Virus record (IMG/VR): IMGVR_UViG_3300035698_029839
Span: 1-64,000 of that record
DNA length: 64,000 bases
Reading direction: 5' to 3' (one strand)
Below, in pieces: positions 1 through 64,000 of the stretch (position 1 is its first letter; the number at the start of each line of letters is the position of its first letter). The notes beneath the pieces are model-generated. The model saw only the letters and a program-made list of their open reading frames with translations, had not been told where the DNA came from and made no database searches. Both the position numbers and the translations under genes were made by a program.

Positions 1-1
1 A

Positions 2-1336
2 GTTGAAGATTCTCTAGAGTATAGTAATGGGACTTATAACGGAGAGAACACGTCAACTAGAAGTGTAGATGGGATTATTAATAGAGCATTAAATTTTACT
101 GGTACTCCTGATTATATAACTACTAATGATACTTTTTTATCTACTTTTCAAGATAGTTTTAGTATAAATTTATGGGTAAAACCCGATAACGGACACCCAC
201 TTGCAAATCAATTTTTCTGCGGAACTTCAGGTGCAGGTGATGATCTTTTTATCTATTTTAAACCAACAGGAGATCTTATCGTATCTTATACAGCAATAGG
301 AAGTGTAACAGCAACTTTTGCTAATGCATTTATTGATGGACAAGAAACGTGGCATATGATTACTGTTGTTGTAGAAGCTGTAACCGCTGCTACTGCTCGT
401 GTTTTAATTTATTTTGATAGAGTTTTAGAAGCAACTGGTGTAACAGTTCTTTGTAATATGAGTGGTTATGAAAATACAGAAGAATTATATTTTGGAGCTG
501 ATAATAATGGAGGGGTTGCATCATTATTTTATGATGGAGATATAGACAATATTTCTATTCATAATAAAATTCTTTCTCAAGATGAAATAGATTTTTTATA
601 TAACAGCGGAAGCGGAACAGAAGATTTGTCAGAATATTCTAATTCTATTACTTTTGAAGATACGTTAGGTGGTTTTACTGGAAATGGTTATATGATCTCT
701 AAAGAATTTTTTGGAATTTATGATTATTTGACTATTAACTATCCTGTTAAAGCAATAACTCCAGATACATATAATTTATGGATTAGATGTATAAATATTA
801 ATGATGATAGTTTTAAAGCAGAAATACTCATAGATGGTAATATATCTAAAACTATCAGCACTTTTATAGATAATCCTTCTGATGGTTTAGAATGGTCATG
901 GATTAATACTACTATTGTTCTTCCTGATTCAAGAGAACATGTTCTGGGAATAAGAATAAAGGGAAATGGTGTAGCAATTGATAAGATATATATAGAAGCT
1001 GATAGTGATGTTCCTTATACTGAAGGCCCTGAGTATAGTGTTAGTCCATATCTAACTGCTCACATGAGAGTTTATGATTCTTTGCACGGAGAGCCAGGGT
1101 CACCCCTTTTTATTTATGATTATAAAAACAGTATAGCTGAAATTATTCAAGATGATTGGTACAATTTTGATATAAAGGTGATGGATGATACTCATGGGTA
1201 TAATCGGGCAAATGATTTTACTGAAAATTATTATTTGGTTATGTCTGTAACGGGTTCTAATACATCTAATTTTATTATTTGGGAATTGGTTGATAATGAT
1301 GAATATGAAGCACCATCATCAGCAATTAAGTTTTAA
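2..1336 (+). CDS. LamG/concanavalin-like domain virion protein (5'-truncated by window edge)
   Basis: The frame of ORF 356..1336 is open back to position 2 (VEDSLEYSNG...RALNFTG...FSINLWVKP...WHMITVV...GDIDNISIHNKILSQDEI), a typical LamG signature. Confidence 0.75.
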   Translation, partial: VEDSLEYSNGTYNGENTSTRSVDGIINRALNFTGTPDYITTNDTFLSTFQDSFSINLWVKPDNGHPLANQFFCGTSGAGDDLFIYFKPTGDLIVSYTAIGSVTATFANAFIDGQETWHMITVVVEAVTAATARVLIYFDRVLEATGVTVLCNMSGYENTEELYFGADNNGGVASLFYDGDIDNISIHNKILSQDEIDFLYNSGSGTEDLSEYSNSITFEDTLGGFTGNGYMISKEFFGIYDYLTINYPVKAITPDTYNLWIRCININDDSFKAEILIDGNISKTISTFIDNPSDGLEWSWINTTIVLPDSREHVLGIRIKGNGVAIDKIYIEADSDVPYTEGPEYSVSPYLTAHMRVYDSLHGEPGSPLFIYDYKNSIAEIIQDDWYNFDIKVMDDTHGYNRANDFTENYYLVMSVTGSNTSNFIIWELVDNDEYEAPSSAIKF

Positions 1337-1347
1337 GGAAATGTTTA

Positions 1348-4300
1348 ATGTCTTTTAATTTGTTAGAATATTATAAAGCTCTTAATGGAGAATCAACAGA
1401 GAGTAGCGGGGTATGGCATATTAATTATGAAAAAAGGCATGCTTATAATATTTCTAGTGACTTTGATGCTATAGATGCACATAATAAGAAAATAAACTTA
1501 CCACCATCCGAAATAGAAACTGAATTTATAAATGTATTTTCTGACAAGTTGGGTCAAAAGTTAAAAAATACCAAAATTACTAATAACGGAGATGGAACAG
1601 AAAAAATAGATTTAGAATTAGATGATAGAATTGTAACTATTATTATGGACCAGAGCGGTAGTATGACATGGAATGATCATAATAACTTTCGTCATGATGT
1701 TGTTACTGACCTAGTTAATAAAATAGAGATAAATTATCCTGGAAATATTACATATAATCTTGTTGAATATGGTGCTGATATAATTAATGTTCTATTTTTT
1801 GGTATTATTGAATCTGATATTTTTGATCCTAATGATATTAATAGTCTTAGTAAGATGATTAAAGCAGATGATCAGGCAAATTATGATGGAATGAGGGTTG
1901 TTAAGAATGATGATCATTATCCCACATCTCCTATTGATGGAGAAGTGGTTGACGAAGGGTTTATTAGTAGAATTAAGGAGGCTGGGTTAGGTGAGGGGCA
2001 GATATATTATTATACTATTTACACTTATGATAAAAATTTTAAATTTAGTGAAGGGGTTAGAGTTAAAGTTGCTCCTCAGGAAAGAATAGTACCTAGATCT
2101 ATTTCTAATTTTAGAAGTGTTGTAGATTCTGATGATTTAACAAAAGCTATTCCTTTTATAGGAATGGGCGTTAACAGAGATGATAATACTCTTGGTATAT
2201 GGCACATGGACGAAGGGGAAGGAAAATTCTTATATGATTTTAGCGATACTAATGCTATACTAGAATATAATAAAGAAGATCTCACATGGTATGAAAGTAG
2301 ATTTGTTCCAGAGGGAACTTCTGGATTATTTTTTGATGGAGAAAATGATAAAGTAGAATATATAGATACAGATGGTATTTATGCAATTAATTTCGACACA
2401 AGTAATAAATTTACGTTTATGGGATGGATTTATCCTTATGATATTAGTAGTAAACAAGTTATTTTTGGTAGAAGTAGTTCAGGAGAATTTAATTATTCAA
2501 TAAATATAAGTAGTGCTGGTAATTTGTCTGTAGAATTTACAAGTGAAGAAATAGAGGCAGATGAGTTGGTGTTGGAGCCTTATAAATGGCAACATATTGT
2601 AGTTGTTTATAACGGTGAAAATCCTTCAGGTTCTCAATTAACTTTTTATATAAATAGGCAAAGTCAAAGTAAACATTCGGTGGAAGCAACTCAGGCTTTT
2701 TCAGAAACTCATACTATTTCTATAGGGAATTTAAAACAAACTAATTTACCATATAGAGGCAAATTAACTGAATTTAGTTTTCATAATATTGACAGAGACT
2801 CTTCTTATATTGAGGCTCAATTAGATACTATTTTTATTCTCGATAAAAATGGTAATCAAGTGGGAATAGAAACAGCAGGTCTTAAGGACGATAATGGAGA
2901 TAGACTTACTGTATTTAAATACGATGTTCCTAGAGATTATAATTATGTTGGAGGAAAAGTTATTGTTGTAAGAAATGAAAAACATATTCCTTCATGGGAA
3001 GAGAACGGAGATATAATTTATCAAGAATCAGATCCTGGTTCTGGACAATTTTTTATATCTGATCCAGATGATTTTGTATTAGGAGAAAAATATTATTATA
3101 GGTTATTCACTAAAAATATTTTAGGTAATGTTAGTTTCTTATCTGATTCACCATCTTTGGAGGTAGAAATTCCCAATGCTTCAATTGATGATTATTTTTT
3201 ATCTTTAGATTCTACTATCGATTCTCCAGAATCTCCATCTACTGGGCAATTAATTACTGCTGGTAATGGTAAGGCATATTTAAGATGGAAACAAAATGAT
3301 CCTATTGATAGCAGAATAGCAAGAGTTAAAATATTTTATTCTTCTTCTGATTTTCCTGTGGTCAGTAGCAATGGAAAGTCAAATGGTCAGTTAGTTTTTA
3401 ATGGGTTAACAACAGATTCTAAATTTGTTCACAGAAATATTCCGAATGATAGAAATGCTTATTATACAATAGTGAATGTTGATAAGTATAGCAGATCATC
3501 TAATTATGATTTTAATGGGGTTCAAACAGAAAACTTTTTACATGCTTCAACAGTGCCAGTCTTTTCTGCTAGCGAAAATACATTTCCACTGATTGAGGTC
3601 AAAAACGTTAATTATGAATTAATTGATGAAAATACTATCACTATAGGTTGGGATCAACCACAAAAAAGTGTAGAAGATATAGAAGCATATTTTGATCAAA
3701 CAGTGTACATATATGGTGCTATTTCAGATGAATTTGGAGATGCTGTTTCGGAAGATACCCCTATAAAAATGAGTATTACTTCTGAAATTATAAGGGAAGA
3801 TCAGGCAGATAATGTTTTTGAGGCTATTGGTTCAAAGACTTTTAAAGATATAGATGCTTATAATTTTTTTGTTTCTAAAACTAATGATGGATTTTTTAAG
3901 GGCATCTTAAGAATGACATCTAATAGTACAATAATATCTCAAATTAAAGAAGCAACTTTTCAGATTCAGTTGAAAGCTCTAATTCCTAAGACTGGTGGAT
4001 ATGTTCCTCCTAATAATAATACTTCAGGAGGAGATCCCATATCTGAATACGCTAGTTTAATAGAAGAGCTAACAGATAGTCAAGAACTTGAGCTTTCTCA
4101 GAGTAATAATTTTTATGAGTATTACTCTAAAACGATTCAGGTACATTTTGTAAATCCTTGGGAAGTTGAATTAGTAAGTCGTGATAATCAAAAAGTTCCT
4201 CAAAGATGTTATTGTACAAGAACAGATAAAATAACAGGAAAGATATCTCTTTATGCAGAGACAGCATCTTTTAATGGGATTTATATGAAGGCAACAAATC

Positions 4301-7300
4301 CTTTTGTTGCTAGGGCAAAAATAAAATATAAGGGTCTTCCAGTAGAGTCTGGGAATATACAATTAGCGGTATGGGATGCTGATTTTTCAAATCTTTGTAA
4401 AAATGCTTGTTCTGAATCTCCCGATCCTCCACCACCTTATGAAGGGCCAAAATTACAAATTAGTACAACAGTTTTTCCTCCAGATACTTACTTGTCTGTT
4501 ATCCAGGGGCAAGAAGAAACTTATACTGGTAGTGGAGTGTACACGGATATATCTTATGTTGATATCCCGTTATACGCTCCAGATCTTCCTCAAGCTGTTA
4601 GATTATTTGCAAAGGGAGAAAAGGCAGGATATTCTTCTGTAAAAGATATATATATTCTTTTTCAAAGTATACTTCAAATTGATATAGATGAAGATAGTAA
4701 TAGTGATGGTTTGGTTGTTGATGGGAAAGATATTGCAGAATTTAGAGCTAATGCTTTTATTATTAATCCTGATTATCCCAATTATAATATTCCTGATTCG
4801 CTTGATGCTTCTTTAGTTACATATCCTGAAGATTTAACAGTTGTTGAATGGGAAAGCGGTCAGCGTCAGCAGCTTAAAATTGATGGAGATGTTACAGAAT
4901 TTAGCGGAATTGCACCAATTTACTCTACAGATAATGTTCCCCTAACAAATGGCGTTTGGTCTTATACCCGTAACGGAACTGCAAGGAACGCTTTTATGGG
5001 GCCTGTTTCTAAGGGAGATGAAAAAATATATGAAGATTATGTAATTAAAGCCTCAATTGTATATCAAGGTTTGTCATCATTCGCCAAAACTACTTTCACT
5101 GTAGGCCCTTATAACCCTCAGAAATTTGATAGAACATCGGCTAGATTTCTAATGGAAGTAGATGGAGGATGGAGGGGGGAGCTTCCTAATCAATTGTATG
5201 GAGGTGGAGGTTGGGGGCCAGCTGAAGATTGGTCTTTGTGGACTGATGGTATTAATTATAAAAAAATAAAAATAAGTAGGAATCCAAGAATAGCTATAGA
5301 TGGATCAGGAGTAAACGAATTTTCTTACTCTGATTGTTTTAGGAATTGTGCTACATTAGATGATAATGAAATATTAGAATTGAGTTCTGGGCAGGTGGTG
5401 GAAGTTTCATTAGGTTCAGATGGTCTTAATACCCCAGCCTTAGCTGCTGGAGATTTTGCTCCTCTTGCATCAAAAGAAATAGAGATTTTACATGGAGAAA
5501 TAAACGAAATAGAAGATTCTTATACTGGATTGCATTATTTAGAATTAGGGGAAGGAGGATTTATAGATAAGGGAACTGCTTTTATTGAACTTAATTCAGA
5601 AGACGTGTCTGATGTTACTTATTTTTACATAAGAGTTAATAAAAATATTCCAGGCGCAGGACCAGTTTCTGAAGAGGGTTGTGATTGGCCAGAACCTGTA
5701 ACTATTAATGATTGTCTTTGTCTTGGTGATTCGGATGGGATAACAGAGTGCGATATACCTGCATGGAAACCAACAACATATGTCTCTGGTAAAACTACAG
5801 TATTTTTAAATAATAATCCATTAGTTTTATCTGGCGGTGGAACTATGTTTAATGGAATTCCTCCTTGTCCTATATGTCTAAACGAACCTTTGTATATGGA
5901 GGCTGTGTGGAGAAAAGTTACGAATTATTATTATAGCGAAGAATTTGGAGACCCTTCAAATGATTTCCTTTATCCTATTGAGATATTTACGGATAAAAAT
6001 AATTTTTTGGATGATGATGGAGAAACACTTATTAAACACACTTCTGATGTAGATATAAGAGTTAAAGTTTTTTGGAGGGGGCAAAATATTCCTGATGGAA
6101 CTCCTGTATATGTTTCGGTAGGAGACAATACTGCTTCTTCATTATTTGTTGCTAGTAGGAATGTTTATTATACCCAAACAGATGATGTGGTTAATTATAG
6201 TTATGTGGATGTTCGTATTAATGCTCGTAGATATATAGGAACAACAACAACAGAACAAATAGAAATATTTTCCATTTATGACGAAAATAAAAAAACAGTA
6301 AGACATATTGGAAATAATTTTTCTCTTACTTTAGATAAAAAAGATAAAGAGGTAGAAGGAATACCAGACCTTCCAACAGATCCAAGTCTTGGTATTATTT
6401 TTGAACCACCTCCTATTACGCCATATTCTGCAACAGTGCATAGGTACCATATTCTAACGGATAGCTGGAGTCAAGTATCTAATATGGCAGAAGGTCGTGG
6501 AAATGGATTTTCAGGATCGGTAGGTAATTATATTTATTATATGGGGGGGTTATTAGGTAACAGTCTTAATGTATCTGATAGGAATGAGAGATATGATGTT
6601 ATAAATGATGAGTGGAGTGATGTTGAGGCATTGCCTACCTCTCGTTTCGGGGGCATGTCGGTTACTATCGGAGATGATATATATTTAATAGGAGGTATTT
6701 TTCCTGATGTTAAAAATGGTGGAGAGCTTTCCGTTACGACTCTAGTGGAAGTTTACCATGCGGATGTTGATATGTGGGAGGAGTTAGAGCATATGCCAAT
6801 TGTTAATAATCTTACTGCTTTTGAAGAAGAATTAGGGGTAGCATTTGGAACGATAACTCATACTATTATAGATGGCCAAAATTATATTTATGTTATGAGT
6901 GGGTTTAAGAAGGCAACTATTACTACGAGTCAGTTTAATATACAGGAATATAATCAAAGAATTTTAAGATATCATGTGGAGGGTGATGTGTGGGAGTATT
7001 CTGATGTTTTAAGGAGTAATGAATTGAGCACGTATGAGAGACTTTCTCCTTTATCTATCGTGTTTGATAATAAGATAGTAGTATTTAATGGTGCAATTAT
7101 GGTTAATGATAATTTTATCTATCCATCAGAAGATTTTTATATTAATACTAAAGGTTCTTTTGTAACTCCATCATCTGGAGAGTGGGTAACTATGGGGAGT
7201 GGTTTCATGGGAGATTTTCCAGAGCCTAAATTCCAATCAGCTATGGCTGAATATAATTTAAATCCTTCTGCTGATCATGCAGATTATTATATTTTTGGAG

Positions 7301-7545
7301 GATTTAATGATAACTCTCCGAGTTTAAATATTTTAGAAAAAATTGCTGCTAAGGATGGGGTTTTTAATTATTCGTCTAGTTATACTAATATAGATCCTTC
7401 AATAGATTTAATAGCTATGTCTACTGGCAAACATGGTGCTAGTGCTGAATTTTCTGATGCTAGTGGATCTCCATATATTTATTTAATGGGTGGTTATACG
7501 ATTAATAAGGATGATGATTATGTTGATATTTCATTTGGGATTTAA
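1348..7545 (+). CDS. Giant virion/baseplate-type protein: VWA N-half (DQSGS), LamG domain, Ig/FN3-like region, C-terminal Kelch repeats
   Basis: IIMDQSGSM MIDAS motif; GIWHMDEGEG...FTFMGWIYP...WQHIVVVY LamG; Kelch-type GG/Y/W repeats (YIYYMGG...YDVINDEWS, IYLIGG...YHADVDMW). Confidence 0.7.
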   Translation: MSFNLLEYYKALNGESTESSGVWHINYEKRHAYNISSDFDAIDAHNKKINLPPSEIETEFINVFSDKLGQKLKNTKITNNGDGTEKIDLELDDRIVTIIMDQSGSMTWNDHNNFRHDVVTDLVNKIEINYPGNITYNLVEYGADIINVLFFGIIESDIFDPNDINSLSKMIKADDQANYDGMRVVKNDDHYPTSPIDGEVVDEGFISRIKEAGLGEGQIYYYTIYTYDKNFKFSEGVRVKVAPQERIVPRSISNFRSVVDSDDLTKAIPFIGMGVNRDDNTLGIWHMDEGEGKFLYDFSDTNAILEYNKEDLTWYESRFVPEGTSGLFFDGENDKVEYIDTDGIYAINFDTSNKFTFMGWIYPYDISSKQVIFGRSSSGEFNYSINISSAGNLSVEFTSEEIEADELVLEPYKWQHIVVVYNGENPSGSQLTFYINRQSQSKHSVEATQAFSETHTISIGNLKQTNLPYRGKLTEFSFHNIDRDSSYIEAQLDTIFILDKNGNQVGIETAGLKDDNGDRLTVFKYDVPRDYNYVGGKVIVVRNEKHIPSWEENGDIIYQESDPGSGQFFISDPDDFVLGEKYYYRLFTKNILGNVSFLSDSPSLEVEIPNASIDDYFLSLDSTIDSPESPSTGQLITAGNGKAYLRWKQNDPIDSRIARVKIFYSSSDFPVVSSNGKSNGQLVFNGLTTDSKFVHRNIPNDRNAYYTIVNVDKYSRSSNYDFNGVQTENFLHASTVPVFSASENTFPLIEVKNVNYELIDENTITIGWDQPQKSVEDIEAYFDQTVYIYGAISDEFGDAVSEDTPIKMSITSEIIREDQADNVFEAIGSKTFKDIDAYNFFVSKTNDGFFKGILRMTSNSTIISQIKEATFQIQLKALIPKTGGYVPPNNNTSGGDPISEYASLIEELTDSQELELSQSNNFYEYYSKTIQVHFVNPWEVELVSRDNQKVPQRCYCTRTDKITGKISLYAETASFNGIYMKATNPFVARAKIKYKGLPVESGNIQLAVWDADFSNLCKNACSESPDPPPPYEGPKLQISTTVFPPDTYLSVIQGQEETYTGSGVYTDISYVDIPLYAPDLPQAVRLFAKGEKAGYSSVKDIYILFQSILQIDIDEDSNSDGLVVDGKDIAEFRANAFIINPDYPNYNIPDSLDASLVTYPEDLTVVEWESGQRQQLKIDGDVTEFSGIAPIYSTDNVPLTNGVWSYTRNGTARNAFMGPVSKGDEKIYEDYVIKASIVYQGLSSFAKTTFTVGPYNPQKFDRTSARFLMEVDGGWRGELPNQLYGGGGWGPAEDWSLWTDGINYKKIKISRNPRIAIDGSGVNEFSYSDCFRNCATLDDNEILELSSGQVVEVSLGSDGLNTPALAAGDFAPLASKEIEILHGEINEIEDSYTGLHYLELGEGGFIDKGTAFIELNSEDVSDVTYFYIRVNKNIPGAGPVSEEGCDWPEPVTINDCLCLGDSDGITECDIPAWKPTTYVSGKTTVFLNNNPLVLSGGGTMFNGIPPCPICLNEPLYMEAVWRKVTNYYYSEEFGDPSNDFLYPIEIFTDKNNFLDDDGETLIKHTSDVDIRVKVFWRGQNIPDGTPVYVSVGDNTASSLFVASRNVYYTQTDDVVNYSYVDVRINARRYIGTTTTEQIEIFSIYDENKKTVRHIGNNFSLTLDKKDKEVEGIPDLPTDPSLGIIFEPPPITPYSATVHRYHILTDSWSQVSNMAEGRGNGFSGSVGNYIYYMGGLLGNSLNVSDRNERYDVINDEWSDVEALPTSRFGGMSVTIGDDIYLIGGIFPDVKNGGELSVTTLVEVYHADVDMWEELEHMPIVNNLTAFEEELGVAFGTITHTIIDGQNYIYVMSGFKKATITTSQFNIQEYNQRILRYHVEGDVWEYSDVLRSNELSTYERLSPLSIVFDNKIVVFNGAIMVNDNFIYPSEDFYINTKGSFVTPSSGEWVTMGSGFMGDFPEPKFQSAMAEYNLNPSADHADYYIFGGFNDNSPSLNILEKIAAKDGVFNYSSSYTNIDPSIDLIAMSTGKHGASAEFSDASGSPYIYLMGGYTINKDDDYVDISFGI

Positions 7546-7549
7546 ATAA

Positions 7550-10500
7550 ATGGAAACAGTTAATGAATATAAAATGATTATAGAAAAATTAGATGGTAAA
7601 CAATCTATTTCTATACCTGTTGAATTCAGAAAAGACGGAGAGTACATTACAGATTCATTAGATGTTATTGTAAAGGGATTTTTAAAATTTGAAGATAAAA
7701 CAGAATCTTCTGTTAAAAATTTAAATAAATTAGAAAATAAAACAGTTGTTTATCCTGTAGTTTTTTCAAGCGGTACTGTCCGTATTAATAATAGTAAGTG
7801 TGTTATTGTTCTCTTGCCAAGATCGGAAGATTTATTTGAGGAAACGGAGACTATTAAAGATAGATTAGAAGAAAGTATTTCTGACAGTAGTATTATATCG
7901 GAAGAAAATATAAGGTTAGATGAGGAAATTATTAATCCAATAGTTATTAAGATAGAAGCTGGGGAAACAAGAAAACCATATAAAATATCTTTGCAGATAA
8001 CTGTTACTTCCGTCAATGATAATGACTTCTACGCTCAGACAGTTGATAGAGGTACAAATCCTGAAGTTGAGGAATTTTCTGGAGCGAAGTCGTTATTTCA
8101 AAAAGAAACAGCTAGAGTTCCAAGTAATTTAATTATCGATGGGGAGACAGACTTGGAATGGATACCATCGGTTAAATTAATTTTGGGTAATAACGATAGT
8201 TCTCAAGCTTCTGTTTTGAATGAAATAAATACTTTAAAAAATTCTACTCCTCTTGGAACATCAACTATGTTTGATGCCGTTGTTGCTTCTGCTAGAATTC
8301 TATCCGATAATGATGTAAATAATAGTCAAAAAACTATATATTTATTTACTGATAATGAGGCTAATATATCAGTAGCTTCTATACAGAATGCTATTGATGA
8401 AACTAATGATATTGATGGGAGTAAGGAGGTTCCTATATTAATAGGGAATATGGCTGTTTCGGATGACGCAACCCTATCTGTAAAAGCTAATAGGTCAGAT
8501 ACTAAAACTATTAATCAATTATCTTTTGAAACTGGAGGTCAAAGCGTAACTGTGTCAGATGTAAGTTATTTGGATGATATTGTTGGGATATTTTATAGAG
8601 GAGCAGTAGGTTCTATGGGATATGGGACTTACGAATTTATAGAAGATTTTGGAGAAGAAGTTTTAATAAATAGAATTTCTGCTAATTTTGAAATACCATC
8701 TTCTGATTCTAATGCTACATGGTCCATAGAAACAAGTTTAGATGGATATAATTATACAGCAATAGATGTTGTTTATAATAACACAGATAATATTACTTTT
8801 GATAATCTTTTAGTAAGATATATTAGATTTAAAATAATTATGGTTACGGGAATTAGTTCGGTTCCTATAGATGAATATGGTACAACTCCAGATACTCCTT
8901 CTTTAGAATCTATAGAGATAATATTTAATGCTAATAAAGTAGCTTATTTATATTTAAATAAGGAAGAAGTTGATGTTCCTCCATATCAGATAACGTTGGG
9001 GGTAGATGCTAATGAAATTAATGACGATCAGATTAAAGTCGGAGTAGCTAAATCTGATGCTGTTAGTTGGACCGATTATTCAACAGAATCACAACCTGTT
9101 GTTGATCAAAATGGTAAGGTTGTTATTCCAATAAGATTTTCACAAGATGTAGCGAAATTTAAACATGAACCATTAACGAAAATAGATAATTTTGCTACAA
9201 AAACAAAATATGGAAGATGGGATCAAAATGCAAGAGTAATTATATATGATAAAAATAATGCTATAATGTCAACAGATTATTATGAAGTGCACCCTAGAGA
9301 TGGAAGGGTAGTTTTTAATACAGCATTACCTTCTGATTATCAAGATGGTGATTTTAAAATAGGTATTCTTAATATCGGAGAATATAAAGTCGGTTTAAAA
9401 TTAACTAATAAAACAGAAACAGATACACTTGATATTTATGGTATAGGGTACGAATACACAACAGGAAAAGATTTATTACCACCTATTTCTAAAGCTGTTC
9501 CAGAAGTTCAACTAGCTGTTATTTCTAATGAGGCTCCAAGTAGGTTTAGCCTTATTGAGCTTACTTATGTTTATTCTGATGCTAATTTTGATCCCGAAGA
9601 TATGGCAAATAGAGTTATTACATGGTATATAAATGGAAAGCCAATAGCGGTATTAAATAATAAAACACAATGGAATAATATTAATGATCCTAATGATCCA
9701 TTATATTCTACTACGGCATTAATGTATCCTACCACTGCACAACTAGATGGTTTATCTGTATCTGATTGGATCAAGCAACAAACAGTTTCCTTACTAAAAG
9801 CTGGAGATGTAGTCTATGTTGAAATTCAAGTTAGCGATGGAGATCTATTAAGTGATAAGACATTATCTGCTCCTGTTATAATTGTAGAGTCAGTTCCTAT
9901 TTTGACTGGTCTAACTATTAAAGGAAGAGATGAAGGTGGTAATATCATTTCTAGAATTAGTGCATCTACTGATGCTGTTATAGATCCACCTCTTGAAGAA
10001 TCTTTCTTTAGCGATAGCGGAGGTGATAATCAATCAGAAATAATATGGTATGTTAATGATGAAGTATTTAAACGAGGTATTTATGGAGATACTCTTCCCG
10101 AAAATTTATCTCCGATAACAGAGATAAGAGTTAATGACATATCTTCAGGAATTTCGATTGATTATGGTTTGAGAATTAGTAATTCTATTTATGTCCAGGT
10201 GGTTCCTCAAACAGGTAGCACTACAGGAGATTTGATTACAAGTCCTTCTATAATTGTTCAAAATTCCATACCTAAAGTTGTTGCTCTTGAATTTACTACT
10301 AACGTGTTTGTTCCAACAGTTGATATTGAATTGTCTTGGGTTTTTGATGATTTTGAAATTATAGCTTTAAGAGATGTAGATGAAACTTTTCAAGAGGACA
10401 AATCTAATGTCAAATGGTATCGAAAAAATCCAGGAGATAATAATTTTACATTAGTATATAGTTTTAATGATATAGATAATAATTTACAAGAACTTTTCTT

Positions 10501-10678
10501 TGTCGAGGAATATAGAGGATATATTTCTACCAATTTAGCAGGGTTATATAGCGTTGTTAGTAAGGATATATTATTTGCTGGGCAAGAATGGTATTGTACA
10601 ATAACTCCATATGATACAATTGATCAAGGTGATAGTAAATCGAGTTCTACTATCACAATTACATCTGCTACAAATTAA
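7550..10678 (+). CDS. Large virion protein with VWA C-half and Ig-like repeats
   Basis: GTSTMFDAV...KTIYLFTDNE...LSFETGG VWA elements; repeated I.WY.N beta-sandwich motifs. Confidence 0.6.
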   Translation: METVNEYKMIIEKLDGKQSISIPVEFRKDGEYITDSLDVIVKGFLKFEDKTESSVKNLNKLENKTVVYPVVFSSGTVRINNSKCVIVLLPRSEDLFEETETIKDRLEESISDSSIISEENIRLDEEIINPIVIKIEAGETRKPYKISLQITVTSVNDNDFYAQTVDRGTNPEVEEFSGAKSLFQKETARVPSNLIIDGETDLEWIPSVKLILGNNDSSQASVLNEINTLKNSTPLGTSTMFDAVVASARILSDNDVNNSQKTIYLFTDNEANISVASIQNAIDETNDIDGSKEVPILIGNMAVSDDATLSVKANRSDTKTINQLSFETGGQSVTVSDVSYLDDIVGIFYRGAVGSMGYGTYEFIEDFGEEVLINRISANFEIPSSDSNATWSIETSLDGYNYTAIDVVYNNTDNITFDNLLVRYIRFKIIMVTGISSVPIDEYGTTPDTPSLESIEIIFNANKVAYLYLNKEEVDVPPYQITLGVDANEINDDQIKVGVAKSDAVSWTDYSTESQPVVDQNGKVVIPIRFSQDVAKFKHEPLTKIDNFATKTKYGRWDQNARVIIYDKNNAIMSTDYYEVHPRDGRVVFNTALPSDYQDGDFKIGILNIGEYKVGLKLTNKTETDTLDIYGIGYEYTTGKDLLPPISKAVPEVQLAVISNEAPSRFSLIELTYVYSDANFDPEDMANRVITWYINGKPIAVLNNKTQWNNINDPNDPLYSTTALMYPTTAQLDGLSVSDWIKQQTVSLLKAGDVVYVEIQVSDGDLLSDKTLSAPVIIVESVPILTGLTIKGRDEGGNIISRISASTDAVIDPPLEESFFSDSGGDNQSEIIWYVNDEVFKRGIYGDTLPENLSPITEIRVNDISSGISIDYGLRISNSIYVQVVPQTGSTTGDLITSPSIIVQNSIPKVVALEFTTNVFVPTVDIELSWVFDDFEIIALRDVDETFQEDKSNVKWYRKNPGDNNFTLVYSFNDIDNNLQELFFVEEYRGYISTNLAGLYSVVSKDILFAGQEWYCTITPYDTIDQGDSKSSSTITITSATN

Positions 10679-10827
10679 GAATCATTTTCTTTAATTTTTT
10701 TAGCTACTAATTCACGTAATCCTTCACTTATTGTTTTAAAATTTTTGTCACAAATTTTATTAAATTTGTCAAACATAGATTGTCTCATTGCGAAATTAAC
10801 TAATTTATCTGTTTTTTCTTTTTCCAT
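10675..10827 (-). CDS. Small ribbon-helix-helix-like DNA-binding protein (50 aa, not in ORF track)
   Basis: Translated by hand: MEKEKTDKLVNFAMRQSMFDKFNKICDKNFKTISEGLRELVAKKIKENDS; TAAGGA RBS; paralogous to 63351..63533 (F..xC...KTIS...R). Confidence 0.6.
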   Translation of the reverse strand: MEKEKTDKLVNFAMRQSMFDKFNKICDKNFKTISEGLRELVAKKIKENDS

Positions 10828-10970
10828 TTTATTTTCCTTATAAATGCTTATTTAATATTATCGGGTATTATAAGAATTTTCTTTATATTTTAAAAATAAA
10901 AGAAGGATTTTTAATATAATATGAGAAAGTATATTATAGTTAAGTATATTTTCTTATAAGGAGTATTAAA

Positions 10971-11150
10971 ATGTTAAAAGAAAATGATAAATTATTAGCA
11001 GGGTTATCTCAATTATTTTTAAGTTACAGAGATCCAGATGAGGCTTATTGTAGAATTTTAAAAGAAGTTAAAAATTTGTATAATAAAGCGATTTTTATCG
11101 ATGTAAATAAGATACAAGAATTATCATATGGAGAGAAAGGGAATAAATAA
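10971..11150 (+). CDS. Hypothetical protein (59 aa, not in ORF track)
   Basis: AAGGAG RBS, then ATG; MLKENDKLLAG...GEKGNK, ending just before the HNH gene start. Confidence 0.55.
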   Translation: MLKENDKLLAGLSQLFLSYRDPDEAYCRILKEVKNLYNKAIFIDVNKIQELSYGEKGNK

Positions 11151-11151
11151 T

Positions 11152-12342
11152 ATGAAAAGATATAAAAAGCCTATTTCTCAAACTCATAAAGAATTAATGA
11201 AAGAATGGGACTATGAGAATAATGATGAGTTAGGATTAGACCCTTGTAAAATAACTAGAGGGAGTCATAAGAAAGCGTTGTGGAGATGTAAAAGGGGACA
11301 TTTTTGGGAAGCCGAGATAGTTAATAGGGTTAATGGTAGAGGGTGCCCCTATTGTTCTAATAAAAAGGTTTGTAAAGAGAACTGTTTAAAAACCAAATTT
11401 CCTGAAATAGTTGAAGAATGGGATTACGAAAAGAATAAACAAATTACTCCTAAAAATATAATTTCTCAAAGTAGTAAAAAAGTATGGTGGAAGTGTAAAA
11501 AGGGACATTCTTGGGAATCTGAGATTGCTGGTAGGGTTAATGGTAGAGGGTGTCCATATTGTTCTAATAATAGAGTTTGTAAAGAAAACTGTTTAAAAAC
11601 TAAATTTCCTAAGATATCTAAAGAATGGGATTTTATTAGAAATGGAGAACTAACTCCAGAAACTGTAACTTATGGAAGTAGTAAGAAGGTATGGTGGATA
11701 TGCTCGAAAAATAAAGATCATAAATGGAAAATTTCAATAGCTCACAGAGCGAATGGAAGAAATTGTCCGTATTGTTCTGGCAAAAAGGTATCTAATGATA
11801 ATTGTTTGCAAACTAAATTTCCTAAGATATCTAAAGAATGGAATTTTTTTAAGAATGGAATTCTAACTCCTAAAAACTTGACGACAGGAAATGATAAGAA
11901 AGTTTGGTGGAAATGTTTAAGAGGTCATGAGTGGCAAGCAGCTATATATAGCAGGACTGCTGGTAATGGTTGTCCTTATTGCTCGCTTGAGGGGAGATCT
12001 GGTAAAAATCATTATTATTACAACCATAATTTAACAGATGAAGAAAGAATAAATAAAAGAAATAATAAAAAAACTCCAGTATGGCGAAAAGAGGTCTATG
12101 AAAGAGATAAATATGCGTGCCAAATTTGTGAAGATAATAGAGGAGGGAATCTTAATGCTCATCATCTTGAAGGATATAATCATAATAAAGAATTAAGATT
12201 TGAAAAAAATAATGGCATAACTCTTTGTAAGAAATGCCATAATGATTTTCATAATATTTATGGAAGAGGAAATAATACTACAAAGCAATTTAATGAGTAT
12301 AAAAAGAGTTGTGAATTGAATTGTGTTGAAGTTATTTATTAA
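11152..12342 (+). CDS. HNH homing endonuclease with four N-terminal zinc-ribbon repeats
   Basis: 4x EW...N...K(A/V)(L/W)W.C..(G/D)H.W...R..G..CPYC; C-terminal WRKEVYERDKYACQIC...AHH...NGITLCKKCHNDFH. Confidence 0.85.
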   Translation: MKRYKKPISQTHKELMKEWDYENNDELGLDPCKITRGSHKKALWRCKRGHFWEAEIVNRVNGRGCPYCSNKKVCKENCLKTKFPEIVEEWDYEKNKQITPKNIISQSSKKVWWKCKKGHSWESEIAGRVNGRGCPYCSNNRVCKENCLKTKFPKISKEWDFIRNGELTPETVTYGSSKKVWWICSKNKDHKWKISIAHRANGRNCPYCSGKKVSNDNCLQTKFPKISKEWNFFKNGILTPKNLTTGNDKKVWWKCLRGHEWQAAIYSRTAGNGCPYCSLEGRSGKNHYYYNHNLTDEERINKRNNKKTPVWRKEVYERDKYACQICEDNRGGNLNAHHLEGYNHNKELRFEKNNGITLCKKCHNDFHNIYGRGNNTTKQFNEYKKSCELNCVEVIY

Positions 12343-12392
12343 ATGTCGATATATTATTATGAATAATAAGTTAGTTTAATAGAAAGATAATT

Positions 12393-12692
12393 ATGAACGA
12401 ATTTAAACATGTAATAGAAATTAGTGCAAATAGTAGTGGGGGGTGTTGTAATCTATGTTCAAAACAAATTAGTCTTGGGGATGGTTTTGACATTGATATA
12501 GGAAAGATAATTAATCATTATATTCAAAAGCATAATTATAAATTATTAAACATTATATCATTTACTTTTGATAGTGTTAATGATTGTGGATTCGCTCATG
12601 GAGTTAAAGCTTATGTTGGCAGCGAGAACCCAGGCCCAAAAGAGATTCTTCCAGAAGACATATCTATTACTTTTATCGATGATAATGACTAA
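12393..12692 (+). CDS. Hypothetical protein
   Basis: ORF track, codirectional. Confidence 0.5.
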   Translation: MNEFKHVIEISANSSGGCCNLCSKQISLGDGFDIDIGKIINHYIQKHNYKLLNIISFTFDSVNDCGFAHGVKAYVGSENPGPKEILPEDISITFIDDND

Positions 12693-12720
12693 TTAAGAAT
12701 CGTTGTGAAGATATATAATT

Positions 12721-13434
12721 ATGGCATATATTATAGATATAATATTATTAACTCATAATAATATAGATAATACAAAACAATGTATAAGTAATCTTTATAG
12801 TTTTACTAATGATTTTGGTTTGATTGTTTTAGATAATAATTCTACAGATGGTACGGTTGATTATTTAAAAAAAATATCAGATCAAAACGACAATGTAACT
12901 TTATCTTTTTCTGATTCTAATTTGGGTATTATAAATGGCAGGAATAGTGCATACACACTATCGAAAGAGACTGATTATGTTTGTTTCATAGATAATGATC
13001 AATTTGTTAGTGATGGATGGTTAGATAGCTATTTGTCTTTTGTAAACAATGATTTTGATATAGTCGGAGCAGAAGGTTGGAAAATGAAAAGAAATTTTTA
13101 TCCATACAAAAAAGTAGGGATTAACGAAACATATAATTATGTTGGTTGTGGAGGTATGGTTTTAAAAAGAGGAGTAATAGAAGATATAGGGCTATTTGAT
13201 AGTAATTTTAATCCGATGTATTTTGAGGACCCAGATTTTTGTTGGAGAGCATATTTAAGCGGATATAAATTGTGTTGGAATACAGATAAAAAAATACATC
13301 ATAAGTTACATAAGTTACTAGGAGAGGGTAAGGAAAAATTGAAGTTTTTCCGCAAAAGTTTAAATGTTTTTCAGAATAAGTGGGGATGGATGAAAAAAGG
13401 AATACCTACATTTTTAAATAATATTGAGAAGTGA
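12721..13434 (+). CDS. Glycosyltransferase family 2
   Basis: IILLTHN, LDNNSTDGT, FIDND (DxD), EDPDFCWRA. Confidence 0.88.
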   Translation: MAYIIDIILLTHNNIDNTKQCISNLYSFTNDFGLIVLDNNSTDGTVDYLKKISDQNDNVTLSFSDSNLGIINGRNSAYTLSKETDYVCFIDNDQFVSDGWLDSYLSFVNNDFDIVGAEGWKMKRNFYPYKKVGINETYNYVGCGGMVLKRGVIEDIGLFDSNFNPMYFEDPDFCWRAYLSGYKLCWNTDKKIHHKLHKLLGEGKEKLKFFRKSLNVFQNKWGWMKKGIPTFLNNIEK

Positions 13435-13460
13435 TTGTCTATCTTTTATAAAAGTATAAT

Positions 13461-14579
13461 ATGAAATTAGTTATTCTTTGTAATTTTGGTCCTTATTCTT
13501 CAGTAGGGGGTTCAGAGGCAGTTATCTCGGCTATTGCAGAAAGGCTAATATGTCCGCCATATAATTATGAAATTGATATATATGCTCATAATTATAAGAA
13601 AGATTCTATACATAAAGGTATAAATTTATTTCCATGTCCTAAGGGTGATAATATAGTCCCCATAATAGCTCAAAACGAGCACATAATGGTTTATAGCGAC
13701 TCTCAATGGAACTTTGACTCATTATTAGGGTCTATTGGTAAAACTGCCCAGAAAGCCTCTATTTGCCTTGTAGGGGCATATCATCTTCAATCTCATCCAC
13801 AATCTCTACAATTACTAAAAGAAAATATAAGTAGATTTAATCTTATCACCCATTCCCAAATAACTTGTGATTATAAGTTCTGTATTGACAATGATTTACC
13901 TGTTAAGGTGGTTCCAAATGGAGTAAATTTGTCCGAATTTGAGAAAAGTGAAATAGATTTTAGACAAAAGTACAATATTAAAGAAAAATATATGATTTTG
14001 AATGTGGGAAATTTTTTTTATGGAAAGGGTTTTGAGCTTATTCCCAAAATAGCTCAAAAATTATCAGAGGATTTAGACGATTTTGTTATTGTTCAATGTT
14101 CTAATACTATCAGATATCCTTACGATAAAATATTTTTTGAAAGAACAAAAAAACAAAGTAAGGGATTAAATGTAAGATTTTTAAGGGATCTTCCTAGAGT
14201 AGATATCGTAGCGGCATTCAAAGAATCTGATATGTTCTTATTCCCTAGTAAAAAGGAGATTGCTCCTATTGTTATTCTTGAATGTAGGGCCGCTAAATTA
14301 CCTTATATCTCAATGAAGGTAGGAAATATGATGGAGAATCCAGGTGGAGTTCCAGTCAATTATCAGAAAGTAGATAATAAGGGGTATGTATTAATTGAAG
14401 ATAGTATTATCAGACATTTTTCAGCGGGTATCTTTAATAGTTTAATACCTATGAAAATAAATGGCAAGAAGAATACAAGGGCATTTAAAAATATCCTTAT
14501 TTCTGATGGACAAGAAGATATAGAGTCTATTGATTGGGATCAGATTGTCCCTTTATATGATGAGGTATTTAAAGGGTGA
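13461..14579 (+). CDS. Glycosyltransferase family 4 (GT-B)
   Basis: GGSE, VPNGV, GKG, FLFPSKKEIAPIVILE (E-x7-E). Confidence 0.85.
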   Translation: MKLVILCNFGPYSSVGGSEAVISAIAERLICPPYNYEIDIYAHNYKKDSIHKGINLFPCPKGDNIVPIIAQNEHIMVYSDSQWNFDSLLGSIGKTAQKASICLVGAYHLQSHPQSLQLLKENISRFNLITHSQITCDYKFCIDNDLPVKVVPNGVNLSEFEKSEIDFRQKYNIKEKYMILNVGNFFYGKGFELIPKIAQKLSEDLDDFVIVQCSNTIRYPYDKIFFERTKKQSKGLNVRFLRDLPRVDIVAAFKESDMFLFPSKKEIAPIVILECRAAKLPYISMKVGNMMENPGGVPVNYQKVDNKGYVLIEDSIIRHFSAGIFNSLIPMKINGKKNTRAFKNILISDGQEDIESIDWDQIVPLYDEVFKG

Positions 14580-14845
14580 GATATAAAGTAGGAGATAAAG
14601 TTAAAATAAAGACTTGGGGTGAAACGAAAAAACTTGTTAATTTTAATTCTTTTATGGAAAAAGAAGTTGAGGAATTGAAAACTAATAGAATATTAACTAT
14701 TAAAGTAGTAAATGAAGGTTGTTATTATGCTATGAAAGAATCACGGTGGTTTTGGAATGATGATATGATTAAATGTTTAGCAAAAGACTTTAAAAAAGAA
14801 ATATACGAACCTATTAATGATAGATTTGAGATATTAGATTTATGA
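14576..14845 (+). CDS. Small SH3/KOW-like protein with C-terminal RFEILDL tag
   Basis: YKVGDKVKIKTW...WFWNDDMI; paralog of 33322..33642; ends PINDRFEILDL. Confidence 0.65.
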   Translation: MRYKVGDKVKIKTWGETKKLVNFNSFMEKEVEELKTNRILTIKVVNEGCYYAMKESRWFWNDDMIKCLAKDFKKEIYEPINDRFEILDL

Positions 14846-15561
14846 GTAATCCATTAGTTAGTGTAATAATGACGGTTTATAACTGTGAAAAGTTTATAGA
14901 GCAATCTTTAGATTCTGTTCTTAATCAAACTTTTAAAGATTTTGAGATTATCATATATAATGATGCTTCTACAGATAGAACGATGGATATGGTGATAGAT
15001 ATTATGAAAGATAATAAAAGTAATGTTCTTATTTCTGGTGGTAAAAATGTAGGTTGTGGAGAGGGAAGGAATAGAGCAATTGGGGAGGCAAGAGGAAAGT
15101 ATCTTGTAATTCAAGATGCTGATGATATAAGTTTGCAATGTCGATTGGAAAAAGAAGTTAATTTTTTAGAAAATAATGATGATATATTTTGTATTGGTGG
15201 ATGGGCCAATAAAACTGATCAAGATGGACATTTCATAGAGTTGATGAGCTATCCTCGTTCTACTCATGAAGAAATTTATAATGATATAATGGTTAAGAAG
15301 AATAACCCTATTATTGATCCATCATGTATGTATAGGAGAGATTTATTTAATAAACTTGGTGGTTATGATGGACGTTGGAGATTAGTCCCTGATTTTAATT
15401 TATGGGTAAGAGCAGCTCAAGAAGGTTTTAAATTTTCAAATTTCCAGGAGGTGTTGGTTTATTATAGGCAACACCCTAATAGTGTGACAAATAAGAGCGA
15501 GATGGCTGTTGTTAGAGAACATTTTAAAATGTGTAAAGAACTTCTTAAATTAAGAAAATAA
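14842..15561 (+). CDS. Glycosyltransferase family 2
   Basis: PLVSVIMTVYN, NDASTD, QDADD, DFNLWVR. Confidence 0.9.
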   Translation: MSNPLVSVIMTVYNCEKFIEQSLDSVLNQTFKDFEIIIYNDASTDRTMDMVIDIMKDNKSNVLISGGKNVGCGEGRNRAIGEARGKYLVIQDADDISLQCRLEKEVNFLENNDDIFCIGGWANKTDQDGHFIELMSYPRSTHEEIYNDIMVKKNNPIIDPSCMYRRDLFNKLGGYDGRWRLVPDFNLWVRAAQEGFKFSNFQEVLVYYRQHPNSVTNKSEMAVVREHFKMCKELLKLRK

Positions 15562-15622
15562 AGGTTTTTAAACAAGATCTTTGAATAATATAAAATGAAA
15601 TACTTTGATATGGAGATGTGTT

Positions 15623-16093
15623 ATGCAAGAGATACCCGAATGGATTATCAAAGTCGTAGAGATAGAAAAATTACAATGTAGAAATTGTAAGTCGCAGTTT
15701 AATTCTGATAATTTGATGTCTATTAGTATTCAAGAGAGTAGTAAGCCTCCTCATAAAGATTATTTATGTATAGGCTTATATTGTAAAAGTTGTAATGAAT
15801 TAATGATTTTTGAGTTAAAAGAGATGACTTTGATCGATTTCGCATTTGATATATTGGAACAGGAAAAAACCGATAAGATAAAGAAAAAATCTGTTAAGGA
15901 AGCTCCATCTTCATTGAATAAATCTAAAGACAAGAAATCGACAAGACGAGCAAAAAATAGAAGTAAAATTACCAGTCAGGAAGTAGAAGAAGTAAAAGAT
16001 TTTTTAAAAGCAAAAAATCTTCTTCATGAAGACTTCTTAATAGCTCTGGGAATGTTACCAGATGAGATTAAAAAATATAATTATAAGAAATAG
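15623..16093 (+). CDS. Zinc-finger protein (CxxC...CxxC)
   Basis: CRNC...CKSC; ATG after GGAG. Confidence 0.55.
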   Translation: MQEIPEWIIKVVEIEKLQCRNCKSQFNSDNLMSISIQESSKPPHKDYLCIGLYCKSCNELMIFELKEMTLIDFAFDILEQEKTDKIKKKSVKEAPSSLNKSKDKKSTRRAKNRSKITSQEVEEVKDFLKAKNLLHEDFLIALGMLPDEIKKYNYKK

Positions 16094-16102
16094 AGAGTTA
16101 AT

Positions 16103-17167
16103 ATGAGTAAAATAAGCGATTTTAGAATAGCAGAATCTATTATTAGAAAAATTTGCGATAAGCATAATGTTAATTTTGTAGATATCCAAGTTTCTTTTGA
16201 TGATAATATATCTGGAACTCTTGTTGTGGGGGAAACAAAAAATATAGCTCATACAATGTTTAAGATTGTTGCGGAATATATAAATAATTCGTTAGATATT
16301 GTAGATGTTCAATTTATGCCCAATGAGGAAGATAGGAATAATTTTTTAATTGTTTTAGCTTCTAATTTAAGAACTCTCATGTATGGGGATGATGTTGATG
16401 ATAATTTTGTAGATGAAGCTCACGTTATGAGACTGTATCAATTTCCAAAAGTGTGGATATTGTTGAAAGATATTATTTGTCCTATATATAATAAAGACCT
16501 TATTAATTTTAAAATAATCTGTGACGGTAATCCTGAAATTGATATTGCTAAATATTATAAGAAAGAAGAATTTCCATCAGATGATATTTCAGAAGAATCG
16601 TTTATTTTTGTAAATATAATTAATAATAGAGCGCTTCAAAGTGCTTTTATTTTTATAGAGGCATTAAGGGCTCATGATTTATCTCCTATAGAAGTAATTA
16701 AAAAAATATATGAAACAGATATATATGATAAATATAGAGGGTTACTTGAGATATCCATGGCTGAAGAGGAAATCTCTGATTTTGAATGTGCTGTTATGTC
16801 TAATTTAGGAATTAATTTTTATGCTATGATTTCTAAAAAAACTGCTTGTCTTAATCCTAAATTTGTTAAAAAAGCCCAAAATTCAGTTCCAGGGCTACCT
16901 AATCAATTTTGGCAAATAGGATTGCTGGAAAAGATGTTGGAACCTGCTAGAGGAGATGACTGGACTGTTTATAAAAATTTAGAGCCTTATGTTAAGGAAT
17001 TTTGGGATAAAGTGGAATCGGTAAGACAAAAAAGAATTATAAATGGTCATGATAACGGTGTTCCTTTTAATGTTTTGCTTCGTATAAAACAAAGGCAAAC
17101 CGTGGGTTATGAGACAGATCCTACACAAACTATTCAATCTCTGTTGTCATCGGATAGGGTTTGGTAA
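16103..17167 (+). CDS. Hypothetical protein
   Basis: 354-aa ORF, no motif recognised. Confidence 0.6.
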   Translation: MSKISDFRIAESIIRKICDKHNVNFVDIQVSFDDNISGTLVVGETKNIAHTMFKIVAEYINNSLDIVDVQFMPNEEDRNNFLIVLASNLRTLMYGDDVDDNFVDEAHVMRLYQFPKVWILLKDIICPIYNKDLINFKIICDGNPEIDIAKYYKKEEFPSDDISEESFIFVNIINNRALQSAFIFIEALRAHDLSPIEVIKKIYETDIYDKYRGLLEISMAEEEISDFECAVMSNLGINFYAMISKKTACLNPKFVKKAQNSVPGLPNQFWQIGLLEKMLEPARGDDWTVYKNLEPYVKEFWDKVESVRQKRIINGHDNGVPFNVLLRIKQRQTVGYETDPTQTIQSLLSSDRVW

Positions 17168-17235
17168 ATGTCCTTGAAAAGTGAAAATGATACAATTATC
17201 ATTGTAGATAATTTATTAATTGATGAGGTAGAAAA

Positions 17236-17556
17236 ATGAATAACGATGAATATGTTTCTTTTTTGAAAGGAGTATTAGTAAAAATAGAGAATGCTCTTAA
17301 TTTAATGGGCAATTTTCCGCCTAAGCACATACTTGCTTATCATAAGATGTTAGGTGTACAGCAGAAAATTGTGGGATTAGACAATTTGCATAGGAATCAA
17401 TTGTTCCCACAAATAATACATATTAGGGGAATAATTAATCATTTAATAAATGGTCATTATAAAAAAGCTCATGAAATAATATTGAAACTAAAAGGACATC
17501 TAATAAACATTTGTTTGGAAATAGAAAATGAAAAAAATAGAGACAAAAAAACATAA
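17236..17556 (+). CDS. Hypothetical helical protein
   Basis: ORF with GAGG RBS after a TTGAAAAGTGA motif. Confidence 0.55.
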   Translation: MNNDEYVSFLKGVLVKIENALNLMGNFPPKHILAYHKMLGVQQKIVGLDNLHRNQLFPQIIHIRGIINHLINGHYKKAHEIILKLKGHLINICLEIENEKNRDKKT

Positions 17557-17698
17557 AAGGTTACAAGCCGACTTAATTGAACACCCTCCAGTCGATGAGG
17601 AAGATGATGATAATCTTATAAAAGATAAGAAAAAGAAAAAAATTTATCAATTAAATCAATTCGTCGATGATATTGATATAAATGAAGTTGTTGAATAG
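17528..17698 (+). CDS. Hypothetical protein (56 aa, not in ORF track)
   Basis: MKKIETKKHKRLQADLIEHPP...INEVVE fills the gap. Confidence 0.45.
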   Translation: MKKIETKKHKRLQADLIEHPPVDEEDDDNLIKDKKKKKIYQLNQFVDDIDINEVVE

Positions 17699-17709
17699 GA
17701 GTAAGGGGC

Positions 17710-19254
17710 TTGAAAAGTAATATATTGATTCTACGTGTTGATCATAATTCAACATATGTAGAAGGTCGAATGAGCAGCGAAATATACGATAAGTTTAAAA
17801 GAGAATTAGGTTATCTTCCAGAAAATGCATTCTGGATGATAAAAAATAATTCAGAAAAAGCTAAACAACATGAGAAGTGGAAAAAAGAATGGGACGGTAA
17901 TATTTCTGCCGTTTGCTGGAATAAGCAATTCTGTCATTGTCATATAAAGAAAAGTGGTTTGCATTTTCGAACAGGTCTTCTATCCAAAGCTGTAGATTTT
18001 TTTAGAGCAAATGATATTTTGTTTAGAAGAATAGATATTAGAAGCAAAACAGAAAAAACAGATAAATATTCTATGTCTTCAGAATTTGAATCTAGGGATT
18101 ATCAACAAGAGATTATTGATAGGGTTATTGGGGATAAACATAGTTCGGGCATAGATAGAGGTATTATTAAGGCAGCAACAGGATCTGGCAAAACTAGTAT
18201 AGCTAGTGGGATTATATCTCGTATGGGAGTTTCTCCTACTATTTTTTATGTCCCAAGTATTGATCTTTTAAGACAAGCAAAAGATGAGTTGGAAAGATTT
18301 ATAAGACAAGATAATCTTGGGATTAAAGTAGGAATGATAGGTGGTGGTCATAAAGATATTAAAGATATTAATGTAATGACTATTCAAACTGCTGTTAGGG
18401 CTTTAGGCGGAGTTTGGGTTAAATTTGATGATGAAGATAATTTAAAAGATGATACTGATATTGATGATATAAAAGAAGATGTTAAAAGTTTAATTAAAGA
18501 TTCTAGGTTAATGATTTGTGATGAAGTGCAGCATTGGGCAGCGGAAACATGTCAAATAATATCAGATGCATCTACTTCTTGTCAATATAAATTTGGAATG
18601 TCAGCTACTCCCTATCGTGACCAGGGAGATGATATTTTAATTGAGGGTTGTTTTGGTAAAACTATTGCAGATATCAGCGCTTCTATTTTAATTAAGAAAA
18701 AACACCTTATTAAACCTACGATTTATTTCATCAAAATTAATAATATGAGAGGATTAAGAAAATCTTCATATGCTAATATCTATAAGCAAGCAATTATAGA
18801 AAATTCTCATAGGAATAATAAAATAGTAGAATTGGCTGAACGTTTTATTAAGAGTGGTAGAAAGATTCTTATTTTAGTGAAGCAAATAAAACATGGGAAG
18901 ATGCTAGAGAATCTTATTCCTGAAAGTATTTTCATGTATGGGGAAACAGGTAAAAAAAAGAGAAAAGCCCATCTTGATAAAATGAGAAAAGGAGAACCTC
19001 AAATTACAATAGCAAGCGTGATTTTTGATGAGGGCATTGATGTTCGTCCATTGGATACTTTAATTTTAGCTGGTGGAGGGAAGTCTCCTACAAGGGCTTT
19101 GCAAAGAATAGGAAGAATATTGAGGCCCTATGAGGGGAAAAAAGGTGCTATTGCTGTTGATTTTATGGATAACTGTAAATATATGCAATCTCATAGTAAA
19201 AAAAGATTAAGTATATATAGGACAGAAGAAGAATTTGAAATTATAGGGGAATAG
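17710..19254 (+). CDS. Superfamily 2 DNA helicase (UvsW/XPB-like)
   Basis: RDYQ, ATGSGKT, DEVQH, SAT, EGIDV, QRIGRILR. Confidence 0.9.
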   Translation: MKSNILILRVDHNSTYVEGRMSSEIYDKFKRELGYLPENAFWMIKNNSEKAKQHEKWKKEWDGNISAVCWNKQFCHCHIKKSGLHFRTGLLSKAVDFFRANDILFRRIDIRSKTEKTDKYSMSSEFESRDYQQEIIDRVIGDKHSSGIDRGIIKAATGSGKTSIASGIISRMGVSPTIFYVPSIDLLRQAKDELERFIRQDNLGIKVGMIGGGHKDIKDINVMTIQTAVRALGGVWVKFDDEDNLKDDTDIDDIKEDVKSLIKDSRLMICDEVQHWAAETCQIISDASTSCQYKFGMSATPYRDQGDDILIEGCFGKTIADISASILIKKKHLIKPTIYFIKINNMRGLRKSSYANIYKQAIIENSHRNNKIVELAERFIKSGRKILILVKQIKHGKMLENLIPESIFMYGETGKKKRKAHLDKMRKGEPQITIASVIFDEGIDVRPLDTLILAGGGKSPTRALQRIGRILRPYEGKKGAIAVDFMDNCKYMQSHSKKRLSIYRTEEEFEIIGE

Positions 19255-19258
19255 GAAA

Positions 19259-20212
19259 TTGGCAATGATTCAAAAAGATGCTAAAGATATTATCAGAGAG
19301 ATAAAAGCAGATATAGATGGTGTAGATCCTAAGGATATACAGTTTAAAGACTTACGTAAAACGAATAGTAAAAATAAGAAAGTAGAAAAAACTAATGAAA
19401 GTGAAAGTAAAAGTGGTATAATAGATAACAGTGAAGGGTTTTCTCTTACCGATGAGGCTGTAAGGTATTGTGATTACAGAGAAATAGCAAAGAGAGGACG
19501 AGCAAAAGAAAAGAATAGTTTGGAAGAGTGGGGTGCTTTTGACTTTTTTAGATTTGTTCATAAATTGTATATTAATAGATATCAGACTGATTGGGATTTG
19601 AACATGGGAGGAAGCAGTCTTGAAATTAATAGAATTAAAGATTTGTTTATCGATGTATTTGGTTATTGTTGTAACTTGATGATACATGATTATATAGTTT
19701 ATTTTTTTGATCATCATATTGATTATTTTATGCATAAAAATGGTTTTTATTTTAGCCAAATGAGGCAGGACTGGATAATTATTAATTTTAAAGAGTCTTA
19801 TAATTTTAGAGAGAGATTTACCAGCTATATGACTCAGAAAAAGCAGAAAAATAAAAAATATAAATTAACTAAGGATGAAATACAAAAATCATATGATATG
19901 GGGGACTCAACCTTGGTTGGGAACTATGGAGTAGTTATTGCTTTGAATTGGTTGCTCAGAATAAAAAAGATTAATAAAAAAGAAGCTACGAAAGCTGTTG
20001 TTGATGCTTGTAGGGATATGTATAAGAAGCATCTGATAGATATTGTACAAAGTGCCACAGAAATATATTCTCCATATCCTGAAAATCTTGCTTTTAAGAG
20101 TCCTCAACTTATTTTTGATAAAATAGACAAAACTATTCAGTTAAATGTAGAGTTTAGGGAAAATAATAAAATGATGTTTTTGCAAAAAGGAGAAAATAAG
20201 AAAGGTGATTAA
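19259..20212 (+). CDS. Hypothetical protein (replication region)
   Basis: 317-aa ORF. Confidence 0.6.
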   Translation: MAMIQKDAKDIIREIKADIDGVDPKDIQFKDLRKTNSKNKKVEKTNESESKSGIIDNSEGFSLTDEAVRYCDYREIAKRGRAKEKNSLEEWGAFDFFRFVHKLYINRYQTDWDLNMGGSSLEINRIKDLFIDVFGYCCNLMIHDYIVYFFDHHIDYFMHKNGFYFSQMRQDWIIINFKESYNFRERFTSYMTQKKQKNKKYKLTKDEIQKSYDMGDSTLVGNYGVVIALNWLLRIKKINKKEATKAVVDACRDMYKKHLIDIVQSATEIYSPYPENLAFKSPQLIFDKIDKTIQLNVEFRENNKMMFLQKGENKKGD

Positions 20213-20721
20213 TGGAAAAAAATTATAATATTAATGGTCAAATCAAAGCGGAAATAGTGAATTTGGTTTTTTCTGATGGTGAGATTAAAGAGGCTATTAA
20301 ATTATCTGAGGCGTTAAAGATTGGAGAAGATGAAGGTTTAGATATCGTGGAGGTATCGGAGAAAAGTAAAAATGGTTTTCCAGTTTGTAAGATGATAGAT
20401 TACGGAAAAATGATGTACCATCAGAGTAAGAAAAGAAAAAATAAAAAACAGATACAACATACTAAAGAAATTAAATATAGTTTAAAAATTGCTCCTCATG
20501 ATCTTGAGGTTAAACACAAGCAGATATTGAAGTTTTTAGCAAAAAAATATATAGTAAAATATATTTTAGAGCTTAGTGGCAGAGAAAAAAATATGGTAAC
20601 TGAAGCTGTTGAAAAAATTAATAATAACCTTGAAGAGTTTAAAGATTTGTCAACATGGAAACCTCCTCAGGTCTCTTCAGGTAAAAGAATATTAATATCC
20701 ACAACTATTGTTCCATTATAG
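20212..20721 (+). CDS. infC: Translation initiation factor IF-3
   Basis: IN..I...V...DG...EAL..G...GLDIVEV...PVCKMIDYGK...KEIK...I..HDL..K. Confidence 0.88.
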   Translation: MEKNYNINGQIKAEIVNLVFSDGEIKEAIKLSEALKIGEDEGLDIVEVSEKSKNGFPVCKMIDYGKMMYHQSKKRKNKKQIQHTKEIKYSLKIAPHDLEVKHKQILKFLAKKYIVKYILELSGREKNMVTEAVEKINNNLEEFKDLSTWKPPQVSSGKRILISTTIVPL

Positions 20722-20781
20722 TATTGAAAAGTGAAAAATAAATTGTTAATTTAGAAGAAATATTTTAAAAGGATCAAAAAG

Positions 20782-22440
20782 ATGAAATCAGTTAGTAAAA
20801 AAGTGAGTGAAGCAACATTGGCAGAAATGTGTACCGATAAGTTTAAGGATGATTTTTTCAATATGTTACGTTGTCGTTATCCTTTATTCTACATTACACA
20901 TAATGAAGAAAAAAGATTAACACAATTTTTAACTCATTTTTGTACAGTAAAAGGGTACGAGTGTTTTCTTTGGGACAGTTATAATGGTTTGGTAAGTTTG
21001 GCTAGTGGAGAAGAAGTAGCTGGTACTACCGAAGAGTTGAAGAATAATCCATTAGCTATTCTTGATCATATTATTAGCGAGGGAAGAGCTTTTGAAAAAC
21101 AGAAATCAAGTGTTCAAGAAAAAAAGGAAAAGGGTGTCAACGGAATTATATATGTCCTTTTAGATTATTTTAATTTTATTACCCCGAACCCAGATATTGA
21201 GAGGCGATTTGTAGCAATATCTAATTTGAATTGTATTGTTAGCACTATTTGTACTGGTCCTTATTACCAAGCTACGGATGTGGTTCAGAACATTCTTCCT
21301 ATGATAGAATTTCCTTATGCCAATAAAAAAGAAATTCGTCATGCTTTATATGACGTAGTTAAAGGTGCTGAGAGAAAGATTCCCGACATAGCAAAGAAAA
21401 CTAAGGTAATGGAAGAAGAACTTATTAATGCTGTCACTGGCTTAACATTAATGGAGGCACAAACTGCTTTTTCAAAATCTCTTGTCTCTTTTCATGATTG
21501 GAACATACCTCTTATTCTCGAAGAGAAAAAACAAATTATAAGTAAGGGTGGTCTATTAGAGTATTTTGATAAGCCTGTTTCTATGGAAGATATTGGTGGG
21601 TTAAAGAATTTAACGAAATGGATAAAAGATAGAAAGACATGTTTCTCACAAGAAGCTGAAGATTATGGGTTAAATAAGCCAAGAGGTTTACTTACTATTG
21701 GTATGCCTGGTTGTGGAAAATCGTTGGTTTGCAAGGCTATTAGTAGCGTTTGGAAGATGCCTCTGTTAAGACTTGATTTCGGAAAACTTTTTGGTAGTCT
21801 TGTCGGAGATTCCGAAAAGAATGCCAGAGAAGCAATTAGGCAAGCCGAGGCTATAGCTCCAGCAATTTTATGGATTGACGAAATTGAAAAAGCAATATCG
21901 GGTAATAGTTCAAGTAGTCAGACGGACGGTGGAACTACTAGTCGTGTGCTGAGCACTTTTCTTACATGGATGCAGGAAAAAACTTCTCCTGTTTTTGTTG
22001 TTGCAACAGCTAATGATCATCAGGCTATTCCTCCTGAGTTTTTAAGGGCAGGTCGTTTTGATGAGATATTTTTCGTGGATTTGCCAAATATAGATGAAAG
22101 AGAAGAAATATGTAATGTGCTTCTTAGACTTAGAAATATCGACTCAAAAAAGATGAACACAATACTAATGGCCGAAAAAAGCGAAGGATACAGTGGCGCT
22201 GAAATTGAAAAGGGTATTGATAATGCCATGTTGGTTGGTTTTAAAGATGGTGCTAGACAAATTGATACTGATGATATTGTATTTGCTCTTGGTCAATTTA
22301 AATCTCTTTTCGATATGAGAAAAGCAGATTTTGAAGAACTTATAGAATGGGCTGAAAATAAATGCAGAATGGCCAATGCGGAATCTAAGAATATTGTCAA
22401 TTTAGGACAGCATAGTTCAGCTAAGGATTTAGATTTATAG
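20782..22440 (+). CDS. AAA+ ATPase, Ycf46/SpoVK-like (inactive N-domain plus one AAA module)
   Basis: DIGGLKNL, GMPGCGKS, LWIDEIEK, ATAN, PPEFLRAGRFDEIFFVDLP, GYSGAEIE; ends KDLDL. Confidence 0.9.
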   Translation: MKSVSKKVSEATLAEMCTDKFKDDFFNMLRCRYPLFYITHNEEKRLTQFLTHFCTVKGYECFLWDSYNGLVSLASGEEVAGTTEELKNNPLAILDHIISEGRAFEKQKSSVQEKKEKGVNGIIYVLLDYFNFITPNPDIERRFVAISNLNCIVSTICTGPYYQATDVVQNILPMIEFPYANKKEIRHALYDVVKGAERKIPDIAKKTKVMEEELINAVTGLTLMEAQTAFSKSLVSFHDWNIPLILEEKKQIISKGGLLEYFDKPVSMEDIGGLKNLTKWIKDRKTCFSQEAEDYGLNKPRGLLTIGMPGCGKSLVCKAISSVWKMPLLRLDFGKLFGSLVGDSEKNAREAIRQAEAIAPAILWIDEIEKAISGNSSSSQTDGGTTSRVLSTFLTWMQEKTSPVFVVATANDHQAIPPEFLRAGRFDEIFFVDLPNIDEREEICNVLLRLRNIDSKKMNTILMAEKSEGYSGAEIEKGIDNAMLVGFKDGARQIDTDDIVFALGQFKSLFDMRKADFEELIEWAENKCRMANAESKNIVNLGQHSSAKDLDL

Positions 22441-22443
22441 AAT

Positions 22444-23760
22444 GTCAATTACCTCCACCATAAAGGTGGAGGCTTGTAACTATCGTCAGGATGACGATGC
22501 TACAATGGGCTGATTGACCACAACCCTACTTAGGTAAGATATACTATCTAAGTAATTTTGTTTTATGTTAAATGCAGCATTTAGGTCAGCATTTAGTTGA
22601 TAAGAACATTTAGAACACTTAAATTGAGATTGATTTTTACGATTAGAACGAGAAATATGATTACATTTACTACATTTTTGAGAAGTATAACGAGCAGAAA
22701 CGTGTTCTATTTGAATACCTTTTTCTTCTGCTTTGTACTTCAAGAATTGTTCAAATTGGTAAAAATTCCATTTGTGAAGTTCTCTTCTCTGTTTTTTTCT
22801 CAATCTAACGTTCTGACGGATACCTGTCAATTCTTCAAGAATAATAGTGCTTCCTGGATTTGCAGACTTTACGATTTGTTTAGCAGTGCAATGATTTACA
22901 TCTCTACGATAACTGTTAACCTTTTTAGAAAGTTTTTTAAGGTGTCTTTTTGCAGATTTAGTTCCTTTACTTTGCAACTTGCTTTTAATTCTTTCGTACT
23001 TATCTGTTATTCTTTTAATTTCAGAACCACTAAAAAATTGTTTTTCAGATGTTACTGCTATTTTTTTAATACCACGATCTACTCCTACATAAGTATCTGT
23101 TTTAGGAATATCTGTTTTTTCAGTAGAAACTACAATATTAAGAAAAACTGTATGATTTCTAATCATAAGTTCAACAGAACATTTGTTCCAAGTAACATAT
23201 TGTTTAAAATAGTCTGGGACTTGAATAAAATATTTCTTCCTGCCATTGATAGTAAGAAGAGAAATCTTTTCTTTGTCGAACCAGATAGTAATAGTTTTTA
23301 TCGTACCTGATAGAACACTGTTTAGAAACTGGTTGAGTAGCTTTTTTCTTCTTGATTATTTTAGATCTAACAGATTTAAGGGTTTCAGTTGCTTTCGTTC
23401 TAGCAGAGATAGCAAGTTGAGAAGGAAGATTAAATTGTTCTCTAACAGTTTTATAGGTCTTGTGGTGTAGAGATATAGCATTATAATCACTATCTTGCCA
23501 ACCTTGTTGGCATATAAGATTATATGCTTTTGTATATGCTTGAATAGTTGGTAGTATTTCTGTTTCAGGTATATCTAATTTAAGTTTAATTGTACGAGTT
23601 AACTTCATATATGTATATTATTGGGTTATATGAGAAAATCCTTTAATTATTTTAAAAAATGTTAATTTTAGAAAAAATAAGTTTTGAGATACTTCGTCAG
23701 CCTTCGGCTGACTTAATGTCTCATTCCTCCCCTCCCACAAGGGAAGGGGTTTCCTGAGAC
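22444..23760 (-). mobile_element. Non-autonomous IS200/IS605-family (IS1341-like) element carrying tnpB only
   Basis: Terminal hairpins CCTCCACC-ATAAA-GGTGGAGG (about 22451-22471) and GTCTCA..CCCCTCCC-ACAA-GGGAAGGGG..TGAGAC (about 23718-23760); opposite strand to neighbours; no tnpA. Confidence 0.8.
22486..23608 (-). pseudogene. tnpB: TnpB RNA-guided nuclease split by one frameshift near 23290
   Basis: N-part MKLTRTIKLKL...SIRYDKN continues in another frame as TIWFDKEKISLLTINGR...; RuvC motifs GVDRG, ILEEL, TSQKCSKC, NADLNAA intact. Confidence 0.85.
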
Positions 23761-23767
23761 AAAGAAT

Positions 23768-24625
23768 ATGAAGAATATAGAAAAACTTAAAAGACAATAT
23801 ATTGGCAATCTGGCTAAGAAAAATGGGAAGAAGATAGATGATTTAACTGATAGGGAATTACGAACACTTTCTCCTCCTGCGGAATTTTGGGCTTATAAAA
23901 ATCTTGTGATTCCAGATGGTTTCGGTGCATACTCTATCTTTGATTTTAATGGTTATGCCATAAATAAAAAAGATAATAGTATAGCTAATACTCTTTCTTC
24001 AGGAGTATCTCTCATAGCTAAGGATAAGATATGTAGATATTGTTGGGGTCTAACATGGGAAGAAATTTCTCGACAACAAGAGAAAGATAAAAATTCTATG
24101 AGACAATATTTTAGAGATCACCAAATAATGATGAAAAGGTATGAGAATGGTGATAATATTGTTATTTTTGGGCAGTCACAAAGGCCTATAGGTAGAACAA
24201 TGTTGGCTTCTATTGTTATGAAGGAAGCTTTGAGATTAAGAGTGTCTGATAAGATTAAAGATCATAGTTACGACTGGGTTGATTTCTCTAAATTATTTGT
24301 GCTTATTGAAAAAGGTACTAGAAAAGATAATAGAGAAGAAGAAGAGACAATGGAATTAACGAATTATAGTACTTGTGATTGGCTTGTAGTCGATAATATT
24401 CAAAAGAAAGCAAGATCTGATAAACAAACAACTTTAATAAGTGATCTTATAGATCCTTTTTTCTTAAACAGATATGAGAGAAAACAGCCTACCATTTTAG
24501 TATTTAAGTTTGATATAAGAGATAAGCATTTTGATATGGAAAAAACTTTTGGGATTGGAATTGGTAGAATACTCGAAAGTAGAAGGACTTTTAAAATACC
24601 TTTAAGTGAGAATTTATTAAGTTAA
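23768..24625 (+). CDS. DnaC/IstB-like helicase loader (degenerate P-loop)
   Basis: IVIFGQSQRPIGRT, WLVVDN, RYERKQPTIL; directly upstream of DnaB. Confidence 0.6.
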   Translation: MKNIEKLKRQYIGNLAKKNGKKIDDLTDRELRTLSPPAEFWAYKNLVIPDGFGAYSIFDFNGYAINKKDNSIANTLSSGVSLIAKDKICRYCWGLTWEEISRQQEKDKNSMRQYFRDHQIMMKRYENGDNIVIFGQSQRPIGRTMLASIVMKEALRLRVSDKIKDHSYDWVDFSKLFVLIEKGTRKDNREEEETMELTNYSTCDWLVVDNIQKKARSDKQTTLISDLIDPFFLNRYERKQPTILVFKFDIRDKHFDMEKTFGIGIGRILESRRTFKIPLSENLLS

Positions 24626-24626
24626 T

Positions 24627-26240
24627 ATGAACGAAATACTTAGCATACAAGAAGAAAGAGAATTAATATATTTATTGCTTCATCATAAGGACGCAATAGA
24701 TCGTTTTCATAATAGTAGTTTGTCATCAAAATTCTTTAGCGAAGAAAATACGCCTGTTGTTTTAGCTATTTTGGAGACACATGATAAGCATGATGTTTTG
24801 CTGACTAGGAAATCTTTTAAAGAACGATTAAAATTTAATACGGTTCCTAAAGAAAGGATTTCTCAAGAATTGGCGTTTAGTTCTTGTTATTCTGCGTCTG
24901 CTAAGATGGCAGATTTGCCAATGTTGATGCAAAAAATTATTGATAATAATGTTCAGAGTTCTATTATTGTTGCTTTAGAAAAATATAGCAAAAATAATAA
25001 GAAAATTGGCAATATCTCTGCGATCAAAGATTTGGTTAATGATTGCGAGGGCATATTAAAAGGATCGAGAGCATCAGAAGGAAAATCTTATTATGATGAT
25101 ATTAGAGAATTATCTAAAACGAGAGTTCAATATATCGAAGATGTTCGTAGTGGTAAGATTAAAGAAGATCCTCTTATTTTAAGTGGCATAAGAGAAATTG
25201 ATCATACTATGGTTACAGGTTTTGCTAAGGGAACTTTAACTTTGATATGTGCTGATGTCGGCGGTTTTAAAAGTTCAATGATGCTTAATATGGGTTTGAA
25301 TGTATGGAGAAGTGGATTTAATGTCCTATTCGTCCCTCTTGAAATGCATAGGGATCAGATGTGGACAAGAGCTTGTGCGAGAGAAGCTAGGATACGTGCT
25401 GAATTGCTTACAAGAAATATTAAAGATATTACTGATGAGCAAATGCAAAAGATAAGACATATGAATGACGAGTGGAATAAAAATCCTGCTTTATTTTATA
25501 TAATGGAAGAACCTGGAAGTACCAGTGTTTTAAATATACAGAGACAGATAGAAAGAAATATAGAACTTATTAAACCTAAACTTGTAGTTATTGATTATGT
25601 TGCTAATTTAGAAGCTCACAAAAATAGATACGGCAGAAATGATCTCGAGATTGGGGACATGTTGAAAACTATGAGGCAAATGGGTAAAAATTTAGATTTT
25701 GCTGTATTATCAGCGGCCCAATTAGGAAGAGAGGCATTAAAAAGAGTTAGAAGTGCAAGTGCTGACAGAGATAAAACTTCTATCAATTCGGAGGATATTA
25801 GAGGGTCTCACGAATATGCAGCCGATGCTGATAATATTTTTGCACAATTGAAACATATACAACAGCCATCAGAGTTGTTAGATATATTTTGTGTTAAATC
25901 TAGAAATGGTCCAACAGTTTTTGAAAATGATAAAGTTAGAGCTACTCTTAATGTCCATCCTGCATATGGTTTGATTTGTAGCCCCATATATGATCAAGAA
26001 GCATCAGGAGATCCAGAGCAAGTTGAAGAAAATGAAAATGTTGTAGCAGATATTACAGATTTGATGGACAAAATGGAAGATGAAGAAGCTATAGGTGCAA
26101 AGGTTTTCGAAGAATCTAATGATATGTATGATGATTATGGTAGTGAGCATGATGAGGGGTATAATGTTGATGATAACAGCGATATAGAAAAAGCTATAGA
26201 TGATAATGAATTAAGCGATAATTGGCAGGACGATTATTAA
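24627..26240 (+). CDS. dnaB: Replicative DNA helicase DnaB-like
   Basis: ADVGGFKS Walker A variant, LEM, VVIDY, AAQLGR, ADADN, KSRNGP. Confidence 0.85.
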   Translation: MNEILSIQEERELIYLLLHHKDAIDRFHNSSLSSKFFSEENTPVVLAILETHDKHDVLLTRKSFKERLKFNTVPKERISQELAFSSCYSASAKMADLPMLMQKIIDNNVQSSIIVALEKYSKNNKKIGNISAIKDLVNDCEGILKGSRASEGKSYYDDIRELSKTRVQYIEDVRSGKIKEDPLILSGIREIDHTMVTGFAKGTLTLICADVGGFKSSMMLNMGLNVWRSGFNVLFVPLEMHRDQMWTRACAREARIRAELLTRNIKDITDEQMQKIRHMNDEWNKNPALFYIMEEPGSTSVLNIQRQIERNIELIKPKLVVIDYVANLEAHKNRYGRNDLEIGDMLKTMRQMGKNLDFAVLSAAQLGREALKRVRSASADRDKTSINSEDIRGSHEYAADADNIFAQLKHIQQPSELLDIFCVKSRNGPTVFENDKVRATLNVHPAYGLICSPIYDQEASGDPEQVEENENVVADITDLMDKMEDEEAIGAKVFEESNDMYDDYGSEHDEGYNVDDNSDIEKAIDDNELSDNWQDDY

Positions 26241-26863
26241 TGAATTATTATATTAATAGGATATTGCAAGAAAAGAGTATTACTTCTTATTTGGAAAGTA
26301 GGGGAATATTTCCTCAGAAGAGGACAGGAGATAAAGATATTTATCATTGTCCTATTCATCAAGGTGATAACGATCCATCTTTTGTTGTTTATCCTGTCGG
26401 AACTAAAGGAAGAGATTATCAGACATATTATTGCTTTGGCTGTCATTCTGGAATAACTTTGATTAATTTAAAAAGTGCTTTAGAAAACATATCTATTAAA
26501 GAGGTTGTTAAATATTTTATTAAAGATATAAAGATAGATACTAGAGATGTGGTTCTGTCGATAATAGAAGATGCTAAAAAACAAAAATTGGGAATTGAAG
26601 AGAATAAGGGGATAGAATTTTTATTACTAATGATTAACTCTTCGTGCCGTAGACATATTATGGAGGATTGCGAAGCGAACGAAGAAGAAATAGATTTTTT
26701 TGAGAATTTTTTTAAAAAAATAGATGATATTGCAAGAGCCAGGAATCTTGAATTATTACAACAAGTTTCTTTTATTCTGGACGAAGGGAAAGATAAAAGG
26801 TCTAAGGATTATAAGAAAAAGAAAGAAGAAATGGAAATATCTTCTTTAACTTGGAAAATTTAA
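26240..26863 (+). CDS. Stand-alone primase CHC2 zinc-binding domain protein
   Basis: CPIH...DPSF...YYCFGCH. Confidence 0.8.
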   Translation: MNYYINRILQEKSITSYLESRGIFPQKRTGDKDIYHCPIHQGDNDPSFVVYPVGTKGRDYQTYYCFGCHSGITLINLKSALENISIKEVVKYFIKDIKIDTRDVVLSIIEDAKKQKLGIEENKGIEFLLLMINSSCRRHIMEDCEANEEEIDFFENFFKKIDDIARARNLELLQQVSFILDEGKDKRSKDYKKKKEEMEISSLTWKI

Positions 26864-27285
26864 TAGAGAATAAATTTATGATTAATTTTACAGATATAAC
26901 TATTAATGAAGCGGATGGGGTTTTTGCAGATGTAGAGGAAATAATGTTGGCAGAAGTTCCTTCTGTTAAAAATTGGGTTATAAGAAGTTATGTTACAATT
27001 ATTAGTGATAGCGGAGAAGGGACAATGGAGATACAATGTCATGGAGATGGTAATGTTTACATAATAGATTACGACCCGTCAATAGGAGATTTATTTTATA
27101 ATCCTGATATACAAGAGATTTCTATATGGGCTCAGGAAAAAGGGTGGAAAATACCTCAACCTCATCCTGATTTAATTAAATCGAATAAAGAGTTTTGGAA
27201 ATATTTTTATGATACTCTTGTGATAGACTCTGAATATCTCGATAAGTTATATGGGGGTAGACCACAAATAGATGGGAGTAAATAG
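26851..27285 (+). CDS. Hypothetical protein
   Basis: ORF track. Confidence 0.5.
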   Translation: MENLIENKFMINFTDITINEADGVFADVEEIMLAEVPSVKNWVIRSYVTIISDSGEGTMEIQCHGDGNVYIIDYDPSIGDLFYNPDIQEISIWAQEKGWKIPQPHPDLIKSNKEFWKYFYDTLVIDSEYLDKLYGGRPQIDGSK

Positions 27286-27515
27286 TGAATGCAGAAAAAG
27301 CTATAAAAGAAGGATATAAATGTTTTTGTTTACAATGTAACAAGGCTTATAAAAAAACTCCAAGTTATTGGGAGGAAAAAGCCAGTTGCACTGGAGCAGA
27401 GATAGAAATGTGTAGTTGCGGTTCTGATTTGTTTATGTCTTTTGAGCAGTATGTTAAACAACACGAAAAAGAAGATGGGCCTATAGAGAATCGTCTGGAT
27501 ATTTTGGATTTATGA
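27285..27515 (+). CDS. Small Zn-ribbon protein with C-terminal RLDILDL tag
   Basis: CLQC...CSCGS; ends PIENRLDILDL. Confidence 0.6.
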   Translation: MNAEKAIKEGYKCFCLQCNKAYKKTPSYWEEKASCTGAEIEMCSCGSDLFMSFEQYVKQHEKEDGPIENRLDILDL

Positions 27516-27739
27516 AAATTATATGTAATAAATGTGAATACGTCATTGATAGAGACGTACATGTGGAAGGAAAATTAGTAGAAGAATATAAGAATGTATT
27601 TGGGACTACATGTCCTAATTGTAAAAATATTATAAGACCATCTAAGAAACCATTTTTTGATGAAGAAAAAGAAATGAAAATGGGAATTTTTAGAGAAGAA
27701 ATGAGAGAAAAACTTAGAAAAAAGATAAAAGGAGAATAA
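27512..27739 (+). CDS. Small Zn-ribbon protein
   Basis: CNKC...CPNC; ATGA overlap. Confidence 0.55.
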   Translation: MKIICNKCEYVIDRDVHVEGKLVEEYKNVFGTTCPNCKNIIRPSKKPFFDEEKEMKMGIFREEMREKLRKKIKGE

Positions 27740-27741
27740 TA

Positions 27742-28314
27742 ATGCCTATAGAAGAAAAACCTCAGTTATTAGAATTTAATTGTACTCTGGAAAGTATGCC
27801 AGACCTTATGTGGAATATTAAATATGATCCTAATAACACAATAGCTCTTCATATCTCAGGGAATGGACAGGAATTTCATTGTCCTGTTGATTTATTTGGA
27901 GATGTGACTGCCTTTCTTCAAAGTAAAAATATTTTAAAATCCCAAGTTTTAGCTAGAACAGCACCCACATCAGGGATAGCTTCAGGAACTTTTGCTGATT
28001 CTTTACTTCCTCCTAAAATAGAAAATCAAGATACTCCTGCTTCTGTAGGTCCTCCTATAGATGCTTTGTCTTCTTTCGATATAACCGAAGATGAACAATC
28101 AGATAAGTCAGAAGATGTTCCTTCTAGTGGCAAGGTAGTAGTGAATGATAAAGTTATAACTTCAGAAACAAAAGTAGAAGTTATTAGTAGACCTGTCATT
28201 CGTTCAAGAGTGAATAAGGAAGATCCAATGAGTGCTGAGAAAGAGGCAGCTAATATTAGAGGGGCTGGTATTTCTAAAAAAATTATTAAGAAAAAACATC
28301 AGGTGTCAGAATAA
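27742..28314 (+). CDS. Hypothetical protein
   Basis: ORF with GGAG RBS. Confidence 0.55.
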   Translation: MPIEEKPQLLEFNCTLESMPDLMWNIKYDPNNTIALHISGNGQEFHCPVDLFGDVTAFLQSKNILKSQVLARTAPTSGIASGTFADSLLPPKIENQDTPASVGPPIDALSSFDITEDEQSDKSEDVPSSGKVVVNDKVITSETKVEVISRPVIRSRVNKEDPMSAEKEAANIRGAGISKKIIKKKHQVSE

Positions 28315-28529
28315 TGGAGTACAAGTGTCAAACAGTTGATATGCAATGTATGATTGTTGGGGCAAAAGGATTTTTTACTCCTATTTGTGAAAGTTGCACA
28401 ACGTTGGATTGCACTAATCCCATTGAAAAAACTAAAGTGAGTATATTGGGAGTTGTGAAAGAAATAAAAGTTTATAATAGAGGAAATTCTCCAAGACTTG
28501 TAGTACAATGTGAAGGATATATGCCATAA
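28314..28529 (+). CDS. Small Cys-rich protein
   Basis: CESC...C...C. Confidence 0.5.
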   Translation: MEYKCQTVDMQCMIVGAKGFFTPICESCTTLDCTNPIEKTKVSILGVVKEIKVYNRGNSPRLVVQCEGYMP

Positions 28530-29320
28530 TGTTTAGATCTATTAATTTATCAGAAGCTTATTTAAAAGATTATGCTCTTCGTAAAGATGCTAAAAAGCAG
28601 TACGGATCGACTATAAAGAATATTAAAAAAATTAAAGATATAGCTCTTAAAATCATTAAATATCCAGAGCATAAAGAAGCTTATGATTATGTTGATGATT
28701 TATTTCCAAGAGTCAAGGTGAAGGAAGTTTCTGTTTATAAGGTTGCCGCGAAGGATCTGGCAAAAATGGGATATGCTGGAGCAGAAGGTTTTTACGATAG
28801 TATTTCTAAGGCAATAGTTGTTTGCGGGGCTCGTAAACTTACCCAACCAGAAAATAAAAGATATCGCATATTAGCTAAAATTGAAAGAGATGAAGTTATT
28901 GTTCATGAGTTGTGTCATTATTGTTATTTTTTTGAAGGAAAAAGATCAATAAGTAGCGAGATGAGAGAAGAATTCGCTTATGGATGGTCAATTGGATATT
29001 TAAGGCAAAAAGGTTATACTGATGAACAAATAGTGAAATATAATTTTTTACCATATCTGGTAAGTCTTTCATATGATGAAGCTATTAAAAATATATTAGT
29101 ATGGAATAATATAAGTACTTATGAGTATAATAATCATTCTAAATATCAGAGAAAAGAATTTCAAAAAACTTTCTCTGGTAAAGTTTTTGACAGAGCTAAA
29201 GAAATAGCTATGGAAAAAGGGTTCAAATTAATTGATCTTTATTCTAAAAAGATAGAAGAAGGTACGGGTTTATCTGATGAGGAAGAGGATTTAGACCGAT
29301 TTGATTATTTGGATTTGTAA
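28529..29320 (+). CDS. Putative zincin-like metallopeptidase with C-terminal RFDYLDL tag
   Basis: EGFY...VIVHELCH...EEFAY (HExxH plus downstream E). Confidence 0.6.
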   Translation: MFRSINLSEAYLKDYALRKDAKKQYGSTIKNIKKIKDIALKIIKYPEHKEAYDYVDDLFPRVKVKEVSVYKVAAKDLAKMGYAGAEGFYDSISKAIVVCGARKLTQPENKRYRILAKIERDEVIVHELCHYCYFFEGKRSISSEMREEFAYGWSIGYLRQKGYTDEQIVKYNFLPYLVSLSYDEAIKNILVWNNISTYEYNNHSKYQRKEFQKTFSGKVFDRAKEIAMEKGFKLIDLYSKKIEEGTGLSDEEEDLDRFDYLDL

Positions 29321-29373
29321 TAAGAAATAGACGATAAGAAAGAAGAATTAAATCGTCTGGGCATACTGTATTT

Positions 29374-29883
29374 ATGAGTTATGAAAAAAAAATAAATGAT
29401 TATGTAATTAAATTTAAAGATGAACAAAGTTATTTAGAAGCAAAATTAGAAAATTTAAAATTACACCCAGATATACCTTTTCTTGGTTTTATCCAAAATG
29501 AGATGTATAACAGGGAGAAGTGCGAAGTTGAGAGCATAGAAGAAGTTAATGATGGTACTCAATATATTTCTTCTGTTCAAATATTATCGGGAGGTTCTAT
29601 ATCTGAAAACGGGGATTTTGGCGATATTATCGTCGGCAGCGAGAATCTAACCCTTTCTGGTAGTTTAGATTACACCATCAATAATGGGAATAGTCTTTAT
29701 ATAAGTACTGCTGGGGATAATGGTGCTAACTCTAATTATAATTCTTTTATAGGTTGGTCAGCAACTGATTCTCACAATGGTAATAGTAATGTTCTTATTG
29801 GCGGGTACCCTAGTGATCAATCAGAAGAGTTAAAAGAGCCAGAAGATCCAATAGAGAATAGGTTCGATATTTTAGATTTATAA
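29374..29883 (+). CDS. Hypothetical protein with C-terminal RFDILDL tag
   Basis: Gly/Asn-rich NSFIG...NVLIGG segment; ends PIENRFDILDL. Confidence 0.6.
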   Translation: MSYEKKINDYVIKFKDEQSYLEAKLENLKLHPDIPFLGFIQNEMYNREKCEVESIEEVNDGTQYISSVQILSGGSISENGDFGDIIVGSENLTLSGSLDYTINNGNSLYISTAGDNGANSNYNSFIGWSATDSHNGNSNVLIGGYPSDQSEELKEPEDPIENRFDILDL

Positions 29884-29898
29884 GGTGGTATTGCAAAT

Positions 29899-30186
29899 AT
29901 GATAGGTTTTTTTTGGTACAAACATCCTAAAACAGGGGAAATGATTTCAGATCAGAGAATGAGTGGTTATGAGGAGAAACCACTCATAATCAAAGGGGTA
30001 AAATGCGAATTAGTTCGTGATTATATACCTCCTCGTATTAAACATAAAAAACTAGGGCTCTGTATTATTAATAAAAATAGAGAAGTTTTTGAAGCTGATC
30101 CAGACTATGTAAAAAAATGCAGACCAAAATATGTAAAATTCCAAGATGGCCATAAAGAGAGATACGATCCCACAAAACACTGTTAA
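29899..30186 (+). CDS. Hypothetical protein
   Basis: ORF with AGGTGG RBS. Confidence 0.5.
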   Translation: MIGFFWYKHPKTGEMISDQRMSGYEEKPLIIKGVKCELVRDYIPPRIKHKKLGLCIINKNREVFEADPDYVKKCRPKYVKFQDGHKERYDPTKHC

Positions 30187-30190
30187 TGTC

Positions 30191-30225
30191 TTGAAAAGTG
30201 AAAGCCGAAAAGACATAATAAGTAT
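30191..30225 (+). promoter_or_regulatory. Representative copy of recurrent intergenic motif TTGAAAAGTGA (putative phage promoter, class A)
   Basis: Exact or 1-mismatch copies at 13424, 17174, 20724, 30191, 33644, 37690, 39478 and 46758, each about 33-70 nt upstream of a start codon. Confidence 0.65.
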
Positions 30226-30585
30226 ATGAGATTCATACGAAAAGAATTTATAGTCACAACTATATTTAACAAAGAATTAACTGAGAAAGATGAAGTTCTA
30301 ATTGTTTTTAATAATCTGCTAAATGAGAGAATAGAATTCTCTATGATTATGAAAAAATACATGCCTCATCAACAAGATTATTTTAGCATAAGTTTTGAGA
30401 GGGTGAGAGTAAAAAAGATATATGAAAATGATACTGTTGATTTATTAGCTTTCAAAAAAGGAGTTAAAACAAGTATGAAAGCTGTGCCCTTTGATGATGT
30501 TATAGAAATAAATGCGACTACTAAAAAACATAAAATTTTAGATATAAATTCGGACATTGATAGATTCGATATTTTAGATTTGTAA
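30226..30585 (+). CDS. Hypothetical protein with C-terminal RFDILDL tag
   Basis: Ends SDIDRFDILDL. Confidence 0.6.
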   Translation: MRFIRKEFIVTTIFNKELTEKDEVLIVFNNLLNERIEFSMIMKKYMPHQQDYFSISFERVRVKKIYENDTVDLLAFKKGVKTSMKAVPFDDVIEINATTKKHKILDINSDIDRFDILDL

Positions 30586-30594
30586 GGAAAGATT

Positions 30595-30981
30595 ATGGAA
30601 CATAAAATGGGATTAAAAATTATAATGGTTAAAAGTGTTGAAGGGACAGAAGATTTTATAAAGGCAGAATCTAGTATTACAGGTCTCTCTGTTGAACAAG
30701 CTATATTAAATTGTTATTCAAAAGGGACAGTTATTACTATTGTTGCATTTAGTTTGAAAAATGCTATTGAAAGAGTGTTGTATCGATTAAACGCTTTATC
30801 AAAAGAAAAAAGAGAATTTTTTCTTTCGCAAATAGCGTGGGCATTAGTAGAGGTAGTAGATATGACGTGTAAGAAGGCTACTCCTATTCCAATAGGTGCT
30901 CCTGTAAAAGATTCAATAAGAGAAGATAAATTATATCGTATAGCAACATATTTAGAGAAAAATGAAAAAGAAAAAGTTTAG
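30595..30981 (+). CDS. Hypothetical protein
   Basis: ORF track. Confidence 0.5.
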   Translation: MEHKMGLKIIMVKSVEGTEDFIKAESSITGLSVEQAILNCYSKGTVITIVAFSLKNAIERVLYRLNALSKEKREFFLSQIAWALVEVVDMTCKKATPIPIGAPVKDSIREDKLYRIATYLEKNEKEKV

Positions 30982-31120
30982 ATGTGATTTTTGTGGTAGG
31001 TTTATATCAATTAAAGATTTAGATGAAGGAAAAGCGTATATAAAAATGGTTACTCCTGATTCTCATTTCACAAAAGAAGAATACGAAACTAGTTGTAAAG
31101 AATGTAATAAGAAGGACTAA
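30962..31120 (+). CDS. Small Zn-finger protein (52 aa, not in ORF track)
   Basis: MKKKKFRCDFCGRF...SCKECNKKD. Confidence 0.5.
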   Translation: MKKKKFRCDFCGRFISIKDLDEGKAYIKMVTPDSHFTKEEYETSCKECNKKD

Positions 31121-31122
31121 TT

Positions 31123-32532
31123 ATGATTTTTGATAATAAAGATTATGTTCCGCTGCATTGTCATTCCGAATTTAGTCAATTTGATGGTTTGGCAAATATA
31201 AATGATCTAGCAATGCAAGCTAGGAAAATGGGTTTCCCAGCATGTGCTCTCACTGACCATGGTAATATTATGGGTTGGATTAAATGGCTTCAAGCATGTA
31301 GAGCCACAAAAGATAAGAAAGGTAAAGATATTCCTTATGCTCCTATTAAACCTATTCTAGGGTGTGAATTTTATTTATCTCGAAAGATGGATATAGGACA
31401 AAATCAAGAAAAAAGAGATACCGAAGTCATAAAAAAGAATCAACCTGATGGACGCAGGGGAAATAGACATTTAAATCTTTATGCTATGAATTTTGAAGGT
31501 TATAAGAATATATGCAATATGTCTCAAAGGTCTTATACGGAGGGATTTTATTACGATCCTAGAATTGATATCGATATGTTATCAAAGCATTCCAAGGGTG
31601 TTATGTGTGGTTCTGCATGTCTTTCTAGTGTTATTAATGCTAATCTAATGTATGGACGTTACAACCAAGCTAGAGAGACTTGTGGTATTTTAAACGAGAT
31701 CTTTGATGGTAATTTCTTTTTAGAGATGATGTACCATGGGATTAGTGAAGAAAAAGAAATTATTCCTTTAATTTTAAAATTGTCAACAGAATTAAATATT
31801 CCTGTTGTTTGTACCAATGATAGTCATTATATCCATAAGGACCAAGGAGCATCTCAAGAAGTTTTATTATGTATGTCTCAACAAAGATGTTTGAAAGATC
31901 CTAAAAGATTAAAATTCGGTCATATGGAATTTTATTTTAAGAGCGCGGAAGAAATGGCAGTTATGTTTGGACATGTTCCTCATGCTTTAACTAATTCTGT
32001 TGTTCTTGCTGAAAGAATAGATACTAAAGATATAGAGAAAAATCTTTTTGGAGGTATGAGACTACCTAAGTTTGATATACCTAAAAAATATAAAAATCCA
32101 TATGATTATATGTCTATTTTAGCATGGGAAGGAATGGAGAGAATTGGATGGGACAAAAGTAAAGAACATGTAGATACTTTAAAAATGGAATTAGAAGATG
32201 TGAAAGTTGCATATGAAAATAATAATTATGATTTCTCTACATATTTTTTAATAGTTAGAGATTATATATTAGAAGCTAAAAAGATGGGAACTTTTGTTGG
32301 TTGCGGCCGTGGTTCTGGGTATGCTAGTGTATTATTAAGATGTCTTGAAATTACTTATGGGGTAGATCCATTAAAGTACGGTCTTCTATGGGAAAGATTT
32401 TTGGGATTTGACTCCAAAAGGTTTATTAAAGAATCAGATTTCGGATTTGAAGAAGACTTGGTGCAACAAGCAGCAGATAGAGATTTGGAAGGAGATTTAG
32501 AGGAAGATTTAGGAGGCATTGATAGATATTGA
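31123..32532 (+). CDS. dnaE: DNA polymerase III alpha, fragment 1 (PHP domain and start of palm)
   Basis: LHCHSEFS.FDG, TDHG, PILGCEFY, TNDSHY, GCGRGSG, DPLKYGLLWERFL. Confidence 0.9.
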   Translation: MIFDNKDYVPLHCHSEFSQFDGLANINDLAMQARKMGFPACALTDHGNIMGWIKWLQACRATKDKKGKDIPYAPIKPILGCEFYLSRKMDIGQNQEKRDTEVIKKNQPDGRRGNRHLNLYAMNFEGYKNICNMSQRSYTEGFYYDPRIDIDMLSKHSKGVMCGSACLSSVINANLMYGRYNQARETCGILNEIFDGNFFLEMMYHGISEEKEIIPLILKLSTELNIPVVCTNDSHYIHKDQGASQEVLLCMSQQRCLKDPKRLKFGHMEFYFKSAEEMAVMFGHVPHALTNSVVLAERIDTKDIEKNLFGGMRLPKFDIPKKYKNPYDYMSILAWEGMERIGWDKSKEHVDTLKMELEDVKVAYENNNYDFSTYFLIVRDYILEAKKMGTFVGCGRGSGYASVLLRCLEITYGVDPLKYGLLWERFLGFDSKRFIKESDFGFEEDLVQQAADRDLEGDLEEDLGGIDRY

Positions 32533-32756
32533 TAGATACAGATATTAATTGGAATGAACTAACAGAGCAAGAGAGAGAGAAAATACTTCAAAAAATATTA
32601 TCAACAGAAGAAGGTCTAACTGCAATGGCTATGAGTATGGCTCCCTCGCAGAAGGGATATAAGGAAGCACAAGAAATATATATTAAAAAATATGGAAGAA
32701 TAAAAAAAGAAATACTTGTTCCTATAAATGATAGATTTGAAATATTGGATTTATGA
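32529..32756 (+). CDS. Small protein with RFEILDL tag
   Basis: Ends PINDRFEILDL; N-terminus similar to 32772. Confidence 0.6.
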   Translation: MIDTDINWNELTEQEREKILQKILSTEEGLTAMAMSMAPSQKGYKEAQEIYIKKYGRIKKEILVPINDRFEILDL

Positions 32757-32771
32757 AGGAAGAACTTACAA

Positions 32772-33065
32772 ATGGCTTTATCTGATTGGTCTGAAGAAAA
32801 CAAAGAAATAATTAAAAATGCTTTAAAAACGACAGAAGGAAGAGAAGGATTTAAAGAAGCTTTTTATGATACTGTAAATATTTCACTAGAAGATTATTTA
32901 ACGCAAACTTCTGAATCTTTAGGAACAGATGATTTAGAAAAGCATGTGCATAAAATAGTAGAAGATGTATCAGACATATTAGAAATAATTTATGAAAAAG
33001 ATGAAATAAAAGAAACAAAAATAGATAATCCTATAACTACCAGATTGGATATATTAGATTTATGA
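32772..33065 (+). CDS. Small protein with RLDILDL tag
   Basis: Ends PITTRLDILDL. Confidence 0.6.
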   Translation: MALSDWSEENKEIIKNALKTTEGREGFKEAFYDTVNISLEDYLTQTSESLGTDDLEKHVHKIVEDVSDILEIIYEKDEIKETKIDNPITTRLDILDL

Positions 33066-33319
33066 TTAAGGAAGAATTTAAACATGTTAAACTTTTTCCA
33101 ATGCAGGAAAATTTAATTGAAGAGATGGCAAAGGTTCAACCAATTGCAGACGAGTTAGAAGCACTAGGATATATCTATGCTCCGTACATTCCTTTGCAAA
33201 TATCTCTTACTCCTACTCTTAATATTTCTGATTTAATTACTCCCAAAAAATATACTATTAGGAAATATACAGATATTTATTCAGATATTGATAATAGATT
33301 TGAAATATTGGACTTATAA
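33062..33319 (+). CDS. Small protein with RFEILDL tag and a gp23-like GYIYAPYIPL peptide
   Basis: LGYIYAPYIPLQ; ends DIDNRFEILDL. Confidence 0.6.
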   Translation: MIKEEFKHVKLFPMQENLIEEMAKVQPIADELEALGYIYAPYIPLQISLTPTLNISDLITPKKYTIRKYTDIYSDIDNRFEILDL

Positions 33320-33321
33320 TT

Positions 33322-33642
33322 ATGAAATACAAAGTTGGCGACATAGTAAAAATAAAAACATGGGAAGCTATGGGGAGAGAGTTTATTTTTACGACTAGTG
33401 GGAATATATCAATACATAAGACTTCTCAGTATTCAACAGGGATGGAAGATCTTTTAAAAGAGATAGATACTAATAGGGTAGTAACAATATTAAAAGTGAT
33501 AGATAATGTTGTTCCCCCCAGAATACCTCATTACAAGATAGAAGAATTTGATGCTACATGGGTTTGGACAGATGAGATGATAGAGTGTAGTGCAGTGCCA
33601 GCAGTGCCGATACAAGACAGATTTGAGATTTTAGATTTATAG
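33322..33642 (+). CDS. Small SH3/KOW-like protein with RFEILDL tag
   Basis: YKVGDIVKIKTW...WVWTDEMI; paralog of 14576. Confidence 0.62.
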   Translation: MKYKVGDIVKIKTWEAMGREFIFTTSGNISIHKTSQYSTGMEDLLKEIDTNRVVTILKVIDNVVPPRIPHYKIEEFDATWVWTDEMIECSAVPAVPIQDRFEILDL

Positions 33643-33678
33643 TTTGTAAAGTGAAAGTTATTTTAATATATTTAAGTA

Positions 33679-34722
33679 ATGGCAGAAATCGAAACAAGAA
33701 AAAAAGAGATAATAGAATACGTTACTAAAAAACATTCTAAGAGCGACAAGTTATCTAAAATTATTTCAAAAGTTAAAGAAGAACTTGATGTTTTGGGATC
33801 AACTGATGGCTTAGAAGCAAAGAATAATTTAGAAGTATTTTATAATATATGGAAAAGTCATAAGGGCAAAGTAGGTCATAAGAATGATATAAATAGCTGG
33901 ACTGCTTTCTTTTTAGGCTTAACCAAAGTCAAACCTGATAAGGATTTTCTTCCTACCAGACGCGCTTTTGCAAGAGCTGGATTCCCTGATATTGATACTG
34001 ATTTTGATTATGAGAGCAGGGATAGTGTTTATACTTATATTATTGATAAATATGGTAGGGACAATGTGGGAAATATAGGAACTCATGGTTTGTTAAGATT
34101 TAAATCATGTGTCACTCGAGTTACAAAAGCCTTAGATTTAGCTAATGCTTATCATAAGGGGGACAGTCTTTTTGTTAGTGAGAATGCTGCAAAAGTGACT
34201 GAAATTTTATCACCTTTTCCCAAAAAAGGATTATTAAAAGTTACAGATGAAGATGGAGAAAGTCATCTTATAAAAACTTTTGAAGATGCATATGCGCATT
34301 GCTCTGATTTTAAGCACTATGTAGATAAGTATAAAGATAGTGGTTTTAAAAAATACATGGAACAAATTGAAGGCACTTTTGCTAATTTTGGATGTTTAGC
34401 AAAGGATACTCCTATTCTGACCGATGGAGGATGGAAAAGAATTGACCAGCTTTCTACCAAATTTTCTATAGCTTATATTAATAAGGATGGGGAAATTTCT
34501 TATACTGATAGATATAAAGCATTTAAAACAGGTAGAAAAAAAGTATATAGATTAAAACTTAAGGACGGTAGATTTATAGATGTGACTGATGAGCATCTTA
34601 TTTTTACAGATAAAGGATGTGTTAAATTTGAAGAAATTAGAAAAAATAAAGAAAATTATAAAATTTATGGAATAAAAAAGGATTCTTTGAAGAATGATAG
34701 GATTACTATACCAGCAGTGTGA
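33679..34722 (+). CDS. dnaE: DNA polymerase III alpha, fragment 2 (catalytic PDIDTD) fused to split-intein N-half
   Basis: FPDIDTDF...YIIDKYG...EGTFANFG, then CLAKDTPILT...VTDEHLIFT. Confidence 0.88.
   Translation: MAEIETRKKEIIEYVTKKHSKSDKLSKIISKVKEELDVLGSTDGLEAKNNLEVFYNIWKSHKGKVGHKNDINSWTAFFLGLTKVKPDKDFLPTRRAFARAGFPDIDTDFDYESRDSVYTYIIDKYGRDNVGNIGTHGLLRFKSCVTRVTKALDLANAYHKGDSLFVSENAAKVTEILSPFPKKGLLKVTDEDGESHLIKTFEDAYAHCSDFKHYVDKYKDSGFKKYMEQIEGTFANFGCLAKDTPILTDGGWKRIDQLSTKFSIAYINKDGEISYTDRYKAFKTGRKKVYRLKLKDGRFIDVTDEHLIFTDKGCVKFEEIRKNKENYKIYGIKKDSLKNDRITIPAV
34393..34719 (+). mobile_element. Split intein, N-fragment (109 aa)
   Basis: Block A CLAKDTPILT, block B DVTDEHLIF; no C-terminal HN in this ORF. 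Confidence 0.85.
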
Positions 34723-34743
34723 TTTCTTACAGGAGGTATAGTA

Positions 34744-35604
34744 ATGAATAAATGTAAAATTTGCGGTAAAGAATTTAATAAAAGAATTTCTTTAGAGAGA
34801 CATATAACTAGTTCTTATGGTAAAGAAAAGAAAAAAAAGCATTGTCCTATTTTAGTTTATAAGTGGAAGTATGAGAAAAATAATAGATTTTCTAAAAAAA
34901 GTTTGATTAAGATGTATATAAAAGATAAAAAATCTACGCCTATGATGAAAGAAGAGTTGCAAATTAATAAAAAAACTCTTTTAGATACTATGCATTTTTA
35001 TAAAATTAAAATGAGAAGTATATCGGAAGCTTCTAAAAACCAGATTGAAAGGGATGGCTTGTGGAATAAAGGGCTTACTAAGAGGGACCATCCATCTATT
35101 ATGTCTTATGCTAAGCAAAGAAAAGGGAGAAATAATCCTTATTATACTGCTCCTAATTTTGAAAAAAGAAAGAAAAGAAATTTGGAGATATTAAAAAAAA
35201 CTTGGAAAAGTTTTAATGGAAAAAGGAATCCTAAATCCACAGAAAGAAGAATGGCTAAGATTTTAGACCAAAATAATATATATTATATTAGAAATTTTTC
35301 ATTAAATTATTATGAAAATGGGAAAACCAAATGGAGATTATTTGATTTTTTTATTGAGGGAAAATTATTAGTAGAAATGAATGGTAATTATTTTCATGCT
35401 AATCCTAAAATATATAAAGCAGATGATGAAATAGTTATAGCTAAAAGCAAGAGAAAAGCGAAAGATATATGGGAATATGATGTTAAAAAAATGAAGCTGG
35501 GCAAAGATAGTGGCTATAAAACATTAGTTTTGTGGGAAGCGGATTTTGTAGAGATGACAGATAAAGAAGCAATAAAAGAAATTAGGAGTTTAATAGATGA
35601 TTAG
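34744..35604 (+). CDS. Free-standing homing endonuclease (Vsr/DUF559-like nuclease domain)
   Basis: NUMOD-like WNKGLTK, GRNNPYY; STERRMAKIL...FDFFIEGKLLVEMNGNYFHANP...LVLWE. Confidence 0.75.
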   Translation: MNKCKICGKEFNKRISLERHITSSYGKEKKKKHCPILVYKWKYEKNNRFSKKSLIKMYIKDKKSTPMMKEELQINKKTLLDTMHFYKIKMRSISEASKNQIERDGLWNKGLTKRDHPSIMSYAKQRKGRNNPYYTAPNFEKRKKRNLEILKKTWKSFNGKRNPKSTERRMAKILDQNNIYYIRNFSLNYYENGKTKWRLFDFFIEGKLLVEMNGNYFHANPKIYKADDEIVIAKSKRKAKDIWEYDVKKMKLGKDSGYKTLVLWEADFVEMTDKEAIKEIRSLIDD

Positions 35605-35845
35605 CGAAGAAAATGAATTGCCTGAAAAATTTAAAGAAGTAATGCATCGTGCTTTTAAAGATTGTGACGAATTTTATAATGAAATTAGGGATATTCCTAT
35701 TAGTAAAGTAAAAGATTTAACAAATATAATAAAACTTTTTAAATCAAATATCTCAAATGAAAATGAGCAGAGTTATATTATAGACGGAAAAAGGGTTTTC
35801 AACCTGGCCGATATTAAAGAGGTTCAAAAAAAATATAATGAGTAA
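35597..35845 (+). CDS. Hypothetical protein inside the split-intein locus
   Basis: ORF overlapping both neighbours. Confidence 0.5.
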   Translation: MISEENELPEKFKEVMHRAFKDCDEFYNEIRDIPISKVKDLTNIIKLFKSNISNENEQSYIIDGKRVFNLADIKEVQKKYNE

Positions 35846-35978
35846 TTTAAATTTGTTTAATATAGAATCAATTGAAGAATTAGATTTTGAAGATGTTTAT
35901 GATATTTCAATAGATGAAGATTGTGTTTTTTTTCAAAACGAGCATAATTATATAGCAAATAATATAGTTGTTCATAAT
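35838..35978 (+). mobile_element. Split intein, C-fragment (47 aa)
   Basis: VYDISI...HNYIANNIVVHN followed by Ser+1. Confidence 0.88.
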
Positions 35979-37685
35979 TCTCATGCTGCGGGTGTGGTCG
36001 TATCGGATGTCCCTCTTGATCAAATAGCTCCATTAAGAAATGCTAGGAAGGGAATGCTGGCTACTCAATTTCCTAGTGAAGATTTAGAACTTCTCGGTCT
36101 TATCAAATTTGATGTTCTGGCTATAGCCACTTTATCAGTTATTAAAAAAGCAGTAGAAATGATAAAAGAATATTGGGGGATAGAGATAGATGTAGAAAAT
36201 CTTCCTATGAATGATGAATCTACATTTGAAATTTATCGCAAGGGGAATTTGGGAGGAGTTTTTCAATGCGAAAAACATGGTATGCAAAAAACTATGAGAG
36301 ATATAGGGGTAGATCGTTTCGAAGATGTTATAGCTGGACTAGCACTACATCGTCCAGGCCCTATGGATAGTATTCCTGAGTATTGTGCCAGGAAACACAG
36401 GGAAAAAGATGTTGATTATTTTCATCCCTCAATTGAGCCATATGTAAAGCCTTATTTAGAAAGTACTTACGGTGTCCTTTGCTTCCAAGAACAGGTTATG
36501 CAAATTTGTAATAGTCTTGCTGGTTTCACAATTACTGATGGATATATTATGATAAAAGCGATTGGTAAGAAAAAAGAGCACTTGATGAAAAGATTCGAAG
36601 AACAATTTATTTCTGGTTGTGTAGAAAAAAAAGTTCCCCAACATGTTGCTCAGCAGTATTGGACTAAGTTTATTACTCCATTCTCATCTTATGGGTTTAA
36701 TTTGTGTCTTGATGGAAGCATGAGTGTTAAAAATAAAAAAGATGGAGAAATTTATGAAATTGAAGAATTAGAAAAAGAATTTAAAAAAGGAAATAAATTA
36801 GAAATTGTATTGGATAGTTATAAGGGAGGGCTTATTGTGGAAGATATAGTTGTTGATATATTTTGCACAGGTAAAAAAGATATTTATGAAATAGAATTGG
36901 ACAATGGGTCTATTTTAAAATGCACTTTGGATCATAAGTTTATATGTGATGATGGCAACGAGCATACAGTAAAAAAGATTATGGAAGAAGATTTAAATAT
37001 TTTATATTTTCAAGAAAATATGAAAAAGTGCAAAATAAAATCAGTTAAATATCTAGAGAAAAAAAAAGCATTTAATTTAACCATGAAATCAGGACAGCAT
37101 AATTATGCTCTTTATGATATGAATAACAAATGTAGTGTTATAAGTCGTAATTCTCATAGTGCATGCTATGGTTATAACTCTTATACAACAGCATATTTAA
37201 AAGCTAATTATCCTGATGAATTTATATGTTCTTTATTAGATGTGACGATAAGTGGTTCTCAAGGAGAGAGATATGATAAGGTTGCTGCATTTGAGAGAGA
37301 ATTTAAAAAGAAGATGAATATTAAATTTCTTTCCAGAGATATAAATAAATCAAAAGTATTGTTTACTATTGAGAAAAGAAAAGATCTTTCAGAAGGCGTG
37401 AAAAAAACAGAAATACGCCCTAGTCTTTTATGTAAGGGGCTTTTGAAAAAATCAGCTATGAATATAGAAGAAAATCAACCATATGATGATATGAGAGATT
37501 TTGTTAGAAAAACTAATTCGTCATTAATTGATATAAGGGTAGTGGAGGCTTTGACTACAGGTGGATATTTCGGGAAAAAGTATATGGAAGATCCATCTGT
37601 TATTGTGAAAGATTTTGTGATGATTAGAGAAGATATGAAAAAAACTGCTAAAAAAGGAGTAGAAACTGTCGATTTATTTGCATAA
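35838..37685 (+). CDS. dnaE: DNA polymerase III alpha, fragment 3 with N-terminal split-intein C-half and an internal mini-intein
   Basis: SHAAGVVV, GLIKFDVL, GVFQCE, RPGP, TYGVLCFQEQVM, YGFN|SHS, YLKANYP. Confidence 0.9.
   Translation: MSNLNLFNIESIEELDFEDVYDISIDEDCVFFQNEHNYIANNIVVHNSHAAGVVVSDVPLDQIAPLRNARKGMLATQFPSEDLELLGLIKFDVLAIATLSVIKKAVEMIKEYWGIEIDVENLPMNDESTFEIYRKGNLGGVFQCEKHGMQKTMRDIGVDRFEDVIAGLALHRPGPMDSIPEYCARKHREKDVDYFHPSIEPYVKPYLESTYGVLCFQEQVMQICNSLAGFTITDGYIMIKAIGKKKEHLMKRFEEQFISGCVEKKVPQHVAQQYWTKFITPFSSYGFNLCLDGSMSVKNKKDGEIYEIEELEKEFKKGNKLEIVLDSYKGGLIVEDIVVDIFCTGKKDIYEIELDNGSILKCTLDHKFICDDGNEHTVKKIMEEDLNILYFQENMKKCKIKSVKYLEKKKAFNLTMKSGQHNYALYDMNNKCSVISRNSHSACYGYNSYTTAYLKANYPDEFICSLLDVTISGSQGERYDKVAAFEREFKKKMNIKFLSRDINKSKVLFTIEKRKDLSEGVKKTEIRPSLLCKGLLKKSAMNIEENQPYDDMRDFVRKTNSSLIDIRVVEALTTGGYFGKKYMEDPSVIVKDFVMIREDMKKTAKKGVETVDLFA
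36705..37151 (+). mobile_element. Contiguous mini-intein in DnaE (149 aa)
   Basis: CLDGSMSV...CTLDHKF...VISRN|S interrupts the YGFNL-SHS motif. Confidence 0.82.
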
Positions 37686-37728
37686 AAGTTTGAAAAGTGA
37701 TTGTTATTACATTAAAAAGTAGTTGTAT

Positions 37729-37935
37729 ATGAACATAATAAAATGTCCTGAATGTGGAAGTGAAGATTTGTTTGTATATGACATCGATGGGTGTATTAAA
37801 GAGGGTAGAATTATCGAAGAAACGGAGTGCTTGAAATGCAATCACATTTTTACCGTAAAAGCAGAATTATCTAAAATAGAAATAGAGATAGAAAAGGAGA
37901 TAAAAAAATGCCAGAAGAACATAAAACTACTTTAA
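37729..37935 (+). CDS. Small Zn-ribbon protein
   Basis: CPECGS...CLKC. Confidence 0.5.
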   Translation: MNIIKCPECGSEDLFVYDIDGCIKEGRIIEETECLKCNHIFTVKAELSKIEIEIEKEIKKCQKNIKLL

Positions 37936-38222
37936 GATTAGAGATAGATAAAACTATCCAGCCAAAACAATATGAGCCGATTAAGATTCAATTATCTATT
38001 GAAGAAAGTCTTTTTTGGAAAGACGAAAAAGACAGAGAAGAGAAAATAAAATTTTGTTCAGAAAAAATTACAAAAGATTTTATTAAAGCCTTTGATCATG
38101 TTGTTGCAGAAATAGGAGAAAAGGATAGATGTATTGCAATAGTAAATGGTTCTGGAAAAGTTACTGATAAAAAAGAACAAGTTGTTTCTTCTTCTCCTGA
38201 AGAAGAATGGGACTTTAGTTAA
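37908..38222 (+). CDS. Hypothetical protein
   Basis: AAGGAG RBS; KQYEPIKI motif; acidic W tail. Confidence 0.55.
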   Translation: MPEEHKTTLRLEIDKTIQPKQYEPIKIQLSIEESLFWKDEKDREEKIKFCSEKITKDFIKAFDHVVAEIGEKDRCIAIVNGSGKVTDKKEQVVSSSPEEEWDFS

Positions 38223-38236
38223 AATAGGTGTGAATT

Positions 38237-39457
38237 ATGACAAATGAGAATAGTTTACAAGAATTTGAAGATATGTTCAATCTATCTTCTAAAGATGAGG
38301 AAAATGGTCAAGCAGAAGAATATGGACATAGCATGAATTCTAAAGAACCATTTGAAAAGTTAGTAGAAGATGTAAGAGAGGATATAAAACAAGTTGAAGA
38401 TAAGGGTAGTTCTTTAGAAGTTGAAGATAAGGGTAGTTCTTTAGAAGTTGAAGACAAGGGTATTTCTTTAGAGGTTGAAGATCCTCATGATATTGTTAAG
38501 GATGTTGCGTCAAGAAGTAGTGAAGATGACCAAGATATTGTAAGCCCTGTTGAGGGTGTAGCTAATGTTGAAGAAGAAGATTTTGATTCTCTGCCCGACC
38601 AAGAGATAAAAACAGAAGAGATAAGAGAAATAGTAAAAGACATCAACGATTTTCATAGTGATATAAAAGTTGAAGAAGAAAAAGAGCAAGAAGAAAAAAA
38701 GAAAGAAGAGACAGAGAAAAAAGAGACGGAGAAAAAAGAGACGGAGGATGGGGAAACATCTCCTCTTGATAAGATTACCGTAGAAAGTTTCTCCATACTT
38801 GATGGTGACAAGATTAGATGGTCTTTAAAAAGTCCTTCTACTATGTACGATCCTTTTTATAGGCAAAAGAAAATAGTATTAGATAGTTGTCTTGCTGGGG
38901 GGCAGGTAGAATGCTCTTCGTGGAATGAAGAATTAAGAGATGCTCAAGTTAATGTAATTACTGAAGTTTTTGATCAACAAGTAATTATCAAACAAATGGA
39001 AGAAGTACAGCAGTTTAGAAATAGGGTTAAGTATATTGGTGTTAGAGTTAATAACCAATATTTCTTGTTCGATAGGTTTACACCCTTGTTGAGGGGATAT
39101 CTGGCAAGAATTCAATATTTAAAACCTGTTCTTAAGCAAGATGGTCTTATTTTAGAGCATATGGGCGATGTTGAAATGTATTTTGAAAGGTTGAGGGGTT
39201 TGCATAAATCTGTTGCTGATACAGAAAAGAATTTAGCAGCGGCTTATGAAATGCTTAGTAGAAAAGTAACTATTTGTATGGAACTTCCCCCTGTTGAAAG
39301 ATATAACAAACCAGAAGCTACACCATATCATTCTAAATTTTCAACTTCCAAAGAAATTACACCTTCGGAACTGGACGATTTTGATAATCTTCCTGACCAT
39401 GCTGAGGCAGGCCCATTAGAGAAAAAGAGTGGGGCAATTAGTTGGAACGAAATTTAA
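38237..39457 (+). CDS. Hypothetical protein (acidic low-complexity N-half, helical C-half)
   Basis: ORF track; lies upstream of SSB and RecA. Confidence 0.6.
   Translation: MTNENSLQEFEDMFNLSSKDEENGQAEEYGHSMNSKEPFEKLVEDVREDIKQVEDKGSSLEVEDKGSSLEVEDKGISLEVEDPHDIVKDVASRSSEDDQDIVSPVEGVANVEEEDFDSLPDQEIKTEEIREIVKDINDFHSDIKVEEEKEQEEKKKEETEKKETEKKETEDGETSPLDKITVESFSILDGDKIRWSLKSPSTMYDPFYRQKKIVLDSCLAGGQVECSSWNEELRDAQVNVITEVFDQQVIIKQMEEVQQFRNRVKYIGVRVNNQYFLFDRFTPLLRGYLARIQYLKPVLKQDGLILEHMGDVEMYFERLRGLHKSVADTEKNLAAAYEMLSRKVTICMELPPVERYNKPEATPYHSKFSTSKEITPSELDDFDNLPDHAEAGPLEKKSGAISWNEI
38393..38482 (+). repeat. 27-bp in-frame tandem repeat, about 3.3 copies (VEDKG[S/I]SLE)
   Basis: GTTGAAGATAAGGGTAGTTCTTTAGAA units. 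Confidence 0.9.
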
Positions 39458-39546
39458 TTTTAAAAAATAAAAATCACTTCAAAAGTGATTGTAAAAAGAT
39501 TATAAAGTATAAAGTAATTTAAATTTTTAGATAGGAGTAAAAAATT

Positions 39547-40245
39547 ATGGCAGAATATGTTCAGTGGGGTTCAGTCCCAAAAAGTGGTAATGGTGGAGAA
39601 AGAGGAGAATTTCTTAAGTTAAAGACAGGTAACACCTATCGTATCCGTCCTGTTTTTGATCCTCTGAAGTTCTATAAGTATTTTCACAAAAATGATAAAA
39701 GGTTGAGAACAGCTATCTGTGCAAAACCAGATATTTGTCCTGTTAGAGATAGGCATCCAGAGCTTAAAAAGCCTTCTATGCGTTACGCGGCTTATGTTAT
39801 TGATCGAGAAGATGGTAAGGTTAAAATTCTTGAAGCACCTCAGTCTGTATTCCGTCCAATCGGAAGTAGTTTTGAAGCTACAGGTAAAAATCCTGGAAGT
39901 GGTGCTGATGGTAGCGATTGGCAGATCAAGGTAACGGGTACAGGGTTGAATACTACTTATGATGTAGCATTTGCAGGTAATACTCCTCTTACTCAAGAAG
40001 AAAGAGCTTCTATAAAAGAGGCATTAGACGGAGATATGAAGAGACTTGAGAAAATTTACAAAAACGATACTTCAGAAGAGATCGAAGAAAAGCTGTTTGG
40101 AGATCCTGATAAGGCATCTAGCACTTCATCTAATGATGTTAGTTTTGGTAATTCACCTATTGAGCCTGTTGCCGCTGTTGAGCCTGTTGCCGCTGTTGAG
40201 AAACCAACAGAAAGTTCTGATAGCGATTGGGAAAATAACTTTTAA
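39547..40245 (+). CDS. Single-stranded DNA-binding protein (gp32-like)
   Basis: FLKLK.G...RIRP, CPV, YVIDREDG.VKIL, D..I..TG.GLNT.Y; acidic tail ending SDWENNF; precedes recA. Confidence 0.7.
   Translation: MAEYVQWGSVPKSGNGGERGEFLKLKTGNTYRIRPVFDPLKFYKYFHKNDKRLRTAICAKPDICPVRDRHPELKKPSMRYAAYVIDREDGKVKILEAPQSVFRPIGSSFEATGKNPGSGADGSDWQIKVTGTGLNTTYDVAFAGNTPLTQEERASIKEALDGDMKRLEKIYKNDTSEEIEEKLFGDPDKASSTSSNDVSFGNSPIEPVAAVEPVAAVEKPTESSDSDWENNF
40160..40200 (+). repeat. 18-bp tandem duplication (EPVAAV)
   Basis: TTGAGCCTGTTGCCGCTG twice plus a partial copy. Confidence 0.85.
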
Positions 40246-40259
40246 GAGGGGGTGTTATT

Positions 40260-41420
40260 ATGGCAAAAGGTAAAAGTAACAAAGGGAATAGTGATGATAT
40301 ATTTAAGGGACTAGGTGGTTTTTGCCGTTTGGGGGCCAGGGAATCAAGCCCTGGCAACATCCCCACTGGTCACTTTAATTTAGATTTTATTATTCAGTAC
40401 GGAATGCATCCATCAAAAGTTGACTTAAATAAGGTCGAAGGATATGATCCTGCAAAAACTATAGGAATACCATTAGGGAAATTGGTTGAAATTTTTGGTG
40501 AAGAGGGTAGTGGTAAATCTTCTTTAGCTTATCGTGTTGCAGGATATGCTCAAAAATTAGGACATGAAGTTGTTTGGATTGATGTGGAGCACTCGTTTCA
40601 AGAAAATTTAGCTTATATAAACGGCTGCGACATTGACCAGCTTCATCTTGCTAATATGGTTAATGCAGAAAATCCAGAAGAGGATATTTATGCAGAGGAT
40701 GTAATTGATGCTATGATAGAACTTATGAAACAGGGTGCTGGAGTTATAATTTTAGATTCTGTTGCTAATTTGATTCCTAAGGCACTTTTTGAAGCTTCTA
40801 CAGAAAAAGAATTTATGGGACTGCTTTCAAGATTGTTGAGTAAATCTTTAGGTAAGTTAGTTTCTTATGCTGAGAAATATGGAACGTTGCTTATTTTTAT
40901 TAACCAGTTGAGAGAAAAAATAGGACAAACTTGGGGAGACCCAAGGACAAGTCCAGGAGGTCATTCATTACATCACAATGCATCTCTTCGTCTTAGGATG
41001 GATAAAAGGAATAGCAAGGATGCTGATATTTATGTCCCTGATCCTGAGACAGGTGAAGATATGTTAATAGGTAGGCACTCTAAAGTTTCTCTTGTTAAAA
41101 ATAGATTTGCTAAACCTTATAGAGAGTCTTTGGATGTACCTATTTATTATGAGGCATATTTTCCCGAAATAGATGAAGTAGTTTTTGATACTGGAAGACA
41201 AATAAAACTTATTTCAGTTAGAAAAGGAATTTTTAATTGGGACGGGTTAAAGATCGAAGGCAGAAAAGATTTTATTAAGCATATTAAAAAAGAAAATCTT
41301 ACAGATAAGCTGATTGATGCTATAAAATTAAAGGCATTAGAGAATGATATTATTCTTCCTCCAGAAATTATTTTGTATGGGATGGAAGAAGACAGTGCAG
41401 GTTCTCCTGCGGTGAAATAA
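40260..41420 (+). CDS. recA: RecA recombinase
   Basis: GIPLGKLVEIFGEEGSGKS, IDVEH, IILDSVANL, FINQLREKIG, SPGG..L, VKNRFAKP. Confidence 0.93.
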   Translation: MAKGKSNKGNSDDIFKGLGGFCRLGARESSPGNIPTGHFNLDFIIQYGMHPSKVDLNKVEGYDPAKTIGIPLGKLVEIFGEEGSGKSSLAYRVAGYAQKLGHEVVWIDVEHSFQENLAYINGCDIDQLHLANMVNAENPEEDIYAEDVIDAMIELMKQGAGVIILDSVANLIPKALFEASTEKEFMGLLSRLLSKSLGKLVSYAEKYGTLLIFINQLREKIGQTWGDPRTSPGGHSLHHNASLRLRMDKRNSKDADIYVPDPETGEDMLIGRHSKVSLVKNRFAKPYRESLDVPIYYEAYFPEIDEVVFDTGRQIKLISVRKGIFNWDGLKIEGRKDFIKHIKKENLTDKLIDAIKLKALENDIILPPEIILYGMEEDSAGSPAVK

Positions 41421-42127
41421 TGAATAAATGGGTAAATGGTTTCCCCGAAACTGAAAGATACAAAATTGTTGAAGCAGCTAAGATAACTCTTTCAAAACCA
41501 GAAGGAAAAATTGCTCTTGATTATTTGCTCAATGAGCGAAAATTTTCTCCTGAAATCATTGATAAATTCGATATGGGTTATTGCCCTCTGGACGTAGATC
41601 ATGAAGTAAGAGGCAGAATTATTACTCCTATCTATAGTAGTTATGGAGAGTTAATAGCCATATCAACTCGTCATTTAGATAAGAATCATTCACAAAGATT
41701 TTTACATGAATCTTTTGATAAGGGTTCTTATCTTTATGGCTTGTATTATGCAAAAGAGAATATCCAGAGAATTAATAAAGTTATTATCGTAGAGGGGGAG
41801 TGTGATGTGGCATGTTCTCATACTTTCGGATTTAATATGACTGTTGGGCTGTGTGGTAGCGCTTTCACTCTTTTTCAAATAGCTTTGTTATCTAAATATT
41901 GTACAGATTATTATCTTTTATTTGATGGGGACGAAGCTGGAAGAAAATCTATAGCAAGAGCGATGAAAGATTATGAGAAATATAATTTAGTTTCTTATGG
42001 GTTAAGATTTATTCCTGTTTATCTTCCTAAAGATTGTGATCCTGATGAATTCATAATTGATGGAGGTAAGAAGAATATGAGAAACAAATTAATAACGTCT
42101 AAAGAAGATTGTGGATTTAATATTTAA
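41420..42127 (+). CDS. dnaG: DNA primase catalytic (Toprim) fragment lacking the zinc domain
   Basis: YL..R, RIITPI, YLYGL, IIVEGECDV, FDGDEAG, DPDE. Confidence 0.82.
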   Translation: MNKWVNGFPETERYKIVEAAKITLSKPEGKIALDYLLNERKFSPEIIDKFDMGYCPLDVDHEVRGRIITPIYSSYGELIAISTRHLDKNHSQRFLHESFDKGSYLYGLYYAKENIQRINKVIIVEGECDVACSHTFGFNMTVGLCGSAFTLFQIALLSKYCTDYYLLFDGDEAGRKSIARAMKDYEKYNLVSYGLRFIPVYLPKDCDPDEFIIDGGKKNMRNKLITSKEDCGFNI

Positions 42128-42138
42128 AGGTAAATAAT

Positions 42139-43146
42139 ATGGCAGATAAAACATATACTCCTCAAGAAGTAACATCAGTAATGAATCTAATTGATACTTA
42201 TATTAGATGGAATACAGTTACTAATAGATCAGAAAGAAAATATGATAATTATCATCCTTCTGAATTTGGTAAATGTCTTAGGATGCAACAGTATAAGCAT
42301 TATGCGTGGAAAGGTTTAATTGATGTAAAATATCCAGATCCTGATAGTCAAAAACATAGACTATTTCACAAAGGTCATAATATGCATGATCGTTGGTCTA
42401 AATATTTTGATGATATAGGAGATGTTTTACTTGGGAGATGGAAGTGTAAAAATGCTCTTTGTTATATGTTTGATAATAATGGCCAAATTAAGAAAAATTA
42501 TTCTTTAGAAAAAATATATAAAGATAAGAAAACGAGAATTGCTGAAGGTAAAAATGGTCCAATTTTCCGTCCTAAAAAATGTGTTTGTGGTTGTACCGAT
42601 TTCCAATATTTAGAAACACAAGTATTAGAACCAGAGTTACATATAAAAGGTAATGCTGATATAGTTCTTAATTGCGAGCTTCTTGAAGAAGAAAGATTTA
42701 AAGGCGTTAGAATTTCTTATAATCAGAAATTTTTACCTCTTAAAAATAGTAAAGTTGTTATTGATATGAAAACATGTGGTTCTAATGCGTGGAAAAATCA
42801 AATCATGTCTAAAGGGCCACATAAGGACTATCTTATTCAACTTACAATTTATGCTCATATATTAGGTTGCGATTATGGGATTGTGGCTTATGAGAATAAA
42901 GATAATTCCAAAATGGCATGGTTCCAAGTTCCAAGGAATGATATTTGGTGGGAAATTATTCAAAGTCAAGCTAGAGCAATGATTGAAATGTCAAAAGAGA
43001 GAAAGCTCCCTCCTCCAAAATATGCTTCAAAGAGTAATTATTCTTGCAAATACTGTGATTTCAAAGAACTTTGTTATAAATCGAAGATATGGGATAGTCC
43101 TACGTTAGAAAGTAAAAGAAGAGAATTTTATAAATCATTATTATAA
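42139..43146 (+). CDS. Cas4-like PD-(D/E)XK exonuclease
   Basis: PSEFGKC, GH..H, GNADI, IDMKT, QL..Y, CKYCDFKELC. Confidence 0.8.
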   Translation: MADKTYTPQEVTSVMNLIDTYIRWNTVTNRSERKYDNYHPSEFGKCLRMQQYKHYAWKGLIDVKYPDPDSQKHRLFHKGHNMHDRWSKYFDDIGDVLLGRWKCKNALCYMFDNNGQIKKNYSLEKIYKDKKTRIAEGKNGPIFRPKKCVCGCTDFQYLETQVLEPELHIKGNADIVLNCELLEEERFKGVRISYNQKFLPLKNSKVVIDMKTCGSNAWKNQIMSKGPHKDYLIQLTIYAHILGCDYGIVAYENKDNSKMAWFQVPRNDIWWEIIQSQARAMIEMSKERKLPPPKYASKSNYSCKYCDFKELCYKSKIWDSPTLESKRREFYKSLL

Positions 43147-43215
43147 AGTTTTTTAGGTGAAAATACGATTATATAGTAGTAGTTAAATTTTTATTTTTAT
43201 AAGGAGAATGTTGTC

Positions 43216-43545
43216 ATGATAGAAGGCGCTAATGAAAAGAGCAATACAGTTGATGAGACTTTACTTTTAGTGAGTGGAAGTAAGGGAAGTAAGGATAAAG
43301 ACAAAGATTATGTTAAAAAACTTTCCAATGCTATTTCGCAAGTATATTCGAAACACTCAACAGCTAAGTTGAGATGTGTTGGTGCTGCCTCCCTTAATAA
43401 TGCTATTAAATCTTTTATTATAGCTAGGGGAGAAGCAAAGAAGAATGGAGATAATTTATTGATAAGTCCTAGTTTTACAACTGTCAGTTTTCAAGGTGAA
43501 GAGAAGACTGGTATTGTGCTAGATGTTGTATCTAATAAAGAATAA
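43216..43545 (+). CDS. spoVS: SpoVS-family (Alba-like) protein
   Basis: LSNAI...CVGAASLNNAIKSFIIARG...PSFTTV...GEEKTGI. Confidence 0.8.
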   Translation: MIEGANEKSNTVDETLLLVSGSKGSKDKDKDYVKKLSNAISQVYSKHSTAKLRCVGAASLNNAIKSFIIARGEAKKNGDNLLISPSFTTVSFQGEEKTGIVLDVVSNKE

Positions 43546-43586
43546 TCTTTATTTTAAGTAGAAAAATTTATTTATGAGGTGTTAAA

Positions 43587-44261
43587 ATGTCAGAATACGA
43601 GAATGTTTTTAGACGTAAAGAATTACACGACATGTATACATCAGGAGAGACAAAACCTCTCGATGATTTATACTTGTTAGAAGATGTGGCTTTAACTATT
43701 AAGGAGCTTGATAAGAAAAAAGATTTCTATAAGGATTATAAAAAGAAAAAATCTCAAGATATTAGTGATGCTATTCAGGTCATTGATAATAAGATAAAAT
43801 TTTATAAATATATTATGGTGTCAACTCTTGATAGTAATAATGAGAAAAGCGTTAAATTTCCAGGATCTTGTACCGTTTCTTCAAGGAATCAAAAATCTAA
43901 ATGGGTAGTTAATGATGAAGAAGAATTTATAGCCATATTACAAGAGGCTAAAAAAGCAGGAGAAGAAGTGGACGATGTTCTTGAAGAAGTTATTCAGTAC
44001 AATGTAAGAAAAAGAGAAGCTAGTAAGTTATTGGAAATATGGGAACAAAGTGGGAAATTAGCGGGTTTTCTCAAGAAAGCTAAAAAGGGTTCTGATGATG
44101 TGGTTGTTAAAGAACCATCGAAAAAAACAGTTTCTATTAAGTTTTTAGATATTGAAGAAGGCGAGGACGATAGCTCAGAAGTTGTTCCCGTTCCTATTAA
44201 GAATAACAAGGACAATGCAGTTGTTTCTTCTAGTCCTGATGATTATGATAGTCTAGAATAG
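43587..44261 (+). CDS. Gam/Gp157-like coiled-coil DNA end-binding protein (tentative)
   Basis: Coiled coil followed by KSVKFPG.CTVS.R. Confidence 0.4.
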   Translation: MSEYENVFRRKELHDMYTSGETKPLDDLYLLEDVALTIKELDKKKDFYKDYKKKKSQDISDAIQVIDNKIKFYKYIMVSTLDSNNEKSVKFPGSCTVSSRNQKSKWVVNDEEEFIAILQEAKKAGEEVDDVLEEVIQYNVRKREASKLLEIWEQSGKLAGFLKKAKKGSDDVVVKEPSKKTVSIKFLDIEEGEDDSSEVVPVPIKNNKDNAVVSSSPDDYDSLE

Positions 44262-44263
44262 AT

Positions 44264-46153
44264 ATGAAAGATTTTGAATTTTATAAAACAATTCGTTTTT
44301 CAAGTAATAAAGAAAAGATAGTAAAAGCATTTTCTAAATTACATAATCTATATCATACTATTCCTGATACAAAAGGGTGTTTGGATAACATCAACATAAA
44401 AGGAGCAGGCTGCAAAGCTTGGTGTTGTCGTATCCAAACACCCCAGTTTTTATATTCGGAATTTCTTTTAATTTGGAATTTTGTATCTAAAAATTGGGAT
44501 GATAATGACGTTTGTGATTTATTTGAAAAATGTATGTTAAATGCTGTTAATCCCGTCCCTTCCAAGGGGTGCGTATTTTTTGATGAAGATCTTTGTATGT
44601 GCAGAGTTCATAAAATAAGACCATATAATTGTTTTTTGCCAGAAACATGGGTTTATACAAAAAATGGTCCAAGAAAAATAAAAAGCATACTTACGGGAGA
44701 TGAAGTTTACGGAAAAGATGGAAAACTTTACAAAGTTAAAACAACAGCATCTTCATATCATAATGGGTTAGTATATAATGTGAAATATCAGGGAAATAAA
44801 ATAGATTCGTGGTGCACTGGAGATCATAAATGGTACGTAGATAGCAGAAAGGACAAAAGAAAGAAAGTTAATTTATTATGGGAAAGGGCAGAAAACCTCG
44901 TTAGTAAAAAATGTAAAAATTATGGGAATTATTTATCTATTCCTTATATCTACGAAGATAATGATAATTTAAATGAAATAATAGTAAATGATTTTATAAA
45001 AGCAAAAGAAGAGGGAGGGCGTTTAAAACCATTTACTGGAGGAGAAAACGGGGATGGAGATTTTACAAAATCATTGCCATTTAAAATAAAAATAGATGAA
45101 GAGTTTTTATTTATGATAGGGATATACTTGGCAGAAGGGAGCAGCTCAATTATGTCCGCTTCTTTTTCTATGAACATAAATGAAAAACATCATTTGTTAA
45201 GGATCGAAAAATATATAAATAGTTTAGGTATTTTGTGCTCTTGGCCAAAAATAAATCATAGTAAAAAGCTTATTGTTTTAAGAGTTGGATCTTGTTTATT
45301 TGCTCGTTTAATGACGGAAATAGGAGGAAAACTAGCTAATAAAAAAAAGATTAATAAAAAACTTTTTGGAAAATTTTCTTTTTTACAATTGAAAAAAATA
45401 TATGAAGCATGGAATATGGGGGATGGGAAAAAGAAAATGCCTGAAGGAGAGGCTTCTACTGTTACTGTATCTGAACTTCTGGCATTGCAAATGAATTTTA
45501 TATTAATAGCTAATAATATATTTTCAAGAATTTATAAATATAAAAGAAAAGACAGAGGATTTTGTAGTTATGATGTGCATGTTTTTCCATCTTGCAACGG
45601 ACAAAAAGTAAAAAAAGGACAAGGAACAAAGATAATACAAGCAAATGATAAATTTATAATACCATTGGATGATGTAAAAACTAAATATTATAAAGGACCA
45701 GTAATTGATATTCAAGTTGAAAATGCGGAAAGTTTTATTACTTCTTCAGGTATAGTTCATAATTGTCGAATTTATGGCATAACTCCTGCTGAAGAATTCG
45801 AACCAAGATATTTGCGTTTAAAAGAAGAATATAAAACTATTTTAGGGGCGGTTATTAAGCCACAATGTTCTTTAGTATCTACTATTGATGATATAGGATT
45901 AACAGTAGAAGATACTGATAAGTGGTGGGCCAAACTTGTTAAAATTGAGCAATCTATTGGTATCCCTAAAGATATGGTTACAGATGCTATAGGAGGAAGT
46001 TATAGAACTCCTCATGATCATATTCTGCTTTATAATATGCCAGAAAATGTTCTTAATGCTTTGTCTGGGATAAAAAAATATACAGATGAATTTGAAAAGA
46101 AAAAAAGAATTAGGGAATTAATACAGGTGATTAAAAATGTCTTCAAAAGTTAG
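44264..46153 (+). CDS. YkgJ-family Cys-cluster protein interrupted by a LAGLIDADG intein
   Basis: C...CKAWCC...GCVFF...CRVHKIRPYN|intein|CRIYG. Confidence 0.8.
   Translation: MKDFEFYKTIRFSSNKEKIVKAFSKLHNLYHTIPDTKGCLDNINIKGAGCKAWCCRIQTPQFLYSEFLLIWNFVSKNWDDNDVCDLFEKCMLNAVNPVPSKGCVFFDEDLCMCRVHKIRPYNCFLPETWVYTKNGPRKIKSILTGDEVYGKDGKLYKVKTTASSYHNGLVYNVKYQGNKIDSWCTGDHKWYVDSRKDKRKKVNLLWERAENLVSKKCKNYGNYLSIPYIYEDNDNLNEIIVNDFIKAKEEGGRLKPFTGGENGDGDFTKSLPFKIKIDEEFLFMIGIYLAEGSSSIMSASFSMNINEKHHLLRIEKYINSLGILCSWPKINHSKKLIVLRVGSCLFARLMTEIGGKLANKKKINKKLFGKFSFLQLKKIYEAWNMGDGKKKMPEGEASTVTVSELLALQMNFILIANNIFSRIYKYKRKDRGFCSYDVHVFPSCNGQKVKKGQGTKIIQANDKFIIPLDDVKTKYYKGPVIDIQVENAESFITSSGIVHNCRIYGITPAEEFEPRYLRLKEEYKTILGAVIKPQCSLVSTIDDIGLTVEDTDKWWAKLVKIEQSIGIPKDMVTDAIGGSYRTPHDHILLYNMPENVLNALSGIKKYTDEFEKKKRIRELIQVIKNVFKS
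44630..45763 (+). mobile_element. Intein with LAGLIDADG endonuclease (378 aa)
   Basis: CFLPETWVYT, CTGDHKW, IGIYLAEGS, AWNMGDG, SGIVHN|C. Confidence 0.9.
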
Positions 46154-46502
46154 AGCTAGAATATTAAGTATGACATATGATAAAGAAAACAATCTTTTTC
46201 AATTGTCATTACGTGATCTGGACAGAAATAAGCATATTAATATAGCTATTAAGGGAACAGATTGGGGTGTTGTACCAAATTTTCCAGATGAAGTTATAGA
46301 TCAATTTTGTAAAGAAATGACGGGTAAGGAAAAAAATCTTAATATAGAAACAGAAAAATCTTCCTTGAGGGATGCTAAGAAAGATGATAAGGGGATTGTA
46401 TCTCAGGAAGAAATTAACCGAGTCAATGATAATTTAGAGAAATACCCTATAGATGAAGTTATGAATATTTTACATACAGATTTAGAAAAAGATGAAAATT
46501 AG
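46137..46502 (+). CDS. Hypothetical protein
   Basis: ORF track. Confidence 0.55.
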   Translation: MSSKVRARILSMTYDKENNLFQLSLRDLDRNKHINIAIKGTDWGVVPNFPDEVIDQFCKEMTGKEKNLNIETEKSSLRDAKKDDKGIVSQEEINRVNDNLEKYPIDEVMNILHTDLEKDEN

Positions 46503-46761
46503 ATTTTTCGGTAGCTCCGAATGCCTAGATTGTTTAGAGATTTTTGTTATATTAGAAAAATTTCAGGTTGATTATAATTATATAGATGGCCACGATATAG
46601 ATAATGATGAAGCTTATAATATGTGTGAAGAACAAGATGTAGATGAACTTCCTCACTTACAATTCTTAGATAATGAAAATAATATTATCATAGAGCATGT
46701 CGGGCCAATGATAGAAGAAGAATTTATGATATATCTTAAAGATTATTTTCCTAATTATTGA
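46492..46761 (+). CDS. Glutaredoxin/thioredoxin-like protein
   Basis: FGSSECLDC...VDELPHL...HVG. Confidence 0.7.
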   Translation: MKIRFFGSSECLDCLEIFVILEKFQVDYNYIDGHDIDNDEAYNMCEEQDVDELPHLQFLDNENNIIIEHVGPMIEEEFMIYLKDYFPNY

Positions 46762-46820
46762 AAAGTGATTGTATTCGTATTAGTATAGTAGAATAATTTT
46801 AATTTGAGGAAAGACGTTGT

Positions 46821-49805
46821 ATGGCTTTAGTTTTAAATAGATATCAAAAAGAAGCAGTATTTCATAAAGATGGTCCTTGTTTGGTCACTTCTTGTCCAGG
46901 TTCTGGCAAAACTTTTACTCTTGTAGAAAGAATTGTTTGTTTAATAAAACATGGTGGAGTAAAACCTAAAAATATTTTGTGCCTAACATTTACGAACAAG
47001 GCGGCAAACGAAATGAAAGAGAGGGTTTGTAAAAGGCTCAATATAGATAAATTAGATTTTTTTGTAGGTACTTTTCATTCTCTTTGTGCAAAAATGCTTA
47101 GGAAAATAGGTCCTTCTCAAGGGTTAAAAGTTAATTTTAGTATTATAGATGACAGAGATCAAATTGATTTAATTATGCAAATAGCAAGGAAGCTTGAAAT
47201 AAAAATAGAAAAAGGCGATGCTTTTAAAATAGCTAATCGTCTTAATTTCTATAGGGATCAAATGGAAGATTTTGGATGGGTAGAGGATAATTTAAATTCG
47301 GAACCGTTCATCGATATAGCAAAAGAATATTTAAAACATTGTGATAAGAACGGTCTTTTAGATTTTAGTGCTCTTATATATAAAAATATTAAAACGATAG
47401 AGTCTGATGATGATTTGAAAAGAAAAATTCAAAATACTTTTAAATACATTATGGTTGACGAGACACAAGATACAAATAAATCTCAATTTTATTTAGTTAA
47501 TCTCTTGGGAGGAAGATGGAAAAATATAATGTTGATAGGAGATATTGATCAGTGTGTTATAGAAGGAGAAAGAGTTTTAACTAATGATGGATGGAAAAAA
47601 ATAGAAGATATAAAGAAAAAAGAGGAAGTTATATCTGCCTCTGGTGGTGGTAAGGTTTCTTCGGATAAAGTTCTTAATAAGTATAAGAAAAAAGTTTCTA
47701 ATCGTCCTATTGTTAGATTAAAGACTAAATCTGGATTTCATATGACTATGACAAAAGAGCATATGATTTTTGCAGACTATGTTAAATCATCTTCTAAAAA
47801 GATAATAGTATATTTAATGTATGATAGAGAATTTGGTTATCGTGTAGGAGTTACTAATACAAAACGCAAACATGGGAAAAATGGAGAAGGACTTGGAGCT
47901 AGGTTACAGCAGGAAAGAGCGGAATATTTATGGATTTTAAAATCTGTTGATAGTATTGATGATGCAAAATACTGGGAGCATTATTTTTCTGTTAAATATG
48001 GTATTCCTACATGGTGTTTCTATAGCAATAAAAAACAAAGAAATTTAGATTATTCAGATGAAAGTATTAAAAAACTTTTTTCTTCTATCAACACGGTTAA
48101 TAATGCAAAGAAATTAATGGAGGATTTATGGTTGTTTGAAGAACGACCACATTATGTCCCAAAATGCATGTGTAAAAATAAGCGTAGGAATTTTACTATC
48201 AATATGTGTGCTGATTCTCGTTCAGGTACTTTGCATAGATATATGATATCTGGTTCTGATGAAAAAGATGGGGAAATGCTTAAAGAGGCAGGGCTGAATG
48301 TGAGAAGTAACGGAAAGGGAAGAAGGGGATGGAGAGTAGATTCTGCTTTGAAATCTATAAATAAAATTTATAATATTTTAAAACTAACTAAAGAGACATT
48401 AGGATATGTTAACATTATAGAAAAAGCTCGTTTTTGTGAAGAAACTCTTTCTTTAATACCTGCTTCTCATTTGAAAGAAGGTATGGCAGTTTATGTTGGT
48501 GATGAAAATGGTGTTTCTATCGATTATGTTGAGTCTATAGAATTTGATTATTATGATGGTAACGTTTATGATATTGATGTTGATAATTATCATAATTTTA
48601 TAACCAATGGGATTGTAAGCCATAACTCGATCTACGGTTGGAGAGGAGCAAGATATCAGAATATCCAGGATTTTATAAATAATTATTCTGATTGCAAAGT
48701 TATTTCTCTTTCTAAAAATTACAGATCTACACCCCAAATTGTTGAGGTGGCAAGGAAATTAATTAAATTAAATACAAGTCATATGGGTACTGCTTTTGAG
48801 ACTGATAATAAAGATGGGGATAAAGTTAAATGTTATTCTTTTAGAGATCAATACGCAGAAGCCAATTGGGTTGGAAATACAGCTAAGAAAATTATGGGAG
48901 AAGGGGGTTGGGACCCTTCTGATATAGCTGTTCTTTATAGAGCTAATAAAATGTCAGAACCTATTGAACAGGCATTGGTTAATAATGCTATACCTTATGA
49001 AGTTATAGGAGCATGGAATTTTTATGATCGTAAAGAGGTAAGAGATTGTCTTGCTATGTTAAAGTTATTAGCTAATCCTAGGGACGGAATTGCTTTTGGT
49101 AGAATTTGTTCTTTTGTAGATGGTATGGGATCTATTACTATAGGCAAAATAGAGAATATAGCTCAAGATAAGAATATAAGTATTCCTCAAGCCTGTAAAA
49201 TAATGGGAGATAAAGCAAATAGTATCAATATTTCTAAGGGTTGTGAAAAACTTCATAGTATTTATAGTAGTAAATGGGATCATACAAATCCTGCTGGTTG
49301 TTTGTCTAAATTGATTAATAATTTTAATTATGAAAGACATTTATTAAAAAAGTTTAATGATACTGCTAGCGAGAGAAAAGATAATGTTTCTCAAATAGTG
49401 TCTTCTGCTGGAGAATGTAATGGAGAAACAAATGGAGTGAGTAAATATCTTCAGCAAGTTTCTCTTATTACGAATGCGGACAAAGATAATAAAGATGATA
49501 AGATGTCACTGATGAGTCTTCATGCATCCAAGGGATTAGAGTTTCCTATTGTATTTATGATAGGTGTGGAAAGTGATTTATTGCCTCATAAGAACGCTAT
49601 GTCTGAAGATCCATATGCTGGGCTTGAAGAGGAGAGAAGATTGTGCTATGTGGGTATGACAAGAGCTAAGAAGGCTTTGCTTTTAAGTTGGTGTCAAAGA
49701 AGACGAAGATTTGGTAAGCATGGAGATGTCTCTTTTAATAAGTGTAAGCCAAGTAGGTTTTTATATGAGTCGGGAATATTAAAGAAAGGTCAATATGAAT
49801 ATTGA
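46821..49805 (+). CDS. uvrD: UvrD/PcrA SF1 helicase with intein
   Basis: PGSGKT, TFTNKAA, GTFHS, VDETQD, GDIDQ|intein|SIYGWRGA, NYRS, HASKGLEF, EERRLCYVGMTRA. Confidence 0.92.
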   Translation: MALVLNRYQKEAVFHKDGPCLVTSCPGSGKTFTLVERIVCLIKHGGVKPKNILCLTFTNKAANEMKERVCKRLNIDKLDFFVGTFHSLCAKMLRKIGPSQGLKVNFSIIDDRDQIDLIMQIARKLEIKIEKGDAFKIANRLNFYRDQMEDFGWVEDNLNSEPFIDIAKEYLKHCDKNGLLDFSALIYKNIKTIESDDDLKRKIQNTFKYIMVDETQDTNKSQFYLVNLLGGRWKNIMLIGDIDQCVIEGERVLTNDGWKKIEDIKKKEEVISASGGGKVSSDKVLNKYKKKVSNRPIVRLKTKSGFHMTMTKEHMIFADYVKSSSKKIIVYLMYDREFGYRVGVTNTKRKHGKNGEGLGARLQQERAEYLWILKSVDSIDDAKYWEHYFSVKYGIPTWCFYSNKKQRNLDYSDESIKKLFSSINTVNNAKKLMEDLWLFEERPHYVPKCMCKNKRRNFTINMCADSRSGTLHRYMISGSDEKDGEMLKEAGLNVRSNGKGRRGWRVDSALKSINKIYNILKLTKETLGYVNIIEKARFCEETLSLIPASHLKEGMAVYVGDENGVSIDYVESIEFDYYDGNVYDIDVDNYHNFITNGIVSHNSIYGWRGARYQNIQDFINNYSDCKVISLSKNYRSTPQIVEVARKLIKLNTSHMGTAFETDNKDGDKVKCYSFRDQYAEANWVGNTAKKIMGEGGWDPSDIAVLYRANKMSEPIEQALVNNAIPYEVIGAWNFYDRKEVRDCLAMLKLLANPRDGIAFGRICSFVDGMGSITIGKIENIAQDKNISIPQACKIMGDKANSINISKGCEKLHSIYSSKWDHTNPAGCLSKLINNFNYERHLLKKFNDTASERKDNVSQIVSSAGECNGETNGVSKYLQQVSLITNADKDNKDDKMSLMSLHASKGLEFPIVFMIGVESDLLPHKNAMSEDPYAGLEEERRLCYVGMTRAKKALLLSWCQRRRRFGKHGDVSFNKCKPSRFLYESGILKKGQYEY
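47553..48626 (+). mobile_element. Intein in UvrD motif III (358 aa) with a non-LAGLIDADG insert
   Basis: CVIEGERVLT, MTKEHMIF, VYDIDV..YHNFITNGIVSHN|S. Confidence 0.9.
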
Positions 49806-50310
49806 GATAGAAAGAAAATTTTTAGTAGAAGATCCTACTTTTTTGATAAGTAGTCCTCATTATTGTTACATAATCTATCAATACTATATTGATGAAGGTA
49901 CTAGAATAAGAATAAAAGATTATGGAAATAAATATAAAGAAGCTTTTATTACCATGAAATCAAAAAAGGAAAAATTTGATAGGTATGAACAAGAATTTGA
50001 GATAAATGTTGATGTTGCAGAGCATTATTGTGAGCATTTAAAAGATAAAAATATAGGACTTGGTTTTATTAAAAAAACAAGACATGTTTTATATGATATA
50101 GACAGTGTTAAAGAGTGTAAGAAGTGGGAAATAGATGTTTTTCATGGGGATAATGAAGGTTTGATTTTAGCAGAGATAGAGCTTCCATGGGAAGATGCAG
50201 GATTTGATAAGTTGAAGGGTTGGGGAGAAGAAGTAACTAATGATAAGAGATATTATAATGCTTATTTAGCAGAACATCCTTATAAGGAATGGAAAGATGA
50301 TAGGGGATAA
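49795..50310 (+). CDS. CYTH-domain (triphosphate tunnel) protein
   Basis: EIERKFLV, RIR, KTR, WEIDVF, LAEIEL, EVTNDKRYYN. Confidence 0.88.
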   Translation: MNIEIERKFLVEDPTFLISSPHYCYIIYQYYIDEGTRIRIKDYGNKYKEAFITMKSKKEKFDRYEQEFEINVDVAEHYCEHLKDKNIGLGFIKKTRHVLYDIDSVKECKKWEIDVFHGDNEGLILAEIELPWEDAGFDKLKGWGEEVTNDKRYYNAYLAEHPYKEWKDDRG

Positions 50311-50503
50311 ACATAAGCCTCAATCTACGTTTGGTAGATGGATAGAAGCATTTTGGGACGGAGCAAGAAGTAAAACTAAAAAGGGGAAAACAAGAATTCC
50401 TTCTTTAGTCGATGATAAGAAGTATACTAGAAGATGGAGACGTAGAAAAGAAAAAATAGATTTAAAGGACGAAATAAGTGGACAGACAAGAAATAGAAAA
50501 TAA
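50297..50503 (+). CDS. Small basic hypothetical protein
   Basis: ORF track. Confidence 0.4.
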   Translation: MIGDKHKPQSTFGRWIEAFWDGARSKTKKGKTRIPSLVDDKKYTRRWRRRKEKIDLKDEISGQTRNRK

Positions 50504-50735
50504 AGTTATACATATAATTTCTAATCATCTATCAATAGAATTACAAAAAGAAGATTTAAATTCTAATTTTATTGTGGATTTAGGTGCGGACAGTTTGGAC
50601 TTGATTGGAGTTGTAATGTTGGTAGAAGAAGAATTTAATTTGTCTCCTATTCCTGATAAAGAAGCAGAAAATATTTTAACTACAAAATTATTAATAAATT
50701 ATATTTATACAAAATTGAATAATGAGTCTAGCTAA
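50478..50735 (+). CDS. acpP: Acyl carrier protein
   Basis: DLGADSLD...VEEEF...IPDKEAE; phosphopantetheine Ser present. Confidence 0.88.
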   Translation: MDRQEIENKVIHIISNHLSIELQKEDLNSNFIVDLGADSLDLIGVVMLVEEEFNLSPIPDKEAENILTTKLLINYIYTKLNNESS

Positions 50736-51123
50736 ATATATTCCATTAAGAGATGCCATACTGAAATATGGTGGCAAAGATATGCCAGTTATAGCCATAA
50801 AGAAGTTTTGTGTAGATATAGATAGACTAACATCTTCTTATGAGGTGTGGTTAGATGTTAATGATGCTTCTGGGATAGTAGAGGCATCTGATAATGTTGT
50901 AGTTAATGCTATTAGTTTAGTTCCTACAGATATGGACGAACCTGCATTTTTCGTTATTGATGGAATATCTGTTTCTTGTTCTATAAAACACTATGTTTAT
51001 CATTCTATTAAACATGCTTATTTAGTTAGGGTAGAGTTTCTTTTAAGTAGAGATGATGTTAAACCATATATGATCGAGGAAGATAATAAAGATCAAAATC
51101 GTTTTGATATTTTGGACTTATGA
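50722..51123 (+). CDS. Hypothetical protein with RFDILDL tag
   Basis: Ends DQNRFDILDL. Confidence 0.6.
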   Translation: MSLAKYIPLRDAILKYGGKDMPVIAIKKFCVDIDRLTSSYEVWLDVNDASGIVEASDNVVVNAISLVPTDMDEPAFFVIDGISVSCSIKHYVYHSIKHAYLVRVEFLLSRDDVKPYMIEEDNKDQNRFDILDL

Positions 51124-51452
51124 GCGATAAAGTTAAACAAATTACTATTGATGACTCAGTAACAGATAAGGAGTCTATCTATAAAATATTAGCACAATGT
51201 GCACATGATGAAGGAATCTCAATTTTTAAAGTAGCAGATAGTTCTATCGATAATATCCAAAAAATGGATAAAGACTGTCGAAGATATCGACAAAGAATTA
51301 GCGAACTCGCTGGAAAAGAAAGCAAATATAGAAAAGAAGTATTAGAACTAGAGAGAAAAAAGATAAAACTTGAGAAAGGACTTAAAGAGTTAGAAAAAGA
51401 AATAAATTTTCGAGTTATGAATGATAGTCGTTCTAATTGGTTGGATTTATAA
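51120..51452 (+). CDS. Coiled-coil protein with divergent tag (RSNWLDL)
   Basis: Ends DSRSNWLDL. Confidence 0.55.
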   Translation: MSDKVKQITIDDSVTDKESIYKILAQCAHDEGISIFKVADSSIDNIQKMDKDCRRYRQRISELAGKESKYRKEVLELERKKIKLEKGLKELEKEINFRVMNDSRSNWLDL

Positions 51453-51922
51453 TGGACTTATTACAAGTAATAATACCACAACCTCCAGATTTTCGTATCT
51501 TGTTGGAAGATAATGAAGAAATAAGAATTATAAGATATGAACAAATAAATATGAATTTTTGTGATAGGGTAGTATACAAAGATGGTAAAAAGAAAACAGT
51601 TCAATCTCCACTTATTACTTATTTAGTCGAATTAGATAATCAATCAAAAGAGCAATTAAAGAAATTATTTTCAGATTCTTTTGAATCTAATGATAGCACG
51701 ATACAAACAAGATCTGCTAGAATCAAAGTGGGTAGAGATGGATATGTATATAATGTAGAAGTATCAGCTAGACCAGATATGAATGATTTTGTTTATTCTT
51801 CCAAAATATTTCAAGAAAGAGTTAAAATATGTTTAAGGCTAGAAGAGACGAGTATATCTTTATTTGATAGAGCGAATGAGGCTTATGAAAAATATGAACG
51901 TTTTGAGATTTTGGATTTATAA
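51452..51922 (+). CDS. Hypothetical protein with RFEILDL tag
   Basis: Ends YERFEILDL; TAATG coupling to the upstream gene. Confidence 0.6.
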   Translation: MDLLQVIIPQPPDFRILLEDNEEIRIIRYEQINMNFCDRVVYKDGKKKTVQSPLITYLVELDNQSKEQLKKLFSDSFESNDSTIQTRSARIKVGRDGYVYNVEVSARPDMNDFVYSSKIFQERVKICLRLEETSISLFDRANEAYEKYERFEILDL

Positions 51923-52374
51923 TGGCTGTGATTGGTCCTATGATGTTTGGTGGTAAGTTTTCTATTTATAGCAATGGCGCTGAGGTTCTAAAAAATTTAG
52001 AAATAGTGGGATGGCGGGTTGAAGATAGAATTTCATCATACGATCATCCTCTATATACTTTTACAGCATCGTGCGGTCATGATAGCGTTCATTATTTTAA
52101 CGTATTGGTTAGGGAAGGGGTTGTTCGTTCTGATGGGGTTTCAATAATAAATTATGAAGGATTAGAGTATCCAGTGTATATAGATTCTTATGAGATGATT
52201 CAACACAATGCTGAGGTTACAAGCATGTCTGGTCATCATGGTTATATTCCAGGTAGTATGGAAGTTATTATTTGTGGCCATATTGATAGTAGAGATATAG
52301 GTGAGGTCGATACTATTATAGAAAAGAAAAAAGAAGTAGCGATAAAAGATCGCTTTGAGATTTTAGATTTATAA
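51922..52374 (+). CDS. Hypothetical protein with RFEILDL tag
   Basis: Ends AIKDRFEILDL. Confidence 0.6.
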   Translation: MAVIGPMMFGGKFSIYSNGAEVLKNLEIVGWRVEDRISSYDHPLYTFTASCGHDSVHYFNVLVREGVVRSDGVSIINYEGLEYPVYIDSYEMIQHNAEVTSMSGHHGYIPGSMEVIICGHIDSRDIGEVDTIIEKKKEVAIKDRFEILDL

Positions 52375-52387
52375 AGGAAAAATTATT

Positions 52388-52636
52388 ATGATTAAAAAAA
52401 TGTTTAATAAGATGTTAGATAAGGCAAAAGAAATGCCTAAGGGATCGGCTGAGGGTGCTATAGTAGGGCTTATATTGGCGTTTATATTAGTGGTATTTCT
52501 TTTGGTTTGGTTCTTCTGTGCTTGCCACGGTTGGTTAGTTCTTGCATTCCCAACTTTTGTAGCTTTCCCAAAATGGGCTTTTGTGTTGTTAATGTTTATT
52601 CTGGCTGGTGGTAGTAGCGGTAATAAAAGTTCTTAA
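52388..52636 (+). CDS. Small membrane protein
   Basis: Two hydrophobic stretches. Confidence 0.6.
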   Translation: MIKKMFNKMLDKAKEMPKGSAEGAIVGLILAFILVVFLLVWFFCACHGWLVLAFPTFVAFPKWAFVLLMFILAGGSSGNKSS

Positions 52637-52644
52637 GGGGATTC

Positions 52645-52710
52645 ATGAATAATACTTATGCGGAATTGATAGATAAGCATAAAGGGGAAGTTGCTTTTAT
52701 ATTTAGGTGA
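52645..52710 (+). pseudogene. 5' remnant of a Maf-like gene
   Basis: MNNTYAELIDKHKGEVAFIFR* aligns with the N-termini of 53705 and 57172. Confidence 0.6.
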
Positions 52711-52777
52711 AGGATAAATCTTAATTTTGTAGAATTAATATAATATTAATTATTTAATGATACAAAAGGAGATTATT

Positions 52778-53698
52778 ATGTTAATAAAAATATGTGATAT
52801 ATGTAAAAAAGAATTTAAGAACAGGAATAAGAACCAGCGATTTTGTTCCAGAGCGTGTTATGGTAAAAGCAAATGTAAAAATACTACTAGAAATTGTTTA
52901 TTTTGTAAGAAGGAGTTTAATGTTGGTTATGTCGGTCATAATCAGAAATTTTGTTCTAATAAATGTTTTGGTTTATCTATAAGAACAAAAAAAATAATAA
53001 ATTGTTTGGAATGTGGTAAAGAATTTAAGCAGAAAGATTCAAAACAAAAATTTTGTTCTAAGATTTGTTCCCAGAAAAATCGTTGTAAGAATGTTTATAA
53101 AGATTGTAAATATTGTAATAAAGAATTTAAAATATTAAATAAAAATCAGAGATATTGTAGCCGCCAGTGTGCAAATTTAAGTTTACATCAAAAGGTGACT
53201 AGTAAGAAATGCGAATTTTGCAGCAAAATTTTTACTAGTAATATACATTTTAGAAAATACTGCGATGATGAATGTGCGAAAGCTGCACATAAAGAAAAAA
53301 GTAAAAAGATAATAAAAAAATGTGAAGAATGCGGTGATACATATATCACCGCACATAAAAATCAAAAATTTTGTTCTTTACAATGTGTTGGAAAAAGAAA
53401 TTCTAAATTAAAATTATTAGTGCCCACTAAGAATGGTAAGAAAAAAATAACCTATAATAAAAAAAGAAGTTATTTATCTAGGCATAATGCAGAAAAAAAG
53501 ATTAACAGAAAACTTAAAAAAGGAGAAGTTGTTCATCATGTAGATTGCGATCCTAGAAACGATGTTCCAGATAATTTATATATTTTTAAAAATAATGGAG
53601 AACATGTAATTTGTCATGGTGAAATTTATGGTTTGGTTAAGTGTTTACTAGAAGATGATATTATAAAATTTGTGGATGGTAGATATGAAAGGATTTAG
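52778..53698 (+). CDS. HNH endonuclease with about 6 CxxC...CSxxC zinc repeats
   Basis: Repeated C..C.KEF......(F/Y)CS..C; C-terminal RKLKKGEVVHHVDCDPRND..DNL...H...H; AAGGAG RBS. Confidence 0.85.
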   Translation: MLIKICDICKKEFKNRNKNQRFCSRACYGKSKCKNTTRNCLFCKKEFNVGYVGHNQKFCSNKCFGLSIRTKKIINCLECGKEFKQKDSKQKFCSKICSQKNRCKNVYKDCKYCNKEFKILNKNQRYCSRQCANLSLHQKVTSKKCEFCSKIFTSNIHFRKYCDDECAKAAHKEKSKKIIKKCEECGDTYITAHKNQKFCSLQCVGKRNSKLKLLVPTKNGKKKITYNKKRSYLSRHNAEKKINRKLKKGEVVHHVDCDPRNDVPDNLYIFKNNGEHVICHGEIYGLVKCLLEDDIIKFVDGRYERI

Positions 53699-53704
53699 GA
53701 AGCA

Positions 53705-54412
53705 ATGAATACATATTTAAGTCTTCAAGATAAGCATGTGGGAAAATCGTGCATAATTCTAGGGGCTGGGCCTTCTTTATATGATTTCTGTCTGTCTTAT
53801 CATTTTAGAGAGATATTAGATCACGTTATAGTCTCTATCAATTCAGCATTCATGCCTTTAGCAGGGTTTGATCTGAATCCAGAAAAACATTATTGGATTT
53901 CTAATGACACATTATGTCGCAGATGGAGTTACTGGAAAGATATTGAGGAATCTAAATGCACAAAGGTAGTTCGTGATAGTTGGTTAAAATATAAAGAACA
54001 AATGACTAATACTTTGTTTTTCTCTCCACGTCCTACCCCAGAAGATGTGGTTAATCCTAAAGATACTGGATTGTGTTATTGCTCCTCTGCTCCTACTGCT
54101 ATTGACTTAGCCATTCAAATGGGTTGTAAAAAAATTATTCTTTTTGGCATAGATCATAATGATAGTAGTGGTAGGCATCATTTCTGGCAGTTGTTATACG
54201 ATAGAGAGAATAGACCAACGGCTAATGCTAATATTTATGATTCTTGGCGAAAACAAAAAAAAGTTTTTGAGTTTAATAATAAGTCTTATAAAGCTCTGAA
54301 AAAATTTGCTAATATGAAAAAAGTAGAGATATATAATTGTAGTAATATGACTGAAGTTGATACTTTTGAAAGAATTTCAATAGAATATGCTTTTAAGATA
54401 ATAGGAAAATAG
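53705..54412 (+). CDS. Maf/MptE-like (DUF115-type) protein, putative glycosyltransferase
   Basis: IILGAGPSL, SIN, AIQMGCKKIILFGIDH, IYNCS. Confidence 0.7.
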   Translation: MNTYLSLQDKHVGKSCIILGAGPSLYDFCLSYHFREILDHVIVSINSAFMPLAGFDLNPEKHYWISNDTLCRRWSYWKDIEESKCTKVVRDSWLKYKEQMTNTLFFSPRPTPEDVVNPKDTGLCYCSSAPTAIDLAIQMGCKKIILFGIDHNDSSGRHHFWQLLYDRENRPTANANIYDSWRKQKKVFEFNNKSYKALKKFANMKKVEIYNCSNMTEVDTFERISIEYAFKIIGK

Positions 54413-54415
54413 ATA

Positions 54416-54613
54416 ATGACTAATGCATTGATAGAAAAAATATTGATAAAAAAAGTTAGAGAATTAGAAGGAAGAATTGAGAGATTAGAAAATGGCAAAA
54501 AACCTTATGATGATCCTTATAAAAAATCTAATCCTTACGATTTATCAGAAGTGGCAGGTATAATAAAAAATCATAAAGAAGAAAAAAATGAAATTTTATC
54601 ACGGAACAACTAA
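54416..54613 (+). CDS. Hypothetical protein
   Basis: ORF track. Confidence 0.45.
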   Translation: MTNALIEKILIKKVRELEGRIERLENGKKPYDDPYKKSNPYDLSEVAGIIKNHKEEKNEILSRNN

Positions 54614-54947
54614 AAAAAATTGGAAGAAGATCCAAAAAGAAGGAGTTCTCTGGGGATATAGAGATGGTATTGAAGGTCCGACTCTGGATTATAGATACAC
54701 TTATCTAACTCCTGATCTTGAAGTAGCAGAAGAACAGGGTAGTAAGGAAGTTATTTTAGAGGTTGAATATGATCCCATAGGAGTAGGGAATAAGGTTAAT
54801 GGGAAAACTATAGATAATTATGCTTTTGGACCTGAACCAGGGCAAATAGTTAAGCCAGGAGATCATTGCTGGCAATTCTCTGTGTTTGTCCCTATTGATT
54901 TAAAATATGTGAAAATTTTTAAGGAGAAAAGAAGAAATGAAAAATAA
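54588..54947 (+). CDS. Putative ADP-ribosyltransferase/Tpt1-fold protein
   Basis: FYHGTT...I..EG...YLTPD...A. Confidence 0.4.
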   Translation: MKFYHGTTKKNWKKIQKEGVLWGYRDGIEGPTLDYRYTYLTPDLEVAEEQGSKEVILEVEYDPIGVGNKVNGKTIDNYAFGPEPGQIVKPGDHCWQFSVFVPIDLKYVKIFKEKRRNEK

Positions 54948-55533
54948 AAAGAAAAAAAATATTTTAGAAAATGTTGAAATGTTGTCACAACCATTATTAA
55001 CAGAAGAAGGATTTGTTAATGAGGCGTGTATGAATGAATTAAATACTTTTATTTCAAAGATGCCTAAAAGTTATGATAGATTAAATAGAAATGATGAATG
55101 GACAATTAAAAAATGGACTTTTAAAAAAGATATAACAAGAGGATTGGCAAAATATGCAATTTCTCAATCTCCATATGTTTGTCCTGATAATTTAGAAGGA
55201 GTAATTAAATATTTAGATGCTTGTCTTGAGAAAGAAGTGGAATGGGAAGAATCTGGAATGGCAGAGCTTAGTTTGTGTGATATAAATAAATTATTACATA
55301 ATATATTATATGAGCAGGGATTTTCTTTTTTTGATGAATGGAATAAAGCTAAAAAGGGAAATGTAGAAGTGCAATTTTGTTCTAGATATTCAAAAGTTGA
55401 AGATCCTGATTATGAATTTATAGATTTAGATGCTCTTTTGCATAATGTTTGTCTTGATATAAGAATGGAAAGAAGGGCTTCGGATAAGTTCGATGAAGAA
55501 TTCCAAAAAGAGGAAATAAAAAATAAAAAATAA
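54937..55533 (+). CDS. Hypothetical protein
   Basis: ORF with AAGGAG RBS. Confidence 0.55.
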   Translation: MKNKKKKNILENVEMLSQPLLTEEGFVNEACMNELNTFISKMPKSYDRLNRNDEWTIKKWTFKKDITRGLAKYAISQSPYVCPDNLEGVIKYLDACLEKEVEWEESGMAELSLCDINKLLHNILYEQGFSFFDEWNKAKKGNVEVQFCSRYSKVEDPDYEFIDLDALLHNVCLDIRMERRASDKFDEEFQKEEIKNKK

Positions 55534-55617
55534 AAGAGGGTTTTTAAACGATTGTGTGTAATTATATAATTAGTTAATAATTTAATTGCCTAATTTTATA
55601 ATAATAGGAGAGAGATA

Positions 55618-55938
55618 ATGGCAAAGAGAAAGAAAAAAGAAAGCATAGCAGAGCTTAGAAAAAGAGTTTCTAATGATGAGATTATGGACACTTCTGCTGG
55701 AGAAATGGTGTTAGATATAACTGCTAAAGATCCAGATGTTCAATCTGATGGTCTTATGACTACAGAGGCAAAGCTTCATCCTTCTGATTGTATTACTTTT
55801 TATATGAGAGTAAGGAAAGATCTGTTAGATCATATAAAACAATTGGCAAGAGAAAGATCTTATAATGAGCAGAAGGACATTACACATCAGATGTTGATTA
55901 TAGATGCTTTAGAAAAAGCATATCCAATGGAGAAATAA
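55618..55938 (+). CDS. Protein with C-terminal ribbon-helix-helix-like domain
   Basis: TFYMRVRKDLLDHIKQLA...THQMLIIDALE. Confidence 0.5.
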   Translation: MAKRKKKESIAELRKRVSNDEIMDTSAGEMVLDITAKDPDVQSDGLMTTEAKLHPSDCITFYMRVRKDLLDHIKQLARERSYNEQKDITHQMLIIDALEKAYPMEK

Positions 55939-55939
55939 A

Positions 55940-57181
55940 GTGGTGGGAAGAAAGTTAACAACAAAATTCACAACAAAAGAATTTATAGATAAGGCTATTT
56001 TGACCCATGGAGATAAGTATGATTATAGTGAAGTAGATTATAAAAATCAACTAACGAAAGTTAAAATATTTTGTAAAAAACATAAAATATATTTTCATCA
56101 AATCCCAAAAATACATTTTACTGGAAGTGGATGCAGAGAATGTGGTAAAGAAAAGGTAGGAGAAATAGTCGGGGACAGAAGTAGATTGACAAAGGAGCAA
56201 ATTATAGAAAGGGGTATAGAGGTTCACGGCAATAGATATGATTACTCTGAAGTTGAATATATAAATTACAACACTAATATTAAAATATTTTGTAAAAAAT
56301 GTAGGAAATATTTCTTACAAACTCCTCTTCATCATATTCTTGCGAAAAAACAATGTCCATTATGCTCTCCCCAAAAAAAGTTTTATTATTCATTCCCTAA
56401 AAAACAGAAATCATTAAAAATTACTGGAAGGGATACATTTATTAGAGAAGCAAAAAATATTCATGGGAATAAATATGAATATTTCGATGTTGATTTTAAA
56501 GGCATGAAAATAAAAATTAAGATATTTTGTAAAAAGCATAAAAAATATTTCTTCCAAAGTCCATATAATCATTTAAAAGGATCTGGATGTCGTCAGTGTG
56601 GGACAGAAAGAATGGTTGCAAAAAGGTCTTTTAGTAAAGAAGATTTTATAAAAAGAGCAAAATATATTCATGAAGATAGATATGATTATTCTAAAGTTAA
56701 ATATATTAATATGAAAATTAAAGTAAAAATTAAATGTTTAAAGCATGGAATATATTTTTATCAGCGTCCAAATGGGCATTTGGTGGGGCAGGGGTGTCCA
56801 TTTTGTCTTAAAAAATATGAGGGTAAAGCATATGATATAATAAAAAATATATTTAATGATTGGGATGTTCAACGTCATAAAAAGATTTGGCATTCATATA
56901 GGAATTATAATCATAAAAGATTTTGTGATTTTTGGTTGGAAAAAGATGATATTAAAATTATGGTTGAGTATGATGGAAAACAGCATTATATGCCAGTAAG
57001 ATTTAACGGTATGGCTGTTGGAAAAGCAAAAATAAGATTTAAAGAGCAACAGAAAATAGATAAATTAGATACTGATTTTTGTAAAGAAAATAATATTATT
57101 CTTCATAGAATAAAATATAATGAGGATGAGAAAAAATCAATTGTTGGACTAAGGAGTAAAGTCGATAATTTATGGAATTAA
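55940..57181 (+). CDS. Free-standing endonuclease with four DUF723-like Zn repeats and a Vsr/DUF559-like nuclease
   Basis: 4x (F/I)I......H..(K/R)Y(D/E)Y..V....K.KI.C.K...F.Q.P..H....C..C; CDFWL...VEYDGKQHY. Confidence 0.8.
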   Translation: MVGRKLTTKFTTKEFIDKAILTHGDKYDYSEVDYKNQLTKVKIFCKKHKIYFHQIPKIHFTGSGCRECGKEKVGEIVGDRSRLTKEQIIERGIEVHGNRYDYSEVEYINYNTNIKIFCKKCRKYFLQTPLHHILAKKQCPLCSPQKKFYYSFPKKQKSLKITGRDTFIREAKNIHGNKYEYFDVDFKGMKIKIKIFCKKHKKYFFQSPYNHLKGSGCRQCGTERMVAKRSFSKEDFIKRAKYIHEDRYDYSKVKYINMKIKVKIKCLKHGIYFYQRPNGHLVGQGCPFCLKKYEGKAYDIIKNIFNDWDVQRHKKIWHSYRNYNHKRFCDFWLEKDDIKIMVEYDGKQHYMPVRFNGMAVGKAKIRFKEQQKIDKLDTDFCKENNIILHRIKYNEDEKKSIVGLRSKVDNLWN

Positions 57182-57891
57182 AAGAATTACAAGACAAGCA
57201 TAAAGACGAGATAATTTTTGTTGTTGGTAGTGGTCCTTCGATGAAAGATATCGAGGCTGATATATTAAAAGGTTATACTGTTATAGCGGTTAATGGAGGA
57301 ATTGCTAAAGTTACATTTGCTCAATATGTGATCAGCGATGACAGAGATATCATGAGCTGGAGTTATTTTAATATAGTTAGAAAATCTAATTGTATTTGTT
57401 TATTTTATGAGGATAAATTTAAAAATCATATAGATAACTCGTTAAAAGAAAGAACTATTTTTTATAAACATAAGAGCTGGTTTTCACCTCCTTCTACTTA
57501 TAATTTGCCAGATGGACTTGTTTTAACTAAAGATGTTGAAAAACCCATAGTAGGTAGCAGGACAAGTTTTTCTAGCGGAGTCCATCTGGCATACTGTATG
57601 GGGGCAAAAGTTATTGTTTTGTTAGGTAATGATTGCAGACTAAAAAATGGTAAGAGATATTTTTTTCAATATCCTGGCGAGCAAAAACAATATCGCGTAA
57701 AAGGTAGAAAATTTACTCATCAAACTCAGAACAGGGGTTTTAATAAAGATTCTTTTGTGGAGTATTGGAATTGCTTTGCAGAAGCGAATAAAGATAATGA
57801 AATTAATATTATAGATGCTTCCGATAGTTGCTTAGATTGTTTTCCTAAGATGAGCATAAGAGAAGTATTAGATAATTACAAAGGAGAATGA
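57172..57891 (+). CDS. Maf/MptE-like (DUF115-type) protein, putative glycosyltransferase
   Basis: VVGSGPSM, IAVN, AYCMGAKVIVLLGND, IIDAS. Confidence 0.7.
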   Translation: MELKELQDKHKDEIIFVVGSGPSMKDIEADILKGYTVIAVNGGIAKVTFAQYVISDDRDIMSWSYFNIVRKSNCICLFYEDKFKNHIDNSLKERTIFYKHKSWFSPPSTYNLPDGLVLTKDVEKPIVGSRTSFSSGVHLAYCMGAKVIVLLGNDCRLKNGKRYFFQYPGEQKQYRVKGRKFTHQTQNRGFNKDSFVEYWNCFAEANKDNEINIIDASDSCLDCFPKMSIREVLDNYKGE

Positions 57892-57892
57892 A

Positions 57893-58534
57893 ATGATAAC
57901 AAGATCAAAAGAAAAACCAATTGTATTTAAAGATGGTGTAAAAGTAGACATGTCGATCGCGAGTGATCAGTGGGTAGATGATGGTATTATAAAAGAAGAA
58001 ATGGAATATATATCTAAAATGACAGAAGGACTTTCTACGGGAACTATGGCCAATGATAAGGAGTATGTTGATTTAAAGAATAGGGTTGTAGCAGAAATGA
58101 TTAATGAAAAAGTTTCTTCTCTTAAAAAGAAGTTATCAGTATCTGCCAAGAAGAAAAATGATATTTATGATCATGCAAGAAAATCTCAAGAAGAGGCATT
58201 GAGAAAAACTCAAGATTATACTAGGCAAATAGCCGAAAAGCCTAATCAGGCTATTTACCTTGATGAATTAACGGGAGAATATAAAATAAATTATGGTATC
58301 ACACCAGTTTCTCTAGTTGATGGTAGTTTGTATTCGAAAAGATGGCATAGCATAAATATCGAAAATATGAAGAAATATATTTCAAGGAGAGAAGAAGATA
58401 ATGAAAAGATTCTAAAAGAAATAAAAGTTAAAATGGATGCCCAGAAGAAGGATAATAAAAAACCTCTTAAAAAACCTCTTAAAAAGACGATGAAAAAGAA
58501 AGTAGTTAAGAAAATAGTTAAGGAGAAAAAATAA
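57893..58534 (+). CDS. Hypothetical protein with Lys-rich tail
   Basis: ORF track. Confidence 0.5.
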   Translation: MITRSKEKPIVFKDGVKVDMSIASDQWVDDGIIKEEMEYISKMTEGLSTGTMANDKEYVDLKNRVVAEMINEKVSSLKKKLSVSAKKKNDIYDHARKSQEEALRKTQDYTRQIAEKPNQAIYLDELTGEYKINYGITPVSLVDGSLYSKRWHSINIENMKKYISRREEDNEKILKEIKVKMDAQKKDNKKPLKKPLKKTMKKKVVKKIVKEKK

Positions 58535-58785
58535 TGTTATTGAGTGAAATTTTTAATGAAAAATATGAATTTGAAGAAGTATCGGTTGAGGAAGAAGGAG
58601 TTGAGGAAGAAGGAATGGCATATAAAATAGTTAATAATGGAAAAATGATTATGAATAAACTTTCGTTAGGTGAGGCAATTCTTTTTGCTCAAAAATTAGG
58701 AAGGAACGTTTGTGCTGATTATAAAAGATATCATGAAGAACAATTAAATTTTGAAAAAGGGAATTTTAAAAAGAATGATAAATAA
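58534..58785 (+). CDS. Hypothetical protein
   Basis: ORF track. Confidence 0.45.
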   Translation: MLLSEIFNEKYEFEEVSVEEEGVEEEGMAYKIVNNGKMIMNKLSLGEAILFAQKLGRNVCADYKRYHEEQLNFEKGNFKKNDK

Positions 58786-59521
58786 TAAAAAAATATTATG
58801 TGTAGTAACTGCCAGAGCTGGGTCAAAGGGAATAAAAAATAAAAATTATAGAGATTTATTTGGAAAACCTTTGTTTATGTGGTCTATGCTGGCAGCTCTT
58901 AATTCTAAATATATTGATACTATTGTTCTTTCTTCTAATTGTGAAGAGTGTGAAAAAATACATATTAATTGGGTTAAAGATTTAGAGGTTGAGCAGCAAG
59001 ATAGGATTTATTTTATAGATCGTCCTGACAAATATGCTACAGATACGTCTAAAAATGAAGAGGCTCTTATACATAGCTTAAGCGGTCTCGACACTCTCTA
59101 TGGCTTAAAGCATAATATCGTCATAAACCTCCAACCTACCAGCCCATGTCGATTAGGAGGGATTCTGGACGGTTGTATAGAGAAATATGGAGAAGGATAT
59201 GATAGTTTATTAACTGCTACAAAAGATACCCCTTTTATATGGCAGAAAATAGATGGGAAGTGGGAATATACAGTAGATAAAAATGATTGTTGTGATAGGA
59301 AGATGAGACAAGAATTTGAAGAACATGAATTTCTGTATCATGATTGTGGGTCGGTATATATGACAGATTCTAAAATTTTACTTGACAAAGAATGTAGAAT
59401 AGGTTATAATCCTTGTATCTTTGAGATTGAGGGCGTGAATAGTGTACAAATAGATAAAGAAGATGATTTTTTACTTATTGAAAAAATGATAGAAGCACAA
59501 GGTTTAAAGAGTTTAATATAA
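58775..59521 (+). CDS. CMP-nonulosonate (acylneuraminate) cytidylyltransferase, NeuA/PseF-like
   Basis: TARAGSKGIKNKN...GKPL, RP...A.D, LQPTSPCR, GSVY, QIDKEDDF. Confidence 0.88.
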   Translation: MINNKKILCVVTARAGSKGIKNKNYRDLFGKPLFMWSMLAALNSKYIDTIVLSSNCEECEKIHINWVKDLEVEQQDRIYFIDRPDKYATDTSKNEEALIHSLSGLDTLYGLKHNIVINLQPTSPCRLGGILDGCIEKYGEGYDSLLTATKDTPFIWQKIDGKWEYTVDKNDCCDRKMRQEFEEHEFLYHDCGSVYMTDSKILLDKECRIGYNPCIFEIEGVNSVQIDKEDDFLLIEKMIEAQGLKSLI

Positions 59522-59769
59522 TGGATAAAACAAAAGAAGAAAAATTTAGAGAAAAAATAGAAAAAATATATGAAGATATTAAAAAGAAATGTGAAAGATC
59601 TGGGAAAATTTGTAGGGATGAGGCTGAAAAAATAGCAGATGCTTTGCATTCGGAAGGTGAAGAAAATATCAAGCAAAGAAATAAGAATTATATTCAGTAT
59701 AGATATTGGGGATCAAGACAGCAAATTCTGGCAGAAATAAAAGAAGAAATAGAAAGAGCATTGGAATGA
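59521..59769 (+). CDS. Hypothetical protein
   Basis: ORF track. Confidence 0.45.
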   Translation: MDKTKEEKFREKIEKIYEDIKKKCERSGKICRDEAEKIADALHSEGEENIKQRNKNYIQYRYWGSRQQILAEIKEEIERALE

Positions 59770-60014
59770 AACTATATTATATTATAAATAAAATAACGAG
59801 ATGGCATAAATGTAGAACAGGAGGAATGTTAAATCGTTTGCAACATTTTGTTTATAATAAAAGAATAAAAAAATGTCCTAAATGCGCAAAGGAATATAAT
59901 AAGATAACACTCTTAATGGTATGTCCTTTATGCGGATATGTTTCTTGTAATTCTAGGACATGCATGGTACAAATTGGCAACGGAAGTAGAATATGTCCTA
60001 ATTGCTATATGTAG
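59766..60014 (+). CDS. Cys-rich zinc-finger protein
   Basis: CPKC, CPLC, CPNC. Confidence 0.5.
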   Translation: MKLYYIINKITRWHKCRTGGMLNRLQHFVYNKRIKKCPKCAKEYNKITLLMVCPLCGYVSCNSRTCMVQIGNGSRICPNCYM

Positions 60015-60379
60015 GTGAGGAGTTTGATATAATGGATTTATTTAAAAGTAGTGTGAATAATGAATTAATTAATTTGGATGATTTAGATACCTATCCTGAG
60101 GAATGGAAAAATCTGAACATCCATGAATTATTTTCAAAGTGTATGAATGAGGCAGGAGTTTCTATATTTTATATGGACTTTTTACATAAAGATGTTGATT
60201 GGGGTTCTCAAAGAAAACGAGTAGAAGTTTTATGTGCAGAGTTATCTACCATATGGAATTATGTTCGAAAGTTTGATACAGATAGAAAAGGTAGTATATC
60301 ATTTAATGAAGATGAATATCGTTTATCTCTTATGAAATGGTTGTTTCGTTTTCAGGACGAAACAGAAAATCAGTGTTAG
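60002..60379 (+). CDS. Hypothetical protein
   Basis: ORF track (start may be the downstream MDLF). Confidence 0.5.
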   Translation: MLYVGEEFDIMDLFKSSVNNELINLDDLDTYPEEWKNLNIHELFSKCMNEAGVSIFYMDFLHKDVDWGSQRKRVEVLCAELSTIWNYVRKFDTDRKGSISFNEDEYRLSLMKWLFRFQDETENQC

Positions 60380-60396
60380 ATATTTAATATAGGAAT

Positions 60397-60618
60397 ATGA
60401 TGGACAAAATAAAATTTACATGTTTTAATTGTAACGCAAAATTAGAAATAGATGGAGAATATGGAGGAAGAAGAGGTAGGTGTCCTAAGTGTAAGGCTAA
60501 AAATACAATTCCTTCTTCTGAAGATACTTTAGATGATAGTATAATAATTTTGCTTAACGACATGGAAAAGCACGAAGAAGAAAATGAAAAAGATAATTTA
60601 ATACTTAAGGATATGTAA
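60397..60618 (+). CDS. Zn-ribbon protein
   Basis: IKFTCFNC...GRRGRCPKC. Confidence 0.6.
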   Translation: MMDKIKFTCFNCNAKLEIDGEYGGRRGRCPKCKAKNTIPSSEDTLDDSIIILLNDMEKHEEENEKDNLILKDM

Positions 60619-61400
60619 TGAAATTAACATTTTTAGGTGTGTCTAGTGCTTTGAGTGATGGATTTAATTCTAATATGTTGTTAGATATTGAAGATAAAAC
60701 ATTACTTATTGATTGTGGTATGGATATTAAACATTCTTTAAAAGCCGCCAATAGAAAAGTAGAAGAAATAGATGCTGTTTATATATCTCATTTACATGGG
60801 GACCATATGGCAGGTTTAGAGTGGTTGGCTTTTTATAATTATTTTATAACTAAAAAGAAAATAGATTTATATGTTTGTAAGGAAATTGTTGATGAATTAT
60901 GGAGCATGCTGGCTCCATCTTTATCAAGGCAGAAGGATTCACCATTTTTATCTTTGGAAGATTATTTTTGTGTTTTTAAAATAGACAAATTTAAATCTTT
61001 TATTTTTGGAGATGAAAATTTTTATGTTAATGAGCTAGAACATGTTAGGAATGTAGAGTTTGGGAGCCACAATAGTTATGGAATAGTGTGTTATAGAGAG
61101 CATAATAGAGAGCATAGAAAATGGCAGGAAAATATATTTTATATTTCAACAGATACAGTTGAAAGTAATAGTTTTGATGCTGAATATATTTTTCATGATT
61201 GCGATGTTATGAATTTAAATGGAGTTCATGCTAATTATGATGATTTGAAAAATCATAATAAAGATAGAATAAGAAAAAATATGTGGCTTTATCATTATAC
61301 TGATCTTTCTAAATATGATGGCAAATATGGAGTAATGCCAGATGCTGTTGCAGATGGTTTTGCGGGGTTTGTTAAAGAGGGGCAGATATTTGAGATATGA
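60618..61400 (+). CDS. Metallo-beta-lactamase-fold hydrolase (RNase Z-like)
   Basis: LTFLG, LLIDCG, ISHLHGDH, TD, FHDC, HA, LYHY. Confidence 0.85.
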   Translation: MKLTFLGVSSALSDGFNSNMLLDIEDKTLLIDCGMDIKHSLKAANRKVEEIDAVYISHLHGDHMAGLEWLAFYNYFITKKKIDLYVCKEIVDELWSMLAPSLSRQKDSPFLSLEDYFCVFKIDKFKSFIFGDENFYVNELEHVRNVEFGSHNSYGIVCYREHNREHRKWQENIFYISTDTVESNSFDAEYIFHDCDVMNLNGVHANYDDLKNHNKDRIRKNMWLYHYTDLSKYDGKYGVMPDAVADGFAGFVKEGQIFEI

Positions 61401-62149
61401 AAAATAGAAAAAAGATAATTGGAAGTAGAAATAGGAAAAAAAGAAGAGATAAAATTAAAAGAGATATAGTTGAAAAAAATATATTTTTAAAAATTAAAGA
61501 ATACAGACAGTTTAAAAGATTAAAAGAAGAAATTTTAAAAGATAAAGAGTGCTCAAAGTGTGGGTTGTGTTGTAAAAGTTATAGAATAAGACTTACACAG
61601 GAAGATTTAGATAATGAACCTCAATTAATAGAAAATAGTATTTTATTAACAGAAGACATCATAAAAAAATATAAACTAAGTTGTAAGAAAAAGCACATAA
61701 GAGTTATAAAGACTGTTAGTGAGGAAAATAAGAGATGTATTTTTTATGATGAAAATATAGGATGTAAAATACATTTAACAAAACCCGCTGAATGTGTAGA
61801 ATATGTCCCATCTTTGTCTCACTGCAAAAGCACTGAACTAAAAGATTGTTTTAACTTAGCTTCTTATTATAATATGCAGCAGAAAATTTTTATAAAAAGT
61901 GTAAAAAATTGCAGCGCAGAAGAAAAAATAGAGAGGACAAGGAAACTTTTAGAAGCTCTTATTATACCTTTTATAGCAAAGTTTTATAAAAAAGGGGATA
62001 ATATTCAAGCGGAACCAGAGAATGAAAAATTGATACCTTCTTTTATAAAAAGGTGTTTAGATCTAGATGATAGTTATAAGTTTATAAAAGATTTACCCAT
62101 GGTAAAGAGTCATAATGATAAAATTAATACAGATGGTTTTGAGGATTAG
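61397..62149 (+). CDS. YkgJ-family Cys-cluster protein
   Basis: CSKCGLCC...CIFY...GCKIH..KP.EC. Confidence 0.75.
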   Translation: MKNRKKIIGSRNRKKRRDKIKRDIVEKNIFLKIKEYRQFKRLKEEILKDKECSKCGLCCKSYRIRLTQEDLDNEPQLIENSILLTEDIIKKYKLSCKKKHIRVIKTVSEENKRCIFYDENIGCKIHLTKPAECVEYVPSLSHCKSTELKDCFNLASYYNMQQKIFIKSVKNCSAEEKIERTRKLLEALIIPFIAKFYKKGDNIQAEPENEKLIPSFIKRCLDLDDSYKFIKDLPMVKSHNDKINTDGFED

Positions 62150-62174
62150 TTAAAGGGGGGCAGATATTTAAAAT

Positions 62175-62723
62175 ATGAGTAAAAAAGGGCCAGTAATAAA
62201 AAATACTAATAAGAGTCACAATCGTCATGGGAGTAATTGTAACGATAATAGTAGAGTTATAGTTGGCAAATCCCCTGGTGATCATATTCCTTATAGTTGG
62301 TCTGTTCAAAAGTCTGTAGAGCATTATATAACTAAATATGAGTTGAAATGTTCTCTTTTACAGTTTCCTAGTAGAGCACCGTGGCAGAAGCTTCTTTCTG
62401 ATAACAAAGTATCTAATGAGTTTTTAGATGTTTTTGCTAATAGGGTAATTTGGAGTGCGGTTTGTAGGTATCAAAAATTATCTGAAAAGATTATGGACAA
62501 ACATGCTAATCTATTAGATTGGCCAATAGTTTCTTCTTGCCAGAAAATGTCTAAAAGATTTATTTTTAGGCATAAAAAAGAATTAGATATGGATATTGTT
62601 AGTAATAGATTTTTGATTACTCAAGAGGATTTAGACCAGTGTGAGAAAGAAGAAAAAGAAAGAGTCGCATTTATGGAAGGCGGCGAGGAGATAGAAGATC
62701 GTTTTGATATTTTGGATATGTAG
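62175..62723 (+). CDS. Trp-repeat protein with RFDILDM tag
   Basis: W..V..YQKLSEK..DKH...LDW..VS..QKMS..FI..H; ends IEDRFDILDM. Confidence 0.6.
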   Translation: MSKKGPVIKNTNKSHNRHGSNCNDNSRVIVGKSPGDHIPYSWSVQKSVEHYITKYELKCSLLQFPSRAPWQKLLSDNKVSNEFLDVFANRVIWSAVCRYQKLSEKIMDKHANLLDWPIVSSCQKMSKRFIFRHKKELDMDIVSNRFLITQEDLDQCEKEEKERVAFMEGGEEIEDRFDILDM

Positions 62724-62740
62724 AAAGGTAAGAAAACAAT

Positions 62741-62968
62741 ATGAAAGAAGAAATGGTTAAATGCCCTATATGTCAAAGAAAAACTAATTCGTCTTTTGTG
62801 TGTAATGATTGTTTGAAAGTTACTGAATCTTTTCATAAATGGATGGAATCTCTTAAAAAAGATAGAAAAAAGATGACAGATCAGGGAAGGATGGTTGCTT
62901 TAAAGTCAATACTTACGAGAGTTGGAGAGGTAGGACAAAAAACATTGAGAGAATGGGGCACAAAGTAA
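62741..62968 (+). CDS. Small Zn-finger protein
   Basis: CPIC...CNDC. Confidence 0.5.
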   Translation: MKEEMVKCPICQRKTNSSFVCNDCLKVTESFHKWMESLKKDRKKMTDQGRMVALKSILTRVGEVGQKTLREWGTK

Positions 62969-63009
62969 TATTTATAGATAGATAAAATGGTTAAGGAGGG
63001 TTTGGAATA

Positions 63010-63282
63010 ATGGCAGGAACTGGTCATTTTCAGTCTAATATAGGAGATGATGGAGTAAAAAGATGGAAGTATATTGGTCCTCCTATTGAGATAGTAGAGA
63101 TTCCGTTTGTGGGGGGAGTATTTAATGAGCATACTTATCGAGTAGGGAGATGTTTTTTAACTGATGATTATATTCTAAGATTAGATTTTTCTAATGATGG
63201 ATATATATACATATATGGATATGATAAAATTATGGACGCTATGATATATATAGAGAAAGAAAGGATAAACAATGAAGACTAA
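63010..63282 (+). CDS. Hypothetical protein
   Basis: AAGGAGG upstream. Confidence 0.5.
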   Translation: MAGTGHFQSNIGDDGVKRWKYIGPPIEIVEIPFVGGVFNEHTYRVGRCFLTDDYILRLDFSNDGYIYIYGYDKIMDAMIYIEKERINNED

Positions 63283-63314
63283 AAGTTATTATGAAACTTT
63301 AAAAGAAAATAAAT

Positions 63315-63350
63315 AAAGGATTTTGTTCTGTAATACAGAAATAATATATA
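63315..63350 (+). promoter_or_regulatory. Representative copy of motif AAGG(A/T)TTT-N~14-18-TAATATA (putative promoter, class B)
   Basis: Similar elements at about 10903, 15561, 34678, 52710, 55536, 63315 (+) and 23644-23612 (-). Confidence 0.5.
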
Positions 63351-63533
63351 ATGAAAAAGAATAAAGAAAAAATGACAGAGGAAATTAGAGTTATGGTTCA
63401 ACCTTCATTATATAAGTCTTTTAAAAAAACCTGTAAGGATGATTATAAAACCATATCAGATGTAATTAGAAATTATATGGTTCAATATTCCAAACAGGAG
63501 AAAAACAATGGGAAGAGTAAAAGATATAAGTAA
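63351..63533 (+). CDS. Ribbon-helix-helix-like protein
   Basis: EIRVMVQPSLYKSFKKTC...KTISDVIRNYM. Confidence 0.65.
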   Translation: MKKNKEKMTEEIRVMVQPSLYKSFKKTCKDDYKTISDVIRNYMVQYSKQEKNNGKSKRYK

Positions 63534-64000
63534 TACGAGAGTTAATAAATTATATGTTACAGATAAAAAAGAAATTAGATTTAGTTCTAATAGTAAAAAT
63601 AAAAAAATAGAGTTTCTAGTCAAAGAAGCACTTATTGGTTATGCAGGTGTGATTGTGGAAAGGAATTATGGGTTAGGTCGGATGTGTTAGCAAAAAGAAA
63701 AAGTTGTGGTTGTGATAAACGTGCTGGAGAACTTGGAGATGGAGTAATGGGGGCTGTTTATGCTAGTTATAAAGGAAATGCCAAAAGAAGAAGTATTGAG
63801 TTTGATATATCTAAAGAATTTTTTAAAGAGATAACTAGTAAACTTTGTTATTATTGTGGCTCTCTTCCAAGTAATTATAGGTGTATAAAAAATTATTATG
63901 GAGATTTTAAATATAATGGTATTGATAGAATAGATAATAATATTGGTTATGAAAAAAGTAATTGTGTTCCGTGTTGTAAAAAATGCAATAGAGCGAAGGA
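63508..64000 (+). pseudogene. HNH endonuclease, frameshifted at an A7 run (63601-63607), runs off the window
   Basis: MGRVKDIS.TRVNKL.V continues in the -1 frame as TYWLCRCDCG...SCGC...CYYCG...NGIDRIDNNIGY...NCVPCCKKCNRAK. Confidence 0.7.

What the first reader, a model, noticed from the sequence alone, without database searches (positions are those of the whole stretch)
14576..62723. A shared C-terminal peptide tag, R-F-[D/E]-I-L-D-L-stop, on 14 mostly unrelated phage proteins: candidate undescribed tag/adaptor system
Seen: proteins ending at 14845 (PINDRFEILDL), 27515 (PIENRLDILDL), 29320 (DLDRFDYLDL), 29883 (PIENRFDILDL), 30585 (DIDRFDILDL), 32756 (PINDRFEILDL), 33065 (PITTRLDILDL), 33319 (IDNRFEILDL), 33642 (PIQDRFEILDL), 51123 (QNRFDILDL), 51452 (SRSNWLDL), 51922 (YERFEILDL), 52374 (IKDRFEILDL) and 62723 (IEDRFDILDM). 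The motif is always flush with the stop codon. The upstream bodies differ: SH3-like, Zn-ribbon, HExxH peptidase, coiled coil, Trp-repeat. The Arg codon varies (AGA, CGT, CGA, AGG, CGC), Phe is TTT or TTC, and all three stop codons occur, so selection acts on the peptide rather than a DNA site. Inference: a constant docking motif with a free carboxylate, attached to variable cargo or recognition domains. Options are a degron/adaptor library delivering targets to one machine (AAA+ unfoldase or protease), a virion-packaging signal, or a clamp/hub-binding motif.
Basis: partly seen in the sequence, partly recalled or inferred. Interest (0 to 1): 0.92.

Follow-up and report, generated by a model that had tools for sequence, protein, structure and literature searches.

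The report
Shared C-terminal docking tag in huge phages
About one gene in six in this stretch of an uncultured 298-kb phage ends in the same 11-residue tail, which sits on more than 150 unrelated families of small proteins in related phages and changes in step across all of them within a genome, so it is most likely an address label for one still unidentified partner.

Summary
Thirteen ORFs end in R-[FL]-[DE]-[IY]-L-D-[LM]-stop and one in a degenerate form. About 4e-6 are expected by chance, and the motif never occurs internally in any of the six frames.

The window is bases 1-64000 of a 297,710-bp IMG/VR phage contig. Related uncultured phages of 220-550 kb carry the same tail. I collected 333 unique tagged proteins in 155 sequence clusters. 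They have a median length of about 100 aa, and almost none has a recognisable domain. The consensus is [ED]-P-I-x-[SNDT]-R-F-[ED]-I-L-D-L.

AlphaFold places the tail as a short helix on a flexible linker behind a folded body. Selection acts on the peptide. Leu codon choice stays unexplained; the Glu-codon skew fits overlapping downstream start sites.

The strongest result is concerted change. One relative uses R-W-[QN]-I-L-D-L on all its tagged proteins, and a more distant one uses F-D-x-x-D-x-[DE]. Orthologs follow the local version, and so does the tail of a conserved AAA+ ATPase. This points to one co-evolving receptor.

The receptor is not identified. The tail has the same residue pattern as the clamp-binding tail of RB69 DNA polymerase, and tagged genes are co-transcribed with replication genes. 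A sliding clamp or another replisome hub is my leading guess, and the AAA+ ATPase is second. A free carboxylate is not strictly required.

The parts
14576..14845 (+). Tagged ORF, 89 aa. SH3-like 'MKYKVGD..IKTW' body. Ends PINDRFEILDL.
   Evidence: family alignment A1
27285..27515 (+). Tagged ORF, 76 aa. Cys-rich, Zn-ribbon-like body. Ends PIENRLDILDL.
   Evidence: an ortholog in a 351-kb relative keeps the tag
28529..29320 (+). Tagged ORF, 263 aa, with an HELCH zinc-protease motif. Conserved core gene of the clade, weakly SprT-like. Ends DLDRFDYLDL.
29374..29883 (+). Tagged ORF, 169 aa. Ends PIENRFDILDL. Its orthologs are tagged in all three clades examined.
30226..30585 (+). Tagged ORF, 119 aa. 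Ends DIDRFDILDL. It has its own TTGAAAAGTGAAA promoter-like site at 30191, and its orthologs are tagged in all three clades.
32529..32756 (+). Tagged ORF, 75 aa. Ends PINDRFEILDL. First of four tagged genes lying between two pieces of the split DnaE gene.
32772..33065 (+). Tagged ORF, 97 aa. Ends PITTRLDILDL.
33062..33319 (+). Tagged ORF, 85 aa. Ends IDNRFEILDL.
33322..33642 (+). Tagged ORF, 106 aa, SH3-like family. Ends PIQDRFEILDL. In the AF2 model the body (residues 1-90) has pLDDT about 90, and the tail (91-106) has pLDDT 55-60 with a short helix at 100-105.
50722..51123 (+). Tagged ORF, 133 aa. Ends QNRFDILDL.
51120..51452 (+). ORF of 110 aa with a degenerate tail, SRSNWLDL, and a coiled-coil-like body.
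51437..51922 (+). Tagged ORF, up to 161 aa. Ends YERFEILDL.
51922..52374 (+). Tagged ORF, 150 aa. Ends IKDRFEILDL.
62175..62723 (+). Tagged ORF, 182 aa, Trp-repeat family (phrog_3532). Ends IEDRFDILDM. Homologs in cultured jumbo Firmicute phages have no tag.
20782..22440 (+). AAA+ ATPase (PF00004 plus AAA_lid_3, with a roughly 290-aa N-terminal region). Its C-terminal tail ..AKDLDL resembles the tag and co-varies with it between genomes. It is a candidate partner or receptor.
35838..37685 (+). C-terminal piece of the split DnaE polymerase. It ends in the conserved tail G-V-E-T-V-D-L-F-A, which is probably the polymerase's own clamp-binding motif.
30191..30203 (+). One of six intergenic TTGAAAAGTGAAA-type promoter-like sites (17174, 20724, 30191, 33644, 37690, 46758). 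These sites head both tagged genes and replication genes.

Best explanation
The tail [ED]-P-I-x-[SNDT]-R-F-[ED]-I-L-D-L is a short linear docking motif. It is a two-turn helix with an N-cap residue, held on a flexible linker. It tethers many unrelated small accessory proteins of this clade of huge phages to one common receptor that co-evolves with it.

Shown: the motif is real, lies at or within a few residues of the C-terminus, is under peptide-level selection, is kept in orthologs, and changes in concert within genomes.

Inferred: the receptor belongs to the phage replication apparatus. The leading candidate is a sliding clamp or processivity factor, encoded outside the window or supplied by the host. 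Tagged proteins would then gather on replicating phage DNA, alongside the SprT-like protease and the AAA+ ATPase that carry the same class of tail.

Inferred history: the motif began on a few replication-module proteins. In the window's clade it spread to roughly 15% of genes, through recombination at the 3' ends of tandem, translationally coupled gene cassettes.
For: 1. The motif is far above chance: 13 flush, 0 internal, 4e-6 expected.
2. It is widespread: 333 unique tagged proteins in 155 clusters from the window, IMG/VR and metagenomes, and 248 of 251 occurrences lie within 5 residues of the C-terminus.
3. The tag is an add-on. The SH3-like and Trp-repeat bodies occur without it in other phages.
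4. AF2 gives a confident body and a low-confidence tail with a helix at RFEILD. Position -7 is S/N/D/T in 286 of 307 tags, which is typical of a helix N-cap.
5. The tags change in concert. L296 has R-W-[QN]-I-L-D-L on 7 proteins, with Fisher p about 1e-7 to 3e-8 against the window clade. L298 has [FW]-D-x-x-D-x-[DE] without the Arg. Orthologs of 28529, 29374 and 30226 each carry the local version.
6. The AAA+ tail follows the same changes: KDLDL, then RQLDL, then NIDIE.
7. There is a link to replication. Tagged genes share TTGAAAAGTGAAA promoter-like sites and operons with DnaB, DnaG, DnaE, SSB and UvrD. The best-conserved tagged protein is weakly SprT-like.
8. The tag resembles a known clamp-binding tail. 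RB69 gp43 ends L-F-D-M-F-D-F, the same residue class at all six positions as F-[DE]-I-L-D-L, and nearly identical to the distant-clade form V-F-D-M-L-D-F-D. T4 gp43 and gp55 carry S-L-D-F-L-[FY], with up to 4 trailing residues.
9. The phage DnaE ends in a related conserved tail, [ST]-x-D-[LIM]-F-[AG].
Against: - No clamp, clamp loader or other obvious hub was found. I checked the window, about 80 kb of relatives' gene lists, and 1.6 Mb of fetched loci with a phmmer screen that has low sensitivity.
- The two candidate genes I tested are not clamps. One is a helical bundle and the other is Mu Gam-like.
- Recognisable DNA enzymes are never tagged: ligase, UvrD, methyltransferases, RecA, primase and DnaB. 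That is odd for a clamp toolbelt.
- The polymerase's own tail differs from the tag.
- The resemblance to RB69 and T4 rests on six or seven residues.
- Fifty to a hundred or more clamp partners per genome would be without precedent.
- The AAA+ family also occurs in Mycobacterium phage Corndog, which has a similar AAA+ tail (VRVLDL) but no other tagged proteins.
Confidence: 0.55

Rival explanations
1. The receptor is the phage AAA+ ATPase at 20782-22440 or a machine it docks to. Tagged proteins would be its substrates or adaptors, recognised through the tail and then unfolded, removed or handed to a protease. The tail would work as a timed degron or an adaptor library.
For: - The AAA+ is the only protein outside the tagged set of small proteins that has a tag-like tail, and that tail co-varies with the tags in three clades.
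- It is a conserved core gene in every tag-bearing contig I checked.
- It has a roughly 290-aa N-terminal region of unknown function.
- Tagged proteins are small accessory proteins expressed early or in the middle of infection, the kind that might need timed removal.
- E. coli HslU ends E-D-L-S-R-F-I-L, which shares S-R-F-(x)-I-L with the tag. Tails of that kind dock an unfoldase onto a peptidase.
Against: - No peptidase partner (ClpP, HslV, Lon or proteasome type) turned up in any region examined.
- The AAA+ family occurs in phages that have no tags.
- The match to HslU needs a one-residue insertion and a two-residue extension.
- A tail shared by enzyme and substrates fits a common third partner at least as well as it fits self-recognition.
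Confidence: 0.2
2. The tail is a capsid-loading or injection signal. It would load dozens of small effector-like proteins into the large head for delivery with the DNA, as the T4 capsid-targeting sequence, the HK97 protease tail and encapsulin cargo-loading peptides do.
For: - The architecture is one short terminal signal on many unrelated proteins.
- All tagged proteins are small: the 5th to 95th percentile range is 51-210 aa, and the largest is about 370 aa. That size would suit passage through a tail.
- Anti-defence-like genes lie nearby, including Tad5 and an Apyc1-like gene.
Against: - Tagged genes sit in the same operons and behind the same promoter-like sites as replication genes, not with structural genes.
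- The conserved core carriers are a replication-module protease and the AAA+ ATPase.
- There is no sequence resemblance to the known loading peptides, though this rests on memory and was not tested.
- No capsid or scaffold gene was available for a co-variation test.
Confidence: 0.1
3. The conserved element acts mainly at the nucleic-acid or translation level. It could be a recombination site for shuffling gene cassettes, an RBS module for the next gene, or a nascent peptide acting at termination. On this view the peptide has no binding function.
For: - The consensus DNA is three tandem AGATTTN heptamers.
- GAG and TTR codons are over-represented.
- 40 of 90 tags overlap the start of the next gene, and half are followed by another tagged gene.
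Against: - Arg uses six codons, and F, I and D third positions sit at background frequencies.
- D and E alternate at the same position.
- The GAG bias is confined to tags whose stop overlaps the next start: 27 GAG to 5 GAA there, against 14 to 12 elsewhere.
- Clade variants change amino-acid class in a coordinated way.
- The motif tolerates trailing residues.
- The AAA+ tail co-varies although it lies outside any cassette array.
- Matches to the DNA pattern in bacterial genomes are non-coding simple repeats.
Confidence: 0.05

Closest known systems
C-terminal sliding-clamp interaction peptides of T4-type phages (RB69 gp43, T4 gp43, gp55, gp33 binding gp45)
   Same: - Both are short acidic-hydrophobic peptides at or within a few residues of the C-terminus, placed on otherwise unrelated proteins.
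- RB69 gp43 ends F-D-M-F-D-F and the tag ends F-[DE]-I-L-D-L, so all six positions fall in the same residue class.
- The distant-clade form V-F-D-M-L-D-F-D is nearly identical to the RB69 tail.
- T4 gp55 tolerates four trailing residues, as some tags do.
   Different: - T4 has only a handful of carriers, all with known roles in replication or transcription. Here there are dozens to more than a hundred small proteins of unknown function.
- The tag adds an invariant Arg and a P-I-x-[SNDT] extension.
- The polymerase of this phage is DnaE type, not family B.
- No gp45-like clamp was found.
Bacterial beta-clamp-binding motif QL[SD]LF / QLxLxL (Pol II, Pol IV, Pol III alpha, MutS and others)
   Same: - Both are linear motifs, often at the extreme C-terminus, that bind a hydrophobic cleft on one ring-shaped hub.
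- The tag's I-L-D-L and DnaE's V-D-L-F overlap the L-[SD]-L-F core.
   Different: - The tag has no Gln and no final Phe.
- The tag has strict R and F positions upstream.
- The motif definition is from the literature as I recall it. Binding was not tested.
Vps4 MIT domain binding MIM helices at ESCRT-III C-termini, and SspB's C-terminal ClpX-binding peptide
   Same: In both, a short C-terminal helix or peptide on several proteins docks onto the N-terminal domain of an AAA+ ATPase. This would parallel the rival in which the AAA+ is the receptor.
   Different: - ESCRT-III proteins are homologous to each other.
- The sequences are unrelated to the tag.
- No MIT-like or zinc-binding N-domain was detected in the AAA+ protein.
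HslU C-terminal tail docking into HslV
   Same: E. coli HslU ends S-R-F-I-L and the tag core is [SND]-R-F-[ED]-I-L. Both are C-terminal tails.
   Different: - The tag has one extra residue inside the match and two after it, so the carboxylate would be out of register.
- No HslV-like gene was seen.
Terminal cargo signals: T4 capsid-targeting sequence, HK97 protease tail, encapsulin cargo-loading peptide, peroxisomal PTS1
   Same: The logic is the same: one short terminal address on many unrelated proteins, read by one receptor.
   Different: - The sequences and cellular contexts differ.
- Tagged genes here are expressed with replication genes rather than structural genes.

Membership tests
T4/RB69-type clamp-interaction peptide | Acidic-hydrophobic peptide at or near the C-terminus with the pattern seen in gp43 and gp55 | tested here: met
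   RB69 gp43 ends ..SLFDMFDF. T4 gp43 ends ..SLDFLFG and gp55 ends ..SLDFLYEAND, all read from the genome records. The tag F-[DE]-I-L-D-L has the same residue classes, and the distant form is VFDMLDFD.
T4/RB69-type clamp-interaction peptide | A gp45-like, PCNA-like or beta-like clamp encoded by the phage or used from the host | tested here: inconclusive
   None was found in the window by Pfam or PHROGs. The two candidates I tested are not clamps. A phmmer screen of 2149 ORFs was negative but insensitive. About 230 kb of the contig was not examined.
T4/RB69-type clamp-interaction peptide | The replicative polymerase carries the motif | tested here: inconclusive
   DnaE ends in a conserved but different tail, G[VI]E[ST]xD[LIM]F[AG]. 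It resembles the T4 gp43 and beta-clamp form, not the tag itself.
T4/RB69-type clamp-interaction peptide | Physical binding of the peptide to the clamp | not testable with these tools
   No complex prediction or binding assay was available.
Bacterial beta-clamp-binding motif | Consensus Q-L-[SD]-L-F or Q-L-x-L-x-L | tested here: not met
   The tag has no Gln and no terminal Phe. Only L-D-L overlaps the consensus. The DnaE tail V-D-L-F fits better.
Ligands that need a free C-terminal carboxylate (PDZ class II/III, HbYX) | The motif must end exactly at the C-terminus | tested here: not met
   25 of 251 occurrences have 1-5 trailing residues. Examples are RFEILDIR..IRD..IRKD and ..IQKQEIK. A distant clade always adds D or E.
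HslU-type peptidase-docking tail | Tail ..[ST]-[RK]-[FY]-I-L-COOH on an unfoldase, with an HslV partner | tested here: inconclusive
   E. coli HslU ends EDLSRFIL. The tag matches only if an insertion and an extension are allowed. No HslV homolog was found in the loci screened.
ssrA-like C-terminal degron | Non-polar tail ending in ..LAA or similar, added by tmRNA or encoded, and read by ClpXP or FtsH | tested here: not met
   The tail is acidic and ends in LDL. No tmRNA was found in the window or in 37 related loci. Degradation itself was not testable.
Capsid or encapsulin cargo-loading signal | Carriers are expressed and assembled together with shell or scaffold proteins | tested here: not met
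   Tagged genes share promoter-like sites and operons with replication genes. Virion content was not testable.
Short linear motif (SLiM) read by one receptor | Short and conserved, in a disordered or flexible context, on unrelated proteins, and co-evolving with the receptor | tested here: met
   The consensus is 11 residues with R in 307 of 307 tags and D in 306 of 307. It is found in 155 clusters. The tail has low pLDDT behind a confident body. The tags vary in concert within genomes.

The most novel reading that the evidence does not exclude
A clade of huge phages has its own proteome-scale address system. One 11-residue C-terminal helix has been copied onto more than 100 unrelated small host-takeover or anti-defence proteins per genome. 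It brings them all to a single phage-specified hub, either a clamp on replicating phage DNA or an AAA+ machine. That would be a viral counterpart of eukaryotic targeting signals, and I found no description of it in the papers searched.
Probability: 0.4. Interest if true: 0.85.

Novelty: new variant of a known kind. Interest (0 to 1): 0.72.

Why it matters
If one peptide tethers about 15% of a huge phage's proteins to a single hub, it gives a handle on hundreds of proteins of unknown function. They can be pulled down, localised or switched off together through the tag. It would also show that phages use short-motif hub wiring on a scale known mainly from eukaryotic cells and their viruses.

The concerted change of tag and AAA+ tail between genomes offers a ready co-variation test for finding the receptor. 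The tag is also a simple marker for recognising this uncultured phage clade in metagenomes, and it might serve as a portable recruitment tag.

Tried and rejected
- **DNA similarity to cultured phages.** Nothing was found. The giant Kelch protein matched only a Paenibacillus phage, weakly.
- **Pfam and PHROGs on tagged bodies.** Almost nothing came up apart from DUF4116 repeats and phrog_3532.
- **Literature.** No paper in the library contains the full seven-residue tail or either six-residue fragment; the shorter five-residue fragments I also searched matched only unrelated papers. General searches found nothing relevant.
- **Scan of bacterial genomes with the tag's DNA pattern.** The 45 hits are nearly all non-coding (GATTTKA)n simple repeats. 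Three apparent in-frame hits in GC-rich (2 of 3) genomes are probably spurious ORFs. I rejected this as evidence for host proteins carrying the tag.
- **Restriction-site avoidance (AATT, RAATTY) as the cause of the GAG bias.** Rejected, because those sites are not depleted. Overlap with the next gene's start explains the bias instead.
- **The 406-aa protein next to DnaE as a clamp.** Rejected. It is all-helical and has no fold match.
- **The 224-aa protein as a gp45-like clamp.** Rejected. Its family is Mu Gam / Gp157-like.
- **A conserved neighbour of the AAA+ that could be its partner.** Only replication genes are conserved next to it.
- **Co-variation of an LDI tag variant with the KDLDI AAA+ tail of contig 3300033388_007730.** That contig gave no match to either DNA pattern, so the test failed.
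- **Corndog as a cultured model.** It has the AAA+ tail but no other tagged proteins in bases 1-50,000.
- **tmRNA encoded by the phage.** None was found.
- **Exact look-up of the window's first gene in the contig index.** It is not on record.

Full report
**Observation.** The window has 30.7% G+C and nearly all of its genes lie on the + strand. Thirteen match R[FL][DE][IY]LD[LM] directly before a stop, and the ORF ending at 51452 has a degenerate R-S-N-W-L-D-L. A looser pattern, [FL][DE].LD[LM], occurs 13 times across all six frames. Every occurrence is on the + strand and flush with a stop, and none is internal. From the amino-acid composition, 4e-6 C-terminal hits are expected. None appeared in 2000 shuffles. 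Fourteen of the 62 genes of 275 aa or fewer carry the tail. With the last 12 residues removed, the 14 bodies fall into 13 BLASTP clusters.

**Where the window comes from.** The window is bases 1-64000 of IMG/VR contig 3300035698_029839, which is 297,710 bp long. No cultured phage is related at the DNA level.

The gene content is that of a huge phage:
- giant Kelch/LamG proteins and a glycosyltransferase cluster
- an SF2 helicase, IF3 and an AAA+ ATPase
- a DnaC-like loader, DnaB and a split DnaG
- a DnaE polymerase split into three pieces with intein-like parts
- SSB, RecA, a Mu Gam-like protein and UvrD with an intein
- Tad5-like and Apyc1-like genes

Homologs of one body family occur in jumbo phages of Listeria, Bacillus and Clostridium, and a SpoVS-like gene is present in relatives. 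This hints at a Firmicute host, but it remains an inference.

**Spread of the tail.** A degenerate DNA pattern for the tail found it repeatedly in IMG/VR contigs of 298, 351 and 548 kb and in several fragments. Pooled with the window, this gives 333 unique tagged proteins in 155 clusters, of which 105 are singletons.

The consensus is [ED]-P-I-x-[SNDT]-R-F-[ED]-I-L-D-L. Arg is present in 307 of 307 tags and the penultimate Asp in 306 of 307. Of 251 motif occurrences in metagenome ORFs, 223 are flush with the stop, 25 have 1-5 trailing residues and 3 are internal.

Tagged proteins are small. The 5th to 95th percentile range is 51-210 aa, and the largest I saw is 371 aa. Most are soluble, and their pI values vary widely. 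Proteins with recognisable enzyme domains are not tagged. That includes ThyA, RNA ligase, methyltransferases, thioredoxin, SSB, RecA, the primase, DnaB and UvrD. The exceptions are a 263-aa HExxH protein and a DUF4116-repeat protein.

**The tail is an add-on.**
- The Trp-repeat body (62175-62723) has many homologs without the tail in Listeria phage LPJP1, Bacillus phages BpSp and G, and others.
- The SH3-like 'MKYKVGD..IKTW' body occurs in other viral contigs fused to different C-terminal regions, with no tagged ORFs nearby.
- Untagged paralogs exist inside tag-bearing genomes.
- All 44 metagenome homologs of 33322-33642 keep the motif. In one group it is followed by R, RD, RKD or RDN.

**Peptide or DNA?** Arg uses six codons, and the third positions of Phe, Ile and Asp match background usage. 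There are two departures. The Glu codon is GAG in 41 of 59 cases against a background of 27%. Leu is almost always TTR, even among tags that were not found through the DNA pattern.

The GAG excess is confined to tags whose stop overlaps the next start. There the count is 27 GAG to 5 GAA, against 14 to 12 elsewhere. This fits a Shine-Dalgarno-like role in translational coupling. Forty of 90 tags overlap the next start, and half are followed by another tagged gene.

The consensus DNA happens to be three AGATTTN heptamers. The same pattern picks up non-coding simple repeats in bacterial genomes, and those are not protein tags. I conclude that selection acts mainly on the peptide, with a secondary mRNA constraint.

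**Structure.** AlphaFold2 was run on a 42-sequence alignment of the SH3-like family. It gives a confident alpha/beta body (residues 1-90, pLDDT about 90) and a low-confidence tail (91-106, pLDDT 55-60) with a short helix at 100-105, which is R-F-E-I-L-D. The S/N/D/T preference at -7 and the Pro at -10 fit a helix N-cap. Foldseek found no significant match for the body.

**Concerted variation, the key result.** The HExxH protein is a conserved core gene with 108 homologs down to 35% identity. Three of 46 members hit Pfam SprT-like weakly. Its tail persists across all of this divergence but drifts by clade.

| Genome | Form of the tail | AAA+ ATPase tail |
|---|---|---|
| Window, 351-kb and 548-kb contigs | R-F-[DE]-I-L-D-[LI] | ..KDLDL / ..RDLDL |
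| 275,751-bp relative (L296) | R-W-[QN]-I-L-D-L, on all seven tagged proteins in 21 kb | ..RRQLDL |
| 461-kb-type relative (L298, L239) | [FW]-D-x-x-D-x-[DE], no Arg, extra acidic residue, on four tagged proteins | ..KNIDIE |

In L296, W is at -5 in 6 of 7 tags against 9 of 307 in the window clade. Q or N is at -4 in 5 of 7 against 4 of 307. Fisher p is about 3e-8 and 1e-7. Orthologs of 28529, 29374 and 30226 carry the local version in each genome. Unrelated proteins in one genome changing the same positions together is what a single co-evolving receptor predicts. The AAA+ ATPase appears to belong to the same network. The distant relative has few tags. This suggests that the motif began on a few replication-module proteins and expanded in the window's clade.

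**Timing and context.** An intergenic motif, TTGAAAAGTGAAA, occurs three times exactly and three times nearly, always on the + strand and between genes. A -10-like hexameter follows it about 17 nt downstream. It precedes the AAA+ gene, tagged gene 30226, the middle DnaE piece, the gene block containing the 406-aa protein upstream of SSB, and UvrD. Tagged genes are therefore co-transcribed with replication genes. This argues against a signal used during late capsid assembly. In relatives too, arrays of small genes sit between the pieces of the split DnaE; they are tagged in the closer two relatives (L082, L296) and untagged in the most distant one (L298).

**Which receptor?** I read the known clamp-binding tails from the genome records. 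RB69 gp43 ends ..ASLFDMFDF, T4 gp43 ends ..ASLDFLFG, and gp55 ends ..SLDFLYEAND. The tag F-[DE]-I-L-D-L has the RB69 residue pattern at all six positions. The distant-clade form VFDMLDFD is almost the same peptide. The phage DnaE ends in a conserved G[VI]E[ST]xD[LIM]F[AG], which is close to the T4 gp43 form and to the bacterial QL[SD]LF motif. Large viral genomes frequently encode clamps (PMC3201878).

Against this, I found no clamp:
- The 406-aa neighbour of DnaE is a helical bundle.
- The 224-aa protein is Mu Gam-like.
- Gene lists for about 80 kb of relatives show none.
- A single-sequence phmmer screen of 2149 ORFs was negative for DnaN, gp45, gp44 and HslV, but that screen is insensitive.

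Replication enzymes other than DnaE and the AAA+ lack any such tail. An alternative is that the AAA+ itself, or a partner it docks to, is the receptor. E. coli HslU ends EDLSRFIL, which shares S-R-F-(x)-I-L with the tag. However, the AAA+ family also occurs in phages without tags. Corndog gp96 ends VRVLDL, and there are no other such tails in Corndog bases 1-50,000.

**Verdict.** The finding is real and unusual. It is a clade-specific C-terminal short linear motif on more than 150 unrelated families of small proteins. There is good evidence for a single co-evolving receptor. There is only circumstantial evidence that the receptor belongs to the replication apparatus.

The kind of thing is known: a terminal docking peptide for a hub. 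The scale, the carriers and the concerted variants are new, and no description was found in the papers searched. My confidence in the docking-motif reading is high, about 0.8. My confidence in the specific clamp or replisome receptor is modest, about 0.35-0.4. The 0.55 given for the combined statement reflects both.

Noticed in passing
window 31123-37685: The DnaE (Pol III alpha) gene is split into three ORFs (31123-32532, 33679-34722, 35838-37685). It has intein-like segments and arrays of small genes between the pieces. Relatives L082, L296 and L298 share a split with a small-gene array: two DnaE pieces in L296 and L298, only the C-terminal piece visible in L082.
   Followed up: partly
window 17174, 20724, 30191, 33644, 37690, 46758: An intergenic motif, TTGAAAAGTGAAA, occurs three times exactly and three times nearly. 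A -10-like hexamer follows about 17 nt downstream. It is probably the early or middle promoter class of this phage.
   Followed up: partly
window 39547-40245, 24627-26240, 37908-38222, 43587-44261, 38237-39457: A second kind of tail appears on replication proteins. These are acidic-aromatic C-termini: SSB ..SDSDWENNF, DnaB ..SDNWQDDY, ..SSSPEEEWDFS, the Gam-like protein ..SSSPDDYDSLE, and ..ISWNEI. They suggest a separate network of tail-mediated contacts, of the kind SSB uses.
   Followed up: no
L035-L079 (bacterial genome contigs): The tag's DNA pattern matches non-coding (GATTTKA)n simple repeats in 45 contigs from many phyla, including Planctomycetes genomes with 60-67% G+C. The tag's consensus DNA is itself three AGATTTN heptamers.
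   Followed up: partly
tags in the window and in L001-L032: The Glu codon of the tag is GAG rather than the usual GAA only where the next gene's start overlaps the stop (27 GAG to 5 GAA). This looks like a built-in Shine-Dalgarno-like element for coupled translation. Leu is almost always TTR.
   Followed up: yes
window 20782-22440, L205-L243, L245: The AAA+ family (phrog_8638) has a conserved but clade-variable C-terminal tail. Forms include [KR]-x-L-D-L, GRT[LV]DF, and acidic runs ending in L. It sits in a conserved block of helicase, 317-aa protein, IF3, AAA+, DnaC-like and DnaB. Its function is unknown.
   Followed up: partly
window 22486-23797: An island of three minus-strand genes, with a GC-rich hairpin, lies between the AAA+ and DnaC-like genes. 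It is absent at this position in relatives, so it is probably an insertion.
   Followed up: no
window 54937-55533, 60618-61400, 20212-20721: Three genes here are, in order, a Tad5-like Thoeris inhibitor, an Apyc1-like metallo-beta-lactamase and a phage-encoded IF3. None of them is tagged.
   Followed up: no
window 11128-12342, 55940-57181, 44264-46153, 46821-49805: Several mobile-element-like features are present: DUF4379/HNH endonucleases, a Hint-containing ORF, and UvrD interrupted by an intein.
   Followed up: no
L016:4389-4505, L031:12226-12351: Very short ORFs of 38-41 aa consist of little more than the tail. They might compete for or regulate the receptor, or they may be remnants.
   Followed up: no

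What the first reader, a model, noticed from the sequence alone, without database searches (positions are those of the whole stretch)
31123..34010. Second, intein-independent break in DnaE just before the catalytic PDID motif, with a degenerate duplicated palm segment
Seen: canonical DnaE reads ERFL-x(~7)-PDID contiguously. Here fragment 1 ends LLWERFLGFDSKRF plus an acidic tail, and PDIDTD lies about 1.5 kb later in fragment 2. The first ~95 aa of fragment 2 (KEELDVL...NSWTAFFLGLTKVKP) look like a decayed copy of fragment 1's MELEDV...ASVLLRCLEITYGVDP. No intein motifs flank this break, and four tagged genes sit in the gap. Inference: a polymerase from three genes that ends up as two chains, with the PHP/GRGS part assembling non-covalently. 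The PHP metal ligands look intact, so that chain may be a separable proofreading subunit.
Basis: partly seen in the sequence, partly recalled or inferred. Interest (0 to 1): 0.62.

Follow-up and report, generated by a model that had tools for sequence, protein, structure and literature searches.

The report
Two-chain phage DnaE, split in the palm
This roughly half-megabase phage encodes its only recognisable replicative DNA polymerase (a bacterial-type DnaE) as two protein chains cut through the catalytic palm domain, an arrangement shared by at least about a hundred related phage contigs that probably arose from an old internal duplication.

Summary
The break is real and is not an artefact. 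Fragment 1 (31123-32532, 469 aa) carries the PHP domain and the NTP-binding half of the palm (GRGS, ERFL), then stops. Fragment 2 (33679-34722) carries the catalytic PDIDTD strand.

- Four small genes ending in ..ILDL lie in the gap. No intein or intron signal flanks this break.
- At least 118 homologous clusters of 422-494 aa stop at the same place. About 90 partner chains of 636-682 aa start with the same 89-aa extension.
- That extension has no significant sequence match to fragment 1. Folded alone, its five best PDB matches out of 48,161 are all C-family polymerases, at exactly the N-terminal palm subdomain. HMMER alignments to canonical DnaE run collinearly into it. The duplication claim therefore holds.
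- The copy is not decaying: dN/dS is 0.05-0.12.
- A complex model of an intein-free orthologous pair scores ipSAE 0.87 against 0.00 for the best control. It places fragment 1's GRGS/ERFL against the catalytic strand.
- Unsplit relatives of about 995 aa exist but nest inside the split clade and carry a deletion scar.

Most likely this is an obligate two-chain polymerase with a composite active site, not a separable proofreader. I rate it a new variant of known split phage polymerases.

The parts
31123..32532 (+). DnaE chain 1 (469 aa): PHP domain, NTP-binding half of the palm, dead copy of the catalytic strand, and an acidic tail
   Evidence: ORF. Pfam PHP at aa 11-205 (E 1e-40) and DNA_pol3_alpha profile positions 3-98 at aa 330-431. 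Aligns to Mtb DnaE1 5lew residues 3-422. At least 118 orthologous clusters have the same length.
31153..31737 (+). PHP domain core. The nine metal ligands are H12, H14, D21, H46, E82, H116, C166, D233 and H235
   Evidence: Pfam hit. Motif positions. All nine columns are invariant in 74 orthologues. Each aligns to the identical residue of Mtb DnaE1.
32110..32415 (+). Live N-palm (NTP-binding) subdomain, with GCGRGSG at 32299-32319 and WERFL at 32389-32403
   Evidence: G395-R396-G397-S398-G399 and R425-F426-L427 are invariant. Residues 388-401 and 419-442 are in the confident predicted interface with the core chain.
32416..32448 (+). KRFIKESDFGF: a dead copy of the segment leading into the catalytic strand. 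It occupies the place of ..PDIDxDF, and the second Asp is replaced by Gly
   Evidence: HMMER aligns it to ..smpdididf.. of 5lew. F434, D439, F440 and G441 are invariant or nearly so. It is conserved in all listed orthologues.
32449..32529 (+). Acidic linker of variable length plus the conserved C-terminal motif EEDLGGIDRY (32500-32529)
   Evidence: The motif is present in most of the 120 orthologues. G466, G467 and R470 are invariant; D469 and Y471 nearly so. dN/dS 0.078 against L004. It is not in the confident predicted interface. Its role is unknown.
32529..33642 (+). Gap with four small passenger ORFs (75, 97, 85 and 106 aa), each ending R[FL][ED]ILDL
   Evidence: No Pfam match reaches its curated cut-off and no PHROG matches at E<=0.001. 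Gap content differs in every relative examined, so these ORFs are not part of the polymerase.
33679..34722 (+). DnaE fragment 2 (347 aa): pseudo-N-palm, catalytic strand, thumb part, then the N-half of a split intein
33679..33945 (+). Pseudo-N-palm (aa 1-89): four helices, a diverged copy of the NTP-binding subdomain without the GS motif (GHKNDINSW in place of GRGSGYASV)
   Evidence: Alignment A1. AF2 pLDDT 85. VIA-align top hits are the N-palm of C-family polymerases. HMMER collinearity. Residues 38-82 touch chain 1 in the complex model.
33982..34005 (+). Catalytic strand FPDIDTDF, carrying the first two catalytic Asp (D104, D106)
   Evidence: P103, D104, D106, D108 and F109 are invariant in 90 orthologues. 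It superposes on E. coli alpha from residue 392 onward.
34393..34719 (+). N-terminal half of a split intein (starts CLAKDT after ..FANFG)
   Evidence: Pfam Intein_splicing at aa 246-323. Weak DnaB/gp41-1 intein matches. Orthologues L004 and L005 read straight through ..FANFG[CF]HAAG...
34744..35845 (+). Free-standing ORF of 286 aa and a small ORF of 82 aa between the intein halves (the 'fractured gene' layout)
   Evidence: phrog_22677, function unknown, E 1e-17. The layout matches Dassa et al. 2009, PMC2677866. Endonuclease function was not shown here.
35838..37685 (+). DnaE fragment 3 (615 aa): C-intein half (aa 1-47, ends VVHN|S), end of the palm with the third catalytic Asp (IKFDVL, 36102-36119), fingers, a mini-intein (aa 290-438, 36705-37151), an HhH domain, and the C-terminal VDLFA (37668-37682)
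   Evidence: Pfam DNA_pol3_alpha 212-260, DNA_pol3_finger, Intein_splicing and HHH_6. Motifs. K281 and D283 are invariant in orthologues.

Best explanation
**What it is.** The phage's DnaE works as an obligate heterodimer of two polypeptides.

**Chain 1** is fragment 1 (469 aa). It supplies the PHP domain, a likely 3'-5' proofreading exonuclease, and the live NTP-binding half of the Pol-beta-like palm (GS motif GRGS and the ERFL helix).

**Chain 2** is 657 aa. In this window it is made from fragments 2 and 3 by trans-splicing of a split intein and cis-splicing of a mini-intein. It supplies the three catalytic aspartates, the thumb, the fingers, the HhH domain and a C-terminal clamp-type motif.

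**How it assembles.** The active site forms across the chain boundary. Chain 1's N-palm packs on chain 2's catalytic sheet, as it does inside a one-piece DnaE.

**Where the break lies.** It sits inside an old tandem duplication of the [N-palm + catalytic strand] unit.
- Copy A kept the N-palm and lost the Asp strand (SDFGF).
- Copy B kept the strand and lost the GS motif; this is the 89-aa head of chain 2.
- These two dead halves are conserved. I infer that they provide extra inter-chain contacts.

**The gap** has since become a landing site for passenger genes (ILDL-tagged ORFs, homing endonucleases).

**Shown here:** the anatomy, conservation, purifying selection, fold likeness, and a model-level prediction of binding.

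**Inferred:** catalytic activity, exonuclease activity, the role of the dead halves and of the ..DLGG[VI]DRY tail, and the order of evolutionary events.
For: **Anatomy and overlap of Pfam positions:**

**The break is shared.**
- All four viral loci fetched have a fragment 1 ending just after ERFL.., at 63-83% identity. In L004, L005 and L007 the separate chain 2 follows; L006 ends before it.
- An NCBI assembly shares it too.
- At least 118 of the best 120 fragment-1 homologues are 422-494 aa, on contigs up to 473 kb.
- About 90 chain-2 homologues are 636-682 aa without a PHP domain.

**Sole polymerase.** A CheckV-100%-complete 548-kb relative has only this split pair, with no Pfam family A or family B polymerase.

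**Purifying selection.** dN/dS is 0.05-0.12 in every segment, including the head and the tail.

**Invariant residues.** GRGS, ERFL and the nine PHP ligands in chain 1. PDxDxDF and K..D in chain 2.

**Complex model of the intein-free L004 pair.**
- ipSAE 0.87, 0.88 and 0.87, against 0.00 for the best of three controls.
- That mark was reached by 58 of 80 solved complexes and 2 of 110 mismatched pairs.
- The three runs share at least 88% of contacts, and the partner pLDDT is at least 84.
- The interface includes chain 1 residues 388-401 and 419-442, and chain 2 residues 38-82 and 91-125.

**Fold evidence.**
- The chain 2 model superposes on E. coli alpha 392-910 from residue 97 (Z 27). Its head is not in the canonical N-palm place.
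- The head folded alone matches the N-palm of C-family polymerases as the top five of 48,161.

**Sequence evidence for the duplication.**
- HMMER matches to canonical DnaE start at query 65-72, equivalent to protein residues ~357-378 (the GRGS region), and in several cases at query 5-34, equivalent to 272-325.
- One-piece DnaEs with both copies exist: P0167, P0203, P0248, P0252, P0284, P0285, P0336.
Against: - No experiment supports any of this. Activity, assembly and exonuclease function are all inferred.
- The complex score may partly reflect the model's memory of one-piece DnaE structures. It shows that the pair looks like a cut DnaE, not that it binds.
- The tail motif, the most conserved feature of chain 1's C-terminus, is not placed in the interface and remains unexplained.
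- Sequence statistics alone do not establish the duplication.
- The fold match has a moderate Z (7.5) for a small helical domain, and Foldseek gives no significant hit.
- The trees are quick LG+G4 searches with SH-aLRT support only.
- No read-level or RNA check was possible.
Confidence: 0.75

Rival explanations
1. Chain 2 is a self-sufficient polymerase that uses its own 89-aa N-palm-like head at the active site. Chain 1 is an accessory, exchangeable PHP proofreading subunit that merely docks.
For: - The head has the N-palm fold and is under strong constraint, with invariant polar residues N69 and S73.
- The PHP ligands are intact.
- A subset of chain-1 orthologues lacks the tail, which hints at variable docking.
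Against: - The head has lost the GS motif, which established knowledge of Pol-beta-type nucleotidyltransferases treats as needed to hold the incoming dNTP.
- Chain 1 keeps GRGS and ERFL invariant in 74 orthologues.
- The complex model puts those residues against the catalytic strand.
- In the monomer model the head is not in the canonical position.
- About 400 predicted contacts argue against an exchangeable subunit.
Confidence: 0.12
2. On the origin only: the split was created by insertion of a mobile cassette (a homing endonuclease gene with flanks) into a one-piece dnaE, as in the T4-family 'genes in pieces'. The 89-aa head came in with the cassette rather than from a duplication. Unsplit relatives are then the uninvaded ancestral state.
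For: - The gap in L005 holds an ORF matching HNH and homing-endonuclease PHROGs (E 1e-14 and 7e-8).
- L006 and L007 have an endonuclease-like ORF abutting the start of chain 1; the L007 one matches HNH endonuclease PHROGs.
- Gap content is highly variable.
- Precedents exist in nrdA/mobE and gp43 43A/43B (PMC2988022).
Against: - The head folds like the N-palm and aligns collinearly with it, as a duplication predicts.
- Unsplit forms sit at four separate places deep inside a 99%-supported clade of head-bearing forms.
- Unsplit forms carry a 17-residue ERFL-to-PD spacer containing KRFFARAGF. That segment matches chain 2's own ERFL-equivalent segment. Canonical DnaE has only 7-8 residues there.
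- The window's own gap has no endonuclease gene.
Confidence: 0.15
3. The pieces are joined after transcription or translation by an unrecognised intron, ribosomal bypass, or a non-canonical protein ligation that uses the ..DLGG motif. The mature enzyme would then be one chain.
For: - One-piece natural proteins that keep both copies exist (P0167 at 1101 aa, verified on its contig), so a joined product would be viable.
- The tail has an invariant GG and no assigned role.
Against: - No Rfam intron match and no intein motif at this break.
- The gap is 1.1 kb in the window, 0.27 to 2.9 kb in relatives, and is filled with same-strand ORFs that have their own starts, stops and tags.
- A subset of orthologues lacks the tail altogether.
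Confidence: 0.03
4. The break is an assembly artefact or a decaying pseudogene.
For: None found beyond the mere presence of a stop codon.
Against: - The same break appears in more than 100 independent assemblies from JGI, ENA, NCBI, Logan and Tara.
- dN/dS is 0.05-0.12.
- It is the only polymerase found in a complete genome.
Confidence: 0.01

Closest known systems
Split 'minimal' DNA polymerase III alpha of group 2.2 (T4-like) jumbo phages (Iyer, Anantharaman, Krishnan, Burroughs, Aravind 2021, PMC7824862)
   Same: A phage C-family polymerase catalytic module encoded as two proteins. It is cut at the same seam, between the N-terminal NTP-binding subdomain and the C-terminal Mg2+- and template-binding part, and the authors predict the two proteins reconstitute one enzyme.
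   Different: - That version is minimal (no PHP or other domains), its two genes are far apart, and it accompanies a family B polymerase.
- Here the enzyme is a full PHP-palm-thumb-fingers-HhH DnaE, and the genes are 1.1 kb apart on one strand.
- No family A or B polymerase is found.
- Each chain keeps a dead copy of the other's half.
T4-family 'genes in pieces': gp43 split into 43A/43B (Aeromonas phages 25 and 44RR) and nrdA split by mobE (phage Aeh1), reviewed in Edgell, Gibb, Belfort 2010, PMC2988022
   Same: An essential phage replication enzyme is cut into two separately translated polypeptides without an intein or intron. The pieces co-purify and are active. Homing endonuclease genes or untranslated spacers lie in the gap.
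   Different: - Different enzyme families: a B-family polymerase and a ribonucleotide reductase.
- No duplicated subdomain at the junction has been reported, to my knowledge.
- Those splits are confined to a few phages. Here the split is ancestral to a large clade and has been healed several times.
'Fractured genes': split intein plus a free-standing endonuclease gene, including three metagenomic DnaE loci (Dassa et al. 2009, PMC2677866)
   Same: This describes the other break in the same gene (34393-35978): a split intein with an ORF between the halves, plus an additional intein, as in their DnaE-1 locus.
   Different: The break under study has no intein halves, so the chains stay separate.
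Canonical one-piece DnaE with an active PHP proofreader (M. tuberculosis DnaE1, PDB 5lew/7pu7)
   Same: All nine PHP metal ligands, the GS motif, three catalytic Asp, fingers and HhH are present. It is the best PDB sequence match to chain 1 (E 9e-54), and chain 2 superposes with Z 25.
   Different: - 5lew/7pu7 is one polypeptide with no duplicated N-palm, and it has C-terminal OB and tau-binding regions.
- Here Pfam shows nothing after the HhH domain.

Membership tests
C-family replicative polymerase, DnaE type (Pol III alpha) | N-terminal PHP domain with the nine metal-binding residues | tested here: met
   Pfam PHP E 1e-40. H12, H14, D21, H46, E82, H116, C166, D233 and H235 are invariant in 74 orthologues and identical to Mtb DnaE1 in the alignment.
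C-family replicative polymerase, DnaE type (Pol III alpha) | Pol-beta-like palm with a GS motif and three catalytic aspartates | tested here: met
   GRGS at chain 1 aa 395-398. D104 and D106 on fragment 2. The third Asp lies in IKFDVL on fragment 3. All are invariant. They are spread over three ORFs and two mature chains.
C-family replicative polymerase, DnaE type (Pol III alpha) | Fingers and HhH (beta-binding) domains | tested here: met
   Pfam DNA_pol3_finger E 6e-50 and HHH_6 E 3e-8. The model superposes on 2hnh residues 392-910 with Z 27.
C-family replicative polymerase, DnaE type (Pol III alpha) | One continuous polypeptide through the palm | tested here: not met
   Stop at 32530-32532 and a new start at 33679, with four ORFs between them. 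The break is shared by more than 100 orthologue clusters.
C-family replicative polymerase, DnaE type (Pol III alpha) | C-terminal OB fold and tau-binding domain | tested here: not met
   No Pfam domain follows HHH_6, and the protein ends about 35 aa later with ..VDLFA. Distant versions could escape Pfam.
Split-intein 'fractured gene' (Dassa 2009) | N- and C-intein halves flanking the break | tested here: not met
   At the 32.5-33.7 kb break there is no Intein_splicing hit in the chain 1 tail or the fragment 2 head. The criterion is met only at the other break (34393-35978).
Group I / group II intron | Match to an intron RNA family between the coding pieces | tested here: not met
   Rfam scan at E-value threshold over 31000-38000 gave 0 matches. 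In addition, the two pieces overlap in homology instead of abutting.
Genes in pieces by homing-endonuclease insertion (Friedrich 2007; Edgell 2010) | A homing endonuclease gene in the gap | tested here: inconclusive
   There is none in the window's gap. One is present in relative L005 (PHROG HNH and homing endonuclease). Endonuclease-like ORFs abut chain 1 in L006 and L007.
Genes in pieces by homing-endonuclease insertion (Friedrich 2007; Edgell 2010) | Close relatives with the uninterrupted ancestral gene | tested here: inconclusive
   Unsplit forms of 991-998 aa exist. They nest inside the split clade and carry a scar, so they look derived.
Split minimal Pol III alpha of jumbo phages (Iyer 2021) | Cut between the NTP-binding and Mg-binding subdomains | tested here: met
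   GRGS/ERFL are on chain 1 and PDIDTD is on chain 2. The paper's description was read.
Split minimal Pol III alpha of jumbo phages (Iyer 2021) | Minimal module without PHP; the two genes distant; co-occurs with a family B polymerase | tested here: not met
   PHP is present. The genes are 1.1 kb apart. No DNA_pol_B match in the window's genome or in two relatives, one of them complete.

The most novel reading that the evidence does not exclude
The break lies inside an ancient tandem duplication of half of the palm. The two dead halves are the Asp-less strand plus tail on chain 1 and the GS-less N-palm on chain 2. In this reading they pack on each other as a catalytically dead 'pseudo-palm' that mirrors the live one, so the chains are held by a reciprocal double handshake. 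This pre-built redundancy is what allowed a replicase to be cut through its active site. Lineages have since moved repeatedly between split, re-fused (about 1100 aa) and scar-bearing healed (about 995 aa) states.
Probability: 0.3. Interest if true: 0.7.

Novelty: new variant of a known kind. Interest (0 to 1): 0.55.

Why it matters
**A natural split replicase.** If confirmed, this would be a full-size C-family replicase whose nucleotide-binding and metal-binding halves sit on different polypeptides. It is widespread, strongly conserved and apparently the sole polymerase of phages of about 0.5 Mb.

**Ready-made comparison material.** The family contains split, fused-with-duplicate and healed forms. 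Together they allow tests of how a polymerase active site tolerates fission, and of the 'duplicate, degenerate, then split' route of gene fission.

**Link to earlier work.** The seam coincides with the one proposed for the minimal split Pol III alpha of other jumbo phages. That suggests it is a preferred fracture plane of the Pol-beta-like palm.

**Practical consequence for annotation.** Annotators see two 'DNA polymerase III alpha' genes, or a 'PHP domain protein' and a 'hypothetical protein', and may call them pseudogenes. They should be paired instead.

Tried and rejected
**Searches that found nothing or were not informative.**
- Rfam at E<=1 over 31-38 kb: nothing.
- Sigma-70 promoter and terminator scan: counts equal to shuffles, not informative.
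- hhalign of the head profile against the chain 1 N-palm profile: E 0.25, in the right register but not significant.
- Pfam scan of 60 heads: no DNA_pol3_alpha hit.
- PDB profile search with the heads: no DnaE hit.
- Foldseek of the head against PDB: no hit at E<=0.001. PolC and DnaE1 had the best TM scores, 0.48-0.54.
- Pairwise blastn and blastp of the two copies within the window: chance level.

**Ideas considered and dropped.**
- An alternative register in which ..NSWTAFFLG.. corresponds to ..LLWERFLG... I rejected it because HMMER and the more canonical-looking double-copy proteins P0285 and P0336 align ..NSW.AY.LG.T..KP with the GS-following helix, and ..FLP.RRAF.. with ..LLFERFL...
- The first gap ORF begins (M)IDTD, which I read as chance. 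It is not conserved in L004 or L005.
- The tail ..ELxxDLGG|VDRY resembles a double-glycine or ubiquitin-like processing site. I have no evidence for that and leave it unexplained.

**Other checks.**
- A search for other ORFs with the GG[VI]DRY end found only chain 1 itself and one gap ORF in L005.
- The best tblastn hits in the phage collection (~37% identity, 'human fecal' records) include at least one bacterial contig with a canonical 1153-aa DnaE. I did not use it as kin.

**Tool problems.**
- The first complex-prediction run found the machine busy.

**Step deliberately left out.** I did not build the spliced fragment 2+3 sequence of the window. The natural intein-free orthologue L004:12353-14323 was used by reference instead.

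Full report
**Setting.** The window is the first 64 kb of a 297.7-kb IMG/VR virus record that CheckV rates 62% complete. GC is about 30%, GC skew is uniformly positive, and essentially all long ORFs are on the + strand. The finding lies in a replication module, with a RecA homologue and a DnaG-type primase just downstream. Related contigs reach 351 kb and 548 kb, the latter rated 100% complete. This is therefore a 'huge phage' lineage.

**Observation.**
- ORF 31123-32532 (469 aa) has a PHP domain (aa 11-205) and Pfam DNA_pol3_alpha profile positions 3-98 (aa 330-431).
- It carries GCGRGSG and WERFL, continues ..GFDSKRFIKESDFGF, and ends with an acidic tail ..EEDLGGIDRY.
- ORF 33679-34722 matches profile positions 68-160, with FPDIDTDF at aa 102-109. 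Its C-terminal part is the N-half of a split intein.
- ORF 35838-37685 begins with the C-half of that intein and carries the end of the palm, the fingers, a second mini-intein and the HhH domain.
- The 1.1-kb gap holds four small ORFs ending R[FL][ED]ILDL.
- Neither intein motifs nor any Rfam family flank this break.

**Not an artefact.**
- All four viral loci retrieved with fragment 1 (63-83% identity) have a fragment 1 of 451-474 aa that stops at the same place.
- In three of them (L004, L005, L007) a separate, intein-free chain of 653-660 aa follows. It equals fragments 2+3 minus inteins, since 238 + 419 = 657. L006 ends before that chain.
- An NCBI assembly shows the same layout.
- In the large protein collection, the best 120 homologues of fragment 1 are almost all 422-494 aa. 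They end shortly after ERFLGF..(F/Y)..DFGF. Most have a variable acidic linker and a nearly fixed end ..[ED]D[LMFQ]GG[VI]DRY. A subset stops right after DFGF.
- About 90 of the best 120 homologues of the second chain are 636-682 aa without a PHP domain.
- dN/dS between the window and L004 or L005 is 0.05-0.12 in every segment, including the 89-aa head and the tail. dS is near saturation.
- The complete 548-kb relative has no Pfam family A or family B polymerase and no other C-family gene. The split enzyme is the only recognisable replicase.

**Is the head of fragment 2 a copy of the N-palm?** By direct comparison it is not detectably so.
- blastp E 0.35.
- Profile-profile E 0.25, though in the expected register GHKNDINSW.. 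/ GRGSGYASV...
- No Pfam or PDB sequence hit for the head alone.

Three other lines support homology.
1. HMMER alignments anchored on the catalytic strand run back into the head. They reach profile position 68 in Pfam and Taq residue 424. In dozens of canonical 1150-1200-aa DnaEs they reach the GRGS region, and in several they reach residue ~272-325. The alignment is always collinear.
2. The head folds confidently into four helices, both alone (pLDDT 85, built from an alignment of heads only) and inside the whole chain. In an exhaustive VIA-align search of 48,161 PDB representatives, the only five hits with Z>=5 are C-family polymerases aligned over their N-palm. These include 5lew_A 315-408 (Z 7.5, rmsd 2.5 A, 82 aligned), PolC 9qpc_A 826-958 (Z 6.6) and E. 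coli 5fku_A 286-388 (Z 6.5). Two more C-family chains rank 9 and 12. The Z value is moderate for a helical domain and Foldseek is not significant. However, the rank specificity and the exact region are hard to ascribe to chance.
3. More distant one-piece DnaEs carry both copies in one chain, with a more canonical second copy. In P0285 and P0336..NSW.AY..G.T..KP.. is followed by ..RVSPPDVDLDF.

Conversely, fragment 1's ..KRFIKESDFGF aligns to the ..PDIDIDF strand with the second Asp lost. So each chain keeps a dead copy of what the other supplies. The copies are diverged but not decaying.

**Assembly.** I used the natural intein-free orthologous pair from L004, by reference and with ortholog alignments.
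- The complex model gives ipSAE 0.88, 0.87 and 0.87, against 0.00 for the best of three controls.
- In the tool's calibration that mark was reached by 58 of 80 solved complexes and 2 of 110 mismatched pairs.
- The runs share at least 88% of contacts, and the partner pLDDT is at least 84.
- The confident interface of about 360 residue pairs includes chain 1 residues 388-401 (GRGS loop) and 419-442 (ERFL to DFGF).
- It also includes chain 2 residues 91-125 (catalytic strand and following helix) and 38-82 (the head).
- PHP residues contact the palm and fingers.
- The tail (aa 454-471) is not placed.
- A pass can come from the model's memory of one-piece DnaE. It shows that the pair looks like a cut DnaE, not that it binds.
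- In the monomer model of chain 2, superposition on E. coli alpha starts at residue 97, equivalent to 392 (Z 27). Even without chain 1, the head is not put in the canonical N-palm site.

**History.** Trees were built on the part C-terminal to the catalytic strand, using quick LG+G4 searches with SH-aLRT support.
- Rooted on canonical DnaEs, head-bearing forms make a 99%-supported clade of 67 rows.
- The unsplit forms of about 995 aa sit at four separate places deep inside it.
- The re-fused forms of about 1100 aa that keep the head sit next to split sisters.
- Unsplit forms read ..ERFL-GFDEDDDG-KRFFARAGF-PDVD... That is 17 residues from ERFL to PD, against 7-8 in canonical enzymes.
- Their KRFFARAGF matches chain 2's ..RRAFARAGF.., which is itself the ERFL-equivalent of the second copy.

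I read this as a deletion scar: these genes were healed by loss of [dead strand .. head]. The opposite direction, repeated invasion by a mobile split cassette, is not excluded. Head-bearing and canonical forms are also interleaved in the sister group, so the deep history is complex.

Gap content differs in every relative.
- One small ORF in L007.
- A 151-aa ORF in L010.
- About eight ORFs in L004.
- An endonuclease gene (matching HNH and homing-endonuclease PHROG families) plus three small ORFs in L005.

The gap is a landing site, and its genes are passengers.

**Mechanism proposed.**
1. *Shown:* three ORFs are translated separately.
2. *Inferred from motifs and from intein-free orthologues:* fragments 2 and 3 are ligated by the split intein (Cys1 .. 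HN|S) and the mini-intein is removed. This gives a 657-aa core with all three catalytic Asp.
3. *Model-level support:* chain 1 binds so that its GS motif and ERFL helix complete the nucleotidyltransferase site. Its PHP domain takes the usual position.
4. *Inferred from nine invariant ligands, identical to those of M. tuberculosis DnaE1, whose PHP is the proofreader (established knowledge):* the PHP domain proofreads.
5. *Inferred:* the two dead halves add interface. The tail motif binds something not identified here. The C-terminal ..[VI]D[LIM]F.. of the core is a clamp-type motif.

**Comparison with what is known.**
- The closest precedent is the split minimal Pol III alpha that Iyer et al. 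predicted in T4-like jumbo phages (PMC7824862). It has the same seam. However, that module is PHP-less, encoded by distant genes, and sits beside a family B polymerase.
- Non-intein split polymerases and reductases of T4-type phages (43A/43B, nrdA-mobE; PMC2988022) are functional precedents for 'genes in pieces'.
- The other break in this gene is a textbook 'fractured gene' (PMC2677866).
- Five full-text searches found no description of a PHP-bearing DnaE split in the palm with reciprocal dead copies. That is not proof of absence.

**Verdict.** It is a new variant of a known kind, of moderate to good interest.

Noticed in passing
whole genome G000; in the window e.g. 14576-14845, 27285-27515, 29374-29883, 30226-30585, 32529-33642, 50722-52374, 62175-62723: Thirty-three + strand ORFs of 58-182 aa in the 297-kb record end in a near-identical C-terminal tag ..[DN]R[FL]x[IL]LD[LM], typically DRFEILDL. 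'LDL' is by far the commonest C-terminal tripeptide (35 ORFs, against 4 for the next). The same tag, as ILDL or ILDI, ends small ORFs in L004, L005 and L007. It is acidic-hydrophobic, like clamp-binding or docking peptides, but its role is unknown.
   Followed up: partly
window 32500-32529; L005 10566-10898: The end of chain 1, ..E[DE]D[LM]GG[VI]DRY, is almost fixed across orthologues. In the 548-kb relative, a 110-aa ORF in the gap ends with the same 13 residues. Nucleotide identity there is only 80% over 40 nt, so it is the peptide that is kept, not a recent copy. A pattern search found no other ORF with this end in three genomes.
   Followed up: partly
window 34393-35978 and 36705-37151: The same dnaE carries a split intein (CLAKDT.. 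/ ..VVHN|S) with a 286-aa ORF and an 82-aa ORF between the halves. It also carries a separate mini-intein (CLDGSM.. / ..ISRN|S) in the fingers at GFNL|.HSACYGY. Orthologues L004, L005 and L007 have neither.
   Followed up: partly
proteins P0293, P0299: More distant DnaE relatives of about 610-640 aa begin with a C-intein half (..VHNS) placed right at the GS-motif position (..GRG|S..). This fracture sits right at the GS motif, close to the seam, but is intein-mediated.
   Followed up: no
L007 7202-8014; L006 1736-2467: An ORF overlaps the start codon of chain 1 in two relatives. The L007 ORF matches PHROG HNH endonuclease and endonuclease VII families. The L006 ORF is similar by eye and was not scanned. 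The window has small Zn-ribbon-like ORFs there instead (30962-31120).
   Followed up: partly
window 32512-32545: The stop of chain 1 overlaps the TTG start of the first gap ORF within a short tandem TTGATAGATA TTGATAGATA. As a result that ORF begins (M)IDTD. This is probably coincidence and is not conserved in relatives.
   Followed up: partly
window 38237-39457: A 406-aa acidic protein has tandem ..EDKGSSLEV.. repeats and a conserved C-terminal half. It has no Pfam match but is conserved in position, between dnaE and the SSB-like gene, in L004, L005 and L007.
   Followed up: no
window 39547-40245: A conserved 232-aa protein without a Pfam match ends in an acidic tail with a terminal aromatic residue (..SDSDWENNF; relatives have ..DDWESNF and ..DDFANNW). 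This resembles SSB-type tails. Its position next to recA suggests that it is the phage single-strand-binding protein.
   Followed up: no
L008 (MT835501.1): The best tblastn hits in the phage collection are unannotated 'Bacteriophage sp.' records from human faecal samples. The locus examined looks bacterial: a canonical 1153-aa DnaE next to ORFs that by eye resemble a phosphofructokinase and an RNA methyltransferase. It was used only to read a canonical junction.
   Followed up: partly

Follow-up and report, generated by a model that had tools for sequence, protein, structure and literature searches.

In a huge salt-lake phage, DnaE is encoded in three pieces, and a split intein almost certainly joins two of them at the protein level. 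The phage is represented by IMG/VR record IMGVR_UViG_3300035698_029839, a 297.7-kb sequence from a salt-lake metagenome that is estimated to be about 62% complete, and the stretch analyzed here (the window) comprises its first 64,000 nucleotides. Taken as a whole, we consider it very likely that a fractured DnaE carries a split mini-intein in its palm and is rejoined by trans-splicing, with an EDxHD homing endonuclease and an orphan ORF in the gap between the intein halves. The locus is laid out as follows.

31123..32532, + strand: DnaE fragment 1, 469 aa, PHP domain and start of the palm (Pfam PHP, 1.1e-40; DNA_pol3_alpha positions 3-98)
32529..33642, + strand: four small ORFs of 75, 97, 85 and 106 aa in the gap between fragments 1 and 2
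33679..34722, + strand: DnaE fragment 2, 347 aa, N-extein plus N-intein
33679..34392, + strand: N-extein of fragment 2, 238 aa, palm (Pfam DNA_pol3_alpha positions 68-160)
34393..34719, + strand: N-intein, 109 aa, net +9, with Cys1 and block B TDEH
34702..34745, + strand: RNA hairpin, -15.8 kcal/mol, z -3.4
34744..35604, + strand: putative free-standing homing-endonuclease gene, 286 aa, between the intein halves
35597..35845, + strand: orphan ORF, 82 aa, between the endonuclease and C-intein genes
35838..37685, + strand: DnaE fragment 3, 615 aa, C-intein followed by C-extein and a second intein
35838..35978, + strand: C-intein, 47 aa, net -11, with block F DVYDIS and block G VVHN
35979..36704, + strand: first part of the C-extein (Pfam DNA_pol3_alpha positions 212-260; DNA_pol3_finger, 5.7e-50)
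36705..37151, + strand: contiguous mini-intein, 149 aa, no endonuclease domain, inserted between YGFNL and SHS
37152..37685, + strand: last segment of fragment 3 (Pfam HHH_6, 3.2e-08)

Both intein junctions can be read directly from these ORFs. The N-extein, with its catalytic FPDIDTDFD motif intact, ends in EGTFANFG and is followed by the N-intein, which begins CLAKDTP. In fragment 3, a TCT codon for Ser+1 (35979-35981) lies directly 3' of the VVHN of the C-intein and opens a C-extein that continues with HAAGVVV, runs through the end of the palm (the region of the third catalytic Asp, LIKFDVL) into the fingers and maps to Taq residue 574 onward. The insertion site thus falls in the palm, between S573 and V574 of Taq Pol III alpha, about 240 residues upstream of the cyanobacterial DnaE site, which adjoins FNKSH. 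An earlier, sequence-only reading of this DNA had described the ORFs, junctions and half lengths in this way, had placed the endonuclease and the 82-aa ORF between the halves and had noted that the site differs from the cyanobacterial one, and all of this holds. Its charge counts are likewise correct, with 5 D, 6 E and no K/R in the C-intein and 25 K/R versus 16 D/E in the N-intein. A frameshift has given the N-intein a tail of about 11 residues (about 34687-34719): compared with two relatives, one nucleotide is deleted after 34688 and the ancestral stop codon is bypassed, so that the functional N-half would be about 98-101 aa, matching the relatives.

Pfam Intein_splicing matches both halves weakly, and the nearest solved intein by sequence is gp41-1, with weak local similarity (E 1.3e-3). 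Complex prediction for the N-half with the C-half gave 0.71, against 0.00 for the best of three controls; of 78 solved complexes, 51 reach this mark, as do 2 of 108 mismatched pairs, and part of the score may come from solved split inteins that the model had memorised. The signal for the predicted split intein is far above chance, and the original proposal that a phage DnaE holds a naturally split intein is now supported by comparative, structural and fold evidence. Both junctions recur in a second assembly of the region: Logan contigs from a salt-lake run, built with another assembly program but possibly from reads shared with the window, match both junctions without mismatch, one spanning 34477-34785 and another 35539-35905.

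The same site is occupied in many other sequences. At least 33 other protein clusters of 320-350-aa DnaE fragments from metagenomes carry the same N-intein there, with C239, T303, D304 and H306 invariant across the 33, and a matching C-intein is carried by at least 17 clusters. In this family, every C-intein terminates in HN, with S or C as the next residue, and the charge polarity is kept throughout (N-half net -1 to +16, C-half -6 to -13). Alleles at the site may be intein-less, interrupted by a contiguous mini-intein of 160-162 aa, split without a nuclease, or split with a nuclease and other cargo, and the split-plus-nuclease architecture was found in at least eight contigs from different samples. 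In the intein-less relative L004, whose N-extein is 84% identical to that of the window, fragments 2 and 3 are fused and read FANFG-C-HAAG with no insert, which shows that the insert in the window is exact; the fused protein can be aligned with the Pol III alpha subunits of Taq and M. tuberculosis, starting at about residue 380. Further intein-less alleles read FG-S-HAAG.

This conservation bears on whether the halves splice or simply dock, dimerising fragments 2 and 3 non-covalently with no peptide bond, for example after the chemistry was lost through Ser+1 or the tail. Docking alone would allow drift, yet Cys1, T-x-x-H, the terminal H-N and S or C at +1 are kept over dozens of diverged sequences, and an unspliced HINT domain of about 150 aa would interrupt the palm between its catalytic aspartates. 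The Ser+1 of the window does count against splicing, in that Cys occupies this position in several relatives and in the nearest intein-less allele, and nucleophile swaps in engineered inteins often slow splicing; however, Ser is the majority state of the family. The frameshift tail also leans toward docking, as does the fact that fragment 1 must already assemble without an intein, so that non-covalent pieces are tolerated. On balance, docking without splicing is very improbable, and we infer that the halves splice.

Fragment 1 aligns to residues 3-422 of M. tuberculosis DnaE1 and has at its C-terminus a degenerate version of the catalytic PDxDxD motif (SDFGFEE), followed by an acidic tail and GGIDRY; the first 95 or so residues of fragment 2 partly duplicate this end. 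No intein is present at the break between fragments 1 and 2, and fragment 1 would therefore be joined non-covalently. The break and tail are common to relatives L004, L005, L006 and L008, and the content of the gap differs among relatives: the window has its four small ORFs, all with the C-terminal tag R-F/L-D/E-I-L-D-L, L004 has six small ORFs, L005 a single ORF of 215 aa and L008 none. By eye, the 215-aa ORF looks Clp protease-like. Further downstream, the contiguous mini-intein in fragment 3 sits four residues beyond the cyanobacterial DnaE split site; L004 lacks it and reads YGFNLAHS, and an intein of L005 that is 52% identical to it is inserted two residues further on.

A gene in three pieces, with two inteins and an N-intein end altered by a frameshift, could also be viewed as a decaying polymerase gene that was broken by a selfish nuclease, the phage using the host polymerase or another of its own from a genome region outside the record. 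All three ORFs are nevertheless intact with their catalytic motifs, and the split is retained in relatives with exteins down to 27-42% identity, a persistence that calls for purifying selection over a long time. The 297 kb of the record yielded no further DnaE copy and neither PolA nor PolB; the record is only about 62% complete, so that a second polymerase could lie in the missing part, and as far as the record goes, the phage would need a working DnaE, which counts for trans-splicing. Decay is very unlikely.

The protein encoded between the intein halves starts with a C2H2 zinc finger, continues with a helical middle region and ends in a Vsr-like EDxHD nuclease domain (about residues 165-286); D201, E211, H218 and D246 are invariant in a family alignment of 21 homologues. 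Its profile matches I-Bth0305I (PDB 3r3p, E 1e-3), and Foldseek with its AlphaFold2 model (pLDDT 82) placed 3r3p_A at the top (probability 1.00, TM 0.66 by target), followed by Vsr (1cw0, 1vsr). Because of these profile and fold matches, the predicted protein is assigned to the Vsr-like EDxHD homing-endonuclease family of the I-Bth0305I type. It had been called Vsr/DUF559-like, and the second half of that label falls away: Pfam DUF559 does not match the window's endonuclease and matches 2 of the 21 homologues (best E 0.0034). The gene is present in one copy in the genome, and its homologues adjoin the 3' side of the N-intein gene in all eight contigs read.

The hairpin before this gene has its 5' arm within the tail codons of the N-intein, and the final two G of the endonuclease GGAGG ribosome-binding site and the AU of AUG fall within its 3' arm. 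It is found at seven homologous loci, where 6 of its 15 pairs have compensatory changes and 91% of alignment cells are paired, versus 25-61% with the partners slid. By covering part of the ribosome-binding site and the start codon, it probably holds down translation of the endonuclease. The 82-aa ORF has an 8-nt overlap at each end, with the endonuclease stop and with the fragment 3 start. It has no relatives in Pfam, PHROG or Atlas and is absent from all relatives fetched, and relatives have other genes at its position; it is probably variable cargo, and it may couple translation into fragment 3.

Several observations count for mobility of the cassette. Among distant relatives, identity is 47-62% for the intein halves and the nuclease, against 27-55% for the exteins, an excess that could instead be the result of constraint. 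At the nucleotide level, the N-extein is 67-83% identical to that of L021, and identity reaches its maximum, 91-96%, from the N-intein 3' end through the hairpin into the nuclease 5' end; split, contiguous and intein-less alleles are interleaved in a C-extein tree with many unresolved forks. That the insert is instead removed as RNA, like the recA group I intron of I-Bth0305I, or that the split is an assembly artefact of a truly contiguous intein, is extremely improbable: EDxHD endonucleases are known within group I introns, the 249-nt region of the 82-aa ORF lacks protein relatives and contiguous alleles of the same intein occur, but Rfam gave zero matches in 34300-36100 even at E up to 10, the RNA of that ORF is no more stably folded than its shuffled versions (z +0.66), the L020 nuclease stop overlaps the fragment 3 start and leaves no space for an intron core, the architecture recurs in different samples and contigs from another assembler cross both junctions.

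Under trans-splicing, all genes would be translated from one transcript, and the basic N-half and very acidic C-half would meet electrostatically and form a single HINT domain. Protein trans-splicing through Cys1, the TDEH block, the terminal His-Asn and Ser+1 would join FANFG to SHAAGVV and restore a continuous palm, and the contiguous mini-intein further on would splice in cis. The nuclease would most likely cut DnaE alleles without the nuclease gene in co-infecting relatives, with repair copying the cassette in.

The fractured-gene layout recognized in the sequence-only reading matches that of Dassa et al. (2009; PMC2677866), who reported phage genes fractured in this way, among them three metagenomic DnaE loci (DnaE-1, -2 and -3), and a Vsr-like nuclease; the novelty implied by that reading was therefore too high. 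By description, those DnaE loci also have a phage-type replication enzyme broken by a split intein at insertion points that are not the cyanobacterial one, with a free-standing homing-endonuclease gene lying between the two halves, an RNA hairpin before the endonuclease start and a last gap ORF that overlaps the downstream C-intein gene. DnaE-2 shares the Vsr-like endonuclease, although it is at least 315 aa there and 286 aa here, and DnaE-1 shares an extra in-frame intein within the same DnaE. Unlike those loci, that of the window lies in a 297-kb genome context, has an extra orphan ORF between nuclease and C-intein, and has intein-less, contiguous and nuclease-free alleles at its site.

The reversed charge polarity is real and family-wide but not new, since gp41-1 and gp41-8 already have a positive N-intein and a negative C-intein (Dassa et al., 2009; PMC2677866), and the polarity of gp41-1 is opposite to that of Npu DnaE (Beyer et al., bioRxiv 10.1101/546465). 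Deriving orthogonality from polarity was a weak step, as a charge swap in Npu DnaE left cross-reaction in place (Beyer et al., bioRxiv 10.1101/546465). Low sequence identity, even to the nearest solved intein, would be a better reason to expect it. Like the window intein, gp41-1 (PDB 6QAZ) is naturally split, phage-like and metagenomic, derives from a fractured gene and has a mainly negative C-half and a positive N-half. Its host protein is a helicase instead of DnaE, and its kinetics have been measured and are very fast. It reportedly uses Cys1 and Ser+1, as the window intein has, and its halves (88 + 37 aa) are shorter than those of the window (about 98-109 + 47 aa).

The Npu and Ssp DnaE inteins share the Pol III alpha host, a naturally split class 1 intein with Cys1, and association driven by opposite charges. 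They differ in their position (in the fingers, not in the palm before HAAG), in their charge polarity and in having Cys instead of Ser at +1, and the genes for their halves lie far from each other without an intervening endonuclease; no close sequence relationship to them is detectable. I-Bth0305I (PMC3239194, PDB 3R3P), the EDxHD prototype, has a Vsr-like C-terminal domain with conserved acidic, His and Asp residues and is likewise phage-borne and tied to a self-splicing element in a DNA-metabolism gene. It resides inside the recA group I intron, however, and has NUMOD/HTH N-terminal motifs, whereas the putative nuclease of the window is free-standing between intein halves and has a C2H2 zinc finger. 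In Pseudomonas jumbo phage MIJ3 (PMC6892783), a replicative polymerase is also fractured by a putative split intein with Ser+1 and a free-standing homing endonuclease between the halves, with PolB, HNH and a Ser-start intein in place of the DnaE, EDxHD and Cys1 of the window. Ultimately, the arrangement has been known in phages since 2009, and the split DnaE intein described here is a well-populated further case of it, with nothing new in kind.

The replicative polymerase of this virus is encoded in pieces. The window covers the opening 64 kb of a virus record of 297,710 bases, ~62% complete by estimate, with a G+C content of ~30% and almost every gene on the plus strand; the public runs that contain the locus carry the label salt lake metagenome. 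Around the locus lies a replication module, with a DnaB-like helicase, a DEAD-box helicase, RecA, a primase and a UvrD-type helicase nearby. Promoter and terminator predictions for 31000-38000 stayed at the level of shuffled sequence (41 vs 38.4; 1 vs 2.3). DnaE itself is divided among three ORFs:

31123-32532, plus strand: DnaE fragment 1, PHP domain and start of the palm
33679-34722, plus strand: DnaE fragment 2, palm with the catalytic FPDIDTDFD motif
35838-37685, plus strand: DnaE fragment 3, remaining palm, fingers and helix-hairpin-helix domain

The sequence-only reading had proposed a naturally split intein between fragments 2 and 3, and motifs, intein-less alleles, separate ORFs and predicted binding all agree with this. 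Both junctions proved exact. Fragment 2 ends in EGTFANFG and runs on into an N-intein of 109 aa beginning CLAKDTP (nt 34393-34719), while fragment 3 opens with a 47-aa C-intein ending in VVHN (35838-35978), followed by Ser+1 (TCT) and HAAGVVV. The N-intein contains the block A Cys1 and a block B TDEH, with C239, T303 and H306 invariant in 19 aligned homologues, and its residues 246-323 match Pfam Intein_splicing at E 5.9e-4, below the curated cut-off. The C-intein carries block F (DVYDIS) and block G (VVHN), then S as the +1 nucleophile, and matched Intein_splicing positions 114-155 at E 1.1e-5 in the genome scan. The charge counts made by hand are also correct, with 11 acidic and no basic residues in the C-half and a net charge of +9 in the N-half. 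The two halves lie on separate ORFs (a stop, then a start) 1.1 kb apart, and the two ORFs reported between them are present, one of 286 aa (34744-35604) and one of 82 aa (ORF82, 35597-35845). No single contiguous ORF was seen here: Logan contigs from the salt-lake run X1, possibly built from the same reads as the window and of ~3-5x depth, cross both junctions with 0 mismatches. Three reported contig 'joints' (sides of 21-27 nt; two on high-depth contigs) were taken as unrelated sequence, not as nuclease-free variants.

When the two halves were modeled together, the predicted complex scored 0.71 in three runs vs 0.00 for the best of three controls; of 78 solved complexes, 51 reach that mark, as do 2 of 108 mismatched pairs. 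This prediction supports association of the halves, possibly leaning on solved split inteins. By sequence, gp41-1 is the closest of the solved inteins (E 1.3e-3), and sequence matches together with the complex prediction point to a HINT fold. Trans-splicing by the two halves is very probably functional, because the catalytic positions are intact, binding is predicted, gp41-1 is the nearest solved relative, and the 297 kb of this ~62%-complete record yielded no second replicative polymerase. Two other explanations would leave the sequence features in place while denying the reaction, namely that the intein halves simply dock the DnaE fragments without splicing, or that the locus is undergoing pseudogenisation. 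Both are unlikely, because the residues of the splicing chemistry and the ORFs are kept over deep divergence. The group I intron considered for 34300-36100 was dropped, because Rfam (no match at E up to 10) and folding (ORF82 region unstructured) give nothing, and the gap of the relative contig L020 leaves no room for an intron core. An assembly artefact is rejected, as the layout recurs in other loci and independent contigs cross the junctions.

The split intein itself is a precise insertion. In the relative contig L004, whose N-extein is 84% identical, fragments 2 and 3 form one 657-aa ORF that reads FANFG-C-HAAG with no insert; this contig also lacks the intein at the second site described below. 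Two further intein-less proteins (P0057, P0058) read FG-S-HAAG with no length change. More remote relatives have G-I-HAAG or S-V-HAAG at this point, and Taq Pol III alpha also has the latter (S573-V574-H575-A-A-G). Judged from these alignments, the insertion is exact, and its removal would restore a continuous, conserved host protein. Because the junction aligns to this Taq segment, the site can be placed within the palm: two catalytic aspartates precede it (Taq D463 and D465 when counted along the alignment), followed after the site by the third. The latter we take to be Taq D618, where the LLKMDFL block stands in the alignment. The site is distinct from that of the cyanobacterial DnaE split intein (site a), as had been suspected: the cyanobacterial intein precedes C-F-N-K-S-H in the fingers, whereas the position found here, Taq S573|V574, lies in the palm ~240 residues upstream.

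Fragments 1 and 2 are separated by a break of another kind. No intein is present at this break, which relatives share, and the genes in its gap (32529-33642) vary. The two fragments share ~45-60 residues of duplicated palm sequence (31123-32532 vs 33679-34000). In fragment 1 the GRGS...ERFL segment is well preserved, but the catalytic motif has degenerated (SDFGFEE); the end, GG(I/V)DRY, is conserved. Fragment 2 has a diverged copy of the segment and an intact PDIDTDFD. In the relative contig L020, both are part of a single 628-aa ORF. This break looks like gene fission via duplication and decay, needing non-covalent assembly of the products. The replicative polymerase must come together from three polypeptides, which takes a trans-splice and a cis-splice as well as a non-covalent join.

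The element that would splice in cis is a contiguous mini-intein of 149 aa in fragment 3 (36705-37151), at YGFNL|SHS, with Arg in place of His as its penultimate residue. It lies near FNKSH, four residues downstream of the cyanobacterial DnaE split site. The relative contig L005 (5941-8373) carries a 52%-identical intein two residues further, at YGFNRAH|SCS, with the length of the spliced product unchanged; the two homologous inteins thus occupy neighboring but different sites. Inteins are abundant in the genome as a whole. A UvrD-type helicase (46821-49805) contains one of ~350 aa (~47574-48626; Intein_splicing 3.5e-14), a 629-aa ORF at 44264-46153 of the window has weak Hint matches, and a 1204-aa ORF outside the window (genome 127384-128820) has two intein matches.

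The space between the halves of the split intein bears out the fractured-gene layout that had been recognized, with a same-strand, free-standing endonuclease gene between the halves, and the layout is found in seven further loci. The 286-aa nuclease has 43 homologue clusters, all of ~280 aa, and is single-copy in the genome. Among these clusters, the only precomputed Pfam domains are two zf-C2H2 matches, and Pfam reported no NUMOD family for the nuclease. An N-terminal C2H2 zinc finger followed by helices is present in all 21 members aligned, and D201, E211, H218 and D246 in the C-terminal block are invariant among them, in the order expected from D51, position 62, H69 and D97 of Vsr. They fit the catalytic set that is conserved in the EDxHD family, namely a Glu, a metal-binding Asp, a His as general base and a second Asp. 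A family profile was needed to place this block because a single-sequence PDB search returned only noise and zinc fingers. The profile matched the catalytic domain of I-Bth0305I (3r3p) at E 1e-3. An AlphaFold2 model (pLDDT 82) placed the same structure first in Foldseek (3r3p_A, probability 1.00, TM 0.66 by target), followed by E. coli Vsr (1cw0, probability 1.00; 1vsr, 0.99), with every E-value >1e-3. The earlier Vsr-like assignment therefore stands on both fold and profile. By these matches, the protein belongs to the EDxHD (Vsr-like) homing-endonuclease family and is predicted to cleave DNA. I-Bth0305I has a NUMOD/HTH N-terminus, whereas the nuclease described here has a C2H2 zinc finger and is thus a variant domain architecture.

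At the nuclease start lies a hairpin (34702-34745) with an 11-bp stem and an inner stem (-15.8 kcal/mol, z -3.4), whose 3' arm takes in the final GG of GGAGG, part of the ribosome-binding site, together with the first two bases (AU) of the nuclease start codon. Homologous hairpins occur in seven other loci. Across the eight, compensatory changes are seen at 6 of the 15 pairs, and 91% of the alignment cells are paired vs 25-61% when the partners are slid. Fifteen of 16 endonuclease leaders had such hairpins at the initiation site in the survey of Dassa et al. (2009; PMC2677866), who tie them to the translational repression shown for the gene-fracturing endonuclease of phage Aeh1. The hairpin of the window is probably regulatory as well. 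The late-promoter box TATAAATA of the same authors was not seen by eye in the hairpin sequence. Relative to L021 and L022, two relative contigs, the window has a 1-nt deletion in a T-run after 34688 (window 34684-34722), which bypasses an ancestral TAG stop. As a result, the N-intein ORF reads into the 5' arm of the hairpin and gains ~11 unrelated residues at its end. The deletion is probably real and not an assembly slip, because it is also present in an independent X1 contig.

The remaining contents of the gap vary. In the window, the nuclease gene overlaps ORF82 by 8 nt, and ORF82 in turn overlaps fragment 3 by 8 nt; the direct nuclease/fragment 3 overlap described by Dassa et al. is found in L020 (4 nt), not in the window. 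Searches of Pfam, PHROG and Atlas gave no relative of ORF82, and neither the genome nor the relatives contain a further copy. Other loci carry unrelated orphan ORFs as cargo (L021, 4365-4688, and L022). A D12-class N6-adenine DNA methylase follows the nuclease in three loci, L007 (gap cargo at 7856-9261) and L018 (4355-4918) by Pfam and L019 (4349-4639) by similarity to L018. The L007 gap also contains a PD-(D/E)xK nuclease, possibly forming a restriction-modification pair. The gap ORF of L008 (6998-8347, 449 aa) has no Pfam match, though by eye its DxAAGxG and NPSY motifs resemble those of a methylase.

The split intein belongs to a sizable family. An N-intein search turned up homologous N-inteins (53-90% identity) at the ends of DnaE fragments of 320-350 aa in 33 further clusters, some on contigs of up to 491 kb, and Cys1 and the block B T-D-x-H are invariant among the aligned homologues. 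A C-intein search matched at least 17 fragment 3 proteins, and each one listed has a terminal HN with S or C after it. A library of 1.84 billion representatives yielded just eight clusters below 1e-10; the next matches were generic inteins of other proteins. The GenBank phage collection gave no match to the whole locus at the nucleotide level and, with the N-intein protein as query, only terminase inteins at 30-34% identity, so that no carrier phage was found in that collection, from which near relatives may be missing. The states of the palm site in the window and its relatives are given below.

Allelic states at the palm insertion site (L, relative contigs; P, relative proteins)
Empty site (junction residue C, S or A): L004, P0057-P0060
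Contiguous 160-162-aa mini-intein, Ser+1: P0036, P0038, P0046, P0055
Contiguous intein with a shorter linker: P0054
Split, halves 31 nt apart with nothing between: L009
Split with nuclease: window, L020, L021, L022, L023
Split with nuclease and Dam-type methylase: L018, L019
Split with nuclease, methylase and PD-(D/E)xK nuclease: L007
Split with an unrelated 449-aa ORF: L008

There are also signs that this element moves. Identity to distant relatives is higher for the intein halves (47-62%) and the nuclease (51-57%) than for the exteins (27-55%). Compared with L021, the N-extein shows 67-83% nucleotide identity; the figure climbs to 91-96% over the 3' end of the N-intein, the hairpin and the 5' end of the nuclease gene, remains at 81-93% in the nuclease and falls back to 70-84% in the C-intein and C-extein. 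One IMG sample number, 3300024259, covers both L021 and the intein-less L004. These patterns fit homing with co-conversion, to which constraint could contribute. The allelic states are interleaved on a maximum-likelihood tree built quickly from 36 C-extein rows, in which many forks are unresolved, and at least 10 state changes are needed; two well-supported sister pairs have one split and one contiguous member. The identity peak, this patchy distribution and the position of the nuclease gene directly after the N-intein gene in all eight loci whose contigs were read are indirect signs of homing by the nuclease. Residue +1 changed between Ser and Cys five times among the intein-bearing rows, with Ser encoded by TCN and Cys by TGY, a single transversion apart.

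It is possible, if rather doubtful when taken as a whole, that this site keeps in living phages all of the stages that Dassa et al. (2009) could only infer: an empty site with a Ser/Cys 'scar', a contiguous intein, adjacent halves, halves with a nuclease, and halves with a nuclease and cargo. The states would interconvert repeatedly, with +1 Cys and Ser exchanged by one transversion. If so, the gap would be a phenotypically silent 'landing pad' into which the nuclease ferries cargo between diverged huge phages, and the intein would naturally tolerate both Cys and Ser nucleophiles.

Several other features of this genome deserve mention. Twenty-six small ORFs (43-263 aa), all on the plus strand, end in the heptapeptide R-F/L-D/E-I-L-D-L directly before the stop. 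Their ends in the window are at 14845, 29320, 29883, 30585, 32756, 33065, 33319, 33642, 51123, 51922, 52374 and 62723, and 14 more lie at 161-294 kb of the genome. D or N usually precedes the tag, internal occurrences number only two, and the relative L004 carries the same tag (RFEILDI). Because synonymous codons vary freely, the constraint is on the peptide and not on the DNA. Eight tagged proteins scanned in Pfam gave nothing above curated cut-offs. The tag looks like a short linear motif for a hub, e.g., a clamp, a protease adaptor or a sorting signal. Elsewhere, a 404-aa protein (11128-12342) has four DUF4379 treble-clef zinc-finger repeats (4.4e-78) and a second protein (55940-57181) has one weak copy. 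The 2065-aa protein at 1348-7545 combines Laminin_G_3 with a Kelch beta-propeller and may have a host-recognition or structural role. Downstream of DnaE, a 406-aa ORF (38237-39457), conserved in relatives and without a Pfam family, contains ~3 tandem copies of VEDKGSSLE.

Much of this architecture has precedents. The fractured genes of Dassa et al. (2009) have the same layout, and their DnaE loci include one with a Vsr-like nuclease and one with an additional intein. The EDxHD family was first predicted there and later defined by Taylor et al. (2011; PMC3239194). The reversed charge polarity emphasized in the sequence-only reading is real, and a positive N-half with a negative C-half is a trait of the whole split-intein family; it is not new, however, since gp41-1 and gp41-8 have the same polarity (Dassa et al., 2009). 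Structural analysis of the gp41-1 polarity has been published, and a charge swap by itself left Npu DnaE non-orthogonal (Beyer et al., bioRxiv 10.1101/546465). For engineering, the locus adds another split intein of the Cys1/Ser+1 type, whose 47-aa C-half is strongly acidic, and the natural Cys+1 and Ser+1 variants suit side-by-side kinetics. One published library already has 15 orthogonal split inteins, and the practical gain hinges on splicing rates because many such inteins exist. The MIJ3 jumbo phage (PMC6892783) has a fractured PolB with an HNH nuclease, whereas the locus described here combines DnaE with an EDxHD nuclease. With the loci of Dassa et al. compared by description only, what is new is a specific, populous family of split inteins that huge phages carry at a defined site in the palm, together with its complete series of alleles, its naturally varying +1 residue (Ser or Cys) and the zinc-finger variant of the EDxHD nuclease. 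For intein biology, so well-populated a natural family allows one site to be compared in all states, and because real allele pairs exist at this site, the 2009 model, in which a nuclease invades an intein and the gene breaks, becomes directly testable.
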